Source of the DNA: Candidatus Pyrohabitans jungbluthii
GTDB lineage: Archaea; Hydrothermarchaeota; Hydrothermarchaeia; Hydrothermarchaeales; BMS3B
DNA length: 64,000 bases
Reading direction: 5' to 3'
Assembly (NCBI GenBank): GCA_002010065.2
Contig: MTMD02000008.1
Location: 330,758-394,757, forward strand
Shown: positions 1 through 64,000 of the stretch, piece by piece
How the letters are laid out: the number at the start of each line of letters is the position of its first letter
How positions within the stretch are numbered: the stretch's first letter is position 1
The notes under the pieces: generated by a model
Database searches by the model: none
Told to the model about the DNA's origin: nothing
What the model saw: only the letters and a program-made list of their open reading frames with translations
Made by a program: the position numbers and the translations under genes

Positions 1-2
1 AC

Positions 3-554
3 GCGGTTATCTCAGCCGAAGACGAGGTTATGACGCGAGCTATTGAGCGCTTCCGCGGGTTAAGAATAACAAAGAATGACCCGTGGGAGACCCTCGTAGC
101 CTTCATCTGCTCCATAAACAACAACATCCCGCGAATAAGGAAGAATGTGCAGTGCCTTCTCAGCGGGGGCTGTGTATTGCCTCCGGAGCAGCTTGCCGCA
201 GCAGACTTGACCAAAGCAAAGCTGGGCTTCAGGGAGAGATACCTTAAAGCCACCGCAGCGAGAGTCGCTAACATGGACTTCAAAGCTCTTGGAAAGCTGA
301 GCTACACCGAAGCCAAGCAGGAGCTTATGAAGCTCCAGGGTGTTGGGGAGAAGGTTGCTGACTGCGTGCTCCTCTTTGGCTTCGGCTACCTTGAGGCTTT
401 TCCTGTGGATGTGTGGATAGCCCGTGCTATGCGTGCATATTATGGCATCGATAAAATTAAGGAGATGCGCCACTTTGCCCGCGAGAGGTGGCACCCCTAC
501 GAGGGCTACGCCCAGCAGTACCTCTACATGCTGGTGAGGGAGGAGAAGCCGTGA
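3..554 (+). CDS. 8-oxoguanine/alkylated-base DNA glycosylase (OGG1/AlkA HhH-GPD family), 5' partial
   Basis: FICSINNNIPRI, HhH LQGVGEKVADCV, FPVDVW; frame open to the window start. Confidence 0.9.
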   Translation, partial: AVISAEDEVMTRAIERFRGLRITKNDPWETLVAFICSINNNIPRIRKNVQCLLSGGCVLPPEQLAAADLTKAKLGFRERYLKATAARVANMDFKALGKLSYTEAKQELMKLQGVGEKVADCVLLFGFGYLEAFPVDVWIARAMRAYYGIDKIKEMRHFARERWHPYEGYAQQYLYMLVREEKP

Positions 555-560
555 GGGTAA

Positions 561-2222
561 CTACAACCTCCCGCTCCTCAGAATGCTGAGCAGGAGCACT
601 GTGCCCAGAACGCTGGCGAACAGAAAGCCAAGGATGCCAAAGACCGGGTATCCCAGGAAGCTTGGCCCCTTATCTGTCTGCATTATAAGCGCCGAGCCTA
701 CAACTATAGCTGAGGTTATGAGCGCGAAGGAGATGCGGTTGCTCATCACCTCAAGCTCATATATCAGCTCGCTGAAGCCGCGGTGCTGCAGGGTGAGCTT
801 GCCCTCCTCCGCGCGCCTCAGCACCGCCTCGGTAGCCGTGGGAATCCTCCTCAGCGCCTGTACCAGAGATGAAAGCTCGCGAATAAAATCTCTGGCAAGG
901 CGGCGTGGAGCTAGGCGCTGGCGTATCATCTCCTTTACGAAGGGCTTGGCGGCAATGGTGAAGTTGAACTCAGGGTTCAGCGTTCTGGCAACGCCCTCTA
1001 TTGTAACCATGCTTTTGATTAGGAAGGCGAAGTTAGGGGGCATCATTACGCGATGCTTTAGCGCAATCTCCAGCATCTCGTTGAGCAGGGCAGCGACGTT
1101 CACCTGGCTAAGCTTGGTGTCGTAGTACTCAAGGATTAAGTCTTCAATATCACTGCGGAACTCACTCAAATCGCTCTCCGGCGTTACTACCCCTATGCGC
1201 AGAAGCTGCTCCACAACGCGCTCAACATCCTTATCAACCAGCGCTATCGCTAGGTCAGCGAGCTTGTCGCGCAGCTCGCTCTCTATGCGCGCCACCATTC
1301 CAAAGTCCACCATGGCTATGCGCTCGCCTTCAAGCACCAGCAGGTTGCCCGGGTGAGGGTCTGCCTGGAAAAGCCCATCCACAAAAAACTGCTTCATGAA
1401 CGCCTGGGCGAGCCTCTCAGCGAGCAGCTCAAGGTCGTAGCCCCTGTTTTTGAGCTCCTCAACTTTGCTTATCTTCACCCCCTCAATATACTCCATGCAT
1501 AGCACCCGCTTTGTGGTGTACTCCCAGTATATCTTTGGTATCTTTATGTAGTCTATGTCAGAGAAGTTCTTTGCAAAGCGCTCCGCATTTCTCCCTTCCC
1601 GCATGAAATCCAGCTCACGGCGAATAGTCTTGGCAAACTCGTTAACTATGCCAACGAGGTTGTAGCGCCTTGCCTCGCGCACACGAGCTTCAACCAGCGA
1701 TGCAAGCTGGTACAGCAGGGAGATGTCTGATTCGATAGTCTTTGCTATATTCGGGCGCTGCACCTTGACAACGACGCTCTCCCCGCTCTTGAGCTTCGCC
1801 CTGTGAACCTGCGCCAGTGAGGCGCTGGCTATGGGCTTGCGCTCAAAGTAAGCAAAAACCTCCTCTAAGCTCTTACCAAGCTCCTGCTCCACTACACCCT
1901 TTACTTCATCGAAGCTCAACGGCAGCGCTTCATCCTGAAGCTTGCTCAGCTCGTCGATATACTCCTTGGGTATTAAGTCTGGGCGAGTGCTCAGAATCTG
2001 CCCTAGCTTTATGTAGGTAGCGCCCAGCTCCTCCAGGATAAGGCGCACCTTCTCAGGCGTTGTAAGCCCCTCTATCTCCTCCGGGAAGAGCCTTCTCTTA
2101 AAGGGTATGTAGGAGTAGAGACCAGCGCGTTTTAGTACAATATCGAAGCCATACTTGCTGACAACACCTACTATCTCACGCAGCCTGGCTACGTTGCCTA
2201 TACCTCGCCTTCTGTGTAGCAT
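561..2222 (-). CDS. ABC1/UbiB-family atypical protein kinase
   Basis: YIKLGQILSTRPD, ASASLAQVH, VKVQRP, QADPHPGN, DFGMV; two C-terminal TM helices; start taken at the ATG at 2222. Confidence 0.92.
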   Translation of the reverse strand: MLHRRRGIGNVARLREIVGVVSKYGFDIVLKRAGLYSYIPFKRRLFPEEIEGLTTPEKVRLILEELGATYIKLGQILSTRPDLIPKEYIDELSKLQDEALPLSFDEVKGVVEQELGKSLEEVFAYFERKPIASASLAQVHRAKLKSGESVVVKVQRPNIAKTIESDISLLYQLASLVEARVREARRYNLVGIVNEFAKTIRRELDFMREGRNAERFAKNFSDIDYIKIPKIYWEYTTKRVLCMEYIEGVKISKVEELKNRGYDLELLAERLAQAFMKQFFVDGLFQADPHPGNLLVLEGERIAMVDFGMVARIESELRDKLADLAIALVDKDVERVVEQLLRIGVVTPESDLSEFRSDIEDLILEYYDTKLSQVNVAALLNEMLEIALKHRVMMPPNFAFLIKSMVTIEGVARTLNPEFNFTIAAKPFVKEMIRQRLAPRRLARDFIRELSSLVQALRRIPTATEAVLRRAEEGKLTLQHRGFSELIYELEVMSNRISFALITSAIVVGSALIMQTDKGPSFLGYPVFGILGFLFASVLGTVLLLSILRSGRL

Positions 2223-2223
2223 A

Positions 2224-2535
2224 CTACTTCTCGCCAGCCAGCTTGGCAATGGTGCGCTCGAGCTTTTCTATCTTCTTGCTCAGCTTTTCCACGTCCTTCT
2301 TGGAGGCGACACCTGTTTTAGCTAAAGCCTTCTCAACCTCCTCCGCGACTCTCTTCTGAAGCTCCTTCTTCTGCTTCTCCCGCTCAGCGAGAAGCTCTCT
2401 CACGAGGGCCTTGCCCTCCTCCCTGCTCAGCTCCCCCTTCTTCTCAAGCTCCGCCACAAACTCGCGGAGTTTCTCCTCTGTTATGGCAGCAAGACCTATT
2501 CCCAGAAGTAGAGCTTTCTTTATCAAATCCTTCAC
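2224..2535 (-). CDS. Phasin-like (PHA granule-associated family) coiled-coil protein
   Basis: KKALLLGIGLAA..EL..KGELSREEGK and ASKKDVEKL pattern; typical neighbour of ABC1 kinases. Confidence 0.75.
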   Translation of the reverse strand: MKDLIKKALLLGIGLAAITEEKLREFVAELEKKGELSREEGKALVRELLAEREKQKKELQKRVAEEVEKALAKTGVASKKDVEKLSKKIEKLERTIAKLAGEK

Positions 2536-2655
2536 ACCAAATCCCTCCTAGTGTAATATGGGCACGGAGGATAAAAAAGTTTGTCATGATAGGAACTTCG
2601 TTACCCTATCGCCTATCGGCGAGACCTCCTGCTACCATAGATTCAAGTTTGAATG

Positions 2656-2877
2656 TCAGGAGATCAGGCAGTAGTGGTTCACCCCGTTTATCTTAACCTT
2701 TCGCAGGTACCTGTAGAGCATGTGGTAGTAGATGAACATCTTTATGTGCCCTTCGTTAACTTTATACCCTCTCTCCGCCAGCCTCTCTGCTATTGTGCGC
2801 CCATCCACCACTTCACCAGGCTTAATGACCTCTAAAATCGCCCTAACCTTATTCGCGGTGTTCCCGAACTTCCTCAC
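2656..2877 (-). CDS. Small basic winged-helix-like protein
   Basis: 73 aa with helix-helix-helix-beta hairpin pattern (GRTIAERLAERGY...KVKINGVNHY); SD GGAGGTGA upstream. Confidence 0.6.
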   Translation of the reverse strand: MRKFGNTANKVRAILEVIKPGEVVDGRTIAERLAERGYKVNEGHIKMFIYYHMLYRYLRKVKINGVNHYCLIS

Positions 2878-2971
2878 CTTTCATCACCTCCTTCAGGTAT
2901 AAGTCGAGGGCTACCCCGAGAGCAATGCTTGCCCCGGCGAAGAGCGCAGTTATGATTATGTCCATTCTCAT
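2849..2971 (-). CDS. 40-aa single-TM micropeptide (not in ORF track)
   Basis: Manual translation MRMDIIITALFAGASIALGVALDLYLKEVMKGEEVREHRE; overlaps the start of the next gene. Confidence 0.5.
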   Translation of the reverse strand: MRMDIIITALFAGASIALGVALDLYLKEVMKGEEVREHRE

Positions 2972-3309
2972 CACCTTTTGATAAAATATAGTAGTACCCA
3001 TAATATTTATTATTTTTCCAGCAATAATGGATGTTTTAATAATAATTGGCGTTTAATTGGTCGCTTTAATGTTCACAAATGTTTATATTCGTGTATTATT
3101 GTAAAACAAGCCAATACCTCTTTTTGCGCTTTAGTCCACATCTACGAAATATAAAAATTCATGGCCGTTATGTTTCGAAAAGTTTCTCTGTGGTCATTTC
3201 CATAATATATGCCAGATTTATTGGCATTTGGTCAAATCATGGTAATCAATGCGTCATTACACAGCTACCTCGCCAAAATCGTAGGTATTTTGGCTACTTC
3301 ATTCCAGGT

Positions 3310-3417
3310 ACTTCGTCACCCTATCGTGCTTCGCACGAAACGGGTAACTTCGTCACACCGGAAGCTTCGCGAGACGGGTAACTTCGTCACCCTATCGTGC
3401 TTCGCACGAGACGGGTA
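3310..3417. repeat. Three tandem 34-37 nt hairpin (REP-like) units
   Basis: ACTTCGTCACCCTATCGTGCTTCGCACGA(A/G)ACGGGTA at 3310-3346 and 3381-3417, variant at 3347-3380; related copy near 2594-2625. Confidence 0.85.
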
Positions 3418-3459
3418 ACCCCCAGTAAAAAATTTATTCCCCGCCAGCCTGGTTATACC

Positions 3460-4386
3460 ATGGACATCGTTGCGATAGGGCATGCCAGCGTCGACTTGGT
3501 TAGAATCTCCGGCAAGGAGAAGAATCAGCTTGGTGGAGCAGCGGTTTACTCCGCGCTTGCAGCTAAAATCTTTTCTCGCGCTGGCGTTGTAACCCGCGTT
3601 GGTACCGACTTTCCCGGTGAGTTTTATTCCCTGCTCAGAAAGGCAGGAGTTGACACCTCTGGAATAAAGCAGGTTCAGGGAAAAAGCACAAGCTTTGAGA
3701 TTGAGTACGACGATAATGGGCAGGCGCACTACAAAAGCTACAATCTCGGAGTGGGCATACACATTCGCCCCAAGGACATACCCAGGAGCTACCTCACCGC
3801 CAAGGCATTTCACATCGCTCCTATGGCTGCGAGCAAGCAGCACTCGTTTGTCAGCTACCTCAGGGAGCACACTTACAGCTTAATTTCCCTCAACACCCAT
3901 GTGGCGTACTTCCAGAGGTATAAAAAGGAGCTTCTCGACCTCATAGGTGAGGTAGATATATTTACGATAAACGACGACGAAGCTATGCGCTTAACCGGTA
4001 CGCGCAGCCTTGAACACGCGATAAACGCCCTGAAAAAGCTCAAGCACAGCATTATCGTCGTGACGATGGGGGTTTACGGCAGCATAATACTCGAGCACGG
4101 AGAGGTCAGCTTCTCGCCTTCAGTGATTCAGCGGCGCATCGTGGATTTAACTGGCTGCGGCGATGCCTTTGCCGGCTCATTTCTGGCGAGCTACCTCAAG
4201 ACAGAGAACGCCGTGAAGGCTGCGAACATCGCAAATAGCGTCGCTGCGATAAACGCCAGCGACTGGAATTTCAGGGCACTCGCCAGGCTCTCCTTCCCCA
4301 GTTTAGAGGCATTTCAGGAGTTCGTCGTGGCGAGGCAGCGCAGGCTGAGCAAAAATCAGCGCAGCTTGGAGCACTTTCTGGGATAG
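3460..4386 (+). CDS. PfkB/ribokinase-family sugar or nucleoside kinase
   Basis: GGAAVYSA, VTMGVYGS, DLTGCGDAFAG; ATG at 3460. Confidence 0.9.
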   Translation: MDIVAIGHASVDLVRISGKEKNQLGGAAVYSALAAKIFSRAGVVTRVGTDFPGEFYSLLRKAGVDTSGIKQVQGKSTSFEIEYDDNGQAHYKSYNLGVGIHIRPKDIPRSYLTAKAFHIAPMAASKQHSFVSYLREHTYSLISLNTHVAYFQRYKKELLDLIGEVDIFTINDDEAMRLTGTRSLEHAINALKKLKHSIIVVTMGVYGSIILEHGEVSFSPSVIQRRIVDLTGCGDAFAGSFLASYLKTENAVKAANIANSVAAINASDWNFRALARLSFPSLEAFQEFVVARQRRLSKNQRSLEHFLG

Positions 4387-6660
4387 CTATCTCCCCTCTT
4401 CTATCCGCTTTGCCGCTATGTAGCACTGCCCCAAGGCGATGCCTCCATCTCCCGGCGGGACTACGCGATGCTGTACAAGCGTAAATCCTTCTCTCTCCAC
4501 CACCTTCTTTATCCTTCTCACAATCGCGTCGTTGTAGGCAACGCCTCCGGTAACGCCTATCTTCTCCACGCCCTGCCGCTCAGCAGCAGCCACAGCAAGC
4601 ATGGCAATACCCTCAGCGAGCGCTGCTTGAGCGCTTGCGGCTATATCCTCTCGTCGCTCGCCTTCGCGCAGGTACTCCAAGGCTTTTGCAACGACGCCGC
4701 TTGTGTTGAGAACCTCGGAGCCACCTTCTCTCTTTATCTCCACAGGCATCTCCAGCTCAGCCTTGCCCTTCACAGCAAACGCTTCCAGCTTAATCGCCGG
4801 CTCGCCCTCATAGGTTCTCTTTCTGCAAACCCCAAGAAGCGCAGCTATTGCATCGAGCACCCTGCCCATACTTGAGGTCTCCACAACGTTAAAGCCCCGC
4901 TCAAGCTGTCTCACCACAACATTAGCCTCGCCCTCGCGCATCCCCAGGCTTGAAAGAAGCCCGATAAGCTCCTCTCTGGAGTAACGGGGGTGTAACATGC
5001 CCGCGAGCATGCGCAGAGGATAGCGAGTTGCTAGGTCTCCACCTGGAGCGGGGTTGTACTCCAGATGTGCCTCCCTGGAAAATTCATATCCTGAGCAGTA
5101 GAGCACCTCACCCCCCCAGGCACTGCCATCTTCGCCATAACCAAAGCCGTCTATAGCGATGCCCACAAGCTCCTCCTCGCCACTCTCAGCCATAAGCGCA
5201 GCGATATGAGCGTGGTGATGCTGCACCTGCATTATCTCGCAACCATAGAGCGAGGCGAGCTCCTCCGCAAGCTTAGAGGTGGCAAACTCCGGGTGAAGGT
5301 CACGAGCTATGCAGGCGAGTTCGTCCACCCTATTTAGCTCCATAAGGGTGGAGCACGCCTGCCTGAGAAACTCAAGCGTTGGGAGCTTCTTTGTATCGCC
5401 GATGTACTGGGTAAGAAAGGCACGTTTGCCGGAGAGCACGCAGCCGGCGACATTCTCCTCGGCGCCAAGAGCGATAATTGCACCTTCAAATTCTATATTA
5501 AGCTCTATGGGTAGAGGAACGTATCCCCGGGAGCGGCGCAAATATGCGGTGCTACCCGCCACCAGCTTGAGCACGCTGTCGTCAATGCGATTGCGAATCC
5601 TGCGATTGTGCACCAGAGAGTAGTCTTGGTAGCCGAGGCTCAGCACATCCTCACGGGTAATCGCCATTGGCTCTCCCGGCACATTGGCGGAGGTCATAAT
5701 AAAAGCTGGCTCCTTCGAATAGTGGAAGAGGAGGTGGTGTACCCCCGTATAGGGAAGCATAATCCCCACATTGCTGAGCCCTGGTGCCACAAGTGGTGAA
5801 AGAGGCGAATCCTCACGCCTGCGCAGGAGTACTATTGGGCGCTGGGCACTGAGAAGGAGCTTCTCCTCCACCTCGCTAATGTGGGCAAATAGCCTCGCCG
5901 CCTCTATATCGCGTGCCATTATTGCAAAGGGCTTCTCAGGCCTGCGCGAAGTTCTGCGGAGCCTCTCTATCGGCTCGTCCTCCGTAACCTTCGCCGCTAA
6001 GTGAGTGCCTCCCAAGCCCATTATCGCCACTATATACCCTTCATCAAGAAGCCTGGCAGCCTCACGTATGACATCGCTAACCTCAACCCTATTTTCGCCC
6101 TCATAAAGCTCATAGCTGGGGCCGCATTTCGGGCAGGCTATGGGTTCAGCATGAAAGCGCCTGTCTTCTGGATTACGGTATTCCCGGGCGCACGCATCGC
6201 ACATGCTAAAGTCGCGCATCGTCGTGTTCTCCCTGTCGTAGGGCAGAGCCTCAATAATCGCAAACCTGGGACCGCAGTCTGTGCACACTGTGAAGGGGTA
6301 CATGTAGCGCCTATCGCCGGGGTCGAACATCTCCTTTAAGCAAGCGTCGCAAATCGCAACATCCGGCGGTATTACGGAGCCCTCGCCACCCTCCTGCGAG
6401 CTTTCAAGCACCAGAAAATCATCATAGTGATCCTTATCGCCTGCCGGAAGCTCCTCTATGGAATGAATCTCCGCCAGGGGTGGAAGCTCCTCTCGAAGGC
6501 GATTGATAAAGCGCGCCACATCGCCAATCGCAAGAATCTCAACGCTGTTTCCACGGTTGCGAACGTAGCCACGGATTCCCAGACGCTTGGCTATGCGGTA
6601 AACGAAGGGTCTGAAGCCCACGCCCTGCACAACGCCACGGATAAGAAGGCGCTTCTTCAT
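4387..6660 (-). CDS. hypF: [NiFe]-hydrogenase maturation carbamoyltransferase HypF
   Basis: GVVQGVGFRPF acylphosphatase domain, two CxxC Zn fingers, QHHHAH, GDGGIALGQ. Confidence 0.97.
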   Translation of the reverse strand: MKKRLLIRGVVQGVGFRPFVYRIAKRLGIRGYVRNRGNSVEILAIGDVARFINRLREELPPLAEIHSIEELPAGDKDHYDDFLVLESSQEGGEGSVIPPDVAICDACLKEMFDPGDRRYMYPFTVCTDCGPRFAIIEALPYDRENTTMRDFSMCDACAREYRNPEDRRFHAEPIACPKCGPSYELYEGENRVEVSDVIREAARLLDEGYIVAIMGLGGTHLAAKVTEDEPIERLRRTSRRPEKPFAIMARDIEAARLFAHISEVEEKLLLSAQRPIVLLRRREDSPLSPLVAPGLSNVGIMLPYTGVHHLLFHYSKEPAFIMTSANVPGEPMAITREDVLSLGYQDYSLVHNRRIRNRIDDSVLKLVAGSTAYLRRSRGYVPLPIELNIEFEGAIIALGAEENVAGCVLSGKRAFLTQYIGDTKKLPTLEFLRQACSTLMELNRVDELACIARDLHPEFATSKLAEELASLYGCEIMQVQHHHAHIAALMAESGEEELVGIAIDGFGYGEDGSAWGGEVLYCSGYEFSREAHLEYNPAPGGDLATRYPLRMLAGMLHPRYSREELIGLLSSLGMREGEANVVVRQLERGFNVVETSSMGRVLDAIAALLGVCRKRTYEGEPAIKLEAFAVKGKAELEMPVEIKREGGSEVLNTSGVVAKALEYLREGERREDIAASAQAALAEGIAMLAVAAAERQGVEKIGVTGGVAYNDAIVRRIKKVVEREGFTLVQHRVVPPGDGGIALGQCYIAAKRIEEGR

Positions 6661-6699
6661 TGGTAAGAGTATTGGCGGCGTTGCTTAAAGGCTTTGCCT

Positions 6700-7305
6700 C
6701 TATTTTTCCTGCTTCCTGCCTTTCATAAAGGCATAGGTGTAGAAGATTCGCTCCAGCGCTGTGGAGTGGGAAAGCAATGCAACGAATGCCAGCGCGTAAT
6801 ATAGTGCACGTTCTGCTTCCATAAAGCCAGCAAGGCTAGCGGCAAGGGCGACGATAATTATTATAAGCCTCTCGGCGCGCTCCCCTAAACCAACGTCGCA
6901 GCGCGGAATGAAGAGCTCCGCCCTTGCACGAGTATAGCTCACCATGAAGCTGCCGAGAAGCGCGAGGAAGGCGAGCAGGTAGTGGCTCTCGAGATACAGC
7001 GCAATACCAATTATAACCGCAGCATCTGCATACCTGTCCAGGGTCGCGTCGAAAAAGGCGCCGAAGTCGCTAACGCGTTGCGTTAACCTCGCAACAGCGC
7101 CGTCAATGACATCGAAGAAGCCTGTGAGCAGAAGAAGTACAAAGGCAAGGTCGAGACGCTTGGCTGCAAGGGCAAAGGCAGTGGCAACGCTTGCAAGCAA
7201 ACCAAAGATAGTTAGAAGATTGGGTGCTATACCAAGCGCTGCGAATAGCCTGGCGATTGGTACGATGAAGATATTTGCAGTGCTTCTAAAACGGGCGCTC
7301 AGCAT
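6700..7305 (-). CDS. CDP-alcohol phosphatidyltransferase (archaetidylinositol-phosphate synthase-like)
   Basis: DVIDGAVAR..GAFFDATLDRYAD; SYTRARAE, ERAER. Confidence 0.9.
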   Translation of the reverse strand: MLSARFRSTANIFIVPIARLFAALGIAPNLLTIFGLLASVATAFALAAKRLDLAFVLLLLTGFFDVIDGAVARLTQRVSDFGAFFDATLDRYADAAVIIGIALYLESHYLLAFLALLGSFMVSYTRARAELFIPRCDVGLGERAERLIIIIVALAASLAGFMEAERALYYALAFVALLSHSTALERIFYTYAFMKGRKQEK

Positions 7306-7349
7306 GCTTGGATTTAAAACCTTTACTCGTTAAAATACTTATCGCGGAT

Positions 7350-8852
7350 ATGAAGGTGCTCATAGTTACGGGGAAGCTCGCAGCAGAGCGCGCTCTCGCA
7401 ATAGCCAAGCGCTTCTCCGCAAAGGTACACATAACCAGCGAGGAGGTGGCCAGCCTTTTAACTCCAAGAAAGATTGCAAAGAGCTTGGGCAGGGTTCGCG
7501 ACGCAGAGATGGTGCTCGTACCCGGCTTGATTAAGGGCGACGTCGCTGAGGTGGCTCGCGTAACCGGTGTACCCGTGTATAAAGGCACCCGTGACATCGC
7601 TGATTTGGAGATTCTCCTTAAAAATCTGGATAATATTGAACTCTCCACCACCACTCCAGCGGATGCCCTGCTTGAAGACAGGGTTATAGCTCAAGCGCTG
7701 CGCGAGCTCAAGCGCGTCGATTCCGCGAAGGTAAAAGAGAAGCTGCTCAAACGCAGGAGGAACATGCTAATAGGCAGCCTCGCTGTGGGCAGGGACTTTC
7801 CAATGCGAGTGCTGGCTGAGATTGTGGGGATAGAGCATCTGAGCGATGATGAGATTCTCAGGCGGGCGAACTACTTCAAGCGCAGCGGCGCTGACATAAT
7901 AGACCTGGGGATAATGGAGTCCTCGCCCAAGCGCGTCGCAGAGGTTATAGAACTGCTCAAACCTCTGGAAGTGCCCCTCTCCATTGATACCATGGAGGCG
8001 AGGAACATCGCCTCCGCCATAGATGCTGGGGCTGATCTCATTCTGAGCTTTGACCACGAGCTTTTGAAGGAGTTCTCTGGCATAGAAACGCCGAGCGTTA
8101 TAATCCCCCGTCGAGGAGGCGAGGTTCCCAGGCGGGCAGAGCAACGGGTAAAGCTCCTGGAGGAGAACATAGCTTTAGCAGAGGAACAGGGATTTAAAAA
8201 GATTATAGCCGACCCTCTGCTATCTCCTCTCAATTTCGGCTTCACCGAGAGCGTGGAAGCGTATCGCCGTTTTGGGGAGCGCAACCCTGAGCGGGTGATG
8301 CTCTTCGGCCTGGGCAATGTGAGCGAGCTGCTCGACGCGGATTCCACGGGCGTAAACGCTGTCCTCGCGGGCATAGCCAGCGAGGTGGGGGCGAGCATCC
8401 TCTTCACCCCAGAGGCAAGTGCTAAAACTAAGGGGAGCGTGCGCGAGCTGAGCGTAGCTGCGAAAATGATGTTCCTAGCGAAGCAGCGTGGAGCGATGCC
8501 CAAGGATCTGGGGCTCAGCTTGCTCGTGTGCAAAGAGAAGCGAATAAGGCGGGAGCCTCTGCCAGAGGAGGTAAAGCGAGCTAAGGCGGTAAAGGCTGAG
8601 CAAAGCGCCTCGCATGCATGGGATGCAAAGGGCTACTTCAAGATATACGTAGACGACGCGATGATTTACTGTGCCCATTTCATGGACGGGAAGCTCAACC
8701 TTGTTGTGACTGGCGAAAGCGCAAAAGACATAGGCGACACACTGCTGCGCCTGGGTTTAATAGGCGAGCTTTCCCATGCTCTGTACCTGGGCCGCGAACT
8801 TCAGCGCGCCGAGGATGCCCTTCGCCTTGGGAAGGGTTATGTTCAGCGGTGA
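7350..8852 (+). CDS. Dihydropteroate synthase-like protein (archaeal, C-terminal DUF4346-like domain)
   Basis: MKVLIVTGKLA, GADIIDLG, SIDT, DADSTGVNAVL, HALYLGRELQRAE. Confidence 0.85.
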   Translation: MKVLIVTGKLAAERALAIAKRFSAKVHITSEEVASLLTPRKIAKSLGRVRDAEMVLVPGLIKGDVAEVARVTGVPVYKGTRDIADLEILLKNLDNIELSTTTPADALLEDRVIAQALRELKRVDSAKVKEKLLKRRRNMLIGSLAVGRDFPMRVLAEIVGIEHLSDDEILRRANYFKRSGADIIDLGIMESSPKRVAEVIELLKPLEVPLSIDTMEARNIASAIDAGADLILSFDHELLKEFSGIETPSVIIPRRGGEVPRRAEQRVKLLEENIALAEEQGFKKIIADPLLSPLNFGFTESVEAYRRFGERNPERVMLFGLGNVSELLDADSTGVNAVLAGIASEVGASILFTPEASAKTKGSVRELSVAAKMMFLAKQRGAMPKDLGLSLLVCKEKRIRREPLPEEVKRAKAVKAEQSASHAWDAKGYFKIYVDDAMIYCAHFMDGKLNLVVTGESAKDIGDTLLRLGLIGELSHALYLGRELQRAEDALRLGKGYVQR

Positions 8853-8921
8853 GTTAAAAATTGTTACCGTTGAGACTGCTCGGCCTAATTGCGGCTTCAC
8901 AAGGCGAGAGAGGTTATAGGC

Positions 8922-10652
8922 GTGCCCAGGGTAAAGATTACCGACACAACTTTTCGCGATGCGCACCAGAGTTTGGCCGCAACCCGCATGCGGATGCGCC
9001 ATATGCTGCCCATAATTGAGAAGATGGATGAGGTTGGCTTCTTCTCTATGGAAGTGTGGGGCGGCGCCACCTTCGATTCGTGCATCCGCTACCTGAATGA
9101 GGACCCATGGGAGCGCATCCGCACCTTCAAGAAGCACATGAAGAACACACCCACGCAGATGCTCCTTAGAGGGCAGAACCTCGTAGGCTATAAACACTAC
9201 AGCGACGACATAGTGGAGAAGTTTGTGGAAAAGGCCTACGAGAACGGCGTGGATATATTCCGAATATTCGACGCCCTCAATGATATCCGTAACATGGAGT
9301 TTGCAATACGCGTCGCTAAGCGCCTAGGTGCGCACGTTCAGGGTACAATATGTTACACAATTTCGCCCGTGCACACCATTGAGAGCTACGTGGAGCTTGC
9401 GAAGAAGTTGGAAGAGCTTGAGTGCGATTCGCTGTGCATAAAGGATATGGCAGGGCTCATCTCCCCTCAGGCAGCGCGCGACCTCGTTAGGGCGCTGAAA
9501 AAGGAGATTTCCATACCTATAGACCTGCACTCCCACTGCACCTCCGGTATGGCGCCCATCGCCTACTTCGCCGCCATCGAAGCGGGTGTGGATATAATTG
9601 ACACCGCAATGTCCCCCTTTGCGTGGGGCACCTCGCAGCCACCCACGGAGAGCATGGTGGCCGCGCTTAAAGGTACGCCCTACGACACAGGCATTGACCT
9701 CGAGGCTTTTGCTGAAATAACACCCTTCTTCAAGGAGGTGCGAAGGCGATACGATGCGATTATCGAGGACATCTCAGAGATGGTCGACGTCAACGTGCTG
9801 CTATACCAGATTCCCGGGGGGATGATGTCTAACTTAATAGCCCAGCTCAAAGAGCAGAACGCCCTGGACAAGCTTCCCGAGGTTCTTGAAGAGGTGCCAC
9901 GGGTGCGAAAAGACCTGGGCTACCCGCCTCTGGTGACGCCCACGTCGCAGATAGTAGGCACGCAGGCGGTTATGAATGTCCTTGTGGGAGAGCGCTATAA
10001 GGTGGTGCCAAAGGAGGTTAAGGATTACGTTCGTGGCCTATACGGCAAGCCCCCCGCGCCCATAGACGAGGAGGTCAAGGCGAAGATAATAGGCGACGAG
10101 GAGGTTATAACCTGCCGCCCCGCAGATTTGCTCCCGCCTCAGCTACACCAGCTTAAAGAAGAGGCGGAGAAGCTGGGGATAATTAAAAAGGAGGAGGATC
10201 TGCTAACCTATGCCCTCTACCCGGCGATAGCGGTGAAGTTCCTCAAAGGCGAGTTACGCGAGGAGCCCCTGCCAGAGAAGCGCGAGGCTGCGGAGAAGGA
10301 GGAGAAAGGCATCCCCACGGAATACGTGGTAGAGGTGGATGGCGAGGAGTTCAATGTGCGCGTAAAGCCAGTGGGTGGCTTCATCGAAATCTCACAGGCG
10401 GCGAGGGCAGCACAGCAAAAAGCCCCGCCAAAGGATGTGGAGGGCGGCATTAAGGCACCGATGCAGGGGATGATAGTGAAGATCAATGTAAAGAAGGGCG
10501 ACAAGGTGAACAAGGGCGACGTCGTAGCTGTGCTCGAAGCCATGAAGATGCAGAATGACGTCATCGCAAGCCACGACGGCACAGTTGAGGAGATCTTCGT
10601 GGAGGAGGGGGCGAACGTCGCAGCTGGGGACGTTATAATGGCTGTGAGATGA
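8922..10652 (+). CDS. pycB: Pyruvate carboxylase subunit B / oxaloacetate decarboxylase alpha (carboxyltransferase plus biotin carrier)
   Basis: DTTFRDAHQS, WGGATFD, IKDMAG, HSHCTSG, C-terminal EAMKM biotinylation site; GTG start. Confidence 0.92.
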   Translation: MPRVKITDTTFRDAHQSLAATRMRMRHMLPIIEKMDEVGFFSMEVWGGATFDSCIRYLNEDPWERIRTFKKHMKNTPTQMLLRGQNLVGYKHYSDDIVEKFVEKAYENGVDIFRIFDALNDIRNMEFAIRVAKRLGAHVQGTICYTISPVHTIESYVELAKKLEELECDSLCIKDMAGLISPQAARDLVRALKKEISIPIDLHSHCTSGMAPIAYFAAIEAGVDIIDTAMSPFAWGTSQPPTESMVAALKGTPYDTGIDLEAFAEITPFFKEVRRRYDAIIEDISEMVDVNVLLYQIPGGMMSNLIAQLKEQNALDKLPEVLEEVPRVRKDLGYPPLVTPTSQIVGTQAVMNVLVGERYKVVPKEVKDYVRGLYGKPPAPIDEEVKAKIIGDEEVITCRPADLLPPQLHQLKEEAEKLGIIKKEEDLLTYALYPAIAVKFLKGELREEPLPEKREAAEKEEKGIPTEYVVEVDGEEFNVRVKPVGGFIEISQAARAAQQKAPPKDVEGGIKAPMQGMIVKINVKKGDKVNKGDVVAVLEAMKMQNDVIASHDGTVEEIFVEEGANVAAGDVIMAVR

Positions 10653-10673
10653 GCTACTCAAAAATCTACTATT

Positions 10674-10688
10674 TTTCAGAATTCGAAA
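10674..10688 (+). promoter_or_regulatory. TTTCG-N5-CGAAA box copy outside the motility region
   Basis: TTTCA GAATT CGAAA followed 7 nt later by CATATATA. Confidence 0.6.
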
Positions 10689-10824
10689 GAAAAAGCATAT
10701 ATAAGCAGCAAATAAAATATTAGATACTTTAATGGGGCCTAACGGGGGGAGGGGGAACCCTCTTATTTTCATTTTTCCAGCGGTATGCAAAAGGATTTAA
10801 TAGCCCTGTGCCTTACTCTTTTTA

Positions 10825-11841
10825 ATGCTTGAGTTAACCTATGAGACCTTCGCGAGGAAGAGGGCGAAGCTAAGGGAGAAGATGATAAAGCTGCTACACA
10901 GTGAAGAGTTGAGCAGGTACCGCGAACTGTGGCACAGCTTTGAGCCCGAGGCGGGGCAGAGCGTTATTGCCGCCGTGGACGGAAGCAGCAACTACAAGCG
11001 CTACAAGAGCCTGCTGCTCTACGCGATTAACGCTGCGGTGGTGAGCTACGACGGCTCTCTTAAAGAGAAGGGATACGCGGATGTTGACTTCCTCACACCC
11101 TACAAGTACCTCACTGAGAGGCTTGACCTTTACCGCGCAACCCTTGAGCTAAAGGCAGCCCTTTCGGTGATAGATGAGGTGGAGCTTCTACTTCTTGACG
11201 GCTCACTCCACAGCAGCTTAACTGCGCCGAAGCAGTGGTGGAGGTTTATGGAGAGAGAAAAGGTAGAGGAGGTGCTTAACTATCTCCCCTTGCTGGAGGA
11301 GAGCGAGGAAACAGAGCTAATCTCAAAGGAAATAGCCGAAGAGTTGGAGGAAGCAGAGAAGATTATGCTGCTAGAGTACCTGGAGTACCTTGTGGCGATT
11401 CAGAAGTTGGTTGAGAGGGGGGTGAATAAGGTGGTGGGAGTAGCCAAAACTTCGACGGACACCAGCTTTAACAGGGGTATTCCAGATATAGCGGTGTTTG
11501 AGGAAATCACAAGCAGCGCTGGCTACTCTTCGCCGAGAGACAAGTTTATAAACATGCGCTACCCCATCTACGATGACTTCTTCAGAAGCCTAGTGTTCAC
11601 AACCTTCTATGCCAGGCTTGAGAGGGGTAAGGGCATGCTCATGATTGAGCTTCCGCGAGAGGCGAGAGAAGAGGAAATCCACGAGCTGCTTGCAAAGCTC
11701 AGAGGCATAAGCGTAGACGGTTACCCCTACCTGCTAAGAAAAGCCCACAAGAGAGTAGTAATAACCGGAAAGGACATGGAGAAGTTTGCAATCTCCCTAG
11801 GCATAAGCGAGAAAACTGGGAGGGAGGTGCTGGCATGGTAG
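10825..11841 (+). CDS. nurA: NurA 5'-3' nuclease
   Basis: AAVDGS, LLLDGSL, GVAKTS, GYPYLLRKAH motifs; overlaps herA. Confidence 0.92.
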   Translation: MLELTYETFARKRAKLREKMIKLLHSEELSRYRELWHSFEPEAGQSVIAAVDGSSNYKRYKSLLLYAINAAVVSYDGSLKEKGYADVDFLTPYKYLTERLDLYRATLELKAALSVIDEVELLLLDGSLHSSLTAPKQWWRFMEREKVEEVLNYLPLLEESEETELISKEIAEELEEAEKIMLLEYLEYLVAIQKLVERGVNKVVGVAKTSTDTSFNRGIPDIAVFEEITSSAGYSSPRDKFINMRYPIYDDFFRSLVFTTFYARLERGKGMLMIELPREAREEEIHELLAKLRGISVDGYPYLLRKAHKRVVITGKDMEKFAISLGISEKTGREVLAW

Positions 11842-13316
11842 AGGTTATAGGCGTGTGCATCGGCGAGGCTTCGCCCTCAAAAGTGTCCTTTATAGCAAAG
11901 AAAATGCCAAAACTTGGCGAGTATGTGGTGCTTGAGTTTGACGGCATGCGTGTGCTCGGCATGGTGGAAGCTCTAACCAGAGGTAACCCAAGCATCTCAG
12001 GGGACATCCTCGACCCCGAGGTGGTAGAGCGCATCCTTTCCTTCGAGAGTCAGGAGGAGCAATACATACGCGCCAGCCTTCGCCTTCTCGGGGAGATTTC
12101 GTCTCTAACCATGCCCAAGGTTCCACCGCCGCCAGGCACAAAGGTTTACCGCGCCGATGCACAAACGCTGAGGAGCATTTTTGGAGGAGGGAACATAAAG
12201 ATAGGGAGGCTCATCTCCCACCCTGAGGTGGAGGTTTACGTGGATGCGAACAAGATGATCACTAGGCATCTTGCGATTCTTGCAATTACCGGTGCTGGGA
12301 AGAGCAACACTGTTAGCGTAATCGTCGATGGTATCCTCAAGCTCAAGGGCATGCCCGTGATATTCGACATGCACTCCGAGTATGTAAATGCAGAATTTTC
12401 AGGTGGAGTTAAGCGCATCCTGCCAAAGCTTAATCCTATTTACCTGCTGTATGGCGAGCTGAAGCGTCTTGTGAACATCGATGAAAAGGCGTATATCCAG
12501 GAGAGGTACCTGCGCGAAGCTTATAACCATGCCATGGACCAGGTTAAGACCTCGCCCGCAAGCTTAATAGATGAGATGCTTCTTTATCTTCAAGAAGTCT
12601 ACTCCAGCGAAGAAACCAACACCAGCGAAAAGAACTCCATCTCGGGCGTTATTGGCAAGCTTTTGGACTTCCGGGAGAAATACGGTGATATCCTGGATGA
12701 GCACGCCCCTGAGATAGTTGAACTGTTTGAGCAGGGAAAGGCAAACGTCATAGACCTGGGAAGCGTTGACGAGGACTACGCCGACGTTATAGTGAGTCAT
12801 GTGCTGAGAAAGCTTCTGTACAAGCGGAAGCTTCGCGGGATACCTCCGGCTTTCTGCATTCTCGAAGAGGCGCACATCCTCGCCCCCGCGTACCGCCCCA
12901 CGCTTTCAAAGTACTGGATTGACCGCATCGCTCGCGAGGGGAGAAAGTTCGGCGTGGGTTTGTGCCTGGTGAGTCAGCGTCCAAAGAGCTTGGACGCAAA
13001 CTCGCTATCTCAGGCGAACAATGCGATAATAATGCGCCTTGTTGAGCCCAGCGATCAACGCCACGTTCAGCAGGCGAGCGAGAGGCTGAGCGATGACCTT
13101 TTGGCTCAGCTTAGCTCCCTTAACATAGGCGAGGCGGTTGTGCTCGGGCTGATGACGCGCATACCAGCGCTGGTAAAGATAGACAGATTTGAGGGTAAGC
13201 TCTCAGGCGGGGACCCGGACATAATCGCAGAGTGGGAGAGGATGAAAAATAGCGCTGAGGAAGAGGCTGAACAAGCTAAGAGAGAGGTGGAGGAGCTTTA
13301 CTCAGGGATGGAGTAG
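11835..13316 (+). CDS. herA: HerA bipolar DNA helicase/ATPase
   Basis: N-terminal HAS barrel, HLAILAITGAGKS, EEAH, IAREGRKFG, SQRP. Confidence 0.93.
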   Translation: MVEVIGVCIGEASPSKVSFIAKKMPKLGEYVVLEFDGMRVLGMVEALTRGNPSISGDILDPEVVERILSFESQEEQYIRASLRLLGEISSLTMPKVPPPPGTKVYRADAQTLRSIFGGGNIKIGRLISHPEVEVYVDANKMITRHLAILAITGAGKSNTVSVIVDGILKLKGMPVIFDMHSEYVNAEFSGGVKRILPKLNPIYLLYGELKRLVNIDEKAYIQERYLREAYNHAMDQVKTSPASLIDEMLLYLQEVYSSEETNTSEKNSISGVIGKLLDFREKYGDILDEHAPEIVELFEQGKANVIDLGSVDEDYADVIVSHVLRKLLYKRKLRGIPPAFCILEEAHILAPAYRPTLSKYWIDRIAREGRKFGVGLCLVSQRPKSLDANSLSQANNAIIMRLVEPSDQRHVQQASERLSDDLLAQLSSLNIGEAVVLGLMTRIPALVKIDRFEGKLSGGDPDIIAEWERMKNSAEEEAEQAKREVEELYSGME

Positions 13317-13613
13317 CTATATCCTGACCATCTGCGCATGAGGCACGCCACACACGCGGAGCACATTCTCCTTGTCTATTATCCCTTCTTTTATTGCGAT
13401 GGAAACAACGCTTTCCCCAGCGAGGTTTGCGATTGTTGCCTCCTTCAGGAACACCACAACCTGCTCCTCCGTGAATGCCTCATCGCCGTAAAACTCCTTC
13501 CTTATATCAAGGACAAGTTCCCCTTCCTCGAATACCTTCCCACGAATATCCTCGTCGCACACCGCAACGAGAACCTCATTCTGCACCCGGTATACCTTGG
13601 CATAGTACTTCAT
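13317..13613 (-). CDS. DUF424-family protein
   Basis: VLVAVCDEDI.GK, EFYG, ATIANLAG, VPHAQ. Confidence 0.85.
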   Translation of the reverse strand: MKYYAKVYRVQNEVLVAVCDEDIRGKVFEEGELVLDIRKEFYGDEAFTEEQVVVFLKEATIANLAGESVVSIAIKEGIIDKENVLRVCGVPHAQMVRI

Positions 13614-13651
13614 TTCACCCAGGCGGCGCAGTTTAACGTTTTACGCCAATC

Positions 13652-14365
13652 TTAAACACGTTTGAACCTGCCAATCTTGGGCTCGTATATCTCGCCTTCG
13701 CTAAGAAGCTCATTAAGTACTTCTTCCAGCTGCTCCTCTTCCAGAGCGCTCTCCCTGAGGAGGGTGATGTACTTCACACCATCGCCGTCGTCAAGCTCCT
13801 CGATGAGGTGGAGCACCTTCAGCTTCGGCTCCTCCTTTTCCTCGCGCTCGACGAGTTCAGCTGACTCAGCGTTTTCTACGCCTACAACCTCTTCCTCTAC
13901 CACTGGCTCTTCAAAGCTCGCCTCAGCGGCACTCTCCTCTGCCGGTGCCTCCACCTCTGGCAACCGCCTCTCAGCTATCGCAAGCTCAAGCTCACGCACC
14001 AGCTCCCAGTTGGGATCGTCGATTACTCTTACCACCTCTGCAAGGATGTAAATCTCACCATCGTACTCCTTCACCTTGCCCACCACATCGACGGTATCGC
14101 CCACGCTAACCTTAACCAGAGGGTCAACCTCGCGGAAGGCGCGCACAGCTATCGTAGCCGAGGCGTCATCAAGGGTTATGCTGGAGTATTTGCCATCATC
14201 GCTCACAAACTTGGCAACGACAACACCCATAACGCGTACCCTCGAGGCTTTTACGCCTCGCCTCGTGATTATATAATTGGGCTCAAAGCGTTCACTGCTG
14301 CGGTGAAAACTAGCTTCCACCACATCTTTAATTCTGAGCTTTACTGCAGTGCCCCTCTCAATCAT
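13652..14365 (-). CDS. RPA32-like OB-fold ssDNA-binding subunit with acidic linker and C-terminal wHTH
   Basis: SRVRVMGVVV..ITLDDAS..VVGKVKEY, GEIYEPK. Confidence 0.8.
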   Translation of the reverse strand: MIERGTAVKLRIKDVVEASFHRSSERFEPNYIITRRGVKASRVRVMGVVVAKFVSDDGKYSSITLDDASATIAVRAFREVDPLVKVSVGDTVDVVGKVKEYDGEIYILAEVVRVIDDPNWELVRELELAIAERRLPEVEAPAEESAAEASFEEPVVEEEVVGVENAESAELVEREEKEEPKLKVLHLIEELDDGDGVKYITLLRESALEEEQLEEVLNELLSEGEIYEPKIGRFKRV

Positions 14366-14374
14366 CTCCTACCC

Positions 14375-16417
14375 TCATGTAGTTTTAAAGTGGTCGTACT
14401 TTGGCTCAAATATATCGCCTTGCTGGCGCAGCTTCTCTATAAGCTCCTGCGCAGTGCTCTTAGAAATGCCTCTTTCCTCGGCCAAGCTGAGAATCTCAGA
14501 GCGCTTGGCAGTGCCGTACTCATCCTCAAGCTCCTTTATTATGCTCAATATCTCTTTAATCTTGTCCCTCTGGGACTTGGTGACGCCCACGTAAATCTTA
14601 TCTATGTCTACCCTGCCTGTTTCTAAATCCAGACCCGCCTGCGCCAGCGAGGTTTTGACCAGCGCGATGGCGCGATGGGCATCCTCTGCCGTAACTACGT
14701 TGCTCAGCCTCACCCGTGCACTTGCTTTGGCTAACCTAACTATCGCCCAGAGCTGCCTCGCAGTAAGAGGTATTGGCACATCTTCGCTGCGCTGCGCCAC
14801 CTCGCGCATCTCCACGTAGAAGTCCTCAATGGCTCGGCGCGCCTCCTCGCTGAGCTCAGGGAACACGTTCTGCCTAGCGTAGGCGATGTACTTTTTGAGC
14901 AACTCCGGCGGTATGGGTGGCTTTATGCTCTCAGGCGAAGAGGCTGTATCCAGTATGTGCCTTGCAATCTCGCGCGTCTTTGAGAGGTCATCTTTAACAA
15001 AAAAGATCAAATCAAAGCGGGAGAGTATCGTGGGTGGGAGATTAACCTGCTCTGAGATTGGGCGGTACTCATCGAAGCGCCCATACTTGGGGTTCGCCGC
15101 CGCAAGGATAGCGCAGCGCGAGCGAAAGGTGGCGAGGATGCCAGCTTTGGCAATGCTTACACTCTGCTGCTCCATTGCCTCGTGCATGGCTGAGCGATCA
15201 CTCGGATCCATCTTGTCAAACTCGTCAATACATGCGATTCCACGGTCGGCGAGTACCAGGGCGCCTGCCTCCAAGCTCCAGCCACCATCGCCAAACTCAT
15301 CCTTTACAGCGGCTGCTGTCAAGCCAGCGCCGCTGGTGCCCTTACCGCTCGCATAAACTCCACGGGGAGCAAGCTCCTTGGCGACATACTGCAGTATCTC
15401 GCTTTTACCTGTGGCGGGTTCACCCATGATTATTATGTGGGAATCGCCGCGAATTCGTCCTCCATCTGGCAACTCCACGGCAGGAGCAGAGAAAAGCTGA
15501 TACATTATTGCCTCTTTAATCTCCTCGTAGCCGAAAATGTGGGGAGCTATGCTTTTGCGAATCCTCTCGTAAATCTCTGGGTCGCGGGAGAGCTCTATAA
15601 TCTTCTTTTCATCCTCCTTTGAGATGCGAACCTCCTCAAACTCTATTTGCACTGGATTGAAATTATTCGCCTCAATGAATATGTCGAAGACGCGAGACTT
15701 CGCATTGCCCATCTTTCGCCTCGCCGCACGGAGAATGCCTATAACCTCAATAGAATCGCCAGGTGTGATTTTCCCTGTCAGGTCGTCCTCCAGAAGCACA
15801 GTTATCTGCTTTGGATGCTCTCCTCCGCGCAGGTCTTCCAGATTCTCCTGAACAAGAATCTTTTGAGAGTCCACAAACACCGAGTTGTCCACATCAAGCT
15901 TGAAAGGACCGCGCTTTTCGCAGCTTTCGCACAGGTAGGGCTCCTTCAGCGAGTCGTCGTTCTGGGGGATGTGCATTATGTTTCCGCAGCGCTGGCACTC
16001 AAAGGCACCAACCACCAGCTTGGGGCGCACATCGGTGGCTTTCCTCACTATACCCTCGACAGCAATAAGCCTACCCACGTCGGCGCTGCGGATGTCGCGT
16101 ATCAACAACCTACTCGTGGGTGGAAGATTGGTAAAGCGAAGGTTGAGTCTTATTGAGGGGTAATCCACGGGTAGCTCAATTTTGGTAAGGGCACGCTGAG
16201 CGGCAGAAATCGCAACGTCCGGGTTGCTGAGCACCTCGTCAGCAAGGGATATGTCGTACCTATCTAAATCTTCAAAGTTGACAACAAGGCTCTTCTCCTC
16301 AGGATAACCACGCACCACACGCAGAATCTCCCGCGAATAGTACGCCCGGAAGAACCTGTCGAACCTCTCCTCCAGGTCAGTTGCTTGAAAAACCTCCGCA
16401 CTATGTTCAGCCTCCAT
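14375..16417 (-). CDS. mcm: MCM replicative helicase
   Basis: Zn finger, GEPATGKS, IDEFDKM, SRFDL; no intein. Confidence 0.97.
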   Translation of the reverse strand: MEAEHSAEVFQATDLEERFDRFFRAYYSREILRVVRGYPEEKSLVVNFEDLDRYDISLADEVLSNPDVAISAAQRALTKIELPVDYPSIRLNLRFTNLPPTSRLLIRDIRSADVGRLIAVEGIVRKATDVRPKLVVGAFECQRCGNIMHIPQNDDSLKEPYLCESCEKRGPFKLDVDNSVFVDSQKILVQENLEDLRGGEHPKQITVLLEDDLTGKITPGDSIEVIGILRAARRKMGNAKSRVFDIFIEANNFNPVQIEFEEVRISKEDEKKIIELSRDPEIYERIRKSIAPHIFGYEEIKEAIMYQLFSAPAVELPDGGRIRGDSHIIIMGEPATGKSEILQYVAKELAPRGVYASGKGTSGAGLTAAAVKDEFGDGGWSLEAGALVLADRGIACIDEFDKMDPSDRSAMHEAMEQQSVSIAKAGILATFRSRCAILAAANPKYGRFDEYRPISEQVNLPPTILSRFDLIFFVKDDLSKTREIARHILDTASSPESIKPPIPPELLKKYIAYARQNVFPELSEEARRAIEDFYVEMREVAQRSEDVPIPLTARQLWAIVRLAKASARVRLSNVVTAEDAHRAIALVKTSLAQAGLDLETGRVDIDKIYVGVTKSQRDKIKEILSIIKELEDEYGTAKRSEILSLAEERGISKSTAQELIEKLRQQGDIFEPKYDHFKTT

Positions 16418-16568
16418 CACAACACCCACTTCCCATTCTATCCCTATCCTTTTAACCACTTTCGATTGCCTCAGCTTTACTTCCCATGCTTCTCTTGCAG
16501 GTTGTGGAGTTTATATTAAGAAGGAGAGTAAAGAGACTTTGCCGAGAGAGCGCAGGAAAAGTTAAAAC

Positions 16569-17450
16569 TCAAACAAACACCCCGTAAGTGCGCTCCACCT
16601 CCTCCTTGTGAATCCTCCAGATATCCTCTTCGCTGAGCAGCCCCTCCGCGTAGAGTTTCTTAGTAACCCTGGGCACACTCCGCGGGGATACCACCGCTCC
16701 CGGACGGGAGGCATCATCGATATAATCTGACTCCATGAGAAACCTCGTCCCCTGCTCCAACGCGGCGACTATATTCTTCCTCGTGGCTATAAGCGAGGGC
16801 ATTATCCTCAACTCCCTGCTTTTTTTAATCAAAGGCGGGGAGAAGTGTTTCACAACGCGCTCCCTGCGCAGCCCAGCCTTGTCCGCAAGCTCAGCTATCG
16901 CAGTGAAGCCAGCTTCATCTATGCTCTCAGTGTGGAGCTGCACAGCGCAGTCTGCATCGCGGGCTAACTCAAAGGCATAGAGCATCAAAGCCTCGCACGC
17001 CTCGCGTATCTCGTTTGACACAGGATAGTGGGGTCTGCCCACCTCGCCTATAGCGAAAGCCTCGCCATCGCACACATGCTTAGCGGCGAGCTCAAGCGCC
17101 TTCTCCGCGATTTCTTTAGCCTCCTCGAGGCTTCGCTGCCTTACCATGAAGTGAAACTCCGCCGGGTGAACCCCAAGCACAGGGAAGGCGCGCACTCCAA
17201 GCTCACTAACCAGCTCTGCAAGCTTTATGGTCTCCTCGTAGAGCCTCGCAAAATTCTCCACACTAACCCCACTCAGCCCCAGGTCTTTGGTCAGCTTGTT
17301 CACTAGGAATATATTTTTGCCGCCCTCGCGGACGAACTTTTTAACCGCCTCTATGCCCTCGCCATTCCTAGGATCGAGATGCATGTGGTTGTCTGTGATG
17401 GGAAACTCCTTCTTGAAGAGGGTGGCTTCCCTGCTAAGAACAGCCGCCAT
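16569..17450 (-). CDS. TatD-related metal-dependent hydrolase (archaeal)
   Basis: DNHMH, GVHP, GEVGRPHY, QLHTE, MESDYIDD. Confidence 0.85.
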   Translation of the reverse strand: MAAVLSREATLFKKEFPITDNHMHLDPRNGEGIEAVKKFVREGGKNIFLVNKLTKDLGLSGVSVENFARLYEETIKLAELVSELGVRAFPVLGVHPAEFHFMVRQRSLEEAKEIAEKALELAAKHVCDGEAFAIGEVGRPHYPVSNEIREACEALMLYAFELARDADCAVQLHTESIDEAGFTAIAELADKAGLRRERVVKHFSPPLIKKSRELRIMPSLIATRKNIVAALEQGTRFLMESDYIDDASRPGAVVSPRSVPRVTKKLYAEGLLSEEDIWRIHKEEVERTYGVFV

Positions 17451-17453
17451 TGG

Positions 17454-18149
17454 CTACACCTTCTGCGGCGATGAGGAGCAGCTCCGCGATGCTTCGTGGG
17501 CGACCTCCTCTATACCTAACCTCATTGTACGCAGTATCTCCTCAAGGTTGACCTCTGTTTCCACGCAGCCATCCTTGAGGAGGGGCACGCCCATGACAGC
17601 ACAGCTCTTACGGGAGATCTCGTGCATTCCCATGTTTAAGTCACGGTGACATGCTACTCCGAGAGCAGCCTTGGGTTTCGTCGCCTTGATTATTCTCTTC
17701 ACAAAGCTGCCCCCTGGCACTATGTAGAACTTGTAGCCAAGGCGCTCCGCTTCAGCTTTTAAGTCCTTAATTATGCACATCCCACAATCCTTGCAGCTTA
17801 TGCCGGTCTTCGCATCCAGACGTGCGGGACAGCGTATGTGGCGGATGCACTGGGGCACAACTAGAATGCGCTCGCTCGGCGGTGTGCGCGCAAACTTCTC
17901 GCGGTTGAGATGGTTTCTAACCTCTATTCCAATGGCATCCACAAGCTTCTCACTCAACCCGAAGGCGCGGGCGACCTTCTTGAACTGCAGGTAGAGGGCG
18001 TCCATGGTGAAGAGCAGCAGGTGGGGCAGAATCAGCTTCTTCTTTTTAATCAGAAGCAGGCCGAGAAGCAGGGATACTAGGAGGAGCGCCAGTAAAATCG
18101 CCAGCGAATATACCGCCAGCCTCCCTACAATCTCATAAAAAGAAACCAT
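17454..18149 (-). CDS. DUF116-family Cys-rich membrane-anchored protein
   Basis: PQCIR..CPA, CKDCGMC, VPGGS, GVAC, DGCVET. Confidence 0.85.
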   Translation of the reverse strand: MVSFYEIVGRLAVYSLAILLALLLVSLLLGLLLIKKKKLILPHLLLFTMDALYLQFKKVARAFGLSEKLVDAIGIEVRNHLNREKFARTPPSERILVVPQCIRHIRCPARLDAKTGISCKDCGMCIIKDLKAEAERLGYKFYIVPGGSFVKRIIKATKPKAALGVACHRDLNMGMHEISRKSCAVMGVPLLKDGCVETEVNLEEILRTMRLGIEEVAHEASRSCSSSPQKV

Positions 18150-18177
18150 CTTCCCACCTGTCTAATGTTAGCATGAA

Positions 18178-18453
18178 GTGCTTAAATATTTTACCTGTGC
18201 TGTGGTTGCAACCGCAGCAACCTTTTTATCCAATCTTTCACAATATTCTTTTGTGGCTGAAGAATTCTCCACCCGCGAGGGGGTTAAGTACATCCTGCTA
18301 ATCCTAGCTCCGGCTGTGGTGATAGTGGCAGCCTCGCTTATGATATCCTCCGGAAGGCTGGGACTGGTGGCTGGTGCCGGGGTAATACTTGCCTCCTATG
18401 CCGCTGTTTACGCAGTGGTGAGGAGTTTCAGAAAGAGATTTCTCTCCAAATAA
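18178..18453 (+). CDS. Small hypothetical membrane protein
   Basis: Hydrophobic helices; start uncertain. Confidence 0.45.
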   Translation: MLKYFTCAVVATAATFLSNLSQYSFVAEEFSTREGVKYILLILAPAVVIVAASLMISSGRLGLVAGAGVILASYAAVYAVVRSFRKRFLSK

Positions 18454-18520
18454 GTAACACAGATTAAGACTTCAGACAGCACAGATAAAACTAAATACAT
18501 TAAGAGTTAAAAGACCTAAC

Positions 18521-18739
18521 ATGGCAGTTTTGCCCATCTTTGGCGCACAGGAAAGCATGGTGATTTTTGGAGTTGCTGTTCTCTCTATATGGGAGATTTT
18601 CTGGAAGGGTATTGCCCTCTGGAAGGCTGCTAAGGCTGAGCAAAAAGGATGGTTTGTTGCCATGCTTGTACTTAACACCGCCGGGATACTGCCAATTTTG
18701 TACATCTTTGTTTTCCAGAAAGGCAGAAAGGGGATCTAA
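18521..18739 (+). CDS. Small membrane protein (DUF5652-like)
   Basis: WKGIALWKAA..QKGWF..LNTAGILPILY. Confidence 0.75.
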   Translation: MAVLPIFGAQESMVIFGVAVLSIWEIFWKGIALWKAAKAEQKGWFVAMLVLNTAGILPILYIFVFQKGRKGI

Positions 18740-18759
18740 TTTTTTGATTTACCGAACTC

Positions 18760-19440
18760 CTAATTATCCACCAGCGACACGAAGATCTCGCCGAATAACT
18801 CCTCCTGCCACACATTGATTTTCCGCTGGGAATCTAGATAAAGAAGGCAGAGCAGGGTTTCAACCACAGCAAGGCGATTACTCCTGTCCTCTACGATGTC
18901 GAAAAAGTGGATAACCCCTGAGAGGGAGCAAAGGCGCTTGACCTTCTCGTACACCTTCGCAATCTTCTCCTTTATGCCCTCCTCGTCCACCTGAATCACG
19001 AGCTTGGGCTTCTCGCGCGTGCGTGGAAAGTTGCGGCGAATCATCTCTTCACCAAGAGCGCGCTGCAGTGCCTCTACAAGCTCGAATAGCGTGGTCCTGC
19101 GCTCTTCTCTGCGACGCATAGGCACGGGTATCGCGGGTATGTCGTCAATGCGCTTCTCTATGTCCACCTCTTCCTCAAGGGGTTCAAAGTACTCCTCCTC
19201 TTCCTCAGTTTCTTCTCGCGGCAAAAGCGACTCGCTCTTCATGCGCAGCAGTATCGCCGCAGCTAAAATAGCACGACCGCTTAAGCGCAGGTTGAGCTTC
19301 TGCATGCGCTTAACCTTCTCAAGAAAGCGCTGCGCAATGTCGGCGATATCAATATCCCAGGGGTCCATTTCCTCACTGATAACCAAATCAACAAGCATGT
19401 CCACCGGGTGGATCTCCTCGTAGAGCTCAGACTCTAACAT
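18760..19440 (-). CDS. scpA: Kleisin ScpA
   Basis: MDPWDIDI, AAILLRMKS, QEELFGEI; follows smc. Confidence 0.93.
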   Translation of the reverse strand: MLESELYEEIHPVDMLVDLVISEEMDPWDIDIADIAQRFLEKVKRMQKLNLRLSGRAILAAAILLRMKSESLLPREETEEEEEYFEPLEEEVDIEKRIDDIPAIPVPMRRREERRTTLFELVEALQRALGEEMIRRNFPRTREKPKLVIQVDEEGIKEKIAKVYEKVKRLCSLSGVIHFFDIVEDRSNRLAVVETLLCLLYLDSQRKINVWQEELFGEIFVSLVDN

Positions 19441-22400
19441 CCTCCAGCTCCACCCCTATAACCTTAGAAACTCCATCCTCGTTGGTAACACCAAAAAGCT
19501 GGTCCGCTGCCACCATCATGTTGTCGCGCAGGCTTACGACTATGAACTGCGCCTCCTTCGATGCTTCTTTAATCATCTCTGAAATCTTCTTAACGTTGTT
19601 GTCGTCCAGAAACATGTCTATCTCGTCGAGAATATAGAAGGGCGCGGGCTGGAAGCGCTGTATCGCAAAGAGGAAAGAAAGCGCCGTCAGGGTGCGCTCC
19701 CCGCCTGAGAGCAGCTCTATGTACTGCGGATTCTTCCCAGGGGGCTTAGCCTGAATTTGTAACCCGCCCTCCAGCGGGGCTTCCTCGTCGAGTATCAGCT
19801 CAGCTTCGCCGCCTTCGCTGAGGCGGTTGAAGATTCGCCTGAAGTTCATCGCAACGTTCTCAAAGACCTCCATGAACACCGCCAGCTTGCGCTGCTCTAT
19901 CTCCTCCATTAGCCTGAGAATCGCCTCGCGCTCCTCCTCAAGCTTGTGTATGCGAAACTCCAGCTTGTCGTACTTCTCCTTAACCTCCTCGTAGTCCTCC
20001 ACGGCGCGCATGTTCACCGGCTCCAGCGAGCGGATCTCCGCCTCCATCTTTGCAATCTCCTTCTCAAGCTCCTCCGTCTCTATAGGCACAAGAAGCTCCA
20101 CCTCAACGTCGGCGAACTCCTTTAGAGCTTCGCGCAGGCTCTCCTGCTTTGTCTGAAGCTTTGCCTGCTCTATCTTCGCCGCCTCCAGCTTCTTCCTGAG
20201 CTTGGCCTCGCGCCGCTGGAGTTCCTCAATTTTATGGGTAATAAGCTTAATAGCATGGGAGAATCTCTCTCGGCGCTGCTTCATCTCCTGAAGCTCGCGC
20301 TTAACCGCCTGCTCCCGCTCCTGCGCCTCTCTAAGCTCTCTCTCGGCGCTGCGCAGCTCCTCGCTAAGCTTGTTCTTAACTTCGCGCGCAGTACGCCTCG
20401 CCTTGAGAGCCTCAAGAAGAGCGTGGCGCAGTGCATTAGCCTGCGTCTCCACAACCTCCTTCAACCTCGAGCGAAGGAAGCGCATCTCTCCGCGAAGTGT
20501 CTCAAGAGCGCGCTCCTTCTCCAGCATCGCCTCCTCCTTCGCTCGAATCTCCTTAAGCAGAGCCTCAGCCTCAGCGGTGCGCAGCTCCTCCTCCAGCAGG
20601 CGCTTCTCCTCAGTTAGCTTACTCACCTCTTCCCTTAACTTATGAAGCTCTGGCTCTAACTCTTCCCTTCTCCGCCTTATCTCGCTCAGCTTAGCCCTGC
20701 GCTCCCTCAGCTCTGCCTCTACTTTAGCAAGCGCTTGCGAGAGCTCCGCCTTCTCCGCCTCAAGCGTAGCTATCGTCGCGCCCAAAAGCTCAACCCTCTT
20801 CTCAGCCTCTAGAATCTCCCGATCAAGCTTATCCTTCAGCTCAAGCTTCGTCTCAAGCTCCGCCTCAAGCTTATCCCTGCGCTGCTGAAGCTCAGCCACC
20901 TCGCGCTCAAGCTTGGTAAGCTTGCTTCCCGAGATTTCCAGCTTGACTCTGCGCTGGTAGTATCCGCCTGTGATTCTTCCCGAAGCCTCGATGAGGTCAC
21001 CCTCAAGCGTGACCATGCGCGCCTTGCCTATCTCTCGCCTGGCAAAGGCAAGGTCCTCCACGACAACGGTATCGCCAAAAACGTGAGAAAACGCTGGGTA
21101 AAAGCGGTCGTCGAAATCCACTAAATCGAGAGCGAAGCCATAGCTCCGCGAGGCAAGCTCCTCTGCCTCTCGCGAAATTCGCCTTGGCTTAATCTTGTTC
21201 AACGGCAGGAAGGTCGCTCTGCCTATCTTGTTCTCCTTAAGATATCGGATGCACTCCTCAGCCACAGCGTCGCTCTCAACAACGATGCTGCGCAGGCCTC
21301 TGCCTGCGGCAACCTCTATCGCGAGGGCAAACTTCTCATCAACGCTTGCAAGCTCTGCTATGGTGCCGTAAATACCGGCGACTTCACCCGAGTCGCGCAG
21401 CTTGAGCACCGCCTCCACTGCGGCGTCGCCGCTGCTGCGACGCACCTCCTCAATCGCACGCTGCTTCGCCTTTAGCTGGGAGAGCTCATCGCGCTTGAAC
21501 TCGAGCTCGCCAGCCACTTTAGCTAAGCTGCTTTTAAGCTCCTGCACCTTCTCAGAAGTCTTCGCTGCACTTTCCCTCGCTCTGGCAAGCTCTTTCTCAC
21601 TCTCTGCAAGCTCACCTTTGCTAAGCTCAAGCCGCGAGCTTACCTCTGAGTACTTCTCCTTCAACCTGGAGAGCTCCTCCTCCAGGCTTTTTAGCTGGGC
21701 GCTGCTCTCCTTCTCCCTATCGCTAAGGAGCGCCTCCTCCCGCTCTGCCTTTAGAAGCCTGTCTCTCGCCTCCTCTAAGCGCGCAGCAACCTCGCCAAGA
21801 AGCTCACGCTTTCCAGCGCTGTGCTCGTCCAAGCTGCGAAGCTCAGCGTAAAGCTCCCTCACCTCTTCACGAAGCGTCGCAAGCTGAGACTCAGCCTCTC
21901 TAGTCTCTTCCTCAAGCTCCGCAAGCCTCTTTGTCGCATCCACACGCTCCCGGTGCAGTGCAAGCAGGCCGCGCTTAGCCTCTTCCAGCTTCTGGCTGTG
22001 CTCCTGTATCTCCCGCTCCACAGTGGCGAGCTTCTCGCGAAGATAGTTTGCTCTGCTCCTCGCCTGCTCCACCCTGCGGAATATCTCGTAATGCTCACTC
22101 TCCTCCTTCACTGCAATCTCACGGTTTATGCGCTCCATCTGCTCCTTCTTGACCTGCTTTTTAAGACTGAGGATCTCCATGTGCCTTGCTATTCGAGCAA
22201 GCGCAGCTTCGCCCTCAGTGAGCTGCTCCTCAAGCTCCTCCAGCCTCTCCTGAATCTCTAAAAACCTGGAGTTGAGCACCAGCGCCTTACTCCTCCTAAC
22301 CTGCTTTGTAAGCTCCTCATAGCGCAGCGCCGCCTCCCTCTCGCGGGCGAGCTTCTCAAGCTGAGAGCTCACCTCATGGAAAACGTCCTTGGCACGGGTG

Positions 22401-22963
22401 AGGTTATCCTGCACCTTCTCCAGTTCACGCATGGCTTTATTCTTCTTCTCGTCGTACTCCGCTATGCCGGCGATTTCATCGATAATCTTCCGCCTCTCAA
22501 CAGGATTCATCTCTATTATCCGCGTAATATCCCCCTGAAGGATTATGTTATGCCCGTCGGGGCGAATATTCGCCTGCCTGAGAATGTCGAGAATCTCAGC
22601 CCTCGAGACGCGCTTCCCGTTCAGCCTGTAAACGCTGTTGCCGTTAACGTCTATGCTTCGGGTAATCTTCACCTCCCGCGTTGGCACTGGAAGCTCCCTG
22701 CCCGAGTTGTCGAAGTATATACTCACCTCCGCCTCCTTCGCAGGTTCGCCCTTCTTACCCCCATTGAAAATTAGGTCAGAGAAACGCTCAGCGCGCAGGC
22801 TCTTGGCACTGCTCCTCCCCAGCACAAAACATATGGCGTCGACGATGTTGCTCTTCCCCGAGCCATTGGGACCGACGATGGCAGTAAATCCCTTGGGGAT
22901 AGGCAGGCTAACCCGCTTGAACGACTTGAAATTCTTAAGGGTTATCTTTGAGATGTGGATCAC
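19427..22963 (-). CDS. smc: Chromosome segregation protein SMC
   Basis: GPNGSGKSN, hinge GRATFLPLN, LSGGE, LDEID, long coiled coils. Confidence 0.97.
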   Translation of the reverse strand: MIHISKITLKNFKSFKRVSLPIPKGFTAIVGPNGSGKSNIVDAICFVLGRSSAKSLRAERFSDLIFNGGKKGEPAKEAEVSIYFDNSGRELPVPTREVKITRSIDVNGNSVYRLNGKRVSRAEILDILRQANIRPDGHNIILQGDITRIIEMNPVERRKIIDEIAGIAEYDEKKNKAMRELEKVQDNLTRAKDVFHEVSSQLEKLAREREAALRYEELTKQVRRSKALVLNSRFLEIQERLEELEEQLTEGEAALARIARHMEILSLKKQVKKEQMERINREIAVKEESEHYEIFRRVEQARSRANYLREKLATVEREIQEHSQKLEEAKRGLLALHRERVDATKRLAELEEETREAESQLATLREEVRELYAELRSLDEHSAGKRELLGEVAARLEEARDRLLKAEREEALLSDREKESSAQLKSLEEELSRLKEKYSEVSSRLELSKGELAESEKELARARESAAKTSEKVQELKSSLAKVAGELEFKRDELSQLKAKQRAIEEVRRSSGDAAVEAVLKLRDSGEVAGIYGTIAELASVDEKFALAIEVAAGRGLRSIVVESDAVAEECIRYLKENKIGRATFLPLNKIKPRRISREAEELASRSYGFALDLVDFDDRFYPAFSHVFGDTVVVEDLAFARREIGKARMVTLEGDLIEASGRITGGYYQRRVKLEISGSKLTKLEREVAELQQRRDKLEAELETKLELKDKLDREILEAEKRVELLGATIATLEAEKAELSQALAKVEAELRERRAKLSEIRRRREELEPELHKLREEVSKLTEEKRLLEEELRTAEAEALLKEIRAKEEAMLEKERALETLRGEMRFLRSRLKEVVETQANALRHALLEALKARRTAREVKNKLSEELRSAERELREAQEREQAVKRELQEMKQRRERFSHAIKLITHKIEELQRREAKLRKKLEAAKIEQAKLQTKQESLREALKEFADVEVELLVPIETEELEKEIAKMEAEIRSLEPVNMRAVEDYEEVKEKYDKLEFRIHKLEEEREAILRLMEEIEQRKLAVFMEVFENVAMNFRRIFNRLSEGGEAELILDEEAPLEGGLQIQAKPPGKNPQYIELLSGGERTLTALSFLFAIQRFQPAPFYILDEIDMFLDDNNVKKISEMIKEASKEAQFIVVSLRDNMMVAADQLFGVTNEDGVSKVIGVELEDVRV

Positions 22964-23203
22964 GGGTGCACCTCTTTAGGTTAGCTAAATTCTTTTCCCC
23001 GGGGTATTAAGAAACTATTGCCCCCGCAGCTTTTAAATCTTTTGATATAAATTTTATTAACTTTTAACACCCGTATGTATCGAAAAGTTAATCGATAACA
23101 CACTGCCTTTTATGATGGAGCACTGGAGTTAAAATTCATAACCACATTGCTTTTGAGCTTTTGTTGTAGTATGTGAAGTTTCCGCTAAAATAAAGGTGCA
23201 TCC

Positions 23204-24379
23204 ATGGGTAAGGGCAAGCTTTTGCTGGTGAGCTTCACGAGTAGTGTGCTTACTGCGCTGCTTGTGCTCGCTCTTCTTTACCAGGCAGGAGTTCTCTCCA
23301 AGGAGGGGAGCTATACCATTATAATATATGGGGATAACCCGGAAAAACTCTCCGTGCCCAGGGGGATAGAGAAGGTTAACCTGGTCTTTGTGAACGGCTC
23401 GCTGGTGCAGGAGGAGATTGTTACCCGTATCTTTGAGGAAACCCTTCCTAGCGTGGTGCACATTACCACAGAGCGAAACGCAGTGGGATTCTCCCACCCT
23501 GTTCCAATAGAGGGCACGGGCACAGGGATAATTATCCGTGAGGACGGGTACATCCTGACCAACGACCACGTTGTGAGCAACGCCAGCAAAATAATCGTGG
23601 TGCTCTATACAGGTGAGGAGTACGAGGCAACGCTGGTGGGCACAGACCCGATGACTGACATCGCCGTGATTAAGATACCTGCCCGCAACCTCAAGCCTGC
23701 GAATTTGGGCGACTCCTCACAGCTTAAGCCAGGACAGCTCGCCATAGCCATAGGCAATCCCTTCCGCTTTGACAACACTGTTACGGTTGGTGTGATAAGT
23801 GCCCTCAACAGAACCATAGAAGCAAGCAAGGGCTATAAGATACGCGATATTATCCAGACAGACGCTGCAATAAATCCTGGTAACAGCGGCGGACCTCTGA
23901 TAAACTCCCGCGGCGAGGTTATAGGCGTTAACACCGCTATCTTCTCCACCAGCGAGGGCTTTCAGGGCATAGGGTTCGCGATACCAATAAACACCGCCAA
24001 GGAGGTTGCAGAGAGCATAATTGAGAAGGGGAAGGTCATACGCCCGTGGATGGGCATCACTGGCGTGGATTTAACACCTCCTCTTGCGGAGAAGCTCAAC
24101 CTGAGCATAAAGCAGGGGGCGATTGTGATTGACGTAACCCCAGGTTCGCCGGCAGAAGAGGCTGGCCTACAGGGAAGCGAAGGTACACCCGGCGAGGAGG
24201 ACTTCAAGCTGGGCGACGTTATTGTGGAATTAGCCGGCATAGAAATTAAAAACATGGACGATGTTATTCGCGTTGTGCTCATGCACAACATAGGGGATAC
24301 CATCGAGGTGAAGTACTACCGCGATGGAGAGTTTAATGTGACATACGTAACTCTGGGGGAACGTCCTCCCAACCTTTAG
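23204..24379 (+). CDS. htrA: HtrA/DegP serine protease with PDZ domain
   Basis: N-terminal TM, TNDHVV, DIAVIK, INPGNSGGPL, PDZ. Confidence 0.93.
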   Translation: MGKGKLLLVSFTSSVLTALLVLALLYQAGVLSKEGSYTIIIYGDNPEKLSVPRGIEKVNLVFVNGSLVQEEIVTRIFEETLPSVVHITTERNAVGFSHPVPIEGTGTGIIIREDGYILTNDHVVSNASKIIVVLYTGEEYEATLVGTDPMTDIAVIKIPARNLKPANLGDSSQLKPGQLAIAIGNPFRFDNTVTVGVISALNRTIEASKGYKIRDIIQTDAAINPGNSGGPLINSRGEVIGVNTAIFSTSEGFQGIGFAIPINTAKEVAESIIEKGKVIRPWMGITGVDLTPPLAEKLNLSIKQGAIVIDVTPGSPAEEAGLQGSEGTPGEEDFKLGDVIVELAGIEIKNMDDVIRVVLMHNIGDTIEVKYYRDGEFNVTYVTLGERPPNL

Positions 24380-25047
24380 CGCCACTTTTCTTCGTACCTC
24401 TTAAGAAAATCGTAGGTTCTTGTGCCTGCGCCGTGGTGCATGAACTCGCGTATGTCCTCTACCGTATCTATGTCCAAGGAGAGGTAGAAGGAGTCGTAGA
24501 CCTTCACGGGCACGCGAAGCTTTGCTGCGACGCGCTGAATGTCTGTGAAGCTGCTCTGGGTGAACACCTCATGAATAACATCTGGAGGGCGGCGATATAT
24601 TATTCCCACTCCACCCTTCCGCGCCGGAGAGATTACGAGCGGGTGCTTCTTTCCCAGGTTCAAAACCTCTTCCACGTGGTGCTTTTTTATTAGAGGCACA
24701 TCCGCGGGCACGAAGAGCGTTGCCTCCGCGCCCTGCGACATGGCATAGGAGTTGCCCCTCCTCACCGCCTCGGCTAGGCCTCTCTTCTCCTCCTCGAGGA
24801 TTAGCTCATAGTCTCTGCTCACGTATTTTTCCAGGTTTGAGGGGCTGACCACCACGGGGGTAACAACTCCCTCGAGCGCGTCCAGCACATCCTCAAGCAT
24901 GCACAGCAGAAGCTCAGCCCTCTCCTGAGGTGTGAAAACCTCACTCAACCTAGTTTTGGCTCGCTCAAGCTGATTTACCGGAATTATGGCAAACGCTTGC
25001 ACGGGGTTAAGGGCGAGGTTTGTGGATAAATAGTTTTCTGTTGGCAT
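24376..25047 (-). CDS. cofC: 2-phospho-L-lactate/PEP guanylyltransferase (F420 biosynthesis)
   Basis: AIIPV..AKTRLS, ADVPL, LDIDT.ED; real start may be the downstream GTG. Confidence 0.85.
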   Translation of the reverse strand: MPTENYLSTNLALNPVQAFAIIPVNQLERAKTRLSEVFTPQERAELLLCMLEDVLDALEGVVTPVVVSPSNLEKYVSRDYELILEEEKRGLAEAVRRGNSYAMSQGAEATLFVPADVPLIKKHHVEEVLNLGKKHPLVISPARKGGVGIIYRRPPDVIHEVFTQSSFTDIQRVAAKLRVPVKVYDSFYLSLDIDTVEDIREFMHHGAGTRTYDFLKRYEEKWR

Positions 25048-25100
25048 ACCATTCTAAGCACCCATAGCCTATTCCGAACATTTTCGGCACAAATGTATTA

Positions 25101-25118
25101 AATTAGGCAACCCTAATT
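25101..25118. promoter_or_regulatory. DtxR/SirR-like palindrome AATTAGG-N4-CCTAATT
   Basis: Perfect 7-bp inverted repeat between the TATA-like element and the ATG at 25123; resembles the TTAGG-N4-CCTAA metal box. Confidence 0.55.
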
Positions 25119-25122
25119 ATTA

Positions 25123-25410
25123 ATGGTGATGGCAATGGTAGATGAAAGCAAGGTTGTTGAGAAGCTTAAGGGCGTTATAGACCCCCACACGGGGCAGAGT
25201 GTTTACGACATGGGGCTTATCGAAGACCTTAACGTCTCTGAAGCTGGAGTTTCCCTCAAGTTCAGACCCTCCTCGCCCTTCTGCCCCCTCGGGGTGCAGC
25301 TGGCAAAGAGCATAAAGGCGGCGCTGAGAGAGGTTGCAGAGAAGGTAGACATTACAGTAGTAGGATATATTAATGAGGAAGAGTTAAATAAGCAGTTGAG
25401 GGAGGAATAG
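25123..25410 (+). CDS. DUF59/SufT-like Fe-S assembly protein
   Basis: LKGVIDPH..VYDMGLI, SPFCPLG. Confidence 0.85.
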   Translation: MVMAMVDESKVVEKLKGVIDPHTGQSVYDMGLIEDLNVSEAGVSLKFRPSSPFCPLGVQLAKSIKAALREVAEKVDITVVGYINEEELNKQLREE

Positions 25411-25435
25411 CTATGTATGGCAAGGGGGGTGTTGT

Positions 25436-25642
25436 ATGGAGACTTTGGATGTAAGGGGGTTACCCCACAGCGAGAGACCCCAGCTTATATTAAAAAAGCT
25501 TGAGGAACTGGGAGAGCTTGAGATACTGGTGGAGGTCAAGCCTGTACCAGTAATAACCATGCTGGAGAGTAAGGGCTACACCTGCGAGGCGGAGCAGAGC
25601 CAGGGAGTATGGCGGGTTAAGATAAGAAAGAAGCAGGGATAA
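25436..25642 (+). CDS. DUF2249/TusA-like small protein
   Basis: LDVRGLP..ERP.., W.V.I.K pattern. Confidence 0.7.
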   Translation: METLDVRGLPHSERPQLILKKLEELGELEILVEVKPVPVITMLESKGYTCEAEQSQGVWRVKIRKKQG

Positions 25643-25644
25643 GT

Positions 25645-26829
25645 ATGAGAAGAATGCTGAAGCTTTTACCCATAAGATTTCTTAGTGCCGCCCTTATCTA
25701 CCTGGTGGCAGGCATTACTTTAGGAACTCTTGACGCCCTCGGCTATGGAAGCTTTAAGTCTGTGCACTCCCACCTTCTTGCAGGTGCCTTCTTCACCCTC
25801 GTTATAATGGGCTCCATGTACCAGCTCCTTCCCACCATAATAGGAGCAGAGCTGAAGCACCGCTCGCTGGCGGAGTTTCAGTTTATACTTGCAAATTTGG
25901 GCTTCATCTCTCTTGCATATTCCTTCCTGAGCAACTACAGCTTTCTTAAAGTAGCAGGGCTAATAGCCTTTATCTCCTTCATACTCTTTGCATTTGAAAT
26001 CTTTGCCACCGCATTAAGCGTAAAAGACTTCTATAGGCGAAGCTTGGCTATATGGTTCTTCCTTGCGGCAGTGGTTTACCTCGTCGTTGGCTCCGCCTAT
26101 GCATTAGCAGGGGTTCTTGGCATAACCAGCTTCAGCGCTGCGAGGCACGCTCATATATTAACCCTCGGCTTCGTGGCGATGACCAACTTCGGTGGACTCT
26201 ATGAACTTTTCCCCATGCTCTCCTTAAAAAAGCTGCATTCGCGGAGGCTGGGCGAGGTTCACTTCTTTATCGCCAACATCGCGGCGATTGGCATGTTCCT
26301 GGGATTCCCTGAGCGAGGCAACCTCTTTATCCTCTCCTCCCTCCTCTTCCTGGCAGGCTTCTACCTCTTTGCGTACAATCTTACCAGAACCTATTTCAGC
26401 AAATCTCATGGCCCTGAGGTGGAGATGGATATAAGCGCGAGGTTTATGGCCTACGCTTTAGCCTTTGGTGTTGCAGGCGTCACCGCTGGCTTTACCAGCG
26501 CCACGCTCGGCTTCCCTGGCAGCTTCACTCATGTGCATCTAATCCTCACAGGCTGGGTGGGCTTGACGATAGTAGGCGCGATGTACCACATTGTACCCAT
26601 GCTCACCTGGCTTGAGAAGTACAGCACGAAGGTAGGGCAGGAGGGCGTGCCTCTCATTCAGGACCTGTACAACAAACCCCTCGCAAAGGCGCTCTTTATC
26701 ACGCTGAATACAACTTTAGCGCTGTTTGCCTTCAGCAGCCTTTTGCCAGCGCTCAGCATTTTTGCAGTTCCCCTGGCAATCGCCTTCCTTGTATTTGCTG
26801 TGGAGATGCTGCTGGTGCTGGGGAGGTAG
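25645..26829 (+). CDS. Polytopic membrane protein with repeated HxH TM motifs (heme-copper oxidase subunit I-like fold)
   Basis: About 12 TMs in three repeats: HSHL..GSMYQLLP, HAHI..GGLYELFP, HVHL..GAMYHIVP. Confidence 0.65.
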   Translation: MRRMLKLLPIRFLSAALIYLVAGITLGTLDALGYGSFKSVHSHLLAGAFFTLVIMGSMYQLLPTIIGAELKHRSLAEFQFILANLGFISLAYSFLSNYSFLKVAGLIAFISFILFAFEIFATALSVKDFYRRSLAIWFFLAAVVYLVVGSAYALAGVLGITSFSAARHAHILTLGFVAMTNFGGLYELFPMLSLKKLHSRRLGEVHFFIANIAAIGMFLGFPERGNLFILSSLLFLAGFYLFAYNLTRTYFSKSHGPEVEMDISARFMAYALAFGVAGVTAGFTSATLGFPGSFTHVHLILTGWVGLTIVGAMYHIVPMLTWLEKYSTKVGQEGVPLIQDLYNKPLAKALFITLNTTLALFAFSSLLPALSIFAVPLAIAFLVFAVEMLLVLGR

Positions 26830-26882
26830 TTATTTTTCATTTTATTTTTTAACACAAAATAGAGAAATAGCCTCAGAGAGCT

Positions 26883-29800
26883 TCATTCCACCTCCCGTAT
26901 CGAAATCCTGAACTCCTTGCCCTCTATTTTCCAGACCTTTTCGTAACCTTCATGGGTAAGCTGCGTGGCTATCTCAAGCTGCTTGGAGCGAGTCTCCCTC
27001 GCGATGTACTCGCGCTGTGCTTCCAAGTAATCCACGATTTCCTCATCGCCAACGCTCACCTTTGTGGAGATATAGGCCTCCACCGCTAAATCAAGCTCCT
27101 TGCGCATCTCCTGTATCCTGCGTACCACCTCGCGAGCGTAGCCGAGTTCCAGAATCTCTCTCGTCTTCGTGGCGTCTATGTATACAACGCCGTGGTCGAA
27201 GCTGGCAGAAGCCATATTCTCAGGCAGGCGCTTCTTAAACTCCACATGCTTCTCCTTTATAAGTACCTCCTCACCCTTTACCGTAAGCGGGTAGCCCTTT
27301 TCTATACCAGCGTGGAGCTTCCTCGCGTCCTCCCTCCTAATCGCCTCAGCCACATCCTTGGCCAAGCCCTTAAACTCAGGACCCAGCGTGGCGAAATTCG
27401 GCTCCGCTACCAGCTCTACCTCAGCAGGCTCTTCCCCTGGCGGGAGAATCACCAGCTCCATAGCGTTGCCCTGCCTCTTTATGAGCTCCTCCAGATGCTT
27501 CGCAGCCTTAGCTGCCCTATCATCAATGGGAGAGAATATTAGCCTCAGCACCGGCCATCGCCGTTTTACGCCCAGCTTTTCCCTTGCGCTGGCAGTAGCC
27601 TCCACTACGCCCCGAGCTACAAGCATGTCCTCCTCAAGCTCTTTATCGATGTACTCCTCATGAGGCGAGGGGAACTTTTCGAGGTGAACGCTGTCCTCGC
27701 CTATCCCGAGGCTCGCCACGAGGTTTTGATAAATCTCCTCGCTCACGTGTGGCGCTATTGGTGCAAGAAGCTTCGCAAGGTGGCACAGAACGCGATAGAG
27801 CACCGAGTAGGCTGCGATTTTATCAATGCTCTCCTTCTCCACCCAGGTGCGCGGTCTCACAAGCGTAATGTACCACCTGCTCAAGTCCTCGACTATAAAC
27901 TCATTCAGAGCGCGGGTTGCCTTGTACAGGTGCAGCGTATCAAAGGCTTCAGAAACCTCCTTAATCACAGAGTTCAGCTTGGAGAGAATCCACTTATCCT
28001 CGCTGCGGCAGTGCTTTCGCAGGTTAGGGGGAACCTTCTCTGGCGTAAACCCATCGAGGCTCATATAGGTGGTAGCAAAAACGTAGACGTTCCACAGGAT
28101 GTTGAACATCTTCGATACAACCTTCACCTCTTCCCAGTTGAAGCGCAGATCCTCCCAAGGCTTGTTTGCCCACAGCACGTAAAAGCGAAGGATGTCAGCG
28201 GAGAAGCGCTCTATAACCTCCTCCGGCGTAACAACATTGCCCAGGCTCTTGCTCATCTTCTCCCCTTTCTCGTCGAGGGTGAAGCCATGCATCAGTACCC
28301 GCCTGTAAGGCACCTCGTCAAAGGCGAGCAAACCGCAGCCCAGCTGGGAGTAGAACCATCCGCGAGTCTGGTCATGCCCCTCTGTTATAAAGTCCACAGG
28401 GTAAAGGGAGCGGAAGGGTTCTTCCTTTGCCGGGTAGCCCAGTGACGCCCAGCCGGCGACGCCTGAGTCGAACCAAACGTCGAGCACATCGCTAACGCGA
28501 CGCTTCTCGCCCCCGCACTCGCAAGCGAAGCTCACATCCACGTAGGGGCGGTGAAGCTCCTTCACCTTGCCCGCCTTTGCCTCCAGCTCAGCCTTTGAGG
28601 CGATAACCTCCATGCTTCCGCAGCTATCACACACCCACACCGGCAAAGGGATACCCCAGTAGCGCTGCCTTGAGATGGTCCAGTCCTTTGCATTTGAAAT
28701 CCAGTCCTTAAAGCGGGCGCTGCCCGCCCACTCGGGAATCCACTCAACGCGCTCTATCTCGCTGAGCATCTTCTCTTTAAGCTTTGTAATCGCAATAAAC
28801 CACTGCTCTGTGGCGCGGTAGATTATGGGCGACTTGCAACGCCAGCAGTGACCGTAGCGGTGGGTGATGTGCTCCGCCTTAAGCAGAGCCCCCTTCTTGC
28901 TTAAATCCTGGATGATTACCTTGTCATCCTTCTTTGTTTTATATCCTGCGTATTTGCCAGCTATTTCAGTAAATCTGCCCTCCTCGTCCACAGGGCAGAT
29001 CGCAGGTATACCATAGCGCTTCGCTGCCTCGAAGTCCTCGGGACCATGCCCAGGAGCGCAGTGCACTAAACCTGTGCCCTCGCCCAGGGTTACGAAATCT
29101 GCCAGAATAACCCTGTAAGCGTTCTCCGGAGCCTCCACCTTTATGTAGTCCTTCAGCGGGTTCTCGTACTGCAAGCCTTCAAGCTCTCTACCCTTGAACT
29201 CCTCTAACACCTCGTAGCTGAGCCCGAACTTGTCTTCAAGAAGGTGCACCAGCTCTTTTGCTATTATGAGCTTCCCCTGAGAAGTTTTCACCTTAACGTA
29301 GTCGAAATCGGGGTGAACCACAACCGCGAGATTGCCTACCAGCGTCCAAGGCGTAGTTGTCCAGATGAGCAGGTATTCGTTCTCAGCACCAACGACTGGA
29401 AACTTCACATAAATGCTCGGGTCGGTGCGCTCCGCATACTCTATCTCAGCGTCAGCAAGCGCAGTCTCACAGCGCGGGCACCACGTTACGACGCGCAGGT
29501 CTCGAGTGAGGAGGCCCTTTTCGTGCGCTCGCTTTATCGTCCACCAGGCTGACTCGATGTAGTCATCCTTCAGCGTCATGTATGGCTCATCCCAGTCCAT
29601 CCACACGCCTAGACGCTTAAACTGGGAGGTCATTATTTCCACGTGGCGCAGAGCCCAGTTTCTGCAAGCCTCGATGAAGGCTTCGACGTTCTCCTCAATC
29701 TCCCGCTTGTTCTTTATGCCCATCTCCTTCTCTACCTTCACTTCGATGGGCAGGCCGTGACAATCCCAGCCAGGCTGGCGGCGCACATTATAGCCGCGCA

Positions 29801-30020
29801 TCGCCAGGTAGCGCAGTATCGCATCCTTCATTATCTTATTCCAAGCGGTGCCGAGATGAATCGCTCCGCTCGCATAGGGAGGACCGTCCAGGAAGTAGTA
29901 CGCAGGCTTATCCCTTAGCGCCTCCTTGCTCTTTTCATAAACCTTATGCTCCTTCCAGAACTTCTGAACCTTCTCCTCCAGCTTTTTCAGGTCGATGTTT
30001 CGCGGTGCCGGCGCTATCAT
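26883..30020 (-). CDS. ileS: Isoleucyl-tRNA synthetase
   Basis: DGPPYASG.IHLGT, GWDCHGLP, EGHDQTRGWF, KMSKS. Confidence 0.98.
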   Translation of the reverse strand: MIAPAPRNIDLKKLEEKVQKFWKEHKVYEKSKEALRDKPAYYFLDGPPYASGAIHLGTAWNKIMKDAILRYLAMRGYNVRRQPGWDCHGLPIEVKVEKEMGIKNKREIEENVEAFIEACRNWALRHVEIMTSQFKRLGVWMDWDEPYMTLKDDYIESAWWTIKRAHEKGLLTRDLRVVTWCPRCETALADAEIEYAERTDPSIYVKFPVVGAENEYLLIWTTTPWTLVGNLAVVVHPDFDYVKVKTSQGKLIIAKELVHLLEDKFGLSYEVLEEFKGRELEGLQYENPLKDYIKVEAPENAYRVILADFVTLGEGTGLVHCAPGHGPEDFEAAKRYGIPAICPVDEEGRFTEIAGKYAGYKTKKDDKVIIQDLSKKGALLKAEHITHRYGHCWRCKSPIIYRATEQWFIAITKLKEKMLSEIERVEWIPEWAGSARFKDWISNAKDWTISRQRYWGIPLPVWVCDSCGSMEVIASKAELEAKAGKVKELHRPYVDVSFACECGGEKRRVSDVLDVWFDSGVAGWASLGYPAKEEPFRSLYPVDFITEGHDQTRGWFYSQLGCGLLAFDEVPYRRVLMHGFTLDEKGEKMSKSLGNVVTPEEVIERFSADILRFYVLWANKPWEDLRFNWEEVKVVSKMFNILWNVYVFATTYMSLDGFTPEKVPPNLRKHCRSEDKWILSKLNSVIKEVSEAFDTLHLYKATRALNEFIVEDLSRWYITLVRPRTWVEKESIDKIAAYSVLYRVLCHLAKLLAPIAPHVSEEIYQNLVASLGIGEDSVHLEKFPSPHEEYIDKELEEDMLVARGVVEATASAREKLGVKRRWPVLRLIFSPIDDRAAKAAKHLEELIKRQGNAMELVILPPGEEPAEVELVAEPNFATLGPEFKGLAKDVAEAIRREDARKLHAGIEKGYPLTVKGEEVLIKEKHVEFKKRLPENMASASFDHGVVYIDATKTREILELGYAREVVRRIQEMRKELDLAVEAYISTKVSVGDEEIVDYLEAQREYIARETRSKQLEIATQLTHEGYEKVWKIEGKEFRISIREVE

Positions 30021-30082
30021 GAGGATCCCTCGCTATCTTAAAGAGGTTATTTTATTAAGGCTGGGAGGATATAAAGGTTAGC

Positions 30083-30469
30083 GTGGGAGAGCCGAAAAAT
30101 GCTAAAGGAAAGGTCGAGCAAGCGCTCATGCTCCTCGCCAGCGTTGAGGCTGAGAGCATAAGTGTTAAAGAGGCAGTGGAGATTGTGGAGCTTGTCACCG
30201 CCGTGCCTGAGCTCGTGAGGAGAACAATTGCCATAGCTGAGGAAAGGGGCATTGTCAAAAGAGAGGGTGGCAGGCTGGTAATAAGGGAAAGAGTCGTTGG
30301 GACAAAGGGGCATGGTGTCCAGGTTAAGCGCCGAGAATGCAATGCTCAATGCATGCGCTGTGGACGGAGGATTTCCACATGCTTCTTCCTTATCGTCGCT
30401 GAGTCTGAATTTGGCCCCTTCGGTAGCGAATGTATAAAGAGGCTCAGGCTAGGAACGCAAAGGTTATAA
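30083..30469 (+). CDS. wHTH plus Zn-finger protein (DUF5830-like)
   Basis: CMRCGRRIST..FGPFGSECI resembles a haloarchaeal conserved family. Confidence 0.65.
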   Translation: MGEPKNAKGKVEQALMLLASVEAESISVKEAVEIVELVTAVPELVRRTIAIAEERGIVKREGGRLVIRERVVGTKGHGVQVKRRECNAQCMRCGRRISTCFFLIVAESEFGPFGSECIKRLRLGTQRL

Positions 30470-30505
30470 GGACATGCACGTTATGAATATCAATCAGGTG
30501 CTGCT

Positions 30506-31702
30506 ATGCGTTTAAATGCAGAAGAACTTGAGAAAAGGGGAAAGCTGGTAAAGAAGGATGAGCGCTATGAGGTCTACGACATAGAGATGGAAGACCTAGT
30601 GCTCTCCCTCACAAAGCTCTTCCCTGGCAAAGCCACGTCTGGACACTACCACGAGGATAGCGAGGAGGTGTACTACTTCCTGAGTGGTAGGGGCAAGATA
30701 AAGCTAGGCGAGGAAGTGCACGAAGCTCAGGCTGGGGACATATTCACAGTGCCCAAGGACACCTTCCATCAGGTTATCAACACTGGCGATGATGTGTTAA
30801 AGTTTATAGCTGTATTTGAAAAGTATGAAGGGCGGGGGACGAAGCTCAAGGCGATAATTCCCGCGGCTGGACACGGAACGCGCTTCCTTCCAATAACCAA
30901 AGCTCAGCCAAAGGAGATGCTTCCGGTTTTTGATAAACCTGTGATTCAGTATGTGGTTGAAGAGGCTCTGGACGCGGGCATCGACAACATTTTAATAATC
31001 ACAGGCAGGGGTAAGCGCGCCATCGAGGACCACTTCGACCGCTCACCTGAGCTGGAGCAGTTCCTCGAAAAGGCAGGGAAGCTGGAGTACCTTGAAGAGA
31101 TAAGAAAAATCAGCGAGCTTGCAAACATAACCTACATACGCCAGAAGGAGGCTCTTGGTCTTGGGCATGCGGTGCTCCAGGCGCGAGAGTTTGTGGGCAA
31201 CGCCTACTTCGCGGTGCTCCTGGGAGACGTTATAACAAAGCCCGCGTGCATAAGGGATATGCTGGAGGTGCACAAGCGCTACAGAGCCAGCGTAATTGCC
31301 CTGCAGGAAGTGCCCAAGCAGGAAGTTAGCAAGTACGGCGTCGCTGAGCTGGGCAAGAGCCTGGGAGAAGGAGTGTATGAACTAACTGATGTGATAGAGA
31401 AACCCTCACCCGAAGAAGCGCCCTCCAATCTCGCCATCACTGGCAGGTACATCCTGAGCAGTAAAATTTTCACCTACCTTGCACAGGGTGAGCGAGGCTA
31501 TGGTGGCGAGATTCAGCTCACCGACGCGATCAGGAAGCTAATCCAAGATGGAGAGCGCGTGGTAGGTTACATCTACCCAGGCAAAGTCTTCGACATAGGA
31601 AACAAGCTGGACTGGATTAAGAGCACCATAATGCTCAGCCTGGAGAGTGAGTTCAGGGAAGAGATAGAGAGGTTTCTCAGAGAGCTTGGCTACGCCCACT
31701 GA
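30506..31702 (+). CDS. galU: Cupin-domain fused UTP-glucose-1-phosphate uridylyltransferase
   Basis: N-terminal cupin HYH..EVYY..G.G..H; then AIIPAAGHGTRFLPITKAQPKEM, GEIQLTDAI. Confidence 0.88.
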   Translation: MRLNAEELEKRGKLVKKDERYEVYDIEMEDLVLSLTKLFPGKATSGHYHEDSEEVYYFLSGRGKIKLGEEVHEAQAGDIFTVPKDTFHQVINTGDDVLKFIAVFEKYEGRGTKLKAIIPAAGHGTRFLPITKAQPKEMLPVFDKPVIQYVVEEALDAGIDNILIITGRGKRAIEDHFDRSPELEQFLEKAGKLEYLEEIRKISELANITYIRQKEALGLGHAVLQAREFVGNAYFAVLLGDVITKPACIRDMLEVHKRYRASVIALQEVPKQEVSKYGVAELGKSLGEGVYELTDVIEKPSPEEAPSNLAITGRYILSSKIFTYLAQGERGYGGEIQLTDAIRKLIQDGERVVGYIYPGKVFDIGNKLDWIKSTIMLSLESEFREEIERFLRELGYAH

Positions 31703-31925
31703 TTTTGACACCATACTCAGCACTTATGTAAATCTGTATTCTGTAAATAGGAGGTATTGTAAACATTAATACACAATATTTATATATCATTAATTGTTAA
31801 TAATTATTTCCATAGGATGCATAGGAAGCAAAGGTGACAAATAAGGGAAGTGGTGGGTGTGAGAGTGGTGTTGCCCTGCAGGGGGGAAAGCGGTGCAATT
31901 TCTCCGGGGAAACTTCTGGTGTAAG

Positions 31926-31940
31926 TTTCGAAAGCTGAAA
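31926..31940 (+). promoter_or_regulatory. TTTCG-N5-CGAAA box upstream of the Zn-ribbon/MEDS-PadR/receiver operon
   Basis: TTTCG AAAGC TGAAA, 7 nt, TTTATGTA. Confidence 0.7.
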
Positions 31941-32002
31941 AGCAAAGTTTATGTAAGCTCCTATAGTAGGAATTACTTAACAAATAAAAGGGGGAGTGGG
32001 TC

Positions 32003-32242
32003 ATGAAGTCATCTCTTCGCTGTCCAAAGTGCGGAAGTTTAAATGTAGAGAAAGGACATCAAGAAGTATTTCCCAGCACTTTTATGAAAGATACTAAATA
32101 TTCGCTGATAAAGGCTCTTACAAGCTCCAAAGAATTTGAAATATACGCCTGCATGGATTGTGGATACGCCGAATGGTATATCCAGGAGAAGTACCTTGAG
32201 GATGGAAACCGGGCAAAGGCTGTTGCAAGTTCCAGAGCCTAG
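32003..32242 (+). CDS. Small Zn-ribbon protein (CPxCG...CxxCGY)
   Basis: CPKCGS and CMDCGYAEWY; G-rich SD. Confidence 0.8.
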   Translation: MKSSLRCPKCGSLNVEKGHQEVFPSTFMKDTKYSLIKALTSSKEFEIYACMDCGYAEWYIQEKYLEDGNRAKAVASSRA

Positions 32243-32259
32243 ATTTCCAACTCCTTCAG

Positions 32260-33213
32260 ATGAAGGAGGTTATAGGCGTGAGAAGAGCCAGGAATACAAA
32301 GAAGAATGGGCCAATTTACATCTTCAACGACTTCTACGACAGGGGCAATGACCTTTATCTCTACGACTCAAAGGAGGAGCGGCGTTACTACGTGACCAAA
32401 TCCTTCTTTCAAGCGGGTATAGATAAAAATAAGCTCTGCATTTATGCATTTCCCAGGAAACAGGATAGATTCCAGTTCAAGAGCTTTTCTGGTGATGCTT
32501 TTCGTGAAATAGAGCTCATAAGAGGGAATATAAAGATGCTAAAAGGGAGGGACCTAGAAGCATTTTATTCTGATTTTGAGGAGCTCAAGGATTATGCAAA
32601 AGATAATGGATATGAGGGCATCCACCTGAAAATCGACTTCGGCAAAGTTAGAGATGATATAATCGACGAAGTTATCGAGCTTGAAAAAAAGCTTCATAAT
32701 TCCACGAATGGCATTCCCGTAGCCTCAATAAGCTCATACAACATGAATTTTCTCAACCAGGATGCTGTTAACAGCCTCACAAAGCTTCATGACAGGGTGA
32801 TGATAACCACCGAAAAAGGGGAAACTTCAATAGCATTTTTCCAGCAGCCAAAAGCAAGACCGGTGCACATCCCGAGAATTGAGGTTATTTCTTCGAAAAT
32901 GATGGAGCAGATCGTCAAGAAGTCTCTCCAGATTATAATTCTATCCCTCCTGAAGCAGCAGCCCATGTGCGGGTTTGACATAATCAAGAGCCTGGTGCAC
33001 AACTTCAATGTGCTTCTCAGCCAGGGCACGGTGTATCCAATTCTGTACTCGCTGGAAAAGGAGGGATACCTCAAGACGGTTATAAAGTCGGATAACAAGA
33101 CAAAGCTTTATGTGCCCACAGAGATGGCCCATGAGTACATAGAGCGCCAGATACGAGAGTATATCCAAGCTCAGGAGAAGATACTCGCCCTTATCGCGAG
33201 GGGATTGAAATGA
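32260..33213 (+). CDS. MEDS-like sensor domain fused to a PadR-family wHTH regulator
   Basis: FFQAGIDKNKLCIY, IELEKKL..SSYN..LTKLHD (MEDS-like); ILSLL..MCGFDIIK..SQGTVYPILYSLEKEG (PadR). Confidence 0.8.
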   Translation: MKEVIGVRRARNTKKNGPIYIFNDFYDRGNDLYLYDSKEERRYYVTKSFFQAGIDKNKLCIYAFPRKQDRFQFKSFSGDAFREIELIRGNIKMLKGRDLEAFYSDFEELKDYAKDNGYEGIHLKIDFGKVRDDIIDEVIELEKKLHNSTNGIPVASISSYNMNFLNQDAVNSLTKLHDRVMITTEKGETSIAFFQQPKARPVHIPRIEVISSKMMEQIVKKSLQIIILSLLKQQPMCGFDIIKSLVHNFNVLLSQGTVYPILYSLEKEGYLKTVIKSDNKTKLYVPTEMAHEYIERQIREYIQAQEKILALIARGLK

Positions 33214-33578
33214 AGATAATGGTCGTGGACGACGATGATATAATCATCGAAGCCATGAAGAATATCCTCACGCCTGAAGGGTTCACAGTCATTGGGGCGA
33301 GAAGCGGTGAGGAGTGTCTGCGCATACTTGAAAGGGAGAAACCAGACTACATCTTTATAGATATCCAGATGCCAGGTATGGACGGTTGGGAAACCCTGCG
33401 GGAGATCAAGAAGAGGGAGGAACTTCGCCACATTCCCATTGCAATGCTCACCGCCCAGCCTCTGACAAAGGAAACCCTGAAAAAGGACGACATCTACGCG
33501 CTTGTGGATTACGTGGTCAAGCCCTTCACTAAGAGGGATATAACAGAGACCCTGAAGCAGGCGCTCGTGCTCGTCTGA
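33210..33578 (+). CDS. Single-domain response regulator receiver
   Basis: VVDDD, DIQMPGMDG, MLTA, KPF. Confidence 0.92.
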   Translation: MKIMVVDDDDIIIEAMKNILTPEGFTVIGARSGEECLRILEREKPDYIFIDIQMPGMDGWETLREIKKREELRHIPIAMLTAQPLTKETLKKDDIYALVDYVVKPFTKRDITETLKQALVLV

Positions 33579-33969
33579 GGCACTCAGATTTTTTCATGCT
33601 TTTTCGTCGTCAAAGTTGAGATTTGGCTTCTCGTGCTCGGAGAGTTGTTATAAAGCCGAGATGTTTGATGTTCCACCACGCGGTGTCTTTTACTTCTATT
33701 TTTGGTCTCTATATTTATCATGCTGAGCCTCTAAAAGAGATCCACTATCCTGGGTGTCTTTAGCTAACCGTTTCTGTGCTTAATTTTCAGTGAGGCTCCA
33801 GAACTTTTTGTTGTGTGAGTTTAGAATTACCAAGAGGGGAGTATGGAGCTTGTGAGCAGGCGTCTCGGCTAGCAGAGAGCGCCGCAACAAAAATCAGAAG
33901 GAACAGAATAATCCGGTGCTAACCAGCGGGAGAAAGCCACAGGGTTTAGATTGGATGCGGACGACGGGT

Positions 33970-34629
33970 TCACACCCAATTTCTAACGAAGATGGAGCGA
34001 ATCCCGCTGGGCGAAACCCTGGTGATTTCGCTCATTGTTCCGCCCACTGGCAGGATTGTTATTGTGAACTCCTTGTTTCCCTCAAGCGGATATGCTCTGT
34101 TGTTGGCCTCTATCCAGAAGTGCAGCTCTACATATTCCCCCTTCTCAAGCACATTGTTGTGGTTCTGCTCAAACACAGGCACCACGTAAAAATCAGCCAC
34201 CCCGTTCGCTATACCAGAACTGCTGTTTGTGCTGTTCTCCGCGAGGCTCAAGTCGTTAGTAATGGTCGCGTTATGCCTTATCCCGCTTATGTATACATCT
34301 CCGGAGTAGTAGTTTAAAATTATATCGTCATAGCGTATTTCAGAGCTTCCCGGCGCAAGGGTTACCAGGATTATGAGCTTTGTTATGTTTGGTCCGCCGT
34401 TGTTCCAAGTTTCGTTGGCGTAGGCGTAACCGGTTAAGTCCACTATCTTAACATTGGTGGAGACCTCCTTCGTCGCCTCCTCGCCGGTAGACCTTGCCTT
34501 TGATTGAAGCGTGCCCGTAGTTTTAAGGAGCACGCCTGCAGTGATTGCAGCCACCATTACCATTGCTATGAATACTATAAGCGTTCCAATACCAATCTGC
34601 GCACGGTTGTTCATTGAAATCGCCGGCAC
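33970..34629 (-). CDS. arlB: Archaellin
   Basis: Class III signal RA/QIGIGTLIVFIAMVMVAA. Confidence 0.93.
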   Translation of the reverse strand: MPAISMNNRAQIGIGTLIVFIAMVMVAAITAGVLLKTTGTLQSKARSTGEEATKEVSTNVKIVDLTGYAYANETWNNGGPNITKLIILVTLAPGSSEIRYDDIILNYYSGDVYISGIRHNATITNDLSLAENSTNSSSGIANGVADFYVVPVFEQNHNNVLEKGEYVELHFWIEANNRAYPLEGNKEFTITILPVGGTMSEITRVSPSGIRSIFVRNWV

Positions 34630-34684
34630 TTTAATTTTTATTCCCCCGTTTTAATCTGGTAGAGTATATTATATAAACATTTTT

Positions 34685-34699
34685 TTTCTTATTCTGAAA
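34685..34699 (-). promoter_or_regulatory. TTTCG-N5-CGAAA box upstream of an archaellin
   Basis: On the minus strand TTTCA GAATA AGAAA, 7 nt, TTTATATA. Confidence 0.65.
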
Positions 34700-34704
34700 A
34701 TTGG

Positions 34705-35145
34705 CTAGGTGTTAAAGTAATATTCATCCCACACATCCATTTTTACCAGAGCTTTGATGACGTAGCGCCCTGAGGGAAGTGCGGTTATATTTGCTTCAAG
34801 AACCTCATTAGGATCCCACAGGGAATTTTGAAGGTTTGTGCTCCTGTTAACTATCCGCGTGCCCAGAATGTTCACTCTCTCCCCGTTGAGGAAGAGCATC
34901 AAGCTATCTTTAGTGAGTATCGTGCTCCCAGCGTTCAGGATGTAAACCGACGTGTTGTCGCTTCCGGGATAAACATGAATCACCTTTATCTCAGTGTTTA
35001 GCCTCTCTGATATAAGATGGGACTTCTGGGAAATTCCTGTTTTGACCGCCTGAGAAGCTTCGCTAACCACACCTGCCACGCCAGCAGCAATTATGACTGC
35101 AGCGATGAAGAAAATTGCATGCGCTGCCGTGGTACTGAATCCCAT
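34705..35145 (-). CDS. Archaellum stator protein ArlG/ArlF-like
   Basis: MGFS..AIFFIAAVIIAAGVAG TM, YILNAGS, WDPNEVL. Confidence 0.8.
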   Translation of the reverse strand: MGFSTTAAHAIFFIAAVIIAAGVAGVVSEASQAVKTGISQKSHLISERLNTEIKVIHVYPGSDNTSVYILNAGSTILTKDSLMLFLNGERVNILGTRIVNRSTNLQNSLWDPNEVLEANITALPSGRYVIKALVKMDVWDEYYFNT

Positions 35146-35146
35146 C

Positions 35147-35593
35147 TCAGCTGCCACCTTTAAACCTGTAATAGGGGGTCCAGAGGTTCCTGTTGAGCAC
35201 TGCAACGTAGTTCCAGCCCTGTATAAGGCTGGCTGTGAGGTTTATCTCGATTATCTCATTCAGACCCCACAGCTCGTTTCCGCGTGGGTTTATCACCTCT
35301 ATCGAAGAAGGTTCAACCCACTCCCCGTTTATCCTCACTTTACTCTGGTCGGGGTCCAGAGCCACGCTTCCCACATTTTCCACATAGATGGAGAGGTTAT
35401 TCCCCTCGGTATTCACATGCACCACCTTTATGCCTCCCACAAGCTTCTCCTCAAGCTCTGACTTTTTTGCCAGCGCATTGCTTTCCATGTGGGATACCTG
35501 CTGGTTCAGCACACCCACCAGACTTGCTGCCACCACCACCACGCCTATGAAGAGAATGACCGAGGGCAGGGATTCAGACACTGCTAATCCCAC
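35147..35593 (-). CDS. Archaellum protein ArlG-like
   Basis: VILFIGVVVVAASLVG TM, IYVENVGS, WGLNEII. Confidence 0.78.
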   Translation of the reverse strand: MGLAVSESLPSVILFIGVVVVAASLVGVLNQQVSHMESNALAKKSELEEKLVGGIKVVHVNTEGNNLSIYVENVGSVALDPDQSKVRINGEWVEPSSIEVINPRGNELWGLNEIIEINLTASLIQGWNYVAVLNRNLWTPYYRFKGGS

Positions 35594-36288
35594 CCGTAGT
35601 TGTAGTTATCCGCAGGCAGAGTGTGCGCATGAGGCAGAGCCTCACCCACGCGGTATTCATCCCAGACGCCGTTCTTCACAATCACCTTGACGCTGCTCTG
35701 CACACTGCGCTGGGTGGTTATCTCTACCACATCCCCAGGTCTCCAGTAGAAGCTGGGAGAGGTATTCGTAGCCACAAACTTGCCGGTTGCAATGGTTATG
35801 TTGAACCACCCCACTATACCATAAAGCTGATCAGGAGCCGGTGTGGAGGGGTTGTATACCTGGGTGTCGTCCTGGGTTGTTAGAGTTAAGGAGGGGTTTG
35901 CGCTGCTGTCGTGATATGCACCCTTAACCAAGTAGGTCTTGTTAACATAGCTCACCTGGAAGTAGCCTAGGGCGCTCACAGTATACGCATCGCTCTCGAG
36001 CCATGCGCCATCTATAACCAGAGACACATAGTCAGGGTCTAAAGTGGTGCTTCCTGTGTTCTCCACATAGATTAAAGTATTTCCTCCGCTTTCGGTTATA
36101 TTCACTATCTCTATTTTGGTGCTCAGCACCTCCAGGTCTCGCTTTGACTGCTCCTTTATATTCTCGGCAAGCGTGGTCAGGTAGCTCTCGCCAGCGCTTA
36201 AAAGCTCCACCGCTGCAGTTATGCCTGCCATGAAAATTATAAGAAAGGCCGCAGCGGTGGCAAATCCCAACCCACCACCCCCTATCAC
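35584..36288 (-). CDS. Archaellum protein ArlF-like with insertion
   Basis: GFATAAAFLIIF TM, TKIEIVN, VENTGSTTL, WRPGDVV. Confidence 0.72.
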   Translation of the reverse strand: MIGGGGLGFATAAAFLIIFMAGITAAVELLSAGESYLTTLAENIKEQSKRDLEVLSTKIEIVNITESGGNTLIYVENTGSTTLDPDYVSLVIDGAWLESDAYTVSALGYFQVSYVNKTYLVKGAYHDSSANPSLTLTTQDDTQVYNPSTPAPDQLYGIVGWFNITIATGKFVATNTSPSFYWRPGDVVEITTQRSVQSSVKVIVKNGVWDEYRVGEALPHAHTLPADNYNYGWD

Positions 36289-37193
36289 ACTATGCCCGAC
36301 TCATCGAGCTGGTTTACAACCTCTGAGTAAAGGGTGGGGCTTACATCCATTCCCTGAAGCTTGATTATGAAGAAGAGGGAGATGATGTGCTCTAGGATGG
36401 TGAGTTTTCGATTGCCTCTCGAAGCACGTGTACCGCCGAGGTCGCGGGAATACTTTATTATCTGGTCCCTAACCTCCTTGGTTATCCAGCCAACCTCCTC
36501 ATAGAATAGCAATGTTTTTATCATGCCCTGGTAGCCCACCTTCTTTATAAGAAAGTCCAACCACTTGAAGAGGAGGAGCAGCGAGTTGGGGTCGTTGTTT
36601 ATCCGCGTTAGCCTCACCACTGCACCATCTGGCTTTATATCCACCATCCCCTTTTCCACCATGCGCTCCTCTAGCATCTGCCCTTCAGAAGTAGCCGACA
36701 GCACAGATTTCTTCTCCTTTTTCTCCAGCTCATTACCATTCCCGTTTTCAATCCCGTTGGAATACCCTATAAATGGATTTATCTCATTGGTCACAAGCTC
36801 ATAAACAGAGAGCAGACCTTCCATATTTTTCTCAATCTTTGATATCCTTTCATCAAAACCGCTAACAAGGTTCTCAATCTTTGCCACTGTATCGCTTATC
36901 TCTGAAACCCTTTCCTCGAGCTGGGAAATAGCTTCCTGGGACACAGAAGCGGCTGGGCTAAAGCTCTCCTCCGCCGGTGCCTCCCCGAAGGGCGGAGCAT
37001 CACTTGCTTTATCTTCAGCCTCAGAAAAGAAGGGCGGGAGGTCCTCATCCTCTGCGTCTGTTTTCACCACCTCTCCAAAGGGCGGCACCTCTGATTTTTC
37101 CTCTTCCAGCGCCTTTTCGTTCAGTTCCCCAAGGTCGATCTTCTTATCCTTCAATCCGAGAACCAGCCCAACGCTAAGCAGTTCAAGCATCAA
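36285..37193 (-). CDS. Archaellum switch protein ArlC/D/E-like
   Basis: Coiled coil LLSVYELVTNEINPF (ArlC-like) plus KWLDFLIKKVG..FYEEVGWIT..H..SLFFI (ArlD/E domain). Confidence 0.88.
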   Translation of the reverse strand: MMLELLSVGLVLGLKDKKIDLGELNEKALEEEKSEVPPFGEVVKTDAEDEDLPPFFSEAEDKASDAPPFGEAPAEESFSPAASVSQEAISQLEERVSEISDTVAKIENLVSGFDERISKIEKNMEGLLSVYELVTNEINPFIGYSNGIENGNGNELEKKEKKSVLSATSEGQMLEERMVEKGMVDIKPDGAVVRLTRINNDPNSLLLLFKWLDFLIKKVGYQGMIKTLLFYEEVGWITKEVRDQIIKYSRDLGGTRASRGNRKLTILEHIISLFFIIKLQGMDVSPTLYSEVVNQLDESGIV

Positions 37194-37797
37194 TTTTTAT
37201 CCCCTCTCTCCTCGTATTTACCTGGTTGACCGGTATATCACGCCTCATTCTGAGAAGTTCCACTTCTTTTCTGGCGGATCTCAACTCTCTCTCCAGCTCT
37301 TTTATCCTTCTTCTCAGGTTTCTTATGTTTATCTCCTTTATTATTCCTAATCTGTACCATTTCTCGATTTCTTTTGCTGCCAAGGTGGGGTTTCTGAGAT
37401 TCTGAACCTTCGATCTTTTAAACCACTCTTCGAGTTCCTTCAAACTGTAGAGCAGCTCCAGGTCTTCACTGGGCAGGTTTATGCCGCGCACCTCCCCCAG
37501 CACAGGCTGCGATATCCTCTTTTTTACAGGTATGGGATCGCTCACATTCATCCTGCCCTTCAGGAGAGCGCCGTAGGTTATCAGAGCAATGGCGGCGAAG
37601 GCTACGTAGAGAATAAACCAAGTCGCCAGGTTACCTTCCTTGTTTACCACAAGATTTACAGGTAGTAGCATTATAAGCATGCCCACTGTCGCTGTCAGTG
37701 ACCAGTATAGACTCCACACCATCTTATTCTTCCTCTTTATATAACTCTCAAGTTCATCCATCAGCACAGCATCTGGCGAGGTCTGGATTATATACAT
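37183..37797 (-). CDS. Hypothetical 2-TM protein with C-terminal coiled coil
   Basis: Two hydrophobic helices, LRRRIKELERELRSARKEVELL; first gene of the arlCDE-F-G operon. Confidence 0.75.
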   Translation of the reverse strand: MYIIQTSPDAVLMDELESYIKRKNKMVWSLYWSLTATVGMLIMLLPVNLVVNKEGNLATWFILYVAFAAIALITYGALLKGRMNVSDPIPVKKRISQPVLGEVRGINLPSEDLELLYSLKELEEWFKRSKVQNLRNPTLAAKEIEKWYRLGIIKEINIRNLRRRIKELERELRSARKEVELLRMRRDIPVNQVNTRREGIKIDA

Positions 37798-37849
37798 CCC
37801 CCCATGTATGTTATAATAACCCCATTTTTCTGTCTATTTAAAGGTTGTT

Positions 37850-37917
37850 TTTCGGAAAATGAAGCTGGAAGAAAAATAAGCCATATAGTTTTTCGAATCT
37901 TTTTACGTTTTTCGAAA
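37850..37917. promoter_or_regulatory. Divergent promoters, each with a TTTCG-N5-CGAAA box
   Basis: 37850-37864 (minus strand; 7 nt to TTTAAATA) and 37903-37917 (plus strand; 7 nt to TATATCTA). Confidence 0.7.
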
Positions 37918-37965
37918 CTAAACCTATATCTACCTTAATTGATAATTTTGAAGAAGGTGTTAAAA

Positions 37966-38112
37966 ATGTGGAGCTGTCCTGTTTGCGGATCAACGGAGTT
38001 TGTTCTAACGCCAAATGGGGGTAAAGTGCAGAAGGTACGCTGCGCTACATGCGAACGTACCTTTATACTTGAGGAGCTCCGCCTCCTTGACGGATACAGC
38101 AGAAACTGGTAG
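37966..38112 (+). CDS. 48-aa CPxCG Zn-finger microprotein (not in ORF track)
   Basis: MWSCPVCGSTEFVLTPNGGKVQKVRCATCERTFILEELRLLDGYSRNW; SD-like GAAGGTG; own promoter. Confidence 0.75.
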   Translation: MWSCPVCGSTEFVLTPNGGKVQKVRCATCERTFILEELRLLDGYSRNW

Positions 38113-38113
38113 C

Positions 38114-38596
38114 TCACAGTTCTCTCACGCCTTCCCTCACGGTTCTTACCAAGAGCTTCCCGGAAGAGGTGTCAAATTCCAGGGTTCTCCCAACATTTCC
38201 ACCGGTATCTTCAGCAACTATCCTTATATCTTCTTTTTCAAGGATATTTTTTACAGCGATGACATTTTTTCTTCCTATATAGTCATTTTTTGGTGTAAAA
38301 TAGAACATCTTCGCCCCACCTGCTATCTTTGCAACAATTCTGGATTTTGATGCTCCGAGTTTCAGCATCTTCTCAATTGCCAGAGGAATAGCGGTGTCCA
38401 CATACTTTGCTCTGTTCTCCACTGGTTGGAAATTCCTGCTGCTGGGCAGCATTATATGAGCTAAAGACCCAACCTTGGACGTGGAATCGAAAAGGGCGAC
38501 GCCAACACAGGAACCCAACCCAATACTCACCAGCTTCGCTGGTTTGGTCGCGGCTTTAACGTCGGCGATGTCTACAACAATCACCGGCGGAGACAT
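38114..38596 (-). CDS. cheD: Chemoreceptor deamidase CheD
   Basis: GLGSCVGV, HIMLP, AKIAGGAKMF, IGRKN, EDTGG. Confidence 0.95.
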   Translation of the reverse strand: MSPPVIVVDIADVKAATKPAKLVSIGLGSCVGVALFDSTSKVGSLAHIMLPSSRNFQPVENRAKYVDTAIPLAIEKMLKLGASKSRIVAKIAGGAKMFYFTPKNDYIGRKNVIAVKNILEKEDIRIVAEDTGGNVGRTLEFDTSSGKLLVRTVREGVREL

Positions 38597-38598
38597 GC

Positions 38599-39222
38599 TC
38601 AGGCACCCATCCCCACCTTCTCCCTGAGAAGGGCGATTATCCTGTCAAGAGACTCCGGATCAGGCATGAGAAAGATTTTCCCTGTTATCTGCTTCTGCTG
38701 GAACATGAACTTGGTTTTGAAAAGTATAACCTCATTCGCTTTTTGCGCCTGCTCGAGCATGATAAAGTCCAGAATGGCGACGCCCATATCAACTGCTAAA
38801 GCAGGAGGCGCGGGCATTATCTTCAATCCCAGAAAGTCTGCAAGTGCATTTGAGAAGTGAGAGGCCATTATGTTGCCCACCTCCTGTAAAACAGACACCT
38901 CCATATCGGAAAGCTCCTCCGATGCAGATGGCATACCTGTGATCTGGGTCACGAGTTCCACCACCGAGGCTATATCAAGGAGAAGCATTATGACACCGCA
39001 TATATCACCCTGAAGCTCCACATACACCCCAGCCACGAGGTCTTCTCCTCCCTCGCTGGCGAGCAGTTCTTCCACAGGCTTTATCTCAAGCGCCGGCACC
39101 TCTATGTCCACCTTAGTATTCGTCAGCTCAGCGAGGGAGTTTGTGGCGTGGCTAGCGCCAATGCTCCCCACCTCGCGCAACATATCCTTCTCAAGCTCGT
39201 TCAACATCACTTGCCCTACCAT
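38599..39222 (-). CDS. cheC: CheY-P phosphatase CheC
   Basis: DMLREVGSIG and SVLQEVGNIM motifs. Confidence 0.93.
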   Translation of the reverse strand: MVGQVMLNELEKDMLREVGSIGASHATNSLAELTNTKVDIEVPALEIKPVEELLASEGGEDLVAGVYVELQGDICGVIMLLLDIASVVELVTQITGMPSASEELSDMEVSVLQEVGNIMASHFSNALADFLGLKIMPAPPALAVDMGVAILDFIMLEQAQKANEVILFKTKFMFQQKQITGKIFLMPDPESLDRIIALLREKVGMGA

Positions 39223-41105
39223 TCTCCAACCCCCAGAGAAGCTATGTCAAGAATTAGAGACACTCTGCCATCGCCCAATATGGTTGAGCCTGCAAACCCA
39301 CGTACGTCCCTCAGCTTTCCATCCAGGCTCTTTATCACTATCTCCTGCTGTCCTATAAGCCCGTCAACCGCAAGGCCTATGAGGTTGCCTCCCTTCTCCA
39401 CTATCACAACGGGACGATTATGCTTGCTGTTGGTTCCCGAAGATTTTCCTAGAAGGGAGAGAAGGTCATACACCGGCAGAATCCTGCCCCTAAGCTGAAT
39501 AACCTCCTGTCCCATTACAGTACTTATATCCTCCGCCTTCACATTCAGAATCTCATTCACGTTGTTCAATGGAATGGCGTATATCTTCCCGCCAGCGGAG
39601 ATGAGCAACGCCTTTGTTATCGCAAGCGTTAGAGGCAGCTTGAGCACAAACCGTGTGCCCTTATCCACCTCAGATTCAAGCTCAACGGTCCCACCGAGGG
39701 AGAGTATCTTGTTTCTCACCACGTCAAGCCCAACGCCTCTACCTGAGATGTCGGTTACCTTATCCGCAGAGCTGAAGCCAGGGGTAAATATAAGCATCTT
39801 TGCTTCGTCGTCGGACATCTTTGCTGCTTCACTTTCGCTTATTAACCCCTTCTCGACGGCGATTCTCTTTATTTTCTCTGGGTCGATTCCTCTGCCGTCG
39901 TCCTCGACGATTATCTCAACGTGGTCCTTAACCCTCCTTGCCTTAAGTAGTATCCTTCCCTTCTCATCCTTTCCCTTTCTAACCCTCTCCTCCGGTGCCT
40001 CTATGCCATGGTCTATGCAGTTCCTGAGGAGGTGTACCAGAGGGTCACCTATCTCATCTAGCACCGTCCTGTCAAGCTCTATGTCCTTACCCTCAATCAC
40101 AAACTCAACAAGCTTTCCCTCCTTCTTGGCGAGATCTCTGACCATCCTCGGGAACCTGTCAAAGACATACCTCACCTCCACCATTCGCATCTCCTGTACC
40201 TCTTCCTGTAGGCTTGTGGTGAGTTTGTCAATGTAGGCAAGAGTTTCGTTGAGTTCGTCAATCGCATACTTGTTTTTAATTTGGAAGAGCCGGCTCTTGC
40301 TTATCACAAGCTCCCCAACGAGGTTCATCAGAGAATCTAGGCGCTCTATTGACACGCGCACCGTTTGCACGCTCTTTATATCTCCCACTTTTTTAGCCTT
40401 GCCCTCTTTTGCAGGTGACGCTTCACCTGAGTAAATCTCTACCCTGCTCACCTCGCTCACTTTTTTAAGCCTTGCCCTTATTTCCTCCTCGCTTGCGTTG
40501 GTTTTCAGAAATATTGAGAAGCTGCGGTCGAAGTTGCCGTCCTCCAGCTTCTCCTCGTCGGGGATGCATTTTACAATCTCTCCCAGCTCCCTGAGTTCCC
40601 TGAAAGCCATGTAAACCCTTACCGACTTAAGGGTGCAGTCCTCGTCAAGCTGTATATCAATCCTTTTAATCCCCTCCTCCGGCAAGGAGACCTCTACTTT
40701 CCTCCCCGCTGCATCTTTATCACCTTTCCTTTTTATTTGAGTGAATTTGCTCAGCTTCTGGCTAACCTCCTGGGCGTCGATGTTCTCCTCATCGCTCTCT
40801 GAGAGGGAATCCAGCGCCGACTCAAGAATATCCACAGCCTCGAACAGGACGTCTATAACCTCAGAGCTTATCTCCAGTTCTCCATTCCTAACTGCATCGA
40901 GAAGGTTTTCCATATCATGGGTTATCTGTGCCATGCCTTCGTAACCCATCGTAGCGGACATACCCTTAAGGGTATGGGCTGCCCTGAATATCTCTGTGAT
41001 AACCTCCTTATTGCCGGGATTCTTCTCCAGCTCCAGAAGCCCCTGAGTCAGAGAGTTGATGTGTTCCATCGACTCACTTATAAAGACGTCCTTATAGTTC
41101 TCCAT
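39216..41105 (-). CDS. cheA: Chemotaxis histidine kinase CheA
   Basis: FRAAHTLKG Hpt, P2 domain, LLRNCIDHG, SGRGVGLD, C-terminal CheW-like domain. Confidence 0.97.
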   Translation of the reverse strand: MENYKDVFISESMEHINSLTQGLLELEKNPGNKEVITEIFRAAHTLKGMSATMGYEGMAQITHDMENLLDAVRNGELEISSEVIDVLFEAVDILESALDSLSESDEENIDAQEVSQKLSKFTQIKRKGDKDAAGRKVEVSLPEEGIKRIDIQLDEDCTLKSVRVYMAFRELRELGEIVKCIPDEEKLEDGNFDRSFSIFLKTNASEEEIRARLKKVSEVSRVEIYSGEASPAKEGKAKKVGDIKSVQTVRVSIERLDSLMNLVGELVISKSRLFQIKNKYAIDELNETLAYIDKLTTSLQEEVQEMRMVEVRYVFDRFPRMVRDLAKKEGKLVEFVIEGKDIELDRTVLDEIGDPLVHLLRNCIDHGIEAPEERVRKGKDEKGRILLKARRVKDHVEIIVEDDGRGIDPEKIKRIAVEKGLISESEAAKMSDDEAKMLIFTPGFSSADKVTDISGRGVGLDVVRNKILSLGGTVELESEVDKGTRFVLKLPLTLAITKALLISAGGKIYAIPLNNVNEILNVKAEDISTVMGQEVIQLRGRILPVYDLLSLLGKSSGTNSKHNRPVVIVEKGGNLIGLAVDGLIGQQEIVIKSLDGKLRDVRGFAGSTILGDGRVSLILDIASLGVGEW

Positions 41106-41129
41106 GAACCCCTCCCCTTTGCCTCGAAG

Positions 41130-41486
41130 CTAGCAGAGCTTCTCAATTACCTCGAGCACCTTATTCTCCTTGAAGGGCTTCACAATGAAATCCCTTGCTC
41201 CAGCATCAAGCGCTTCCTTGACCATAGCCTCCTGTCCTAGGGCACTTACCATTACTATCTTCGCCTCCGGGTCAATTGCCATAATCTGCCGCACCGCCTC
41301 TATTCCATTCACTTCCGGCATTATTATGTCCATTGTTACAACGTCTGGCTTGAGCTCCGTATATTTCTTCACGCCTTCTGCGCCGTTCTGGGCCTCCCCA
41401 ACTATTTGATGCCCGTTTTTACCCAGAATGTTCTTCAGCATCATTCTCATAAAGGCAGCATCGTCCACAATCAACACCTTTGCCAT
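41130..41486 (-). CDS. cheY: Chemotaxis response regulator CheY
   Basis: VDDAAFMRMML, DIIMP, SALGQ, FIVKPF. Confidence 0.95.
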   Translation of the reverse strand: MAKVLIVDDAAFMRMMLKNILGKNGHQIVGEAQNGAEGVKKYTELKPDVVTMDIIMPEVNGIEAVRQIMAIDPEAKIVMVSALGQEAMVKEALDAGARDFIVKPFKENKVLEVIEKLC

Positions 41487-41490
41487 GTCC

Positions 41491-42699
41491 TCACCTCCTC
41501 CTGTTTACTGGAAGTATGACCTTGCACGTGCACCCTCTGTTGCGCCCCATGCTCTCAATCTTAATACTCCCCCCATGAAACTCTATTATCTTCCTAGCAA
41601 GCGTTAATCCAAGACCTATTCCGGGATACTTCCGTGATGTAGAGGAGTCCTCCTGGTAAAAGGGTTCAAAAATCCTCTCTAGGTTCTCCTCTGCTATACC
41701 TACGCCCGTGTCCTCCACCGCTATCTCCACCATCCCATTCCTTACATGTGTGCTCACTCTGACCAAGCCCCCTCGCTTGTTAAACTTTATGGAGTTGTCA
41801 ATTATTTGCTCAACCGCATAGATTAAATAGGCGGGGTCTACCTCCACCTTTGGCAGGTCTCGAAGCTCCATCTCAACTCTCACACCCCTCTGCATGGCAA
41901 AGGGAAGCTTTTCTTTTACAGCTTTCTGGACCAGAGTGGAGATGTTCTCTCTCCTGAACATAAGTGTCATGACGCCGCGCCGGATCTTGGATAGCTCAAG
42001 CATCCCGTCTATTATCCGGTTCTCACGCATGAGGTTTCTCCTTGCCATTAGCAGGATTCTCTTCCTCTTCTCCGTATCCTCCTCTTCTAATGCCAGGTCG
42101 ATGCACCCAAGGGAGATGGTGAGGGGAGTTTTCAGCTCATGGGAAACAATGGCGAGGATGTCACTGGTTACACCTTCAAGGTCTCTCAGCCTCCTGTTGA
42201 CACTCAAAAGCCTAGAATACGATCTTTCAAGTTCCGACTTAAGCCTCCGTATTACCCCTGAAAAGTCGGCTATCGCCACTAGAACCCTTCTGACATTTCC
42301 TCCTGAATCTCTGATCGGATAAAAAGTAAACTGATACGGCCCCGGAATGCCAGTGCATGGTTGCTTATCAATTATGTTGAGAGGCTCACCTGAGGCAAAG
42401 GTCTGGAGAACCGGACAGGAATGCGCAGAGAATACGCAGTTGAATATCACCCTGCAAGAGGAGCAAACCAGTTTGTCCATGGGCATGTGCACAAGCTTTG
42501 CGAACTCATCGTTGCATGAGCATACCCTCAGCCTGCTGTCTATCTCAACTATAGCGATTCCTACTACCCCTCCCCTATCCACAAGGGCAGTCCTGAGTTT
42601 GGCGTTCTTGCGGCTATCTAAGGCTGCGTGTGCAGATACCCCAAAATACTTGGCAACTGAGGTGTAATCCCCCCTTCCCATGTCTATCATTCTCTCCAA
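41491..42699 (-). CDS. Cys-rich PAS-domain sensor histidine kinase
   Basis: PAS with several Cys, SHELKTPL, DNSIKF, DTGVG, GLGL. Confidence 0.9.
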   Translation of the reverse strand: MERMIDMGRGDYTSVAKYFGVSAHAALDSRKNAKLRTALVDRGGVVGIAIVEIDSRLRVCSCNDEFAKLVHMPMDKLVCSSCRVIFNCVFSAHSCPVLQTFASGEPLNIIDKQPCTGIPGPYQFTFYPIRDSGGNVRRVLVAIADFSGVIRRLKSELERSYSRLLSVNRRLRDLEGVTSDILAIVSHELKTPLTISLGCIDLALEEEDTEKRKRILLMARRNLMRENRIIDGMLELSKIRRGVMTLMFRRENISTLVQKAVKEKLPFAMQRGVRVEMELRDLPKVEVDPAYLIYAVEQIIDNSIKFNKRGGLVRVSTHVRNGMVEIAVEDTGVGIAEENLERIFEPFYQEDSSTSRKYPGIGLGLTLARKIIEFHGGSIKIESMGRNRGCTCKVILPVNRRR

Positions 42700-42733
42700 A
42701 TTTAAAGAGAGGTGAAGGTTAATAAAGGTTATT

Positions 42734-42986
42734 TTTCAGGACTCAAAACAGAAAAAAGAAGAGAATGGAGATACCCCTCTGCTCACTGTGGCCCATGAGT
42801 CTGCTCTTCCAACTCATAGGTGATGCTCTGGCCTCTTGTGCTATAATAGACGATCTTATCCCCCACTATCTCAAAGGCATCGTATCGCATCCTCTTACCC
42901 CCCAACACTTGTTTTTCAGGTCTTTAAATAAAGTTTATTTTTCGGATCTTGAACAACGGGTATTATCACAGTTTCGGCTACCGAAA
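42734..42986. promoter_or_regulatory. Three TTTCG-N5-CGAAA boxes
   Basis: 42734-42748 (-, HK-che operon), 42940-42954 (-, micro-ORF), 42972-42986 (+, perfect, receiver-HK operon); each 7 nt from a TATA-like element. Confidence 0.72.
42783..42890 (-). CDS. 35-aa microprotein (not in ORF track)
   Basis: MRYDAFEIVGDKIVYYSTRGQSITYELEEQTHGPQ; preceded by box, TATA and G-rich SD. Confidence 0.5.
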   Translation of the reverse strand: MRYDAFEIVGDKIVYYSTRGQSITYELEEQTHGPQ

Positions 42987-43065
42987 AGTTAAGTTAATAT
43001 ATATAGTTTAAATATTCCTTAGTGATATATACTGTTGAAAAATCCATAGTTCGGAGGATTAAAAT

Positions 43066-43488
43066 TTGAAAAAAATTTTAATTGTTGACGACGAAAAGGA
43101 GATAACCCATCTTGTGAAAAAGCTTCTGGAGCCTGAGGGTCTCGAAGTAATTACCGCAAACTCTGGAAAGGAAGCTCTGTCACTTCTCAAATCCTTTACT
43201 CCAGACTTTATATTTCTCGACCTTTTCATGCCCGAGATGTCGGGCTGGGATTTGCTGAAAGAGATAAGGAAGAAGCTGAAGGATGTGCCCGTGGCAATGC
43301 TCACTGTTCAGCCCCTTTACGAATCGATTGAGAGGGAAGAAGTTGAGGAGATAGTTGACTACATAACAAAGCCCTTTGACAAGGTGGATTTGATAGAAAC
43401 TCTAAAGCAAATTCCCGACTTTTTTGCGGAGGGAGATAATGCTGGAGGGGGAGATTCCAAACAGGAAACTGGTGGAGAGGATAGTTGA
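43066..43488 (+). CDS. Single-domain response regulator receiver
   Basis: IVDDE, DLFMP, MLTV, KPF; TTG start. Confidence 0.9.
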   Translation: MKKILIVDDEKEITHLVKKLLEPEGLEVITANSGKEALSLLKSFTPDFIFLDLFMPEMSGWDLLKEIRKKLKDVPVAMLTVQPLYESIEREEVEEIVDYITKPFDKVDLIETLKQIPDFFAEGDNAGGGDSKQETGGEDS

Positions 43489-44557
43489 GCTGTCAGCAGA
43501 TGCGATGTTGCTCCTGGATTCCAGAGGTAAAGTGACGTATAGCATATGCAGCCCTTCTTTCAATCTCTGCAGCGAGCTTATGGGAAAGCCTCTGCTTGAG
43601 CTCTGGTTGCCTGAACTCAGGCGTGAGGGAGAGAGAATTATCCACGCGGCTATGCATGGAAGGATGCTCAGGGGCATAATCTCAGGGTGGAAATCAAGCG
43701 GCCATGAGCCAGTAGTGGTTAGCCTCTCCCTCGCACCACTGGATGAGGAAAACCCTGAGAGTGGTGTGATTGTAATTGTAAGGGACATAACCAGAGAAGT
43801 GGAGGCAGAGAAGAGGGTTAGCAGATACATTCACGAATTGATGGAGTACGTTAAGCACGTGGAGAACTCGAACCAGCTTAAAGATACCTTCGCAGATATA
43901 ATGCGGCATGACCTGCTTAATCCCCTCTCTGCAATTAAAAGTGTGGCTTCCACAGGCAATATTGGAAAGGAAGGCATAGAGCTTATAAAAAAGAGTGTGG
44001 AGAGGATAGAAAAAATAGTTTCCACCTTCTCCAAGTATGCCCTCCTGCATAGCCTTGAGGACCTTGACTTCCAGGAAGACAACCTCGCAAAGATGCTGGA
44101 CGAGGTTGTGGATATGCTGGCACCTGTGGCAGAGGAGAAGGGGATAAGCATTGTGAGAAACTACCCTGCTGAAATCAGGGCACGTTTCAGCCCTTTTCTT
44201 GAAGAGGCAGTCGCCAACCTGCTTTCAAATGCGATAAAGTTCAGCCCCCCTCGCGGAGAGGTAACCCTTGAGGTTCTCGTGGACAAGTTTTACTTAACAA
44301 TAAGGGTAAAAGATCAGGGCATCGGCGTGCCTGACAGGTACAAGAAAAGTATATTTGAGCGCTTCGTGAGGGGTAAAAAGGAAGGCATTCAGGGCTCAGG
44401 GCTTGGTTTGGCGATTGTGAAGCGCATAGCAGAACTCCACTCCGGCGAGGTGTGGGTGGAAGATAACGTGGTGGAGTACCAGGATAACTCGGGCAGGGTG
44501 CATCAGAAGAAGCGGGGAAGTGTTTTTGTGCTCAGGATACCTCGAGGTGTGGGATAG
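43424..44557 (+). CDS. PAS-domain sensor histidine kinase
   Basis: PAS..VRDIT, RHDLLNPL, NLLSNAIKF, DQGIG, GSGLGL. Confidence 0.92.
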   Translation: MRREIMLEGEIPNRKLVERIVELSADAMLLLDSRGKVTYSICSPSFNLCSELMGKPLLELWLPELRREGERIIHAAMHGRMLRGIISGWKSSGHEPVVVSLSLAPLDEENPESGVIVIVRDITREVEAEKRVSRYIHELMEYVKHVENSNQLKDTFADIMRHDLLNPLSAIKSVASTGNIGKEGIELIKKSVERIEKIVSTFSKYALLHSLEDLDFQEDNLAKMLDEVVDMLAPVAEEKGISIVRNYPAEIRARFSPFLEEAVANLLSNAIKFSPPRGEVTLEVLVDKFYLTIRVKDQGIGVPDRYKKSIFERFVRGKKEGIQGSGLGLAIVKRIAELHSGEVWVEDNVVEYQDNSGRVHQKKRGSVFVLRIPRGVG

Positions 44558-44933
44558 AAAAAAATAAGGTACGCTTCCCAACTTCTTTAATGCCTTCGAC
44601 CACAGTCTTACCGTGCTGGTGAACTTTGACTCGACGATTATAAAGGTGTCGCTCCTCCGCAAGGCACAGTAGATTACTTCATCGGCTGAGCCTCAGTTGT
44701 GTGGTTTTGGCAACAGAACCGACCTTTACAACCTAAAATAGAGCGCTATCCCGGAGTTCAACTAGTTCAATAGGAGGGAAATATGGCTGCATATACCCCA
44801 CATCACCATTTATAAAATTCTCCAGTAAGCAGGACTGGTGTGGTGGAATGAGGTGTAAAATTAATTAGGGATACTAAACTTGACATAACTTCGATACCCT
44901 TTTCAATGGTGAATGTTCACGATCTCGATCAGC

Positions 44934-45065
44934 CTAAGCTCCCATAACTTTTATATATCTCCCCTTCCACAGCCTAGAATCCCATCCACAACTTGGACAG
45001 AAGCGACTCTTATCCTGGTTAAATGGTCTTTTACAACTTAAGCACTTGTACAGTCTTTTTCCCAC
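44934..45065 (-). CDS. 43-aa Zn-ribbon microprotein (not in ORF track)
   Basis: MGKRLYKCLSCKRPFNQDKSRFCPSCGWDSRLWKGRYIKVMGA; GTG start after a GAGGAGG SD. Confidence 0.72.
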   Translation of the reverse strand: MGKRLYKCLSCKRPFNQDKSRFCPSCGWDSRLWKGRYIKVMGA

Positions 45066-45104
45066 GGTCTATGCCTCCTCATCCCCCTACATCCCATTTT
45101 TATT

Positions 45105-46451
45105 TTATATTTCCCAAGGTGGCTTCTCCTCTGATTCCTGCATGCTCTCCTTTCTGCTTTTGATCCGCTCCTCTATCTTAGCCATGTCATCCCAGTCTTC
45201 CTGAACCTCCTCCTTCGCTGGATATGCGTTCCTCGCAAAGGTGAGGAACACCTCGCCTAGAGGAGTCATCTTAACCTCGGTAGCTGCCCGCTGCACAATC
45301 CCGTAGTATTCCAGCACCTTCAGCGCTTCGTTCACCTCCTCTTTTGGCAGGTCGCTTTTCTGCACAATCTCCTGAAGCTGCATGGTGCCCTTCTCCAGAA
45401 GATTCAGAAGCACAATATCGCTCGCCGTTGGTAGCACCGAGAAGGCATCTATCTGCTCAAGGGTAATTTCATACACACACGCAGCGCCACCTGCGTTTCT
45501 GCACTCTACCTCCCTTATTGTGACGCCAATCTTCAGGTTCTCCATGAAGAACCTTCCCACTGCCGTCGAAGTTGTGTGACATGCCCCACCCGGCACCATT
45601 GCACAAACGTGGCAGCCCTCCACACGGAGGCGGTAGGTTAGCGGTGCCTTGCTTTGGAGCGAGACCTTTTCGCCAATTCCCGCGCGCATGAGCATGTTCT
45701 CAATCAGGAGCCGAAGCCTGTCATCCTCGAAAACACCTGTCGCGGAAGAGCGCAGAAATGCTCGCCTCGCAGCCACTGGCACTGTGATACTTTCAAGGAA
45801 ATCATTAACCCTCTCTTCAACCTCAAATAATTTCTCAAAGCTTCCCAGCAGCTCTGAGAAGTTCAGAGGTTCCTCCTCAAACCCCTGAAGCTCAACATTC
45901 ATTATCCTCCGGATGTCCTCCTCATTCAGATAGAAATACAGGTGACAGTAGGTGAAATCAGAATCCTGCAGGGAAGTACTGAAAAAGAGCACACCCTCCT
46001 TATTTACGCCGAGAGCTGCAAGAAGGTCCGGAATTGAGCGAATTCTGCCTGCGCTCAAATCTGGAGAGGAGATTTTCACCTTCACCCCAAAAAAATCAGA
46101 AATCGCCTTTACGAAGGAACCTGCCATCTTTCTGCCTACTTCCTGGAGCATACCATCAAGCTCCGAAACGGAACCGGGATTACCAATACACTGACCTACT
46201 TTCAGCGCACCCTTAATAGGAAAAAAGAAGAGAAGGGTACCTGTTATTGCATCTCCAAAGGTATAGACGCTGACAATCACCCCCTCCTCTCCCACCTTCT
46301 CCGCCATATCCTTCCCCGCTATTACGTCTATCACCGGCGGCGTTATTGACACCTTTGCGCTCAGCATATCCGAGAGGGAGCTTGCAGAGTGGCTAGAGCC
46401 AATGTTTCCAACCTCACGCAGCGCATCCTTAGCAAAACTGCTGAGGTTCAC
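45105..46451 (-). CDS. CheC-like / V4R / winged-helix fusion protein
   Basis: DALREVGNIG (CheC); GCHVC..ACH..EVECRNAGGAACVYEI (V4R); LLNLL..QEIV..EEVNEALKVL..GIV..MTPLG (wHTH). Confidence 0.8.
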   Translation of the reverse strand: MNLSSFAKDALREVGNIGSSHSASSLSDMLSAKVSITPPVIDVIAGKDMAEKVGEEGVIVSVYTFGDAITGTLLFFFPIKGALKVGQCIGNPGSVSELDGMLQEVGRKMAGSFVKAISDFFGVKVKISSPDLSAGRIRSIPDLLAALGVNKEGVLFFSTSLQDSDFTYCHLYFYLNEEDIRRIMNVELQGFEEEPLNFSELLGSFEKLFEVEERVNDFLESITVPVAARRAFLRSSATGVFEDDRLRLLIENMLMRAGIGEKVSLQSKAPLTYRLRVEGCHVCAMVPGGACHTTSTAVGRFFMENLKIGVTIREVECRNAGGAACVYEITLEQIDAFSVLPTASDIVLLNLLEKGTMQLQEIVQKSDLPKEEVNEALKVLEYYGIVQRAATEVKMTPLGEVFLTFARNAYPAKEEVQEDWDDMAKIEERIKSRKESMQESEEKPPWEI

Positions 46452-46978
46452 TTATACCCCTCCTCCATCATTATGAGCTTCCCCTTCTCTGTGAGTATCC
46501 CTGCCTCTGTGCATATCCCCTCTCGCTTAAACTCCTCCAGAATGCTCACTATCTCATCGTAATCACGCTTGACAAGGGGCATTATGTTCTCAGGCCTCCT
46601 CACACCGTGATAAAGCGCCTTAAGCACCAGCCTCTTGGCGTCGGTAAATTTAATGGCGCCCACGGTATCAGAGGCCGTGGGGAGCACGCTCATTAGGGCG
46701 TTGTAGAGGGAATAGACCTTTGGCTTCTTTCCCCCTATAAAGGTCTTGGTGTTGTCGATAACCATCACCAAGATAGAGTTTCCGCCGGCGGCGTCCTTTA
46801 TCTCAGAGATGCTGACATGCTCATTGGGTATCTTTTTCCAGCCCTTATCTGTCTTTATCCAAACGTTCAAATCCGTTGAAGCAAGAACTATCTTCTTCCA
46901 GTCCTTAAAATTCGTTGAGAAGTACACATTCTCCACTTTAAAGAGAAGCTTCTCCTGCTCCGCCATGATTAGCCCCAC
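46448..46978 (-). CDS. Shortened CheF-like taxis adaptor
   Basis: One beta-rich N-domain (WKKIVLAST..KKIP) plus CheF-type C-terminus VLKALYHG..DEIVSILEEF..LTEKG. Confidence 0.6.
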   Translation of the reverse strand: MGLIMAEQEKLLFKVENVYFSTNFKDWKKIVLASTDLNVWIKTDKGWKKIPNEHVSISEIKDAAGGNSILVMVIDNTKTFIGGKKPKVYSLYNALMSVLPTASDTVGAIKFTDAKRLVLKALYHGVRRPENIMPLVKRDYDEIVSILEEFKREGICTEAGILTEKGKLIMMEEGYK

Positions 46979-47652
46979 TCAGAGATGTACTTCTTGCCGA
47001 AGGAACTGGGCGCCGTTTTCTTTACCGTGGTGGTCTGCCCTGCTTTTGGCTGAAGAATCAGGGTGAACTCCTGGTCGGGCTGAATGGGCAGATCGTTGCC
47101 CAGGTTGTCCTCAATCCAGTAGATTATCTCTACTATCTCGCTCTGCTCCAGTACAGAGTTGGGATTCTGGGGGTTCTTGTCCTTTATCCTTCTTATGTAG
47201 AACTGAGCCACGTCGGTGTCTGTACCATTTATAACATTCTCGGCTTTTGAAATTTCGTCAGTAAGACTAAGAATCCCCTGCGAGGCGTTGTTGCTTCCGG
47301 TGCCATTGAACTTTATGCCCACAATGTAGTTATCGCCGGAATGGTAGGCAAGCACCATATCCTCGTACTTCACATCCCCACTTCCTGCGGCAAGCTGCAC
47401 GCGTAGTATTACCGCATTTATTCTCTCCCGAGATGTATCGTTCACATAACCTATTACATCCACAACCTTTACATTCGTCGAGACTTCTTTGGTTGCTTGC
47501 TCACCCGTTACAGTGGCCTTCTGTTGAAGTCCACCAGAAGTGCGAAGCAGCACACCTGCTGCGACCGCAGCCACGAGAACCATGGCTATGAAGATTATCA
47601 GCGTGCCAATACCCACCTGCGCCCTGCGACAGGATAGCAAATTCCTCCCCAT
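46969..47652 (-). CDS. arlB: Archaellin
   Basis: RRA/QVGIGTLIIFIAMVLVAAVAAGVLL. Confidence 0.95.
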   Translation of the reverse strand: MGRNLLSCRRAQVGIGTLIIFIAMVLVAAVAAGVLLRTSGGLQQKATVTGEQATKEVSTNVKVVDVIGYVNDTSRERINAVILRVQLAAGSGDVKYEDMVLAYHSGDNYIVGIKFNGTGSNNASQGILSLTDEISKAENVINGTDTDVAQFYIRRIKDKNPQNPNSVLEQSEIVEIIYWIEDNLGNDLPIQPDQEFTLILQPKAGQTTTVKKTAPSSFGKKYISEWG

Positions 47653-47701
47653 TTTATCTCCCCGTGTATAGTGTGAATAAATGAGAATTATAAAGGTTAT
47701 T

Positions 47702-47716
47702 TTTTGGATTTCGAAA
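47702..47716 (-). promoter_or_regulatory. TTTCG-N5-CGAAA box upstream of the archaellin-cheF-cheC/V4R operon
   Basis: On the minus strand TTTCG AAATC CAAAA, 7 nt, TTTATAAT. Confidence 0.7.
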
Positions 47717-47751
47717 ATTAAATAAAAAAGAAAAAGAGAGATTTTTCTTGT

Positions 47752-48441
47752 TTATCCCCACTCTGTGGTGTACTTCTGGTTAATCACGCTGGGTGCAGTC
47801 TTCTTGACCGTTGTTGTCTGTCCTGCCTTGGGCTGCACTGTGAGCACAAACTGATCGTCCGGGTCAAGAGGCACGTCGGTGCCGTCGTTCTTCTCAAGCC
47901 AGAAGAGTATCTCTATTATCTCCCCCGGCTCAAGCACTTCGTTGGGCGTTGAATCTCTGTCCTTCAGCCTGCGGATGTAGAACTGAGCCTTGTCGTAGTC
48001 TGTACCCGAACTGAGATTGGCATTCTCTATGCCAGAAGCGATGCCCCCACTGAGGGAGTACAGACTGTCGCTCAATGCTTTTGTACTGTTGTACTTGATG
48101 CCACTCACGTAGGTGTCTCCCTCCTGGTAGGTGAGCACTATGTCCTCATACTTGACGTCGCCGCTGCCAGAGGCGAGCTGCGCCGTGAGGATGAGTGCCC
48201 TTATCTTCTTGTTGCTCGTGGTGTCGTTACTGTAGCCCACGACGTTCGTAACCTTGATGTTCGTTGAGACTTCTTTTGTTGCTTGTTCACCTGTCACCGT
48301 GGCCTTCTGCTGAAGTCCACCCGACGTCTTGAGAAGAACGCCCGCTGCCACCGCTGCAACCAGGATCATCGCTATGAAGATTATCAGTGTGCCAATTCCT
48401 ACCTGCGCTCGCTTGTCCCTGAAAAATTTCTCACCCCTCAT
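47752..48441 (-). CDS. arlB: Archaellin
   Basis: KRA/QVGIGTLIIFIAMILVAA; ATG at 48441 after GGAGGTGA. Confidence 0.95.
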   Translation of the reverse strand: MRGEKFFRDKRAQVGIGTLIIFIAMILVAAVAAGVLLKTSGGLQQKATVTGEQATKEVSTNIKVTNVVGYSNDTTSNKKIRALILTAQLASGSGDVKYEDIVLTYQEGDTYVSGIKYNSTKALSDSLYSLSGGIASGIENANLSSGTDYDKAQFYIRRLKDRDSTPNEVLEPGEIIEILFWLEKNDGTDVPLDPDDQFVLTVQPKAGQTTTVKKTAPSVINQKYTTEWG

Positions 48442-49121
48442 ATTCCAATCACCTCCATAAAATGGAAGAGAAGGCAGGGGAGGGCATTTTCTCCCTATCC
48501 CCACTCAGTTATGAACTGCTGGGAAATCACGCTGGGCACTGTCTTCTTGACCGTGGTAGTCTGTCCTGCCTTGGGCTGCACTGTGAGCACAAACTGGTCG
48601 TCTGGTGCCAATGGATTGGTCAGCGCCAGCTCGTTGCCGCTGTTGTCCACCAGCCAGTAGACGATCTCTATTATCTCCCCAGGCTCCAGCACGGTATTGG
48701 GAGTGGAATCCTTGTCCTTGAGTCTGCGGATTTCGAAGACCGCTTTGTTCTGTGAGTCTGCTGTAGTGTTAACATTTTCCAGCGCGTCAGTGAGACTCAG
48801 TACGCCACCATAGGCGATGCCGCTCACGTAGGTGTCGCCTTCCTGGTAGGTGAGCACTATGTCGTCGTACTTCACATCCCCGCTACCAGAGGCAAGCTGA
48901 GCGGTGAGAATGATGGCATCAACGCGGTTGTTGTTGGTATTGTTGGTGTAGCCCACGACGTTCGTAACCTTGATGTTCGTTGAGACTTCTTTTGTTGCTT
49001 GTTCACCTGTCACCGTGGCCTTCTGCTGAAGTCCACCCGACGTCTTGAGAAGAACGCCCGCTGCCACCGCTGCAACCAGGATCATCGCTATGAAGATTAT
49101 CAGAGTGCCAATTCCTACCTG
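48231..49121. repeat. 175-nt direct repeat shared by two tandem archaellin 5' regions
   Basis: 48231-48405 versus 48947-49121, one mismatch seen (48388/49104). Confidence 0.9.
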
Positions 49122-49157
49122 TGCTTTCCTGTTTCTCAGAAACTCCCCAACCTTCAT
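48495..49157 (-). CDS. arlB: Archaellin
   Basis: RKA/QVGIGTLIIFIAMILVAA; GGAGG SD. Confidence 0.95.
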   Translation of the reverse strand: MKVGEFLRNRKAQVGIGTLIIFIAMILVAAVAAGVLLKTSGGLQQKATVTGEQATKEVSTNIKVTNVVGYTNNTNNNRVDAIILTAQLASGSGDVKYDDIVLTYQEGDTYVSGIAYGGVLSLTDALENVNTTADSQNKAVFEIRRLKDKDSTPNTVLEPGEIIEIVYWLVDNSGNELALTNPLAPDDQFVLTVQPKAGQTTTVKKTVPSVISQQFITEWG

Positions 49158-49217
49158 ACAACCCCTCCTATTAGGTTTTAAGAACTAACACCCTGAGAAT
49201 TGTATATATAATTTTTT

Positions 49218-49232
49218 TTTCGAGCTTCGAAA
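49218..49232 (-). promoter_or_regulatory. Perfect TTTCG-N5-CGAAA box at the promoter of the tandem archaellins
   Basis: TTTCG AGCTT CGAAA (plus strand); on the minus strand 7 nt to TATATATA. Confidence 0.78.
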
Positions 49233-49317
49233 CCACGGTTCAGATTGTGTGGATATTTTATTACACAAATATATACGTATTGTAAAAATAAAATTTTCAA
49301 TCCTATATATTTATATT

Positions 49318-49812
49318 TCATTTGATTAACTGCCACCATGCATTGTGAAAATATGAAAAATCGCATGAATTATCATAAGCAGATAAGAATCTATTGGAAT
49401 ACCTATCCAGATAAACTTCCACGCGCCATTTTTGATTTTTTGGGTCATATTTAAATTTTCTGTCCGCAAACAATTTTTCAAGCTCCAGAGTATTTATTAT
49501 AAAGAAATCATAGTCTATCGCATTCCTCTCGCTTTGGTCAAAATGAACCCCCACTAATACATAGAAGACATTCTCGCTAAGTATCTCCCTGTGAAGCATC
49601 CTTGATATTTCCCACCAGTAGCTGTACTGCGCTCCTCTGGGTAGATATCTGTCGAAGTACTTTTTGCTTGTTTTTATCTGAAGAGCTATAAACTTATTCC
49701 TGTTATACCCGACAACATCTATTCCTTTATCTTTCACCGGAGCAAAGCTGCCAAATTCCATGTGTGTGAGGCGATGGAAGACCTCCAAAACGCCTAAGCT
49801 GCCGGTATCCAA
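49318..49812 (-). CDS. PD-(D/E)xK nuclease-fold protein
   Basis: G..EV...L....F.P..DKGIDVV....FIALQIKTS; probable TTG start at 49812. Confidence 0.65.
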   Translation of the reverse strand: MDTGSLGVLEVFHRLTHMEFGSFAPVKDKGIDVVGYNRNKFIALQIKTSKKYFDRYLPRGAQYSYWWEISRMLHREILSENVFYVLVGVHFDQSERNAIDYDFFIINTLELEKLFADRKFKYDPKNQKWRVEVYLDRYSNRFLSAYDNSCDFSYFHNAWWQLIK

Positions 49813-49861
49813 GGCTTCGCACCAAGTAGTTTGAAGCTCCTTAAAAAAGATATAATTTATT

Positions 49862-49876
49862 TTTCGAACTCCGAAA
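49862..49876. promoter_or_regulatory. Perfect TTTCG-N5-CGAAA box between divergent genes
   Basis: TTTCG AACTC CGAAA flanked by TATA-like elements on both sides (7 nt minus, 9 nt plus). Confidence 0.75.
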
Positions 49877-49912
49877 CAATAAAGATTTATAACCTCTCGA
49901 GAAGGTGCTTCC

Positions 49913-50257
49913 ATGGGGGGTAATAAAAAGGAAAATCTTGAACTACGAGCCTACAAACTTGGTTTTGAGGTCGGCTTCCACACACACGACGAATGGACAA
50001 GCTGGGTCTGGAAGGAGAAAAAGAAGATTTTTGATGAGGCAAGGAAAAGCAAACTTCTGGATAGAATAGAAGTTGCATATGAAAGGGGCAAATTTGAGGG
50101 TTTTTTGAGAAAAAAGAGAATGAAGGGAAAGGAGAGTATAATTAAGAATAAGTCAGGAATAAAAGTTATAGAAAAGCCATCATTTATCTCAAAACCTGCA
50201 ATGACGGATGTTATGAAAGCAGTTCTTCTACCAAAATTTCTCAAATTTTTTAAATAG
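49913..50257 (+). CDS. Conserved-type hypothetical protein of archaeal chemotaxis loci
   Basis: AYKLGFEVG..H.EW..W..AYERGK.EG pattern recalled from Thermococcales che clusters (not database-verified). Confidence 0.6.
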   Translation: MGGNKKENLELRAYKLGFEVGFHTHDEWTSWVWKEKKKIFDEARKSKLLDRIEVAYERGKFEGFLRKKRMKGKESIIKNKSGIKVIEKPSFISKPAMTDVMKAVLLPKFLKFFK

Positions 50258-50975
50258 TTTTAAGAAGACTGGTGATTCTTATACCATTTTTAGTTATTTC
50301 GAATCTGCGGAGGTTACAATCATGCTTTGTGCCCCGCATTTTTATTATCTGAATCGCCCGTGTCATCTGGGAATTTGAAAGAAAGTTGTGGAGGAAGATT
50401 ACCCCATGGGCAAGGAAGTGCTCCGGAAGATACCTCTCCGGGTCAGTCATTTCGGAGAGCAGCAGGGTGGTGCACCCGATTTTCTGAAGCCCCCGCATAA
50501 ACTCCCCCATCTGTTTCTTCTCAAACCTCGGATCGGCGCCTATAAATTTGATGGCGGAGAGGGAGTCTATCACGAGCCTTTTAATCCCTCTGAACTTCAC
50601 GTGCTCGGAGATTCTCGAAAGAAGCTGCTTGTAGGTTGGAAACTCCACAGAGGTCTCCAGCATTTCCCCAATGTCCATGAACAGGAGCTTTCCAGATGTA
50701 ACAAGTTCTTCTATTTTGAAGGAAAAGGAAGTCATATCAGATATTATGTTCTCTACATCCTCCACAAGAGAGACAAAAAGGCCACGCTCCCCCTGCCAAG
50801 CACCGCAGGCAAGGAACTGCACTCCAAAGGTGGTCTTTCCACTGCCCGGAGGGCCACTAACCACATAAATTCTGTTGGGCAAAAGACCGCCCTCAATCAG
50901 GGAGTCCAGCCCGGTGATGCCTGTATTTACTCGAGTTTTAGGCCTAGGTGTTCTAAGAGCTGCCATCAATTTCAT
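50250..50975 (-). CDS. Single-domain KaiC-like RecA-superfamily ATPase
   Basis: TGITGLD, GPPGSGKT, LVIDS, HGVIFL, KMRG. Confidence 0.9.
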   Translation of the reverse strand: MKLMAALRTPRPKTRVNTGITGLDSLIEGGLLPNRIYVVSGPPGSGKTTFGVQFLACGAWQGERGLFVSLVEDVENIISDMTSFSFKIEELVTSGKLLFMDIGEMLETSVEFPTYKQLLSRISEHVKFRGIKRLVIDSLSAIKFIGADPRFEKKQMGEFMRGLQKIGCTTLLLSEMTDPERYLPEHFLAHGVIFLHNFLSNSQMTRAIQIIKMRGTKHDCNLRRFEITKNGIRITSLLKTI

Positions 50976-51017
50976 TCCCCGTATGATGAGTTCTTAAAGA
51001 ACTAATTAAAGATTTTT

Positions 51018-51032
51018 TTTCATTTCTCGAAA
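51018..51032 (-). promoter_or_regulatory. TTTCG-N5-CGAAA box upstream of the KaiC-like gene (divergent from cheB)
   Basis: On the minus strand TTTCG AGAAA TGAAA, 7 nt, TTTAATTA. Confidence 0.7.
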
Positions 51033-51104
51033 CATATCCAGAAGGATTAACCTTAAAAGAATCTTATTTAAGCTAAAGTTTAGCACAAATTTCGGAGGGA
51101 ATGG

Positions 51105-52127
51105 ATGGGGGAGCGCATAAAAGTACTCGTAGTAGACGACTCGGCATTAATGCGCAAGCTGATTTCAGACATGATTAATTCCTCACCAGACTGCGAGGTT
51201 ATAGGCATAGCAAGAGACGGAGAAGAAGCTATTGAAAAGGTAAACCAGCTTCGTCCGGACGTTGTTACCCTCGACGTGGAGATGCCCCGTATTAATGGCT
51301 TAGAGGCGCTGGCGCACATCATGATGCACATGCCCACGCCTGTGATAATGCTCTCGGCACTCACAAAGGAAGGCGCGGAAACAACAATGAGAGCGCTTGA
51401 GCTGGGTGCCGTCGATTTTATCGCCAAACCTGGAGGAAAGAGTATATCCGTGGGCATAGAGGAAATAAAGGAAGAGCTTTTGAAAAAGATACGCGTGGCT
51501 GCGCGTGCGAAGCCTAAGAGGCTTTATATTCGTAGGAAAAAGAAGCATTTACTGCCGAAAAAACTGCGTGAAAACATTGCTATCGTCTTCGGCGCTTCCA
51601 CAGGTGGACCGGGAACTTTGATGGATATACTTCAAGCTTTACCCGCCGACATGCCCCCTGTTTTTATAGTCCAGCACATGCCCCCTGGCTTCACCTCCTC
51701 CTTCGCGAAGAGACTTAATGCCCTTTCTCGCTTTGAGGTTAAAGAAGCGGAGGATGGGGACGTCATAGAGTCTGGGGTGGGGTATGTAGCACCAGGAGAT
51801 TACCACATGGTCATCCGGAGAGGTCGCATAAGGCTCACTAAGGAACCAAAGCTGCATGGCGTAAGACCTGCGGTGGACAAGACCATGGAAAGTGCAGCAG
51901 AGGTCTACGGGAAAAACACCATCGGTGTTCTTCTCACTGGAATGGGTAACGACGGAGCGGAGGGGCTCAAAAAAATCAGGGCCTTAGGGGGTAGGACAAT
52001 CGTTGAAGACAGCTCCACCTGCGTGGTCTTCGGCATGCCCAAGGCTGCGATCGAAGCTGGGGCAGCTGAAGTTATCGCCCCCAACTATAGAATCGCTGAC
52101 GAGATTATAAGGATGCTGGGAGAATGA
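51105..52127 (+). CDS. cheB: Chemotaxis methylesterase CheB
   Basis: Receiver domain plus GASTGGP, VQHMP, LTGMGNDG. Confidence 0.97.
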   Translation: MGERIKVLVVDDSALMRKLISDMINSSPDCEVIGIARDGEEAIEKVNQLRPDVVTLDVEMPRINGLEALAHIMMHMPTPVIMLSALTKEGAETTMRALELGAVDFIAKPGGKSISVGIEEIKEELLKKIRVAARAKPKRLYIRRKKKHLLPKKLRENIAIVFGASTGGPGTLMDILQALPADMPPVFIVQHMPPGFTSSFAKRLNALSRFEVKEAEDGDVIESGVGYVAPGDYHMVIRRGRIRLTKEPKLHGVRPAVDKTMESAAEVYGKNTIGVLLTGMGNDGAEGLKKIRALGGRTIVEDSSTCVVFGMPKAAIEAGAAEVIAPNYRIADEIIRMLGE

Positions 52128-52939
52128 TCACCTCAAGCCAGGACTATTTCCCGCTGCTGAAAAGGAAGATTAAGGACATTATGGACTTCAATAGCGAATT
52201 CTACGAAGACAAACATCTGAGGAGAAGGGTTGCCATCAGAATGCGTGCCCTCGACATCGCCTCCTACAGAGAATACCTGAGGATACTAGAAAGGGACAGA
52301 GATGAGCGCATAAAACTTTCAAAGGTTCTCACGGTCAATGTCACAGAATTCTTCCGCAATCCAGAGACCTTTGAGGTTATCAGGCGCGACGTATTACCTG
52401 AACTGATTAAGCTCAAGCTGAACAACAGCAGTAGGGTGCTCCGCCTGTGGAGCGCCGGATGTGCTGACGGCAAAGAGCCCTATTCTCTTGCGATGCTCAT
52501 AAAAGATGTGCTCAACGGAAGAGATGACTTCATGGTAAAGATAATGGCAACTGATATAGATATAGACAGTCTTGAAAAGGCAAGACTCGGCATATATCAC
52601 AAGGACGAGTTGAGGGGGATAAGAAAGGACTACCTTAAGAAGTACTTTGAAAAGACCGCAAGGGGCTACAGGGTAAAGGAGGAAATAAGGAAGATGGTGA
52701 CATTTGAGCGCAGGGATCTAATCTCAGATAGAAAGTACAAGGTTATGGACGTAATACTGTGCAGGAATGTGATTATATACTTCTCGAAGGAGTTAAAAGA
52801 AAAGCTGTTTATGGACTTCTATGACTCGCTAAACACAGGCGGTTTTCTGATTCTGGGTAAGACTGAGAACTTGACCGGCCCTGCAAGGAAAAAATTTGTG
52901 GTGTACAACAATGTTGAAAGAATTTATAGAAAGATGTAG
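52124..52939 (+). CDS. cheR: Chemotaxis methyltransferase CheR
   Basis: TVNVTEFFRN, WSAGC, ATDID, CRNVIIYF. Confidence 0.96.
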   Translation: MITSSQDYFPLLKRKIKDIMDFNSEFYEDKHLRRRVAIRMRALDIASYREYLRILERDRDERIKLSKVLTVNVTEFFRNPETFEVIRRDVLPELIKLKLNNSSRVLRLWSAGCADGKEPYSLAMLIKDVLNGRDDFMVKIMATDIDIDSLEKARLGIYHKDELRGIRKDYLKKYFEKTARGYRVKEEIRKMVTFERRDLISDRKYKVMDVILCRNVIIYFSKELKEKLFMDFYDSLNTGGFLILGKTENLTGPARKKFVVYNNVERIYRKM

Positions 52940-53022
52940 GGGAACCCTAAAAGGGCCCCCCTCCCCCACACCTTTCCCCGGAGGTATTGAGTTATCTGTA
53001 ATAGTAATATAAGTAGATTATC

Positions 53023-53037
53023 TTTCGAATTCTGAAA
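53023..53037 (-). promoter_or_regulatory. TTTCG-N5-CGAAA box with no downstream ORF
   Basis: On the minus strand TTTCAGAATTCGAAA, identical to the 10674 copy; TATA-like CTTATATT 9 nt downstream. Confidence 0.6.
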
Positions 53038-53206
53038 CACGCGGTTTACTGTGCCATATGTGCCATTAGTTTGTGCAGGCACCGTTGCAGCACGATGCGT
53101 TTAAGTTTTATTAATATTTCTTAAAATAAGATTTAATTATTCCTGAACTGCCCACAACAAAATGGAGAAATGTCAGAATCTGCAGCCATGCTGCTATACA
53201 TTTAAG

Positions 53207-54469
53207 TTACTCCAGCTCCCTAGGGTCAGTGATTCGCCCAGTAACAGCGCTCGCAGCGACCACAGCAGGGTTGGCGAGGTATACCTCGCTTTCCTTGTGG
53301 CCCATCCTGCCTATGAAGTTGCGATTCGTCGAGGAGATCGCCCGCTCGCCCTTGCCCAGGACGCCCATATAGCCACCTAAGCAGGCACCGCAGGTTGGGC
53401 CTGAGACAAAGGCTCCAGCCTCGACAAATGTCTCAACAAGACCCTCACGAATCGCCTGCTGGTAAACCTCCTGCGTCGCGGGTACGACGATCATGCGCAC
53501 ATTGGGATGAACCTTCCGCCCGCGCAGTATCTTAGCTGCTACACGCAGGTCCTCTATTCTGCCATTGGTGCAGGAGCCTAGGTATGCCTGATCTATAGTT
53601 ATGTCGCCAAGCTCACTCGCCGGCGAGGTGTTGCTCGGCAAAAAGGGCTTAGCCACAGTGGGGGGGATCTCTTTCGCATCGTAGGTGAAGGTCTCCTCAT
53701 AGCTTGCGTCGTCGTCGGCGTAAACAGGCTCATAGGCGCCGCGAACCCTGCCCTTGAGGTATTCGAAGACCTTCTCGTCAGGGGGTATAATCCCCGCCTT
53801 GCCTCCTGCCTCAATTGCCATGTTGGCTATGCTTATCCTGTCGGCCAAGCTCAGGCTTGTAATCGCTGAGCCGTAGAACTCCATCGCCTTGTACAGCGCG
53901 CCATCCACGCCTATATCGCCGATGATGTGGAGGATGATATCCTTTCCCATCACATACTTGCCAAGCTTGCCCTCTACAACAAAGCGCAGGCTCTCAGGCA
54001 CGCGGAACCACAGCTTACCCAGTGCCATTACACTCGCAGCTTCTGTGGAACCAACGCCAGTAGCAAAAGCGCCAAGGGCGCCGTAGCTGCAGGTATGGGA
54101 GTCTGCCCCTACAATAAGCCTTCCAGGGGCGACGAAGCCCTGCTCTATCATCACCTGGTGGCATACCCCGCCTCGACCTACTTCGAAGTAGTGGGGAAGG
54201 TTATACTTCCGGGCAAACTCCCGCATCGCCTTGGCTTGTTCTGCACTGGGGATGTCCTTATTTGGGACGTAGTGGTCAGGGATAAGCACCGTTTTTTCTT
54301 TAATGGGCTTAGCACGCTCCCCAAAGCGCTTAAAAACTTCAAAAGCGGGCAAACCCGTGATGTCATTCACCATAACATAATCCACTTCAGCTTCTACAAT
54401 CTCACCCGGCGAAACTTCGCGCTTGCCAGCCTTCTTTGCCAGGATTTTCTCAGATATGGTTGCGCCCAT
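53207..54469 (-). CDS. Isopropylmalate/homoaconitate dehydratase large subunit (LeuC/HacA family)
   Basis: DHYVP, GADSHT, GSCTNGR, CGACLG, NRNF. Confidence 0.93.
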   Translation of the reverse strand: MGATISEKILAKKAGKREVSPGEIVEAEVDYVMVNDITGLPAFEVFKRFGERAKPIKEKTVLIPDHYVPNKDIPSAEQAKAMREFARKYNLPHYFEVGRGGVCHQVMIEQGFVAPGRLIVGADSHTCSYGALGAFATGVGSTEAASVMALGKLWFRVPESLRFVVEGKLGKYVMGKDIILHIIGDIGVDGALYKAMEFYGSAITSLSLADRISIANMAIEAGGKAGIIPPDEKVFEYLKGRVRGAYEPVYADDDASYEETFTYDAKEIPPTVAKPFLPSNTSPASELGDITIDQAYLGSCTNGRIEDLRVAAKILRGRKVHPNVRMIVVPATQEVYQQAIREGLVETFVEAGAFVSGPTCGACLGGYMGVLGKGERAISSTNRNFIGRMGHKESEVYLANPAVVAASAVTGRITDPRELE

Positions 54470-54545
54470 GGTGTGCCTCCATGACGTGGGGCAAGATTAA
54501 TCAGGATAATAATTTTTATTAACCCCTCCCTAGGTAGAAAAAGCC

Positions 54546-54710
54546 CTACTTCTTCTCCTTCCACACAGTGTAGCCGCACTTCCCGCAGGAGAGGCGGTTG
54601 CTGTGCTCAGCCATGAACACACCTTCGCCGCACCTGGGGCAAGATTGGCGCTTCCTCTCCAGCTTATCACCTTTAACCTCATAGTATTTCCACTTCTGCG
54701 TCATAATCAT
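54546..54710 (-). CDS. rps27ae: 30S ribosomal protein S27ae (not in ORF track)
   Basis: Manual translation ..[26 protein letters not shown]. Confidence 0.95.
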
Positions 54711-54714
54711 CGCC

Positions 54715-55077
54715 TCACTCGCTTTCGCTCTTCTCTTCCTTTTCCTTGGCTTCCTCTTTTATTGGAATCTCCTTGCCAGCCTTCAACGCTGCGATCTCCT
54801 CCTCAGAGAAGTTCTTTCGCAGGACATGCTCCTCCTCAACGCTCAGCATAGCATCGCGGCTCTCGTATATCTTAACATAGGCTATGCTCTCCCGGGCACC
54901 AAAGCGGGAGCGCAGACTATGGAGGATTACCCTGTCCCTGCTCGCATCCTTAAGGGCTATAATCTTCTCTCTCACCTCAGCCCTGCGCGGAGTAGCTCCG
55001 TTATGACTCACCTTAACCTTGAGCTCAACCCTTTTAAGAAGCGGATTCTCCTTCTCCTCAAGTATCTCTATCTCCAC
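54715..55077 (-). CDS. rps24e: 30S ribosomal protein S24e
   Basis: [20 protein letters not shown]; GTG start. Confidence 0.93.
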
Positions 55078-55088
55078 GCTACCACCTC

Positions 55089-55616
55089 TCACTTTTTCAA
55101 CCACTCGTCCTTGCTGAATATGACCTTGAAGATTGAGCCAGCGTTGAACTTGGCGTCGTCATCCACATGAACAAGCACCACACCTTCGTTCGGCTGCCCA
55201 TATATAATATCGTCGCCCCACTCCGCTTCGATTATGCACGGGAGCACCGCAAGGTCTTCCTCACCCTCGACGAGCACAACCTGTTCGCCCTCACTGTGAA
55301 GCGCCTCATGTATCGCATCCCACAGTTGCTTTGTTATCCAGCCAGCGGGGTTCTTCACCCTTCTCACTTCTCCAGATAGCTCGTACTCATCTATCTCCTC
55401 CCGTTTGACCTTGTAGTCAATTACAGCCAGCTTTGGCTTCAGCCCAAGCTTCAAAGCGTTGCGGTAGCTCTCATCGCCCACTACAATAAGGTTGCCATCG
55501 CCCAGCTCTTCTTTGGCTAGCTTCATCGCCTCGATGCCCTCGCCGCTGAAGAGTTTCCCCATGGGCTTGCGCAGGTAGCTCCTGAGCTCGTCGGGTAGCT
55601 TTAAGTCCTCCATCAT
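55089..55616 (-). CDS. GTP-dependent dephospho-CoA kinase (DUF359)
   Basis: VGD, IDYKVKR, NPAG, VEGEEDL, YGQP. Confidence 0.9.
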   Translation of the reverse strand: MMEDLKLPDELRSYLRKPMGKLFSGEGIEAMKLAKEELGDGNLIVVGDESYRNALKLGLKPKLAVIDYKVKREEIDEYELSGEVRRVKNPAGWITKQLWDAIHEALHSEGEQVVLVEGEEDLAVLPCIIEAEWGDDIIYGQPNEGVVLVHVDDDAKFNAGSIFKVIFSKDEWLKK

Positions 55617-55804
55617 TTAATCCTCAGAGCAAACTTACCCTTAGCATTGATACCCAGCTTCTGGGCAATCTCCGACTTCTCCGGCGAGATAATTCTCACA
55701 TAACCCAGCCAGTCGGGCGAAGTGGGTGCATTGCAGTACACGCACACCTCCTGACTGGTGTATATCCTTCCGCACTCCTTGCACGCTCTTTCCTTTTTAG
55801 CCAT
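55613..55804 (-). CDS. spt4: Transcription elongation factor Spt4 (RpoE'')
   Basis: ACKEC..CVYC, SEIAQKLGI..GKFAL. Confidence 0.92.
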   Translation of the reverse strand: MAKKERACKECGRIYTSQEVCVYCNAPTSPDWLGYVRIISPEKSEIAQKLGINAKGKFALRIK

Positions 55805-55806
55805 GC

Positions 55807-56403
55807 CTACTTCTCCTTCTTCTTAGCCTTCTGCTTCTCCTCCATAATCCACTCAAACTTGCCCAGGGCGGGCTGACGCATGGTGAGATTAATCTTGGAC
55901 TCTTTGGTCTTCTCAGGATTCAGGCTCACCGCAACAACGCGCGCGCGCACGCGGTCGCCCACCTCAAGCGCTCTGCGTGTTTCCTTGCCCACCAGCGCTC
56001 CCCGCTTCTTGTCGTACACTATGAAGTCGTCGGTAAGCTGGGAAACGTGCACCAGACCATCGAAGCTCGCAAAGCGCACAAAGGCGCCGAAGTCCACAAT
56101 TTCCACCACTTCACCGTCGACGATCTCATGAAGCTCTGGCTTAAACACCAGCATCTCAAAGGTTGTGGGGTGGTAGGCTGCACCGTCGCCGGGGATCACT
56201 CGCCCATCCTCTATGTCCACTATCTTTGTTACGGCGAGTATCATTCCCAGCTCCGGATGGAGCCTGCCCTCATAGCCACCTTCCTGCCTGCCACGGTAGT
56301 CATAGCCCCGCTTGAGGATGTCCATTACTGTCTCCTCAAGCTTTGTGCCGAAGCGCTCAGGAGGCACGCGCACCAGTTCCTTCATCACCGCTAACTTGAA
56401 TAT
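55807..56403 (-). CDS. rpo7: RNA polymerase subunit E' (Rpo7)
   Basis: VRVPPERFG, GDGAAYH, S1 domain DGLVHVSQ, LTMRQP; probable ATA start. Confidence 0.93.
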   Translation of the reverse strand: MFKLAVMKELVRVPPERFGTKLEETVMDILKRGYDYRGRQEGGYEGRLHPELGMILAVTKIVDIEDGRVIPGDGAAYHPTTFEMLVFKPELHEIVDGEVVEIVDFGAFVRFASFDGLVHVSQLTDDFIVYDKKRGALVGKETRRALEVGDRVRARVVAVSLNPEKTKESKINLTMRQPALGKFEWIMEEKQKAKKKEK

Positions 56404-56422
56404 GGGAATTCCTCCTTCAAAG

Positions 56423-58471
56423 CTATAGGAATATCTTCGCAATCAGTGGCGCAAAGATCACAGCTATGGTGTTCATCACCTTAATCAGAGGGTTGATCGC
56501 CGGACCTGCGGTATCCTTATATGGATCGCCCACAGTGTCGCCAACTACCGCAGCTTTGTGGGCATCGCTTCCCTTTCCTCCATAATTACCGTCTTCAATA
56601 AATTTCTTTGCATTATCCCAGGCGCCGCCGCCGTTGGCCATGGTCAGGGCGAGAAGTAAGCCAGAGATTATGCTGCCTATCAGCAGGCCACCAAGGGCGA
56701 GCGGACCAAGGATAAAACCAACCGCCAGCGGGGAAAGCACCGCCAGCAGCGCGGGTAAGGACATCTTCTGCAGTGCTCCCTTGGTTACTATGTCAACGCA
56801 GCGCGCATAGTCGGGGTCTGCCTTGCCCTCCATTATGCCCGGAATCTCGCGGAACTGGCGGCGAACCTCTTCCACAACGCGGTAAGCAGTTGCGCCAACT
56901 GCCTCCATCGCCAAAGCGGCGAAGAGGAATGGTATAAGTCCACCTATAAGCAAGCCCGCCAGTACGCTGGGGTCTGCGATGTTAAATGCAAGGATACTTA
57001 CCTGCCTGCCAAGCTCCTCTGCAACCCTGCTTATCTCCTGCAGGTAAGCGGCGAACAGCGCGAGAGCAGCCAAGCCAGCGCTGCCTATTGCGTAGCCCTT
57101 GGTCACCGCCTTGGTGGTGTTGCCCACGGCGTCAAGGGCATCGGTGACCTTTCGCGTTTCCTCGGGCAGGTCTGCCATCTCTGCAATACCGCCCGCGTTG
57201 TCTGTGATTGGACCATAGCTGTCTAAGGAGACTATTATCCCTGTAACTGAGAGCATCGCCATTGCAGCTATGGCAACGCCGTATAAGCCAGCGAAGTGAT
57301 AGCTTGCAAGTATGCCAGCTACGACTACCAGCACGGGCAAGGTGGTGCTCTTATAACCGACTGCCAAACCAGTGATTATATTCGTCGCAGGCCCGGTGAC
57401 GCTCGCCTTGGCGATGCTCTGCACCGGGTGAAACTTGGTGGAGGTGAAGTACTCCGTTATGACTATTATGGCTATTGTTATACCAAGCCCCACAAGAGCA
57501 GTAAAGTACAGGTCAGCGGCGCTTACACTCATGCTCCCCTTTATGGGGTCCACGTATCTCAGCCCCTGTGAGAACAGCTTTGCGGTTATCACATAAAACA
57601 GTACCGCCGAAATCACGCCGCTTGCGATTGCACCCTTATAGAGAGTGCCCATTATGCTGCCATTGCTGTAGCGCACGAAGAACACGCCAAGTATCGAAGC
57701 AACAATCGCCGCCGCCCCAAGGGCGAGGGGGTATTCCACCGCCAGGCGGTCCTTAATAAGAACCCAGCCTAAGAGCATGGCGCCTATTGCAGTCACAGCA
57801 TAGGTCTCAAATAGGTCGGCACCCATGCCCGCGCAGTCGCCAACGTTGTCACCAACGTTGTCTGCGATAACCGCAGGATTGCGCGGGTCATCTTCGGGTA
57901 TACCAGCCTCAACCTTACCCACCAGGTCTGCGCCTACGTCCGCGGCTTTGGTATAAATTCCGCCGCCAATTCGCGCAAACAGGCTTATAAGCGAGCCGCC
58001 AAAGCCGAAGCCTACGATGAGGAAGGGATCGCGGAAGAGGTAGTAGAAGATGCTCACGCCAAGCAACCCTAGGCCAACGACGCACATGCCGGTGACGGCA
58101 CCGCCTCGAAATGCGAGGGGCAGAGCCTCGCTAATCCCGCGGCGGGCAGCATTGGCAACGCGCACGTTGGCGCGAACTGAGATGTTCATGCCTATGTAGC
58201 CGGCTAAGGCTGAGAAAGCTGCGCCCACCAGGAAGCTCACGCCCGTCTGCCAGTTTATGGCAGCGCTTAGTATTATGAACAGGAGTACCGCGAATATTGC
58301 TATTGTCTTATACTGGCGATTCAGGTATGCCATCGCTCCCTCCTGAATCGCCCTCGCAATCTTGCGCATCCTCTCGCTGCCCGCATCGTAGCGGAGCACG
58401 TCCTTAACAAGGTATCCTGCGAAAGCAAGAGCTAATAGGCTGACCGCAATTGAAGCAATAACTATCTCCAT
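56423..58471 (-). CDS. hppA: Membrane-bound proton-translocating pyrophosphatase, K+-independent type
   Basis: [39 protein letters not shown] (Lys marks K+-independent), [10 protein letters not shown]. Confidence 0.95.
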
Positions 58472-58484
58472 TTTCTTACCTCCT

Positions 58485-58868
58485 TCAGTAAACGTAACCC
58501 TCAACCGATAACTTCTGGCGCTCTCTCAAGAATATAACTGCCGAGCCTCTCTTTCTGACTTTCTCCTTTAAAACTTTATCGTTGGTGCAGATTATTGTAC
58601 CCCTGCCAGCGAGCTTCTCCAAGGCTTCGTCGGCGTTGCTCGCGTCGACGCTGACCACCTCGCAGCGCTGCTTCGCAAGGGTTATTGCAGAGCGAGCGAA
58701 CTTCGCAAGTTTGCCTCTGCCCTTCGACAAATGCTCCAGCTCGAGGAGCACCTGCTCCGGCACCGCATACCTAGGCTTCGTGGCCAGCAGCGCCTCTATC
58801 TCAGCGAAGATGTCAATGCGAAACTGGAAGGTGAGCAGCAGGAAGTTAGAGTCAAGCAGCACAAGCAT
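58485..58868 (-). CDS. PIN-domain protein (Utp24/Fcf1-like)
   Basis: LLDSNFL, EL, AD, TND..LK; conserved position after eIF2 gamma. Confidence 0.85.
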
Positions 58869-58870
58869 GG

Positions 58871-60094
58871 CTACACAATTATTCCATAACCTATAAGCCG
58901 CCAGCGCGCCCCTATTCTGCGCGAAATCGCGACGCGATCGCCCTGCTGCGCACACACAGGCAGCTTGAGCACCATCTCCGCGACGTCGTCGCGAGCGGAG
59001 GTGACTATTCCGACGGTCGTAGCTGTGCCAACGTTGAGCATTAAAGGTTCAGAGGTCTTAATCTTCTCAACCTCGAGCTCTTCCTTTGCTCCGACAACGC
59101 GCTCCATTAAGTGAACTTCAAGGGTAAACTTGTTCCAGGTAGGTGGTAGCGTACCCGGCTTGCCCAGAACCATTCCCGAGAGTCCATCTGCCTTTGTCAG
59201 GCTGGGATCAAGCTTTGTGCCTATGCCAATGAGCCCGCCCGGCCTAACCTCATCCACGCGCTTTGCACCCACGTGCAGGGAGACAACCTCGCTGGTAAGC
59301 TCCTTCCACTTCGTCGCCCCGCCTTCTGTAATCCTGTATCCTGGCCTAATCTCAATCTCATCCCCTACCCTAAGAACGCCCTGAATAAGCGAACCTCCCA
59401 CGACGCCTCCGCGCAAATCTTCGGGCTTCGTTCCTGGCTTGTTGACGTCGAAGCTTCTCGCTATGTACATCCTCGCCGGCTTGGACTCGTCCCTCTTGGG
59501 CGTTGGTATGTGCTCTTCTATGGCACGGATTAACACGTCGATATTAGCCTTGTGCTGTGCCGCCACGGGTATTATGGGGGCGTTCTCAGCCACAGTACCC
59601 TTGACGAACTCCTTTATCTCTTGGTAGCTCTCGAGCACGCGCTCCTTGCTCACTATGTCTATCTTGTTCTGAGCTATTACTATATTCTTAATACCTATAA
59701 TCTCCAGTGCCATCAGGTGCTCTTTGGTCTGAGGCTGCGGGCAGGGTTCATTAGCGGCTATAACAAGAATGGCACCGTCCATCAAAGCAGCGCCGCTGAG
59801 CATTGTCGCCATGAGCGTCTCGTGCCCCGGGGAATCCACGAAGGAAACCTCACGCAGAAAGCGCGTCTCTCCACCGCATTTAGGGCAGGTCTTTTGTGTG
59901 GTGTAGTAATCGCATTTCTCGCATTTCCAGAAGCTTATATTCGCATAGCCCAGCCTTATCGAAATTCCCCGCTTTATCTCCTCGCTGTGCTCGTCGGTCC
60001 ACTTACCCGACAACGCCTGGGTAAGCGTGGTTTTTCCATGGTCCACATGCCCTACAAGACCTATGTTTATCTCTGACTGGACTATGCTTACCAA
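58871..60094 (-). CDS. eif2g: Translation initiation factor aIF2 gamma
   Basis: [34 protein letters not shown]. Confidence 0.97.
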
Positions 60095-60100
60095 CCCCTT

Positions 60101-60508
60101 CTACTTTTTCTCCTCTCCGCCGCCGAGTAGTTCTTCTATGCCCTTCTTACCCTTCTCCACTACCTTGGCGTTAACCTGCACTATCTCAGGCACATACACA
60201 TTGCCGCGCACGCGTTTGCGGCGAATCTCACCCTTCTCCTTTGGGCGAAACCCTGGCCCTGAGCGCAGCAGAATGCGCGGCCTCACGCGTCCGTGAACGT
60301 CGCGGCGCATTGGAAAGCCATCCTTATCGCTCCCGCCAGTGAGCTGAATCTTGTACCCGGCCAAGCCAATAGCGGAGCCATCTATCACATCACCAATCTT
60401 GCGCCCAACTATGCTGCGCATCTTCGCTTCGTCGAGATCAATATTATAAGCTCTCCCGGTCTCGGGGTCTGAGAGCACCATCGTCGCAACTTTCTCCTTC
60501 TCAGCCAT
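60101..60508 (-). CDS. rps6e: 30S ribosomal protein S6e
   Basis: TGGSDKDGFPM, RRKRVRGN. Confidence 0.95.
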   Translation of the reverse strand: MAEKEKVATMVLSDPETGRAYNIDLDEAKMRSIVGRKIGDVIDGSAIGLAGYKIQLTGGSDKDGFPMRRDVHGRVRPRILLRSGPGFRPKEKGEIRRKRVRGNVYVPEIVQVNAKVVEKGKKGIEELLGGGEEKK

Positions 60509-60529
60509 CCTTATGCCTCCTGATAACAA

Positions 60530-62308
60530 TTATTCTCCTACGGCCCAGAAAGGATTCTCTCTGCGCCTTATCCTGAGGATTTCTTCAAAGGCAGAAGCTT
60601 CATCCTCGGTCAGGAAATCTCTGTACTTCTGGTTTATTAATTTTGCCTCGTTTTCAGGAATATCTGTAAAGAGGATGTCGCCCTCGTTTATGTTCCTTCC
60701 AACAACCGCGCCCTCGATGCTCATCGCCACCTGCATACCTTTCGTTGCCTGAGGTATGTTCTCGCCCTTATCCTGCAAACCCTTGACAACGCCCACACTC
60801 TTGCCCTCACTGTTCATTAACCTGAAACGCGGCTTCACCACGCCAGCGAGTACTTCAATTCCGACTATTGCCGGCTTGCTGCTCCTGAACACGTACCCAG
60901 GCAGAAGCTTAATCTTCGCCGGCCTTGTGAGCTTCTCGAACTCCTGGGCACGCTCCCGCGCGCGCTCCATCTCCACGTGCATCTCATAGTCTTCGATGAG
61001 CTTGTAAATGACGTTGTTTATTATTATAGGCACTCCCCTGTCCTGCGCTCTCGCCTCGGCGTCTCGGAGCACCTTCACATTAAAGCCCAAGATAACGCCC
61101 AGCAGGGGGTCTTCCTCGCGAACCGCCTCCGCCTCGAGCACGTCTCTACGAGAGATATCGCCCACGTCCGCATGCTTTACAGGTATTCCTTCGCGCTTAA
61201 GCATGTTGACGAGAGCCTCGAGGGAGCCCAGCGTGTCCGCCTTAACTACGATGCCCTTCTTATCTGTTGTTATCTTTATGTCCTCTATCTCGCTTTTAAC
61301 CTCCTGCACCGCCTGCTCTATACCATCGCCTGCCACCACTACAGGAGAACCGGCTATTGCGTCCTCCAGCTTGGGTGCTGCGATTTTAACGCCCGCGCTG
61401 GCGTGCACTTCCTTAACATGGTCGAAGCGATAGCGGGGATCGCGAATCTCGTCCAGTGGCTTGGGTTTGAGCAGGGAGCGTACCTTTGTGACTATTATAT
61501 CACCCCTCCCAGCGAGCACTATGGTATCGCCGCGCTTAATCTTCCCCTCATACACTATCACATCGATGGTGGTGCCGAGCCCGACCTCCTCCTTAACCTC
61601 GAGGATTGTGCCCTTGCCGGGCTTTTCAGTGTCTATGTCCAGCTTTCTGCCCAGGAACTTCTGCGCCAAGCCGGTGAGCACCATGAGAAGCTCAGGTATC
61701 CCTTCGCCTGTAACAGCACTCACCGGCACAATAGCAACCTGCCGCTCAAACTCGCGAACCCTGTCGTAACGCTCACACTGAAACCCCTCCTCGTAAAGCT
61801 TGCCCACTATCTCGTAAATCTTCGTATCCAGGGCAGCTTTGACAGCCTCGCTCTGCTTAGCATAGCTGTGAGCGAAGGGATAGTTCTCAAACACCTGCCA
61901 GCCATGGATTTTGTCAATCTTGTTCGCAGCCACAAGAAAAGGCGTGCGATATGTGCGCAGTATGTCCAGCGCCTCCTTGGTCTGGTCTTTGAAACCCTCG
62001 TTTACATCCACCACAAGAATAGCGAGGTCTGCAAGGGCACCGCCTCGCTTTCGCAGTGTGGTGAAAGCCTCATGCCCCGGTGTATCGATGAAGAGCAGCC
62101 CGGGTATGGTGAGCTTTATCTTGAGCTGCTTCAGCAAGCCTCCACATAGCTTCTCAATAACCTCTATGGGTATCTCTGTCGCACCTATGTGCTGGGTTAT
62201 GCCTCCAGCCTCGCGGGCGGCGACGGCACTACCCCTAATCTTGTCTAAAAGTGTTGTCTTGCCGTGGTCTACGTGACCCAGAACCGAAACTATTGGCTGG
62301 CGTATCAT
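60530..62308 (-). CDS. infB: Translation initiation factor aIF5B (IF-2)
   Basis: [26 protein letters not shown]. Confidence 0.97.
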   Translation of the reverse strand: MIRQPIVSVLGHVDHGKTTLLDKIRGSAVAAREAGGITQHIGATEIPIEVIEKLCGGLLKQLKIKLTIPGLLFIDTPGHEAFTTLRKRGGALADLAILVVDVNEGFKDQTKEALDILRTYRTPFLVAANKIDKIHGWQVFENYPFAHSYAKQSEAVKAALDTKIYEIVGKLYEEGFQCERYDRVREFERQVAIVPVSAVTGEGIPELLMVLTGLAQKFLGRKLDIDTEKPGKGTILEVKEEVGLGTTIDVIVYEGKIKRGDTIVLAGRGDIIVTKVRSLLKPKPLDEIRDPRYRFDHVKEVHASAGVKIAAPKLEDAIAGSPVVVAGDGIEQAVQEVKSEIEDIKITTDKKGIVVKADTLGSLEALVNMLKREGIPVKHADVGDISRRDVLEAEAVREEDPLLGVILGFNVKVLRDAEARAQDRGVPIIINNVIYKLIEDYEMHVEMERARERAQEFEKLTRPAKIKLLPGYVFRSSKPAIVGIEVLAGVVKPRFRLMNSEGKSVGVVKGLQDKGENIPQATKGMQVAMSIEGAVVGRNINEGDILFTDIPENEAKLINQKYRDFLTEDEASAFEEILRIRRRENPFWAVGE

Positions 62309-62364
62309 CTCTACCTCGCCTTACCTTAGCCTGCTGAAGCTTGTGCTCTTTTTATATAAAAAAG

Positions 62365-62817
62365 CTACTCCTCGTACACCCACTCCTCGCCTGCACGGGA
62401 GTAGCTCATAATTTCGCTCTCATCAAAAAACAGCGAAATCTCGCGCTCCGCTGAAGCAGGAGAGTCGCTGGCGTGCACCACATTGCGCCCAACCTCAAGA
62501 GCGAAGTCCCCGCGTATTGTGCCGGGAGCAGCCTCTCCCGGATTTGTAGCGCCTATCATGGTGCGCAGCACTTTAATAGCGTCCTTGCCCTCAACCACCA
62601 TGGCTACGACTGGGCCAGAGGTTATGTAGCTTATTAAGCTCGAGAAGAAGGGCTTATCGCGGTGCTCGCCGTAGTGCTGCTCCGCAAGCTTGCGCTCTAT
62701 CCTGAGCATCTTCATTGCGACGATTTTCAGCCCGCGCCTTTCAACGCGAGAGATAACCTCACCCACCAAGCCGCGAGCGACACCGTCCGGCTTAACCATC
62801 AGAAAGCTTCTCTCCAT
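62365..62817 (-). CDS. ndk: Nucleoside diphosphate kinase
   Basis: [22 protein letters not shown]. Confidence 0.97.
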
Positions 62818-62820
62818 GCT

Positions 62821-62991
62821 CTAACCCCTGCGAACCCACCTGACTTTGCGAGGGTTTCGCCCAAGCTTGAGCATGTTCTTCTCGCACTTGCTGGAGCAGA
62901 AGTAGAATATAGTTCCATCCTTCTTCACGAACATCTTGCCTGTGCCCGGCTCTATGCTGCGCTTGCAGAAGGAGCACTCTCTAGTTTCCAT
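62821..62991 (-). CDS. rpl24e: 50S ribosomal protein L24e (not in ORF track)
   Basis: Manual translation [34 protein letters not shown]. Confidence 0.95.
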
Positions 62992-63001
62992 ACCATCTCA
63001 C

Positions 63002-63223
63002 CTACGGCACCTTTAGCTCACGCGCCTCGCGCTCAGTCTCCATGAGTATTATTATATCTCCCACGCGTGTTGGACCCTTGACGTTTCTGCGTATTATCCT
63101 TCCTTTATCCCTGCCTTCGAGGATGCGCACCTTAACCTGGAGAATCTCACCCGTCATCCCAGTCCTGCCTATTACTTCCACAACCTCTGCTGCAAAGCCA
63201 CTAGTTTCTTCTTCCTTCGCCAT
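63002..63223 (-). CDS. rps28e: 30S ribosomal protein S28e
   Basis: [21 protein letters not shown]. Confidence 0.96.
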
Positions 63224-63228
63224 AGCTA

Positions 63229-63597
63229 TCACTTCTTGAGCGCCTTCACCTTCTCGGCTATCTCATCCACAAGCTCCTTGGCTTTGCCAGGTGTTACTAT
63301 GCACGCTGCGGAGGCAGCCACCTCTATTCCACAAGCCTTGCCCAACTCATGCTTGCTGGGCACATAAACGTAGGGTATGCCCTTCTCCTCGCAGAGAATG
63401 GGGAGGTGCGCGACTATCTCCTCGGGCTCAACATCCTCACTTATCACAACGAGCACGCTCTGCCCGCGTTCCGCGTACTTGGTAACCTCATTTGTTCCCT
63501 TGCCAACCTTGCCGGTGCTTCTCGCCAGCTCAATCGCCTCGTAAGCCTTATCAGCCAGCTCCTTAGGTGTTTCAAAGCGAACATACATTTTCGCCAT
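63229..63597 (-). CDS. rpl7ae: 50S ribosomal protein L7Ae
   Basis: [26 protein letters not shown]. Confidence 0.97.
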
Positions 63598-63935
63598 TCA
63601 TCTACCTCCTGTCATCGGTATCATGACAACTCAGCCATGGTAGGTTAACATCTATAAAAAGTTTTCCCCGTGAAGGGTGACGTAAATTCACCCTCATCCT
63701 TTTTAAAGGTTACTGTGGAATCGGAAAAACGCTAGGGGTTAATATGGAAGTAGGCTGAATGGCGGGTGGTTAAGAGTAGAGTATTATACTTAAGTGTCAA
63801 CGAAAATTTGTGGGTAGAGAGAGGGAGCTGAAGTTTCTCGATGAGGCGTATAATTTGGAATAACCCAGATGCACTAAAACGCACTGACGTGAACCTAATA
63901 TCAAGATGTAAAATCCCATATCGTCTAAATTATGA

Positions 63936-64000
63936 TTAAGCAGACCTTCTTAACATATTTTCCACCAGTTCGAGCAGCTCTTCCTTATCGAAGGGTTTGT
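63936..64000 (-). CDS. C-terminus of a response regulator receiver (partial)
   Basis: KPFDKEELLELVENMLRRSA* at the window edge. Confidence 0.7.
   Translation of the reverse strand, partial: KPFDKEELLELVENMLRRSA

Follow-up and report, generated by a model that had tools for sequence, protein, structure and literature searches.

A conserved promoter palindrome at archaellum genes of Candidatus Pyrohabitans jungbluthii, probably read by a family of little-studied regulators that may act on EarA as well

In euryarchaea, EarA is regarded as the regulator at the head of archaellation. How, then, are the archaellum genes controlled in Candidatus Pyrohabitans jungbluthii, whose genome (99.95% complete) contains no earA (PF07381; the M. 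jannaschii positive control was matched) and none of whose three archaellin promoters carries the EarA motif (TACATA or A(C/G)(C/G)TACA(T/C))? An initial annotation of a 64,000-nt stretch of this genome (the window, in which all coordinates below are counted) had proposed that a palindrome, TTTCG-N5-CGAAA (hereafter, the box), defines a motility and chemotaxis regulon. A sequence check of the window confirmed the box at all 13 coordinates listed there, with perfect copies at 42972, 49218, and 49862, and a TATA-like octamer lies 7 nt from one end of the box at 13 of 13 sites, as had been claimed for nearly all of them.

The three perfect boxes in the window compare with 0.07 expected (0 of 100 shuffles reached three), and the nine boxes with at most one mismatch compare with 2.10 expected. 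Boxes with up to two mismatches were not enriched in the window (24 vs. 28.2 expected), and the sites at 34685, 37850, 42734, and 42940 therefore rest on position and conservation, both of which are present. In intergenic DNA genome-wide, a spacer of 5 gave 27 sites with at most one mismatch, compared to 5–11 for 12 other spacers. Among 294 TATA-bearing promoters, the box (at most one mismatch) was found at a gap of 7 nt in six, 9 nt in two, and 11 nt in one, and at none of 22 other gaps. The perfect pattern itself is about as frequent genome-wide as a reversed-pattern control (7 vs. 8 sites), and this raw tally was dropped as evidence; the signal is positional.

The box is also retained in related genomes, with its arms kept and its spacer varying. 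In a footprint of 12 orthologous sites (55 sequences), the arms were 0.94 and 0.99 identical, the spacer 0.75, and the flanks 0.63 and 0.57. At loci of other genera that were picked by gene, a TATA hexamer stood at gap 7 in 13 of 29 boxes and at gap 9 in eight, compared to no more than three at each of 34 other offsets. The 7-nt gap held across six families and a second order, and motility promoters of other Hydrothermarchaeota families carry the box as well. The box is a conserved promoter element that ends 7 nt before TATA, at the upstream edge of the BRE, and it is almost certainly a genuine factor site.

Box promoters serve every archaellin unit, arlCDE-F-G and arlH-I-I-J, a single che operon, kinase and receiver genes, and a KaiC-like gene, as well as three micro-genes and the operon of MEDS-PadR. 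On the minus strand of the window, boxes with their TATA elements precede an archaellin (33970-34614; box and TATA at 34670..34699, two mismatches, supported by position and conservation), the orf204–arlCDE–arlF/G-like operon (34705-37797; 37835..37864, two mismatches), the PAS kinase–cheY–cheA–cheC–cheD operon (38114-42690; 42719..42748, two mismatches), the unit of an archaellin (46969-47652), orf172, and a CheC-V4R-wHTH gene (47687..47716), a pair of archaellins (47752-49157; 49203..49232, perfect), and a single-domain KaiC-like ATPase (50250..50966; 51003..51032, the cheB side lacking a TATA at gap 7). A fold search with orf172, a candidate CheF, gave no match at E 0.001 (single-sequence model, pLDDT 49). 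On the plus strand, a perfect box (42972..43001) precedes a receiver–kinase operon (43066-44557). A further perfect box, at 49847..49891, sits between two divergent TATA-like elements, those of orf164 (49318-49812) and orf114 (49913-50257). Outside the window, the arlH-I-I-J promoter, which had been held out, carries a box at identical spacing. The chemotaxis part of the proposed regulon fared worse: no box stands in promoter position at cheB-cheR, at MCP1, or at the second MCP-che cluster, and a full chemotaxis regulon is therefore unsupported. Non-motility promoters with a box include those of nurA (gene at 10825; 10674..10703, plus strand, one mismatch, 7 nt to the TATA-like element; perfect in G001), an ABC transporter, a multiheme cytochrome, and, in relatives, ftsZ.

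Which protein reads the box? The better of the two candidates named in the initial annotation, and the best one overall, is the MEDS-PadR protein (32260..33213, plus strand), on the evidence of Pfam (PF14417 and PF03551), alignment, a structural model with fold search, profile, and context. Its operon starts from a box and TATA at 31926..31955 (plus strand), a layout that is identical in G015, G020, G022, and G023 and suggests probable autoregulation. The first gene encodes a 79-aa zinc-ribbon protein (32003..32242, plus strand; 54–98% identity among relatives), and a stand-alone receiver gene (33210..33578, plus strand) overlaps the MEDS-PadR stop codon, with the gene order kept in relatives. 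The zinc-ribbon protein was also considered as the box factor and rejected, its distribution (12 of 41 genomes) being too narrow. Of 41 genomes, 19 have full-length MEDS-PadR, among them all 14 of the order that are ArlDE-positive, and its recognition helix is nearly invariant in the alignment. Among the family genes, 20 of 42 have a box (at most one mismatch) no more than 400 nt away, compared to 0 of 18 other PadR genes; the MEDS-PadR genes of G006, G008, G010, and G036 have none upstream. Summed matches to the combined box and TATA pattern, which was tuned on the examined genomes and counted in relatives that are not independent, were 161 vs. 44 for the control in the 19 genomes with full-length MEDS-PadR and 50 vs. 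33 in the 22 genomes without, with G007 (family present) at 11 vs. 15. The box is probably read by this PadR family. The paralogue C1:72866 scores almost equally on the family profile, and a predicted structure in which the MEDS-PadR dimer was combined with the neighbouring receiver (score 0.29, mark 0.32) counts neither way.

Homologues of MEDS-PadR in Methanoperedens, Methanotrichaceae, and Hadarchaeota lie within gas-vesicle clusters. When the leaders of 15 methanogen operons, which adjoin gvpA and end in a KaiC-like gene, were scanned de novo, TTTC-N7-GAAA ranked first (10 of 15), and the box with at most one mismatch occurred in 7 of 15 (0.08 expected). In three Methanosarcinales gas-vesicle loci, it is the PadR open frame itself that follows the box, at a distance of ~63 nt. 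Across 10 methanogen and other genomes, box and TATA patterns gave few matches, with 0 of 14 annotated loci at archaellum genes. This pairing of box and PadR family in gas-vesicle clusters had escaped the initial annotation.

We propose, leaning only slightly towards the scheme as a whole, that TTTCR-N5-YGAAA is where a PadR-family dimer is predicted to bind, the 32260 protein being the most likely candidate. The dimer would bind both arms of the box and recruit TFB/TBP, which would lead to activation. MEDS-PadR would be tuned, in the way that GvpE is by GvpD, through its MEDS domain (KaiC-like but inactive), through the receiver encoded alongside it, and through the KaiC-like ATPase under box control, which is a candidate antagonist by analogy to GvpD and CirA. 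Where relatives have an archaellum operon of the EarA type, the box factor would drive earA and EarA would drive arlB, and in some methanogens and Hadarchaeota the family would go with gas-vesicle clusters. Of the distinct master activator of motility that had been postulated, the distinct, non-EarA factor at the archaellum regulon is upheld, while the activating role, which we consider rather likely, is read from spacing only.

The majority of PadR proteins are repressors, and a dimer of the same family at the BRE edge might block TFB, with its release turning motility on. Passages on MsvR likewise describe boxes upstream of TATA that are thought to block the BRE (PMC3729527), and section 2.6 of the CsmR account reports targets with sites upstream of TATA that rise on csmR deletion (PMC13286277). 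However, a steric repressor needs no fixed register, and the 7-nt gap is constant across the six families and second order; moreover, the two divergent TATA elements at 49862 share a single box, and passages on GvpE report that its activation is abolished by an altered UAS-BRE distance (PMC2241852). We therefore regard repression as unlikely. It is more improbable still that another regulator reads the box and that MEDS-PadR does not head the regulon but belongs to it as a conserved member. A gene with a box in front of it may be a target just as well as an autoregulator, the other HTH proteins of the genome were only partly profiled, and matches occur without an intact family gene in G020 (boxes kept, MEDS-PadR cut to 54 aa in the assembly) and G037 (6 vs. 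0 for the control, family absent), but the box follows the PadR family into the Methanosarcinales clusters, where it precedes three PadR frames, and lies within 400 nt of none of the 18 other PadR genes.

The second candidate of the initial annotation, the CheC-V4R-wHTH protein (45105..46451, minus strand), has very little chance of being the reader by its likeness to MsvR (V4R plus wHTH, site TTCG-N7-9-CGAA). The two systems have in common a V4R domain and TTCG/CGAA half-sites near the BRE, and the CheC-V4R-wHTH gene is box-controlled in G000 and G032. Its distribution is nevertheless too narrow (9 of 41 genomes), and it was not found in box-bearing G005 (98% complete), G006 (99%), G007, G008, G011, and G033. 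Spacers of 7, 8, and 9 yield 7, 10, and 11 sites, compared to 27 at spacer 5, and the protein reaches 31.2 bits on the MsvR model (cut-off 220), in the V4R part only. It was rejected as the box factor and is better seen as a regulon member. MsvR, as described in passages of PMC3729527, further differs in being a redox-sensing repressor of non-motility genes with a 7–9 nt spacer and the wHTH before V4R. Least credible of all is that no factor is involved and that an extended BRE, or simply the AT-richness of promoter DNA, gives rise to the pattern. The raw perfect count and the two-mismatch class would agree with this, but the 294 promoters are A-rich only at -5 to -3, with no general CGAAA at -12 to -8, on which ground the extended BRE was rejected; both arms but not the spacer are conserved, and spacer 5 is specific. 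This reading is already largely refuted.

How does a PadR-family reader of the box compare with known regulators? Passages on CsmR of Haloferax volcanii, an archaeon that likewise has no EarA, describe a semi-palindrome ahead of BRE/TATA at many promoters of archaellum and chemotaxis genes (PMC13286277), in a circuit that includes a KaiC-like gene (cirA). However, the CsmR site is TATCA-N4-TGATA, ~14 nt from TATA, and its protein is a 13 kDa one classed near Lrp/AsnC, whereas our candidate is a PadR protein; boxes with a CsmR-type spacer of 4 were not enriched in intergenic DNA genome-wide, and the gap is 7 rather than ~14 nt. There is also a likeness to GvpE/GvpD, as far as passages of PMC2241852 and PMC4390858 describe them: a PadR-type wHTH (PF03551 on 32260 and on the gene after gvpD in locus L278), a YGAAA half-site beside the BRE at a fixed distance (the GvpE element YGAAAYGA must abut the BRE), a KaiC-like partner, and, in the methanogen and Hadarchaeota loci, linkage to gas-vesicle genes. 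The differences are that the GvpE UAS is a 12-nt direct repeat of two 8-nt portions while in the window box the arms are inverted around a 5-nt spacer, that GvpE targets gas-vesicle rather than archaellum genes, and that the 32260 protein has an extra MEDS domain. Such 12-nt repeats were found at earA of G006 and G008 and in loci L113, L114, and L122, with four at haloarchaeal gvpA in L278; the haloarchaeal gvp loci were obtained via a phylum sample. No gvpA (PF00741) was matched in this genome; a search for the same family found 19 of 151 in another sample. GvpE scores 27–45 bits on the MEDS-PadR family profile, within the range of other PadRs, and one clade with haloarchaeal GvpE was not rejected in a constrained quick tree (p-AU 0.68), quick trees not settling its placement. 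When metagenomes were scanned with the GvpE element as published, 120 stretches were obtained, none with a gvpA-like frame, and no protein named GvpE was among the matches listed by the plasmid and homologue searches (in one, the best 120 of 171).

As is proposed for the box factor, EarA activates archaellum genes from directly upstream of the BRE, although its site consists of non-palindromic TACATA-type repeats at one promoter, according to passages of PMC10665913. The EarA motif lies upstream of arlB in G005, G006, G022, and G037, and the arlB promoters of G005 and G006 have no box. By contrast, the earA promoter has a box in five EarA-bearing relatives (G005, G006, G007, G008, and G011), and the box factor therefore seems to act above EarA there; earA of G022 has no box although the family is present. 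The passages of EarA literature consulted name no transcription factor above EarA, and this tier had not been noted in the initial annotation.

Beside EarA and CsmR, the box would offer a third solution for archaellum control. It would also add a candidate tier above EarA and supply methanogen gas vesicles with a candidate regulator and DNA site, with swimming in deep-sea archaea and floating in some methane-cycling archaea tied to one protein family and one half-site. A broader idea, which we hold to be possible but doubtful, is that one old switch of PadR and KaiC-like proteins, with YGAAA half-sites at the BRE, is a common master control of both, one tier above EarA and direct on archaellum promoters where EarA is absent, and that haloarchaeal GvpE/GvpD is its diverged descendant. 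The proposal is testable, as box and protein are amenable to in vitro assay and the cultured methanogen Methanothrix thermoacetophila (P0069) encodes a family member.

Finally, the claim that in nearly every case the box faces the first gene of a unit has to be amended. Those at 31926, 37903, and 42940 face small ORFs of 79, 48, and 35 aa, that at 10674 faces nurA-herA, and that at 53023 faces no ORF. The box and TATA at 37903..37932 (plus strand) precede the 48-aa zinc-finger micro-protein (37966..38112, plus strand), which also occurs in G006 (with a box) and G008, and those at 42925..42954 (minus strand, two mismatches) precede the 35-aa micro-ORF (42783..42890, minus strand), conserved in G001–G004 and found in G008 and G010 at another locus with its own box. 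The 53023 box and its TATA (52953..53037, minus strand) face a G-rich stretch that is non-coding but conserved, lies antisense to the end of cheR, and is possibly a small RNA; Rfam gave no match for putative RNAs in seven loci. Several boxes appear to drive micro-genes or RNAs that the initial annotation had overlooked.

The inverted repeat TTTCR-N5-YGAAA (the box), noted in the initial annotation as TTTCG-N5-CGAAA, was found at all 13 window positions claimed for it (10674, 31926, 34685, 37850, 37903, 42734, 42940, 42972, 47702, 49218, 49862, 51018, and 53023), and at every one a TATA-like octamer lies 7 nt from one box end, as had been proposed for nearly all of them. The window contained three perfect boxes (0.07 expected) and nine with at most one mismatch (2.10 expected), with no enrichment at two mismatches (24 vs 28.2 expected). 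In intergenic DNA, defined by fresh gene calls (2133 genes), boxes at 0, 1, and 2 mismatches numbered 3, 6, and 5 inside the window (0.02, 0.21, and 2.92 in shuffles) and 3, 15, and 117 outside it (0.17, 6, and 117 in shuffles), and spacer 5 alone was enriched (27 sites vs 5–11 for spacers 0–4 and 6–12). The raw whole-genome count of perfect boxes (7) did not exceed that of the reversed pattern (8), so the signal lies in position rather than abundance.

A TATA element was present in 294 of 976 upstream regions of the source genome, and a box with at most one mismatch preceded it at a gap of 7 nt in six promoters, 9 nt in two, and 11 nt in one, while 22 further gaps gave no case. This count is partly circular in that window sites make up four of the six gap-7 promoters. 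For other genera, where loci were chosen by arlDE or MEDS-PadR and the check is not circular, a TATA hexamer was found at gap 7 for 13 of 29 boxes and at gap 9 for eight (probably the same TATA shifted 2 nt in reading), with three boxes at most at each of the 34 remaining offsets. Conservation was concentrated in the box arms (0.94 and 0.99 identical), compared to the spacer (0.75) and flanks (0.63 and 0.57), across 12 orthologous sites from four congeners (55 sequences). The 294 TATA promoters were A-rich at −5 to −3 (BRE), and no general CGAAA was found upstream of the BRE across them, which excludes an extended BRE as the nature of the box.

Pfam and NCBIfam confirmed the identities of the archaellins, ArlF/G, ArlCDE, Che proteins, kinases, receivers, and KaiC-like gene. 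A held-out prediction, that arlHIJ elsewhere would carry the box, succeeded at an arlH-arlI-arlI-arlJ operon outside the window, where one box lies 7 nt upstream of TATA and another, perfect one lies a further 51 nt upstream. Of the other genes preceded by outside-window boxes, one encodes 72 aa and lies past arlJ, and the rest encode a dCache-HAMP-PAS protein, a two-CW protein, an ABC transporter, and a multiheme cytochrome; a structured non-coding stretch likewise has a box before it. That boxes point into the first gene of a unit needed amending, as three window boxes lead to overlooked 79-, 48-, and 35-aa genes, the last at a different locus in two compared genomes (G008 and G010) and still with a box; box 53023 has no ORF downstream. 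Box 10674 precedes nurA. A full chemotaxis regulon was not borne out: no promoter-positioned box was found for MCP1, cheB-cheR, or a second MCP-che cluster. The regulon is archaellum-centred, with some signalling and unrelated members.

Several other features were recorded in extracted loci (L) of the source genome (G000; C, contig) and of relatives. The arlH-arlI-arlI-arlJ operon (L001:6071-11818), on a different contig from the archaellins, has two ArlI ATPase genes, a doubling also seen in G015, G032, and G033, and the box-less second che cluster (L010:4901-11942, G000:C8:58901-65945) is complete (PAS-MCP, cheW, Y, B, A, C, D, R). CheF (PF04283) was not found in the source genome, although an archaellum and two che clusters are encoded there; the gene that follows an archaellin gene at window 46448-46966 (minus strand) encodes a 172-aa protein that shares 52–98% identity with its counterparts in relatives, gives a weak wHTH match, and may be a non-standard adaptor. 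The box-driven two-CW gene (L003:4470-4661, G000:C15) aligns with no more than the first half of the domain model and is followed by a second short frame. In the ftsZ promoter (L007:3826-3908, G000:C8:125826), half of a box stands at the usual gap, and the G015 ftsZ promoter (L063:2565) has a full box, hinting at a link to cell division. A very large MG2-domain surface protein is preceded by a box in G006 and G008 (L053:3786) and by a weaker one in the source genome (G000:C7:14414). At L002:4772-5040 (G000:C8:252772), a perfect box and TATA precede an ORF-less, strongly folding stretch of ~140 nt without an Rfam match, its closing stem retained in G001 and G002; at L004:4169-4290 (G000:C2:193169), the short stretch to which box and TATA point is non-coding and contains a T run as well as C/U-rich repeats that resemble an anti-SD. 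The box-linked leaders at window 10720-10770 and 52953-52986 have a common GGGGGAGGGGG run, also found 3′ of a box in G006.

Two window proteins had been put forward as activator. The CheC-V4R-wHTH protein (at 45105) fared poorly, its C-terminal part occurring in only 9 of 41 genomes; the 79-aa zinc ribbon (at 32003) occurs in 12, and both are missing from G005–G008 and G011. MEDS-PadR (at 32260) was the best candidate, with matches in 27 of 41 genomes and full-length copies (E at most 1e-30) in 19, among them every one of the 14 ArlDE-positive genomes in the order. Box-plus-TATA matches numbered 161 vs 44 control in these 19 genomes and 50 vs 33 in the other 22, although the pattern was tuned on the same genomes, kin are not independent, and G007 and G037 contradict the tally. 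Of 42 family genes, 20 had a box with at most one mismatch within 400 nt, whereas none of 18 other PadR genes did; six entries with <200 nt upstream, three GvpE entries, and two divergent family entries were left out of this count. In the alignment, the wHTH is far more conserved than the MEDS part, and a fold search of the predicted model returned a PadR fold plus a RecA/KaiC-like domain; MEDS and DUF835 have been described as inactivated KaiC-like domains (PMC5847659).

The box is a conserved inverted repeat in a fixed BRE-adjacent position, associated with one PadR family. We lean modestly toward a scheme in which a PadR-family dimer would bind the box and activate through TFB/TBP contact, tuned by the MEDS domain, receiver, and KaiC-like ATPase. 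Counting against this are MEDS-PadR genes without an upstream box in G006, G008, G010, and G036; G020, which retains boxes though its MEDS-PadR gene is cut short; and a paralogue (C1:72866) that might recognize the box as well. It seems rather improbable that another factor reads the box. That the same family acts as a repressor we regard as unlikely. The box system appears to work like that of GvpE, whose site TGAAACGG-n4-TGAACCAA (consensus YGAAAYGA) adjoins the BRE; GvpE loses activity when the site-BRE distance is changed, it makes contact with both TFB and TBP, and GvpD removes it (PMC2241852, PMC4390858). GvpE scored only 27–45 bits on the family profile, and quick trees neither established nor rejected a common clade (p-AU 0.68); the box family is at most a putative member of the GvpE clade. 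A haloarchaeal locus encodes a PF03551 protein after gvpD and has four TGAAAC at 12-nt steps in its gvpA promoter, and Methanoperedens leaders have both 12-nt repeats and the palindrome. Identity with the CsmR, EarA, or MsvR systems was rejected, CsmR having a reported N4 spacer and ~14 nt to TATA (N5 and 7 nt here) and MsvR a reported spacer of 7–9.

The closest homologues were in records named Ca. Hydrothermarchaeota, for which many motility genes have been reported, their control not being mentioned in the accessible part of that report (PMC6775978). EarA was not found in the source genome and matched in 11 of 41 genomes, strongly in eight. The earA gene is directly preceded by box, 7 nt, and TATA in G005, G007, and G011, and in G006 and G008 by a full box and, 12 nt on, an extra CGAAA lying 7 nt before TATA; no box lies upstream of earA in G022, G035, and G037, and the PadR family is absent in the latter two. 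The arlB promoters of G005 and G006 have the EarA motif (PMC10665913) and no box. Archaellin promoters of the EarA-less G015, G023, G033, and G036 (another order) are directly box-marked, and the G032 sites are at che and signalling promoters. The pattern reads as one set of lineages in which the box factor would act above EarA and EarA on arlB, and another with direct control. G022 has EarA-type and box-type archaellum loci in one genome (L040, L027, L075).

BRE-adjacent motility activators are already known; what appears new is the box itself, the protein that probably reads it, the level of control above EarA, and the gas-vesicle link described below. The motif spellings were not found in the literature searched, nor did titles or abstracts on archaellum regulators, GvpE, EarA, gas vesicles with PadR, or KaiC/MEDS concern the box or family; subscription journals, bioRxiv supplements, and figures (gvp promoter figure, CsmR alignments) fell outside this scope and could bear on it.

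MEDS-PadR homologues in Methanoperedens, Methanotrichaceae, and Hadarchaeota adjoin gvpA, with a GvpA-like frame in 12 of the 17 loci listed (two verified by NCBIfam). The usual operon there, receiver - kinase - DUF835 - PadR - KaiC-like, is a split version of MEDS-PadR plus neighbours. When the 15 operon leaders available were scanned for palindromes de novo, TTTC-N7-GAAA came out top (10/15), and seven leaders had a box with at most one mismatch (0.08 expected). No box-linked TATA was demonstrated at gvpA itself in gas-vesicle methanogens, and scans of 10 methanogen and other genomes gave few box-plus-TATA matches, with none of 14 annotated loci at an archaellum gene. One gas-vesicle locus (L295:3971-5242) encodes a receiver-MEDS-like-PadR fusion, which suggests that receiver and regulator act jointly. 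In another, high-GC and probably haloarchaeal (L285:7963-17933), gvpA and a GvpN-like ATPase lie right beside an MCP-che cluster.

Follow-up and report, generated by a model that had tools for sequence, protein, structure and literature searches.

A CheC-V4R-winged-helix fusion protein and its small CheF-like partner in an archaellin operon of Hydrothermarchaeota: a possible adaptor between chemotaxis and the archaellum

The fusion gene described here encodes a protein of 448 amino acids and lies on the reverse strand of contig MTMD02000008.1 of Candidatus Pyrohabitans jungbluthii, an archaeon known from assembled genomes only. The window, by which we mean the whole stretch of 64,000 nucleotides that was analysed, carries chemotaxis and archaellum genes on either side of it (Table 1). 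The first-pass annotation had placed the gene in one orientation with an archaellin gene and a small CheF-like gene, and the locus does read this way: three archaellin genes and an ORF of 172 or 176 residues are found upstream on the same strand. The longest form of this ORF starts at 46978 and has 176 residues, and the database start at MAEQEK gives the protein of 172 residues that we call the partner. Its stop codon overlaps the GTG start of the fusion gene by four nucleotides (GTGA), with a GGAGG run before it. The locus cheY is at 41130-41486, and a separate canonical cheC, also claimed earlier, is present at 38599-39222, where it adjoins cheD. The arlH gene is about 4 kb upstream of the fusion gene on the same strand.

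Table 1. Features of the fusion locus; positions are those of the window, except where residues of the fusion protein (P0001) are given.
Feature	Position	Strand	Evidence
CheC-V4R-wHTH gene (P0001), 448 aa, GTG start, stop codon 45105-45107	45105..46451	-	ORF, Pfam, NCBIfam, AF2, Foldseek
CheC-fold domain, residues 1-186	45894..46451	-	Pfam, Foldseek, AF2 elements
CheC site 1, D9-x3-E13-x2-N16-x22-P39, complete	46335..46427	-	sequence, alignment, consensus PMC12887009
Degenerate CheC site 2, G100-x3-E104-x2-R107-x22-P130	46062..46154	-	sequence, alignment
Helical linker, residues 196-258, common to the stand-alone V4R-wHTH family	45678..45866	-	alignment, AF2, complex prediction
V4R domain, residues 259-339	45435..45677	-	Pfam, NCBIfam, alignments, Foldseek
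Acidic winged helix, residues 340-410; invariant LEQIDxF / LPTxxD linker before it	45222..45434	-	Pfam, alignment, AF2
Acidic C-terminal tail, residues 411-448; invariant W420, terminal PPW (P445, W446)	45108..45221	-	alignments, charge
AF2 block: CheC fold	residues 1-186		
AF2 block: disordered hinge	residues 187-195		
AF2 block: three helices	residues 198-256		
AF2 block: alpha/beta V4R domain	residues 262-339		
AF2 block: winged helix	residues 343-409		
AF2 block: helix, then floppy end	residues 423-440		
Partner gene (P0163), 172 aa: PH-like domain (1-95) and CheF-CTD-like winged helix (105-172)	46448..46966	-	
Three archaellin genes (arlB), directly upstream, same operon	46969..49157	-	Pfam
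Palindrome TTTCGA-N3-TCGAAA abutting A-run/TATA upstream of arlB1, candidate operator	49218..49232	.	sequence
KaiC-like ArlH, other candidate docking target	50250..50975	-	
cheY, cheA, canonical cheC, cheD	38114..41486	-	domain matches
ArlC/D/E-type switch protein (FlaC_arch and Arch_fla_DE), candidate docking target	36285..37193	-	

The fusion protein had been parsed from its sequence as a CheC domain, a Cys-rich V4R domain, and a winged helix, and profile matches, a structure model, and fold comparisons agree with this parsing. The CheC part is matched in two stretches by Pfam PF04509 (E 2.7e-16, 59.6 bits against a cut-off of 22). Residues 275-330 match V4R (PF02830) with E 3.9e-4 and 20.9 bits, which is under the cut-off of 31, and residues 253-329 match the C-terminal V4R part of MsvR (NCBIfam NF053755) with E 1.7e-7 and 31.2 bits. 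The match of residues 347-390 to the TrmB-type winged helix (PF01978) is marginal, at 26.5 bits against a cut-off of 25.6. An AlphaFold2 model from an alignment of 48 rows has a mean pLDDT of 90.3 and contains four folded blocks in the order claimed; its middle and C-terminal regions are modelled as a V4R-like fold and a winged helix. The best PDB matches of the model in Foldseek are CheC (2f9z/1xkr, E 1e-7), then FliY, CheX, and FliM, and the V4R-like fold of Bet3/TRAPPC3 and the winged helices of MarR and Csa3 follow at lower rank. A word-indexed search returned eight full-length homologues with 37-100% identity, one of them from Candidatus Pyrohabitans, a genus of Hydrothermarchaeota. In an exhaustive search of 1.84 billion cluster representatives, only nine clusters had E < 1e-30 to the fusion protein, of which seven are complete or almost complete and two are fragments. 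Database names of the homologues are either 'chemotaxis protein CheC' or none. Because the same architecture occurs in eight other genomes and in about nine database clusters, the fusion is genuine and is no assembly artefact.

Conservation in the fusion family was counted in an alignment of 13 full-length proteins. The active-site consensus of CheC, CheX, and FliY is D/S-x3-E-x2-N-x21/22-P (PMC12887009). Site 1 of the fusion protein, with D9, E13, N16, and P39, agrees with it in full and site 2, with G100, E104, and R107, does not, which bears out the earlier view of one intact and one degenerate active site. E13 and N16 are invariant in 13/13 proteins and P39 is nearly so, whereas site 2 varies freely across the family. 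Five cysteines (C280, C283, C291, C317, and C325) are also invariant in all 13, as is P445-W446 at the C-terminus, and the linker motif LEQIDxF is conserved.

The partner has 18 homologues, all of them at least 63% identical and none with a name. Within the genus it is 95-98% identical, compared with 70-83% for the fusion protein and 81-88% for the neighbouring archaellin; across the order, the values are 52-69% for the partner and 35-37% for the fusion protein. The model of the partner (pLDDT 82) has seven strands capped by a helix, then a linker, then a winged helix. Foldseek matches it to the PH domains of dynamin, SSRP1, SPT16, and Sin1, and CheF is absent among the top matches. In the ESM Atlas, which we treat as a lead only, 13 of the 30 nearest clusters are CheF (scores of 0.92 and 0.91, with 183 and 181 shared features), and one structural row is CheF as well. 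An ORF of 204 residues between cheD and arlCDE was also considered as a CheF candidate and was rejected, its Atlas scores of 0.80 or less being noise. When the C-terminal domain of the partner was aligned by hhalign with that of CheF, three CheF sequences gave E 0.0022 with a probability of 13% and four more diverse ones gave E 1.8e-4 with a probability of 49% over 66 columns, and both alignments span the winged helix only, which is a very common fold. For the winged helix of the fusion protein, hhalign comparisons with the C-terminal domain of CheF (probability 5-9%, E 0.004-0.008) and with the partner winged helix (probability 23%, E 9e-4) are too weak to establish a relationship. Against PDB sequences, phmmer gave no match for the partner or the V4R segment, and the alignment profiles A6 (of the partner) and A3 gave only noise against the PDB.

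In CheF, the C-terminal domain binds CheY-P and two PH-like domains are proposed to contact the archaellar switch, according to the available part of the text of PMC9126983. From this layout of two PH-like domains and a C-terminal domain, the partner looks like a CheF that has been cut down to one PH domain and the tail. It is no member of the family by the Pfam test, in which CheF-arch (PF04283) gave no match even at E 10. CheF (PDB 7ovp, 7od9) and the partner both have a PH-like N-terminal part and a winged-helix-like C-terminal domain, and both are found only where che and arl genes are present together. The model and Foldseek give the partner a single PH-like domain in place of the two N-terminal ones of CheF, and its length is 172 residues instead of about 300-340. 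Unlike CheF, it is encoded in the arlB operon and is always coupled to the fusion protein. The label 'CheF-like' that the small co-oriented gene had received can be kept, with the sequence similarity being weak.

We surveyed 41 genomes, 38 from species of Hydrothermarchaeota and three outgroups. The full-length fusion gene is present in nine of them (G000-G004, G015, G022, G023, and G032), all among the 38 of Hydrothermarchaeota, and the partner gene is present in the same nine and in none of the other 32; these counts are not independent, because a single genus supplies five of the nine carriers. CheW was found in 22 genomes, archaellin in 21, and both in 14. The gene pair occurs in 9 of these 14 and in 0 of the remaining 27. 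It is missing from five genomes of the same family with archaellin but no CheW (G005-G008 and G010) and from eight CheW-positive genomes that have no archaellin. The two genes are adjacent in 9/9 carriers. The order arlB, partner, fusion is kept in seven of the eight relatives, and in G032 the two genes are divergent. An earlier suggestion that the CheC domain handles CheY-P gains support from this distribution and from the invariant E-x2-N, both of which would fit such a function.

CheF itself is rare in the sample. Pfam detects it in 3 of the 41 genomes (G023, G035, and G037), and eight of the nine pair carriers have no Pfam-detectable CheF. The window's genome, which is 99.95% complete, gave no CheF by Pfam and none with the CheF sequences of its relatives in phmmer and hmmsearch (best E 0.08). 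A search for further CheF sequences returned only three. The pair and CheF are not strictly alternative to each other, as both occur in G023. In three genomes that do have CheW and archaellin (G011, G033, and G039) the pair and CheF are both missing, which points to another adaptor or to an undetected CheF in these relatives.

The predicted complex of the fusion protein and the partner scored 0.73, compared with 0.00 for the best of three controls. In the calibration, 58 of 80 solved complexes come up to this mark and so do 2 of 110 mismatched pairs; these counts hold only roughly because our own unpaired alignments (A1 and A6) were used. Contact agreement between runs was at least 69% and the pLDDT of the partner at least 74. 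The predicted interface comprises residues 205-216, 286-314, 332-338, and 397-409 of the fusion protein and residues 81-94 and 103-133 of the partner, with the CheC domain outside it. Several invariant columns fall in this predicted interface, namely E332 and D335 of the fusion protein and F107, T108, L113, G121, and I128-L131 of the partner. The prediction supports binding between the two proteins.

We hypothesize that the fusion protein and the partner couple chemotaxis to the archaellum, serving together as an adaptor and as a phosphatase of CheY-P, and we rate the chance of this at about even. From the architecture, the conservation, the strict pairing, and the phyletic pattern, together with the predicted complex, we infer binding and hydrolysis of CheY-P, docking on ArlCDE or ArlH, and replacement of CheF. 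The partner would be a cut-down relative of CheF whose PH-like domain docks on the motor, and its winged helix, like the C-terminal domain of CheF, would perhaps supply a CheY-P site. The fusion protein would hold the partner through the helical linker, the V4R domain, and the flanks of the winged helix. The CheC domain would be left free, and with its one E-x2-N site it would bind and dephosphorylate CheY-P at the adaptor. A contact between CheC and CheF has a precedent, because CheC2 of H. salinarum is reported to bind CheF1 and CheF2 rather than CheY in the available part of the text of a review (PMC7289035). The pair may thus be a hard-wired form of the contact reported in Halobacterium. 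In a literature search over the main text of papers, no publication contained CheC and V4R as whole words or V4R and archaellum, and we found no description in print of the CheC-V4R-wHTH and mini-CheF pair by this search.

Bacterial flagellar motors offer a comparison. In FliY, a protein of the flagellar switch, a CheC domain is joined to FliN, and FliM, which has the CheC fold, is the CheY-P receptor. The pair would be a functional analogue of FliY and FliM. The fusion protein shares the CheC fold and one complete site with CheC, CheX, and FliY (T. maritima CheC 1xkr and 2f9z; FliY 4hyn). As in FliY, the phosphatase domain shares one polypeptide with a module that would keep it at the motor. 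The fusion protein differs from these proteins in its degenerate site 2, in the position of its gene in an archaellin operon, and in the presence of a separate canonical cheC-cheD in the locus. We know of no described CheC, CheX, or FliY with the approximately 260 extra residues of the linker, V4R domain, winged helix, and tail.

The cysteines bear on another explanation, which we consider unlikely. The fusion protein might be a soluble CheY-P phosphatase gated by a signal, with the V4R domain sensing a metal, the redox state, or a small molecule; the partner would then be a mere co-regulator and the protein would have no role at the motor. The conservation of CheC site 1 is in keeping with this, and so is the extra C280-x2-C283 pair, which is invariant only in the fusion family and not in stand-alone V4R-wHTH proteins. 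The other residues of the cluster, C291, E314, C317, and C325, are conserved in both the fused and the stand-alone families and count against it. Their spacing we take to be that of MopR. They would fit the ordinary structural zinc site of V4R domains, as judged by sequence, and in the V4R domains of phenol sensors a structural zinc is held by three Cys and one Glu, as described in the available parts of the sources (PMC10715001; see also PMC5847659). The same available text of PMC10715001 has these domains binding small ligands, which would suit a sensing role. The relatives are reported, in the portion of PMC6775978 at hand, from hot and anoxic fluids of the crust, a setting in which redox taxis would be of use. 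However, a soluble phosphatase leaves unexplained why the gene is in the arlB operon rather than in a che operon, why it is strictly paired with a protein of PH and CheF-CTD-like domains, and why the pair is absent from CheW-positive genomes without archaellin. Gating of some kind by redox state or a ligand, which had been proposed from the sequence, may occur, with only the extra CxxC pair being special to the fusion family.

The V4R and winged-helix part is also found on its own. Among 150 matches listed from the exhaustive search, 20 are proteins of about 240-330 residues that align only to residues ~190-447 of the fusion protein, and the source of these stand-alone proteins is Thermoplasmatota MAGs. 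All ten that were scanned match V4R in Pfam, two of them above the cut-off (P0028 with 36.8 bits and P0035 with 34.9 bits). Stand-alone V4R-wHTH proteins (about 300 residues, 'predicted hydrocarbon binding protein') are homologous to the fusion protein over residues 195-447 with 20-28% identity, and they have in common with it the Cys/Glu/Cys/Cys pattern, the winged helix, and the PPW motif. They differ in having no CheC domain, and their tails are longer, with SFAE and PPW motifs that recur. Alignment A2, with 18 sequences of which three are fused (P0001, P0009, and P0011) and 15 stand-alone, has invariant columns at P225, C291, E314, C317, C325, D345, and W420. The neighbours of the stand-alone genes are KaiC-like ATPases, whereas those of the fusion gene are archaellins. 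At 4/4 Thermoplasmatota loci, the cassette runs in the order of an ORF of ~190 residues, an ORF of ~120 residues, V4R-wHTH, a KaiC-like ATPase, and two further ORFs. Because the stand-alone relatives adjoin KaiC-like ATPases and not che genes, the original role of the core V4R-wHTH module was probably not chemotaxis as such.

These cassettes are the main evidence for a further explanation, in which the V4R-wHTH module and the PH-like protein are an accessory of a KaiC-like ATPase. Here the pair would act on ArlH, on motor assembly or ATPase activity, and not on ArlCDE, and the CheC domain would feed in CheY-P information. At all four loci, V4R-wHTH is preceded by two small ORFs, one of them with a sub-threshold match to CheF-arch in Pfam (E 0.022), and followed by the KaiC-like ATPase, whose best match in the window is ArlH, with 27-29% identity; the arlH of the window is on the strand of the fusion gene, at the 4 kb upstream noted above. 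But arlH is not adjacent to the fusion gene in the window, and the 172-residue partner did not align significantly with the 120- and 190-residue ORFs of Thermoplasmatota in hhalign (E 0.014-0.015, probability 3%), so we regard an ArlH accessory as distinctly unlikely. Comparison of the same two ORFs with CheF by hhalign was not significant either. Since the hhalign comparisons of the small ORFs are not significant, conservation of the whole gene pair in Thermoplasmatota is a lead only.

The first-pass annotation had also offered a transcription factor that responds to CheY-P and may read a TTTCG box, and in its fuller form this explanation makes the fusion protein a regulator of the arlB operon, with the winged helix on DNA and gating by the CheC domain (CheY-P) or the V4R domain (redox state or a ligand), as in MsvR. 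MsvR, a redox-sensitive regulator of methanogens, does have a winged helix and a V4R domain, both proteins being rich in Cys, and the V4R part of the fusion protein is most like the MsvR C-terminus, which confirms that the two share these domains in a different order. The TrmB-type match just above the Pfam cut-off, the position of the gene within the arlB operon, and the palindrome next to the arlB1 TATA region, kept in two of two congeners, also agree with a regulator. The fusion protein is no MsvR by the NCBIfam test, however: it reaches 31.2 bits against a cut-off of 220, the V4R part alone aligns, and the domain order is reversed. Its winged helix is acidic and a CheC domain is added, and its gene context is motility, whereas that of MsvR is oxidative stress.

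The box itself is a real and perfect palindrome that abuts the TATA region of arlB1. Of five genomic matches to TTTCGA-N0-8-TCGAAA, only the one at 49218 has this sequence. Among 12 arlB-upstream regions, it is kept in G001 and G004, the two congeners of which the region was retrieved, with varying flanks, while the stretches of G002 and G022 ended at contig ends. It was not found upstream of arlB in G015, G023, and G032, which are carriers from other genera, nor in five genomes without the pair. This part of the claim therefore stands for the genus only, and nothing links the palindrome to the fusion protein. We find a transcription regulator very doubtful and do not favour it, since the winged helix is net negative in 13/13 members (charge -2 to -7, pI 4.1-5.1), deletions fall within the helix-turn-helix in two of the 13 (P0015 and P0016), the region around the winged helix is predicted to pack against the partner, archaellated relatives without che genes are also without the fusion gene, and the palindrome was not found upstream of arlB in the three carriers of other genera named above.

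Coming back to the adaptor of chemotaxis and archaellum, a more specific version can be put forward. In Hydrothermarchaeota, CheF may have been replaced by a two-protein switch adaptor, in which a CheC-fold protein on the motor side is both receptor and phosphatase of CheY-P and the V4R domain is a metal or redox gate at the interface with the mini-CheF. This version is tentative, and we think it rather unlikely in all its parts. If it is true, whether the archaellum receives chemotaxis signals would depend directly on the cellular redox state.

To our knowledge, CheF is generally seen as the only component peculiar to archaea that is needed to link bacterial-type chemotaxis to the archaellum. 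It is present in almost all chemotactic archaea, as stated in the available part of the text of PMC7289035, and the one paper that we found on motility in Hydrothermarchaeota goes no further, in the part of PMC6775978 that was available, than to note an abundance of che and archaellum genes. This early-branching phylum has many che and arl genes and no recognisable CheF in eight of nine carriers of the pair. If the pair does the coupling, one PH domain and a CheF-like tail are enough to make an adaptor anew, and such an adaptor can bring along a phosphatase. The V4R-wHTH modules would then be devices for protein docking and not DNA binders, and the pair would give a handle on the unstudied cassettes of V4R-wHTH proteins and KaiC-like ATPases in Thermoplasmatota.

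The 172-aa PH-wHTH protein, whose gene adjoins that of the CheC-V4R-wHTH fusion protein, is 95-98% identical within the genus, far above both of its neighbours, the fusion protein (70-83%) and the archaellin (81-88%). At the first archaellin promoter, a perfect 15-bp palindrome, TTTCGA-N3-TCGAAA, lies immediately against the A-run/TATA that precedes the gene. The palindrome is unchanged in two congeners (L022, L023) with different flanking sequence, and its site sequence occurs once in the genome.

Features of the che/arl region (window coordinates)
Feature	Position	Strand	Placement
204-aa ORF	37183-37797		inside che/arl cluster
PAS histidine kinase gene	within 41491-44557	minus	directly upstream of cheY
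Response regulator + PAS histidine kinase pair	within 41491-44557	plus	converges on fusion gene
Acidic tail	45108-45221		fusion protein
172-aa PH-wHTH gene	46448-46966	minus	adjacent to fusion gene
Palindrome	49218-49232		first archaellin promoter
198-aa ORF	49318-49914		inside che/arl cluster

The synteny of the response regulator and PAS histidine kinase pair is kept in congeners (L008-L010). Neither the 204-aa nor the 198-aa ORF matched any family in Pfam or NCBIfam, and the 204-aa ORF was rejected as CheF-like by Atlas features. Outside the window, the same contig has a second che cluster (G000:C8:60371-64618) some 270 kb farther upstream, which contains CheW and CheA together with a third gene of the CheC family.

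In three genomes of the 41-genome sample (G011, G033, and G039, the last a closed 1.6-Mb genome from a different phylum), CheW and archaellin are both present, and neither Pfam CheF nor the pair of fusion and PH-wHTH genes was found. Either another adaptor is present in these genomes or the adaptor was missed by the assemblies.

Stand-alone V4R-wHTH genes lie in a cassette conserved across Thermoplasmatota MAG contigs (L018-L021), which consists, in order, of a ~190-aa ORF, a ~120-aa ORF, the V4R-wHTH gene with repeated SFAE and PPW, a KaiC-like ATPase, a ~270-aa ORF, and a coiled-coil or zinc-finger protein of 460-630 aa. A sub-threshold CheF-arch match (E 0.022) came from one ORF of the cassette, 196 aa long. 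The acidic tail of the fusion protein has PPW at its terminus, and its W420 is invariant in the alignment of 3 fused and 15 stand-alone proteins. The stand-alone relatives carry up to three copies of the PPW[KE] and SFAE motifs. These repeated motifs look like short docking peptides for some partner.
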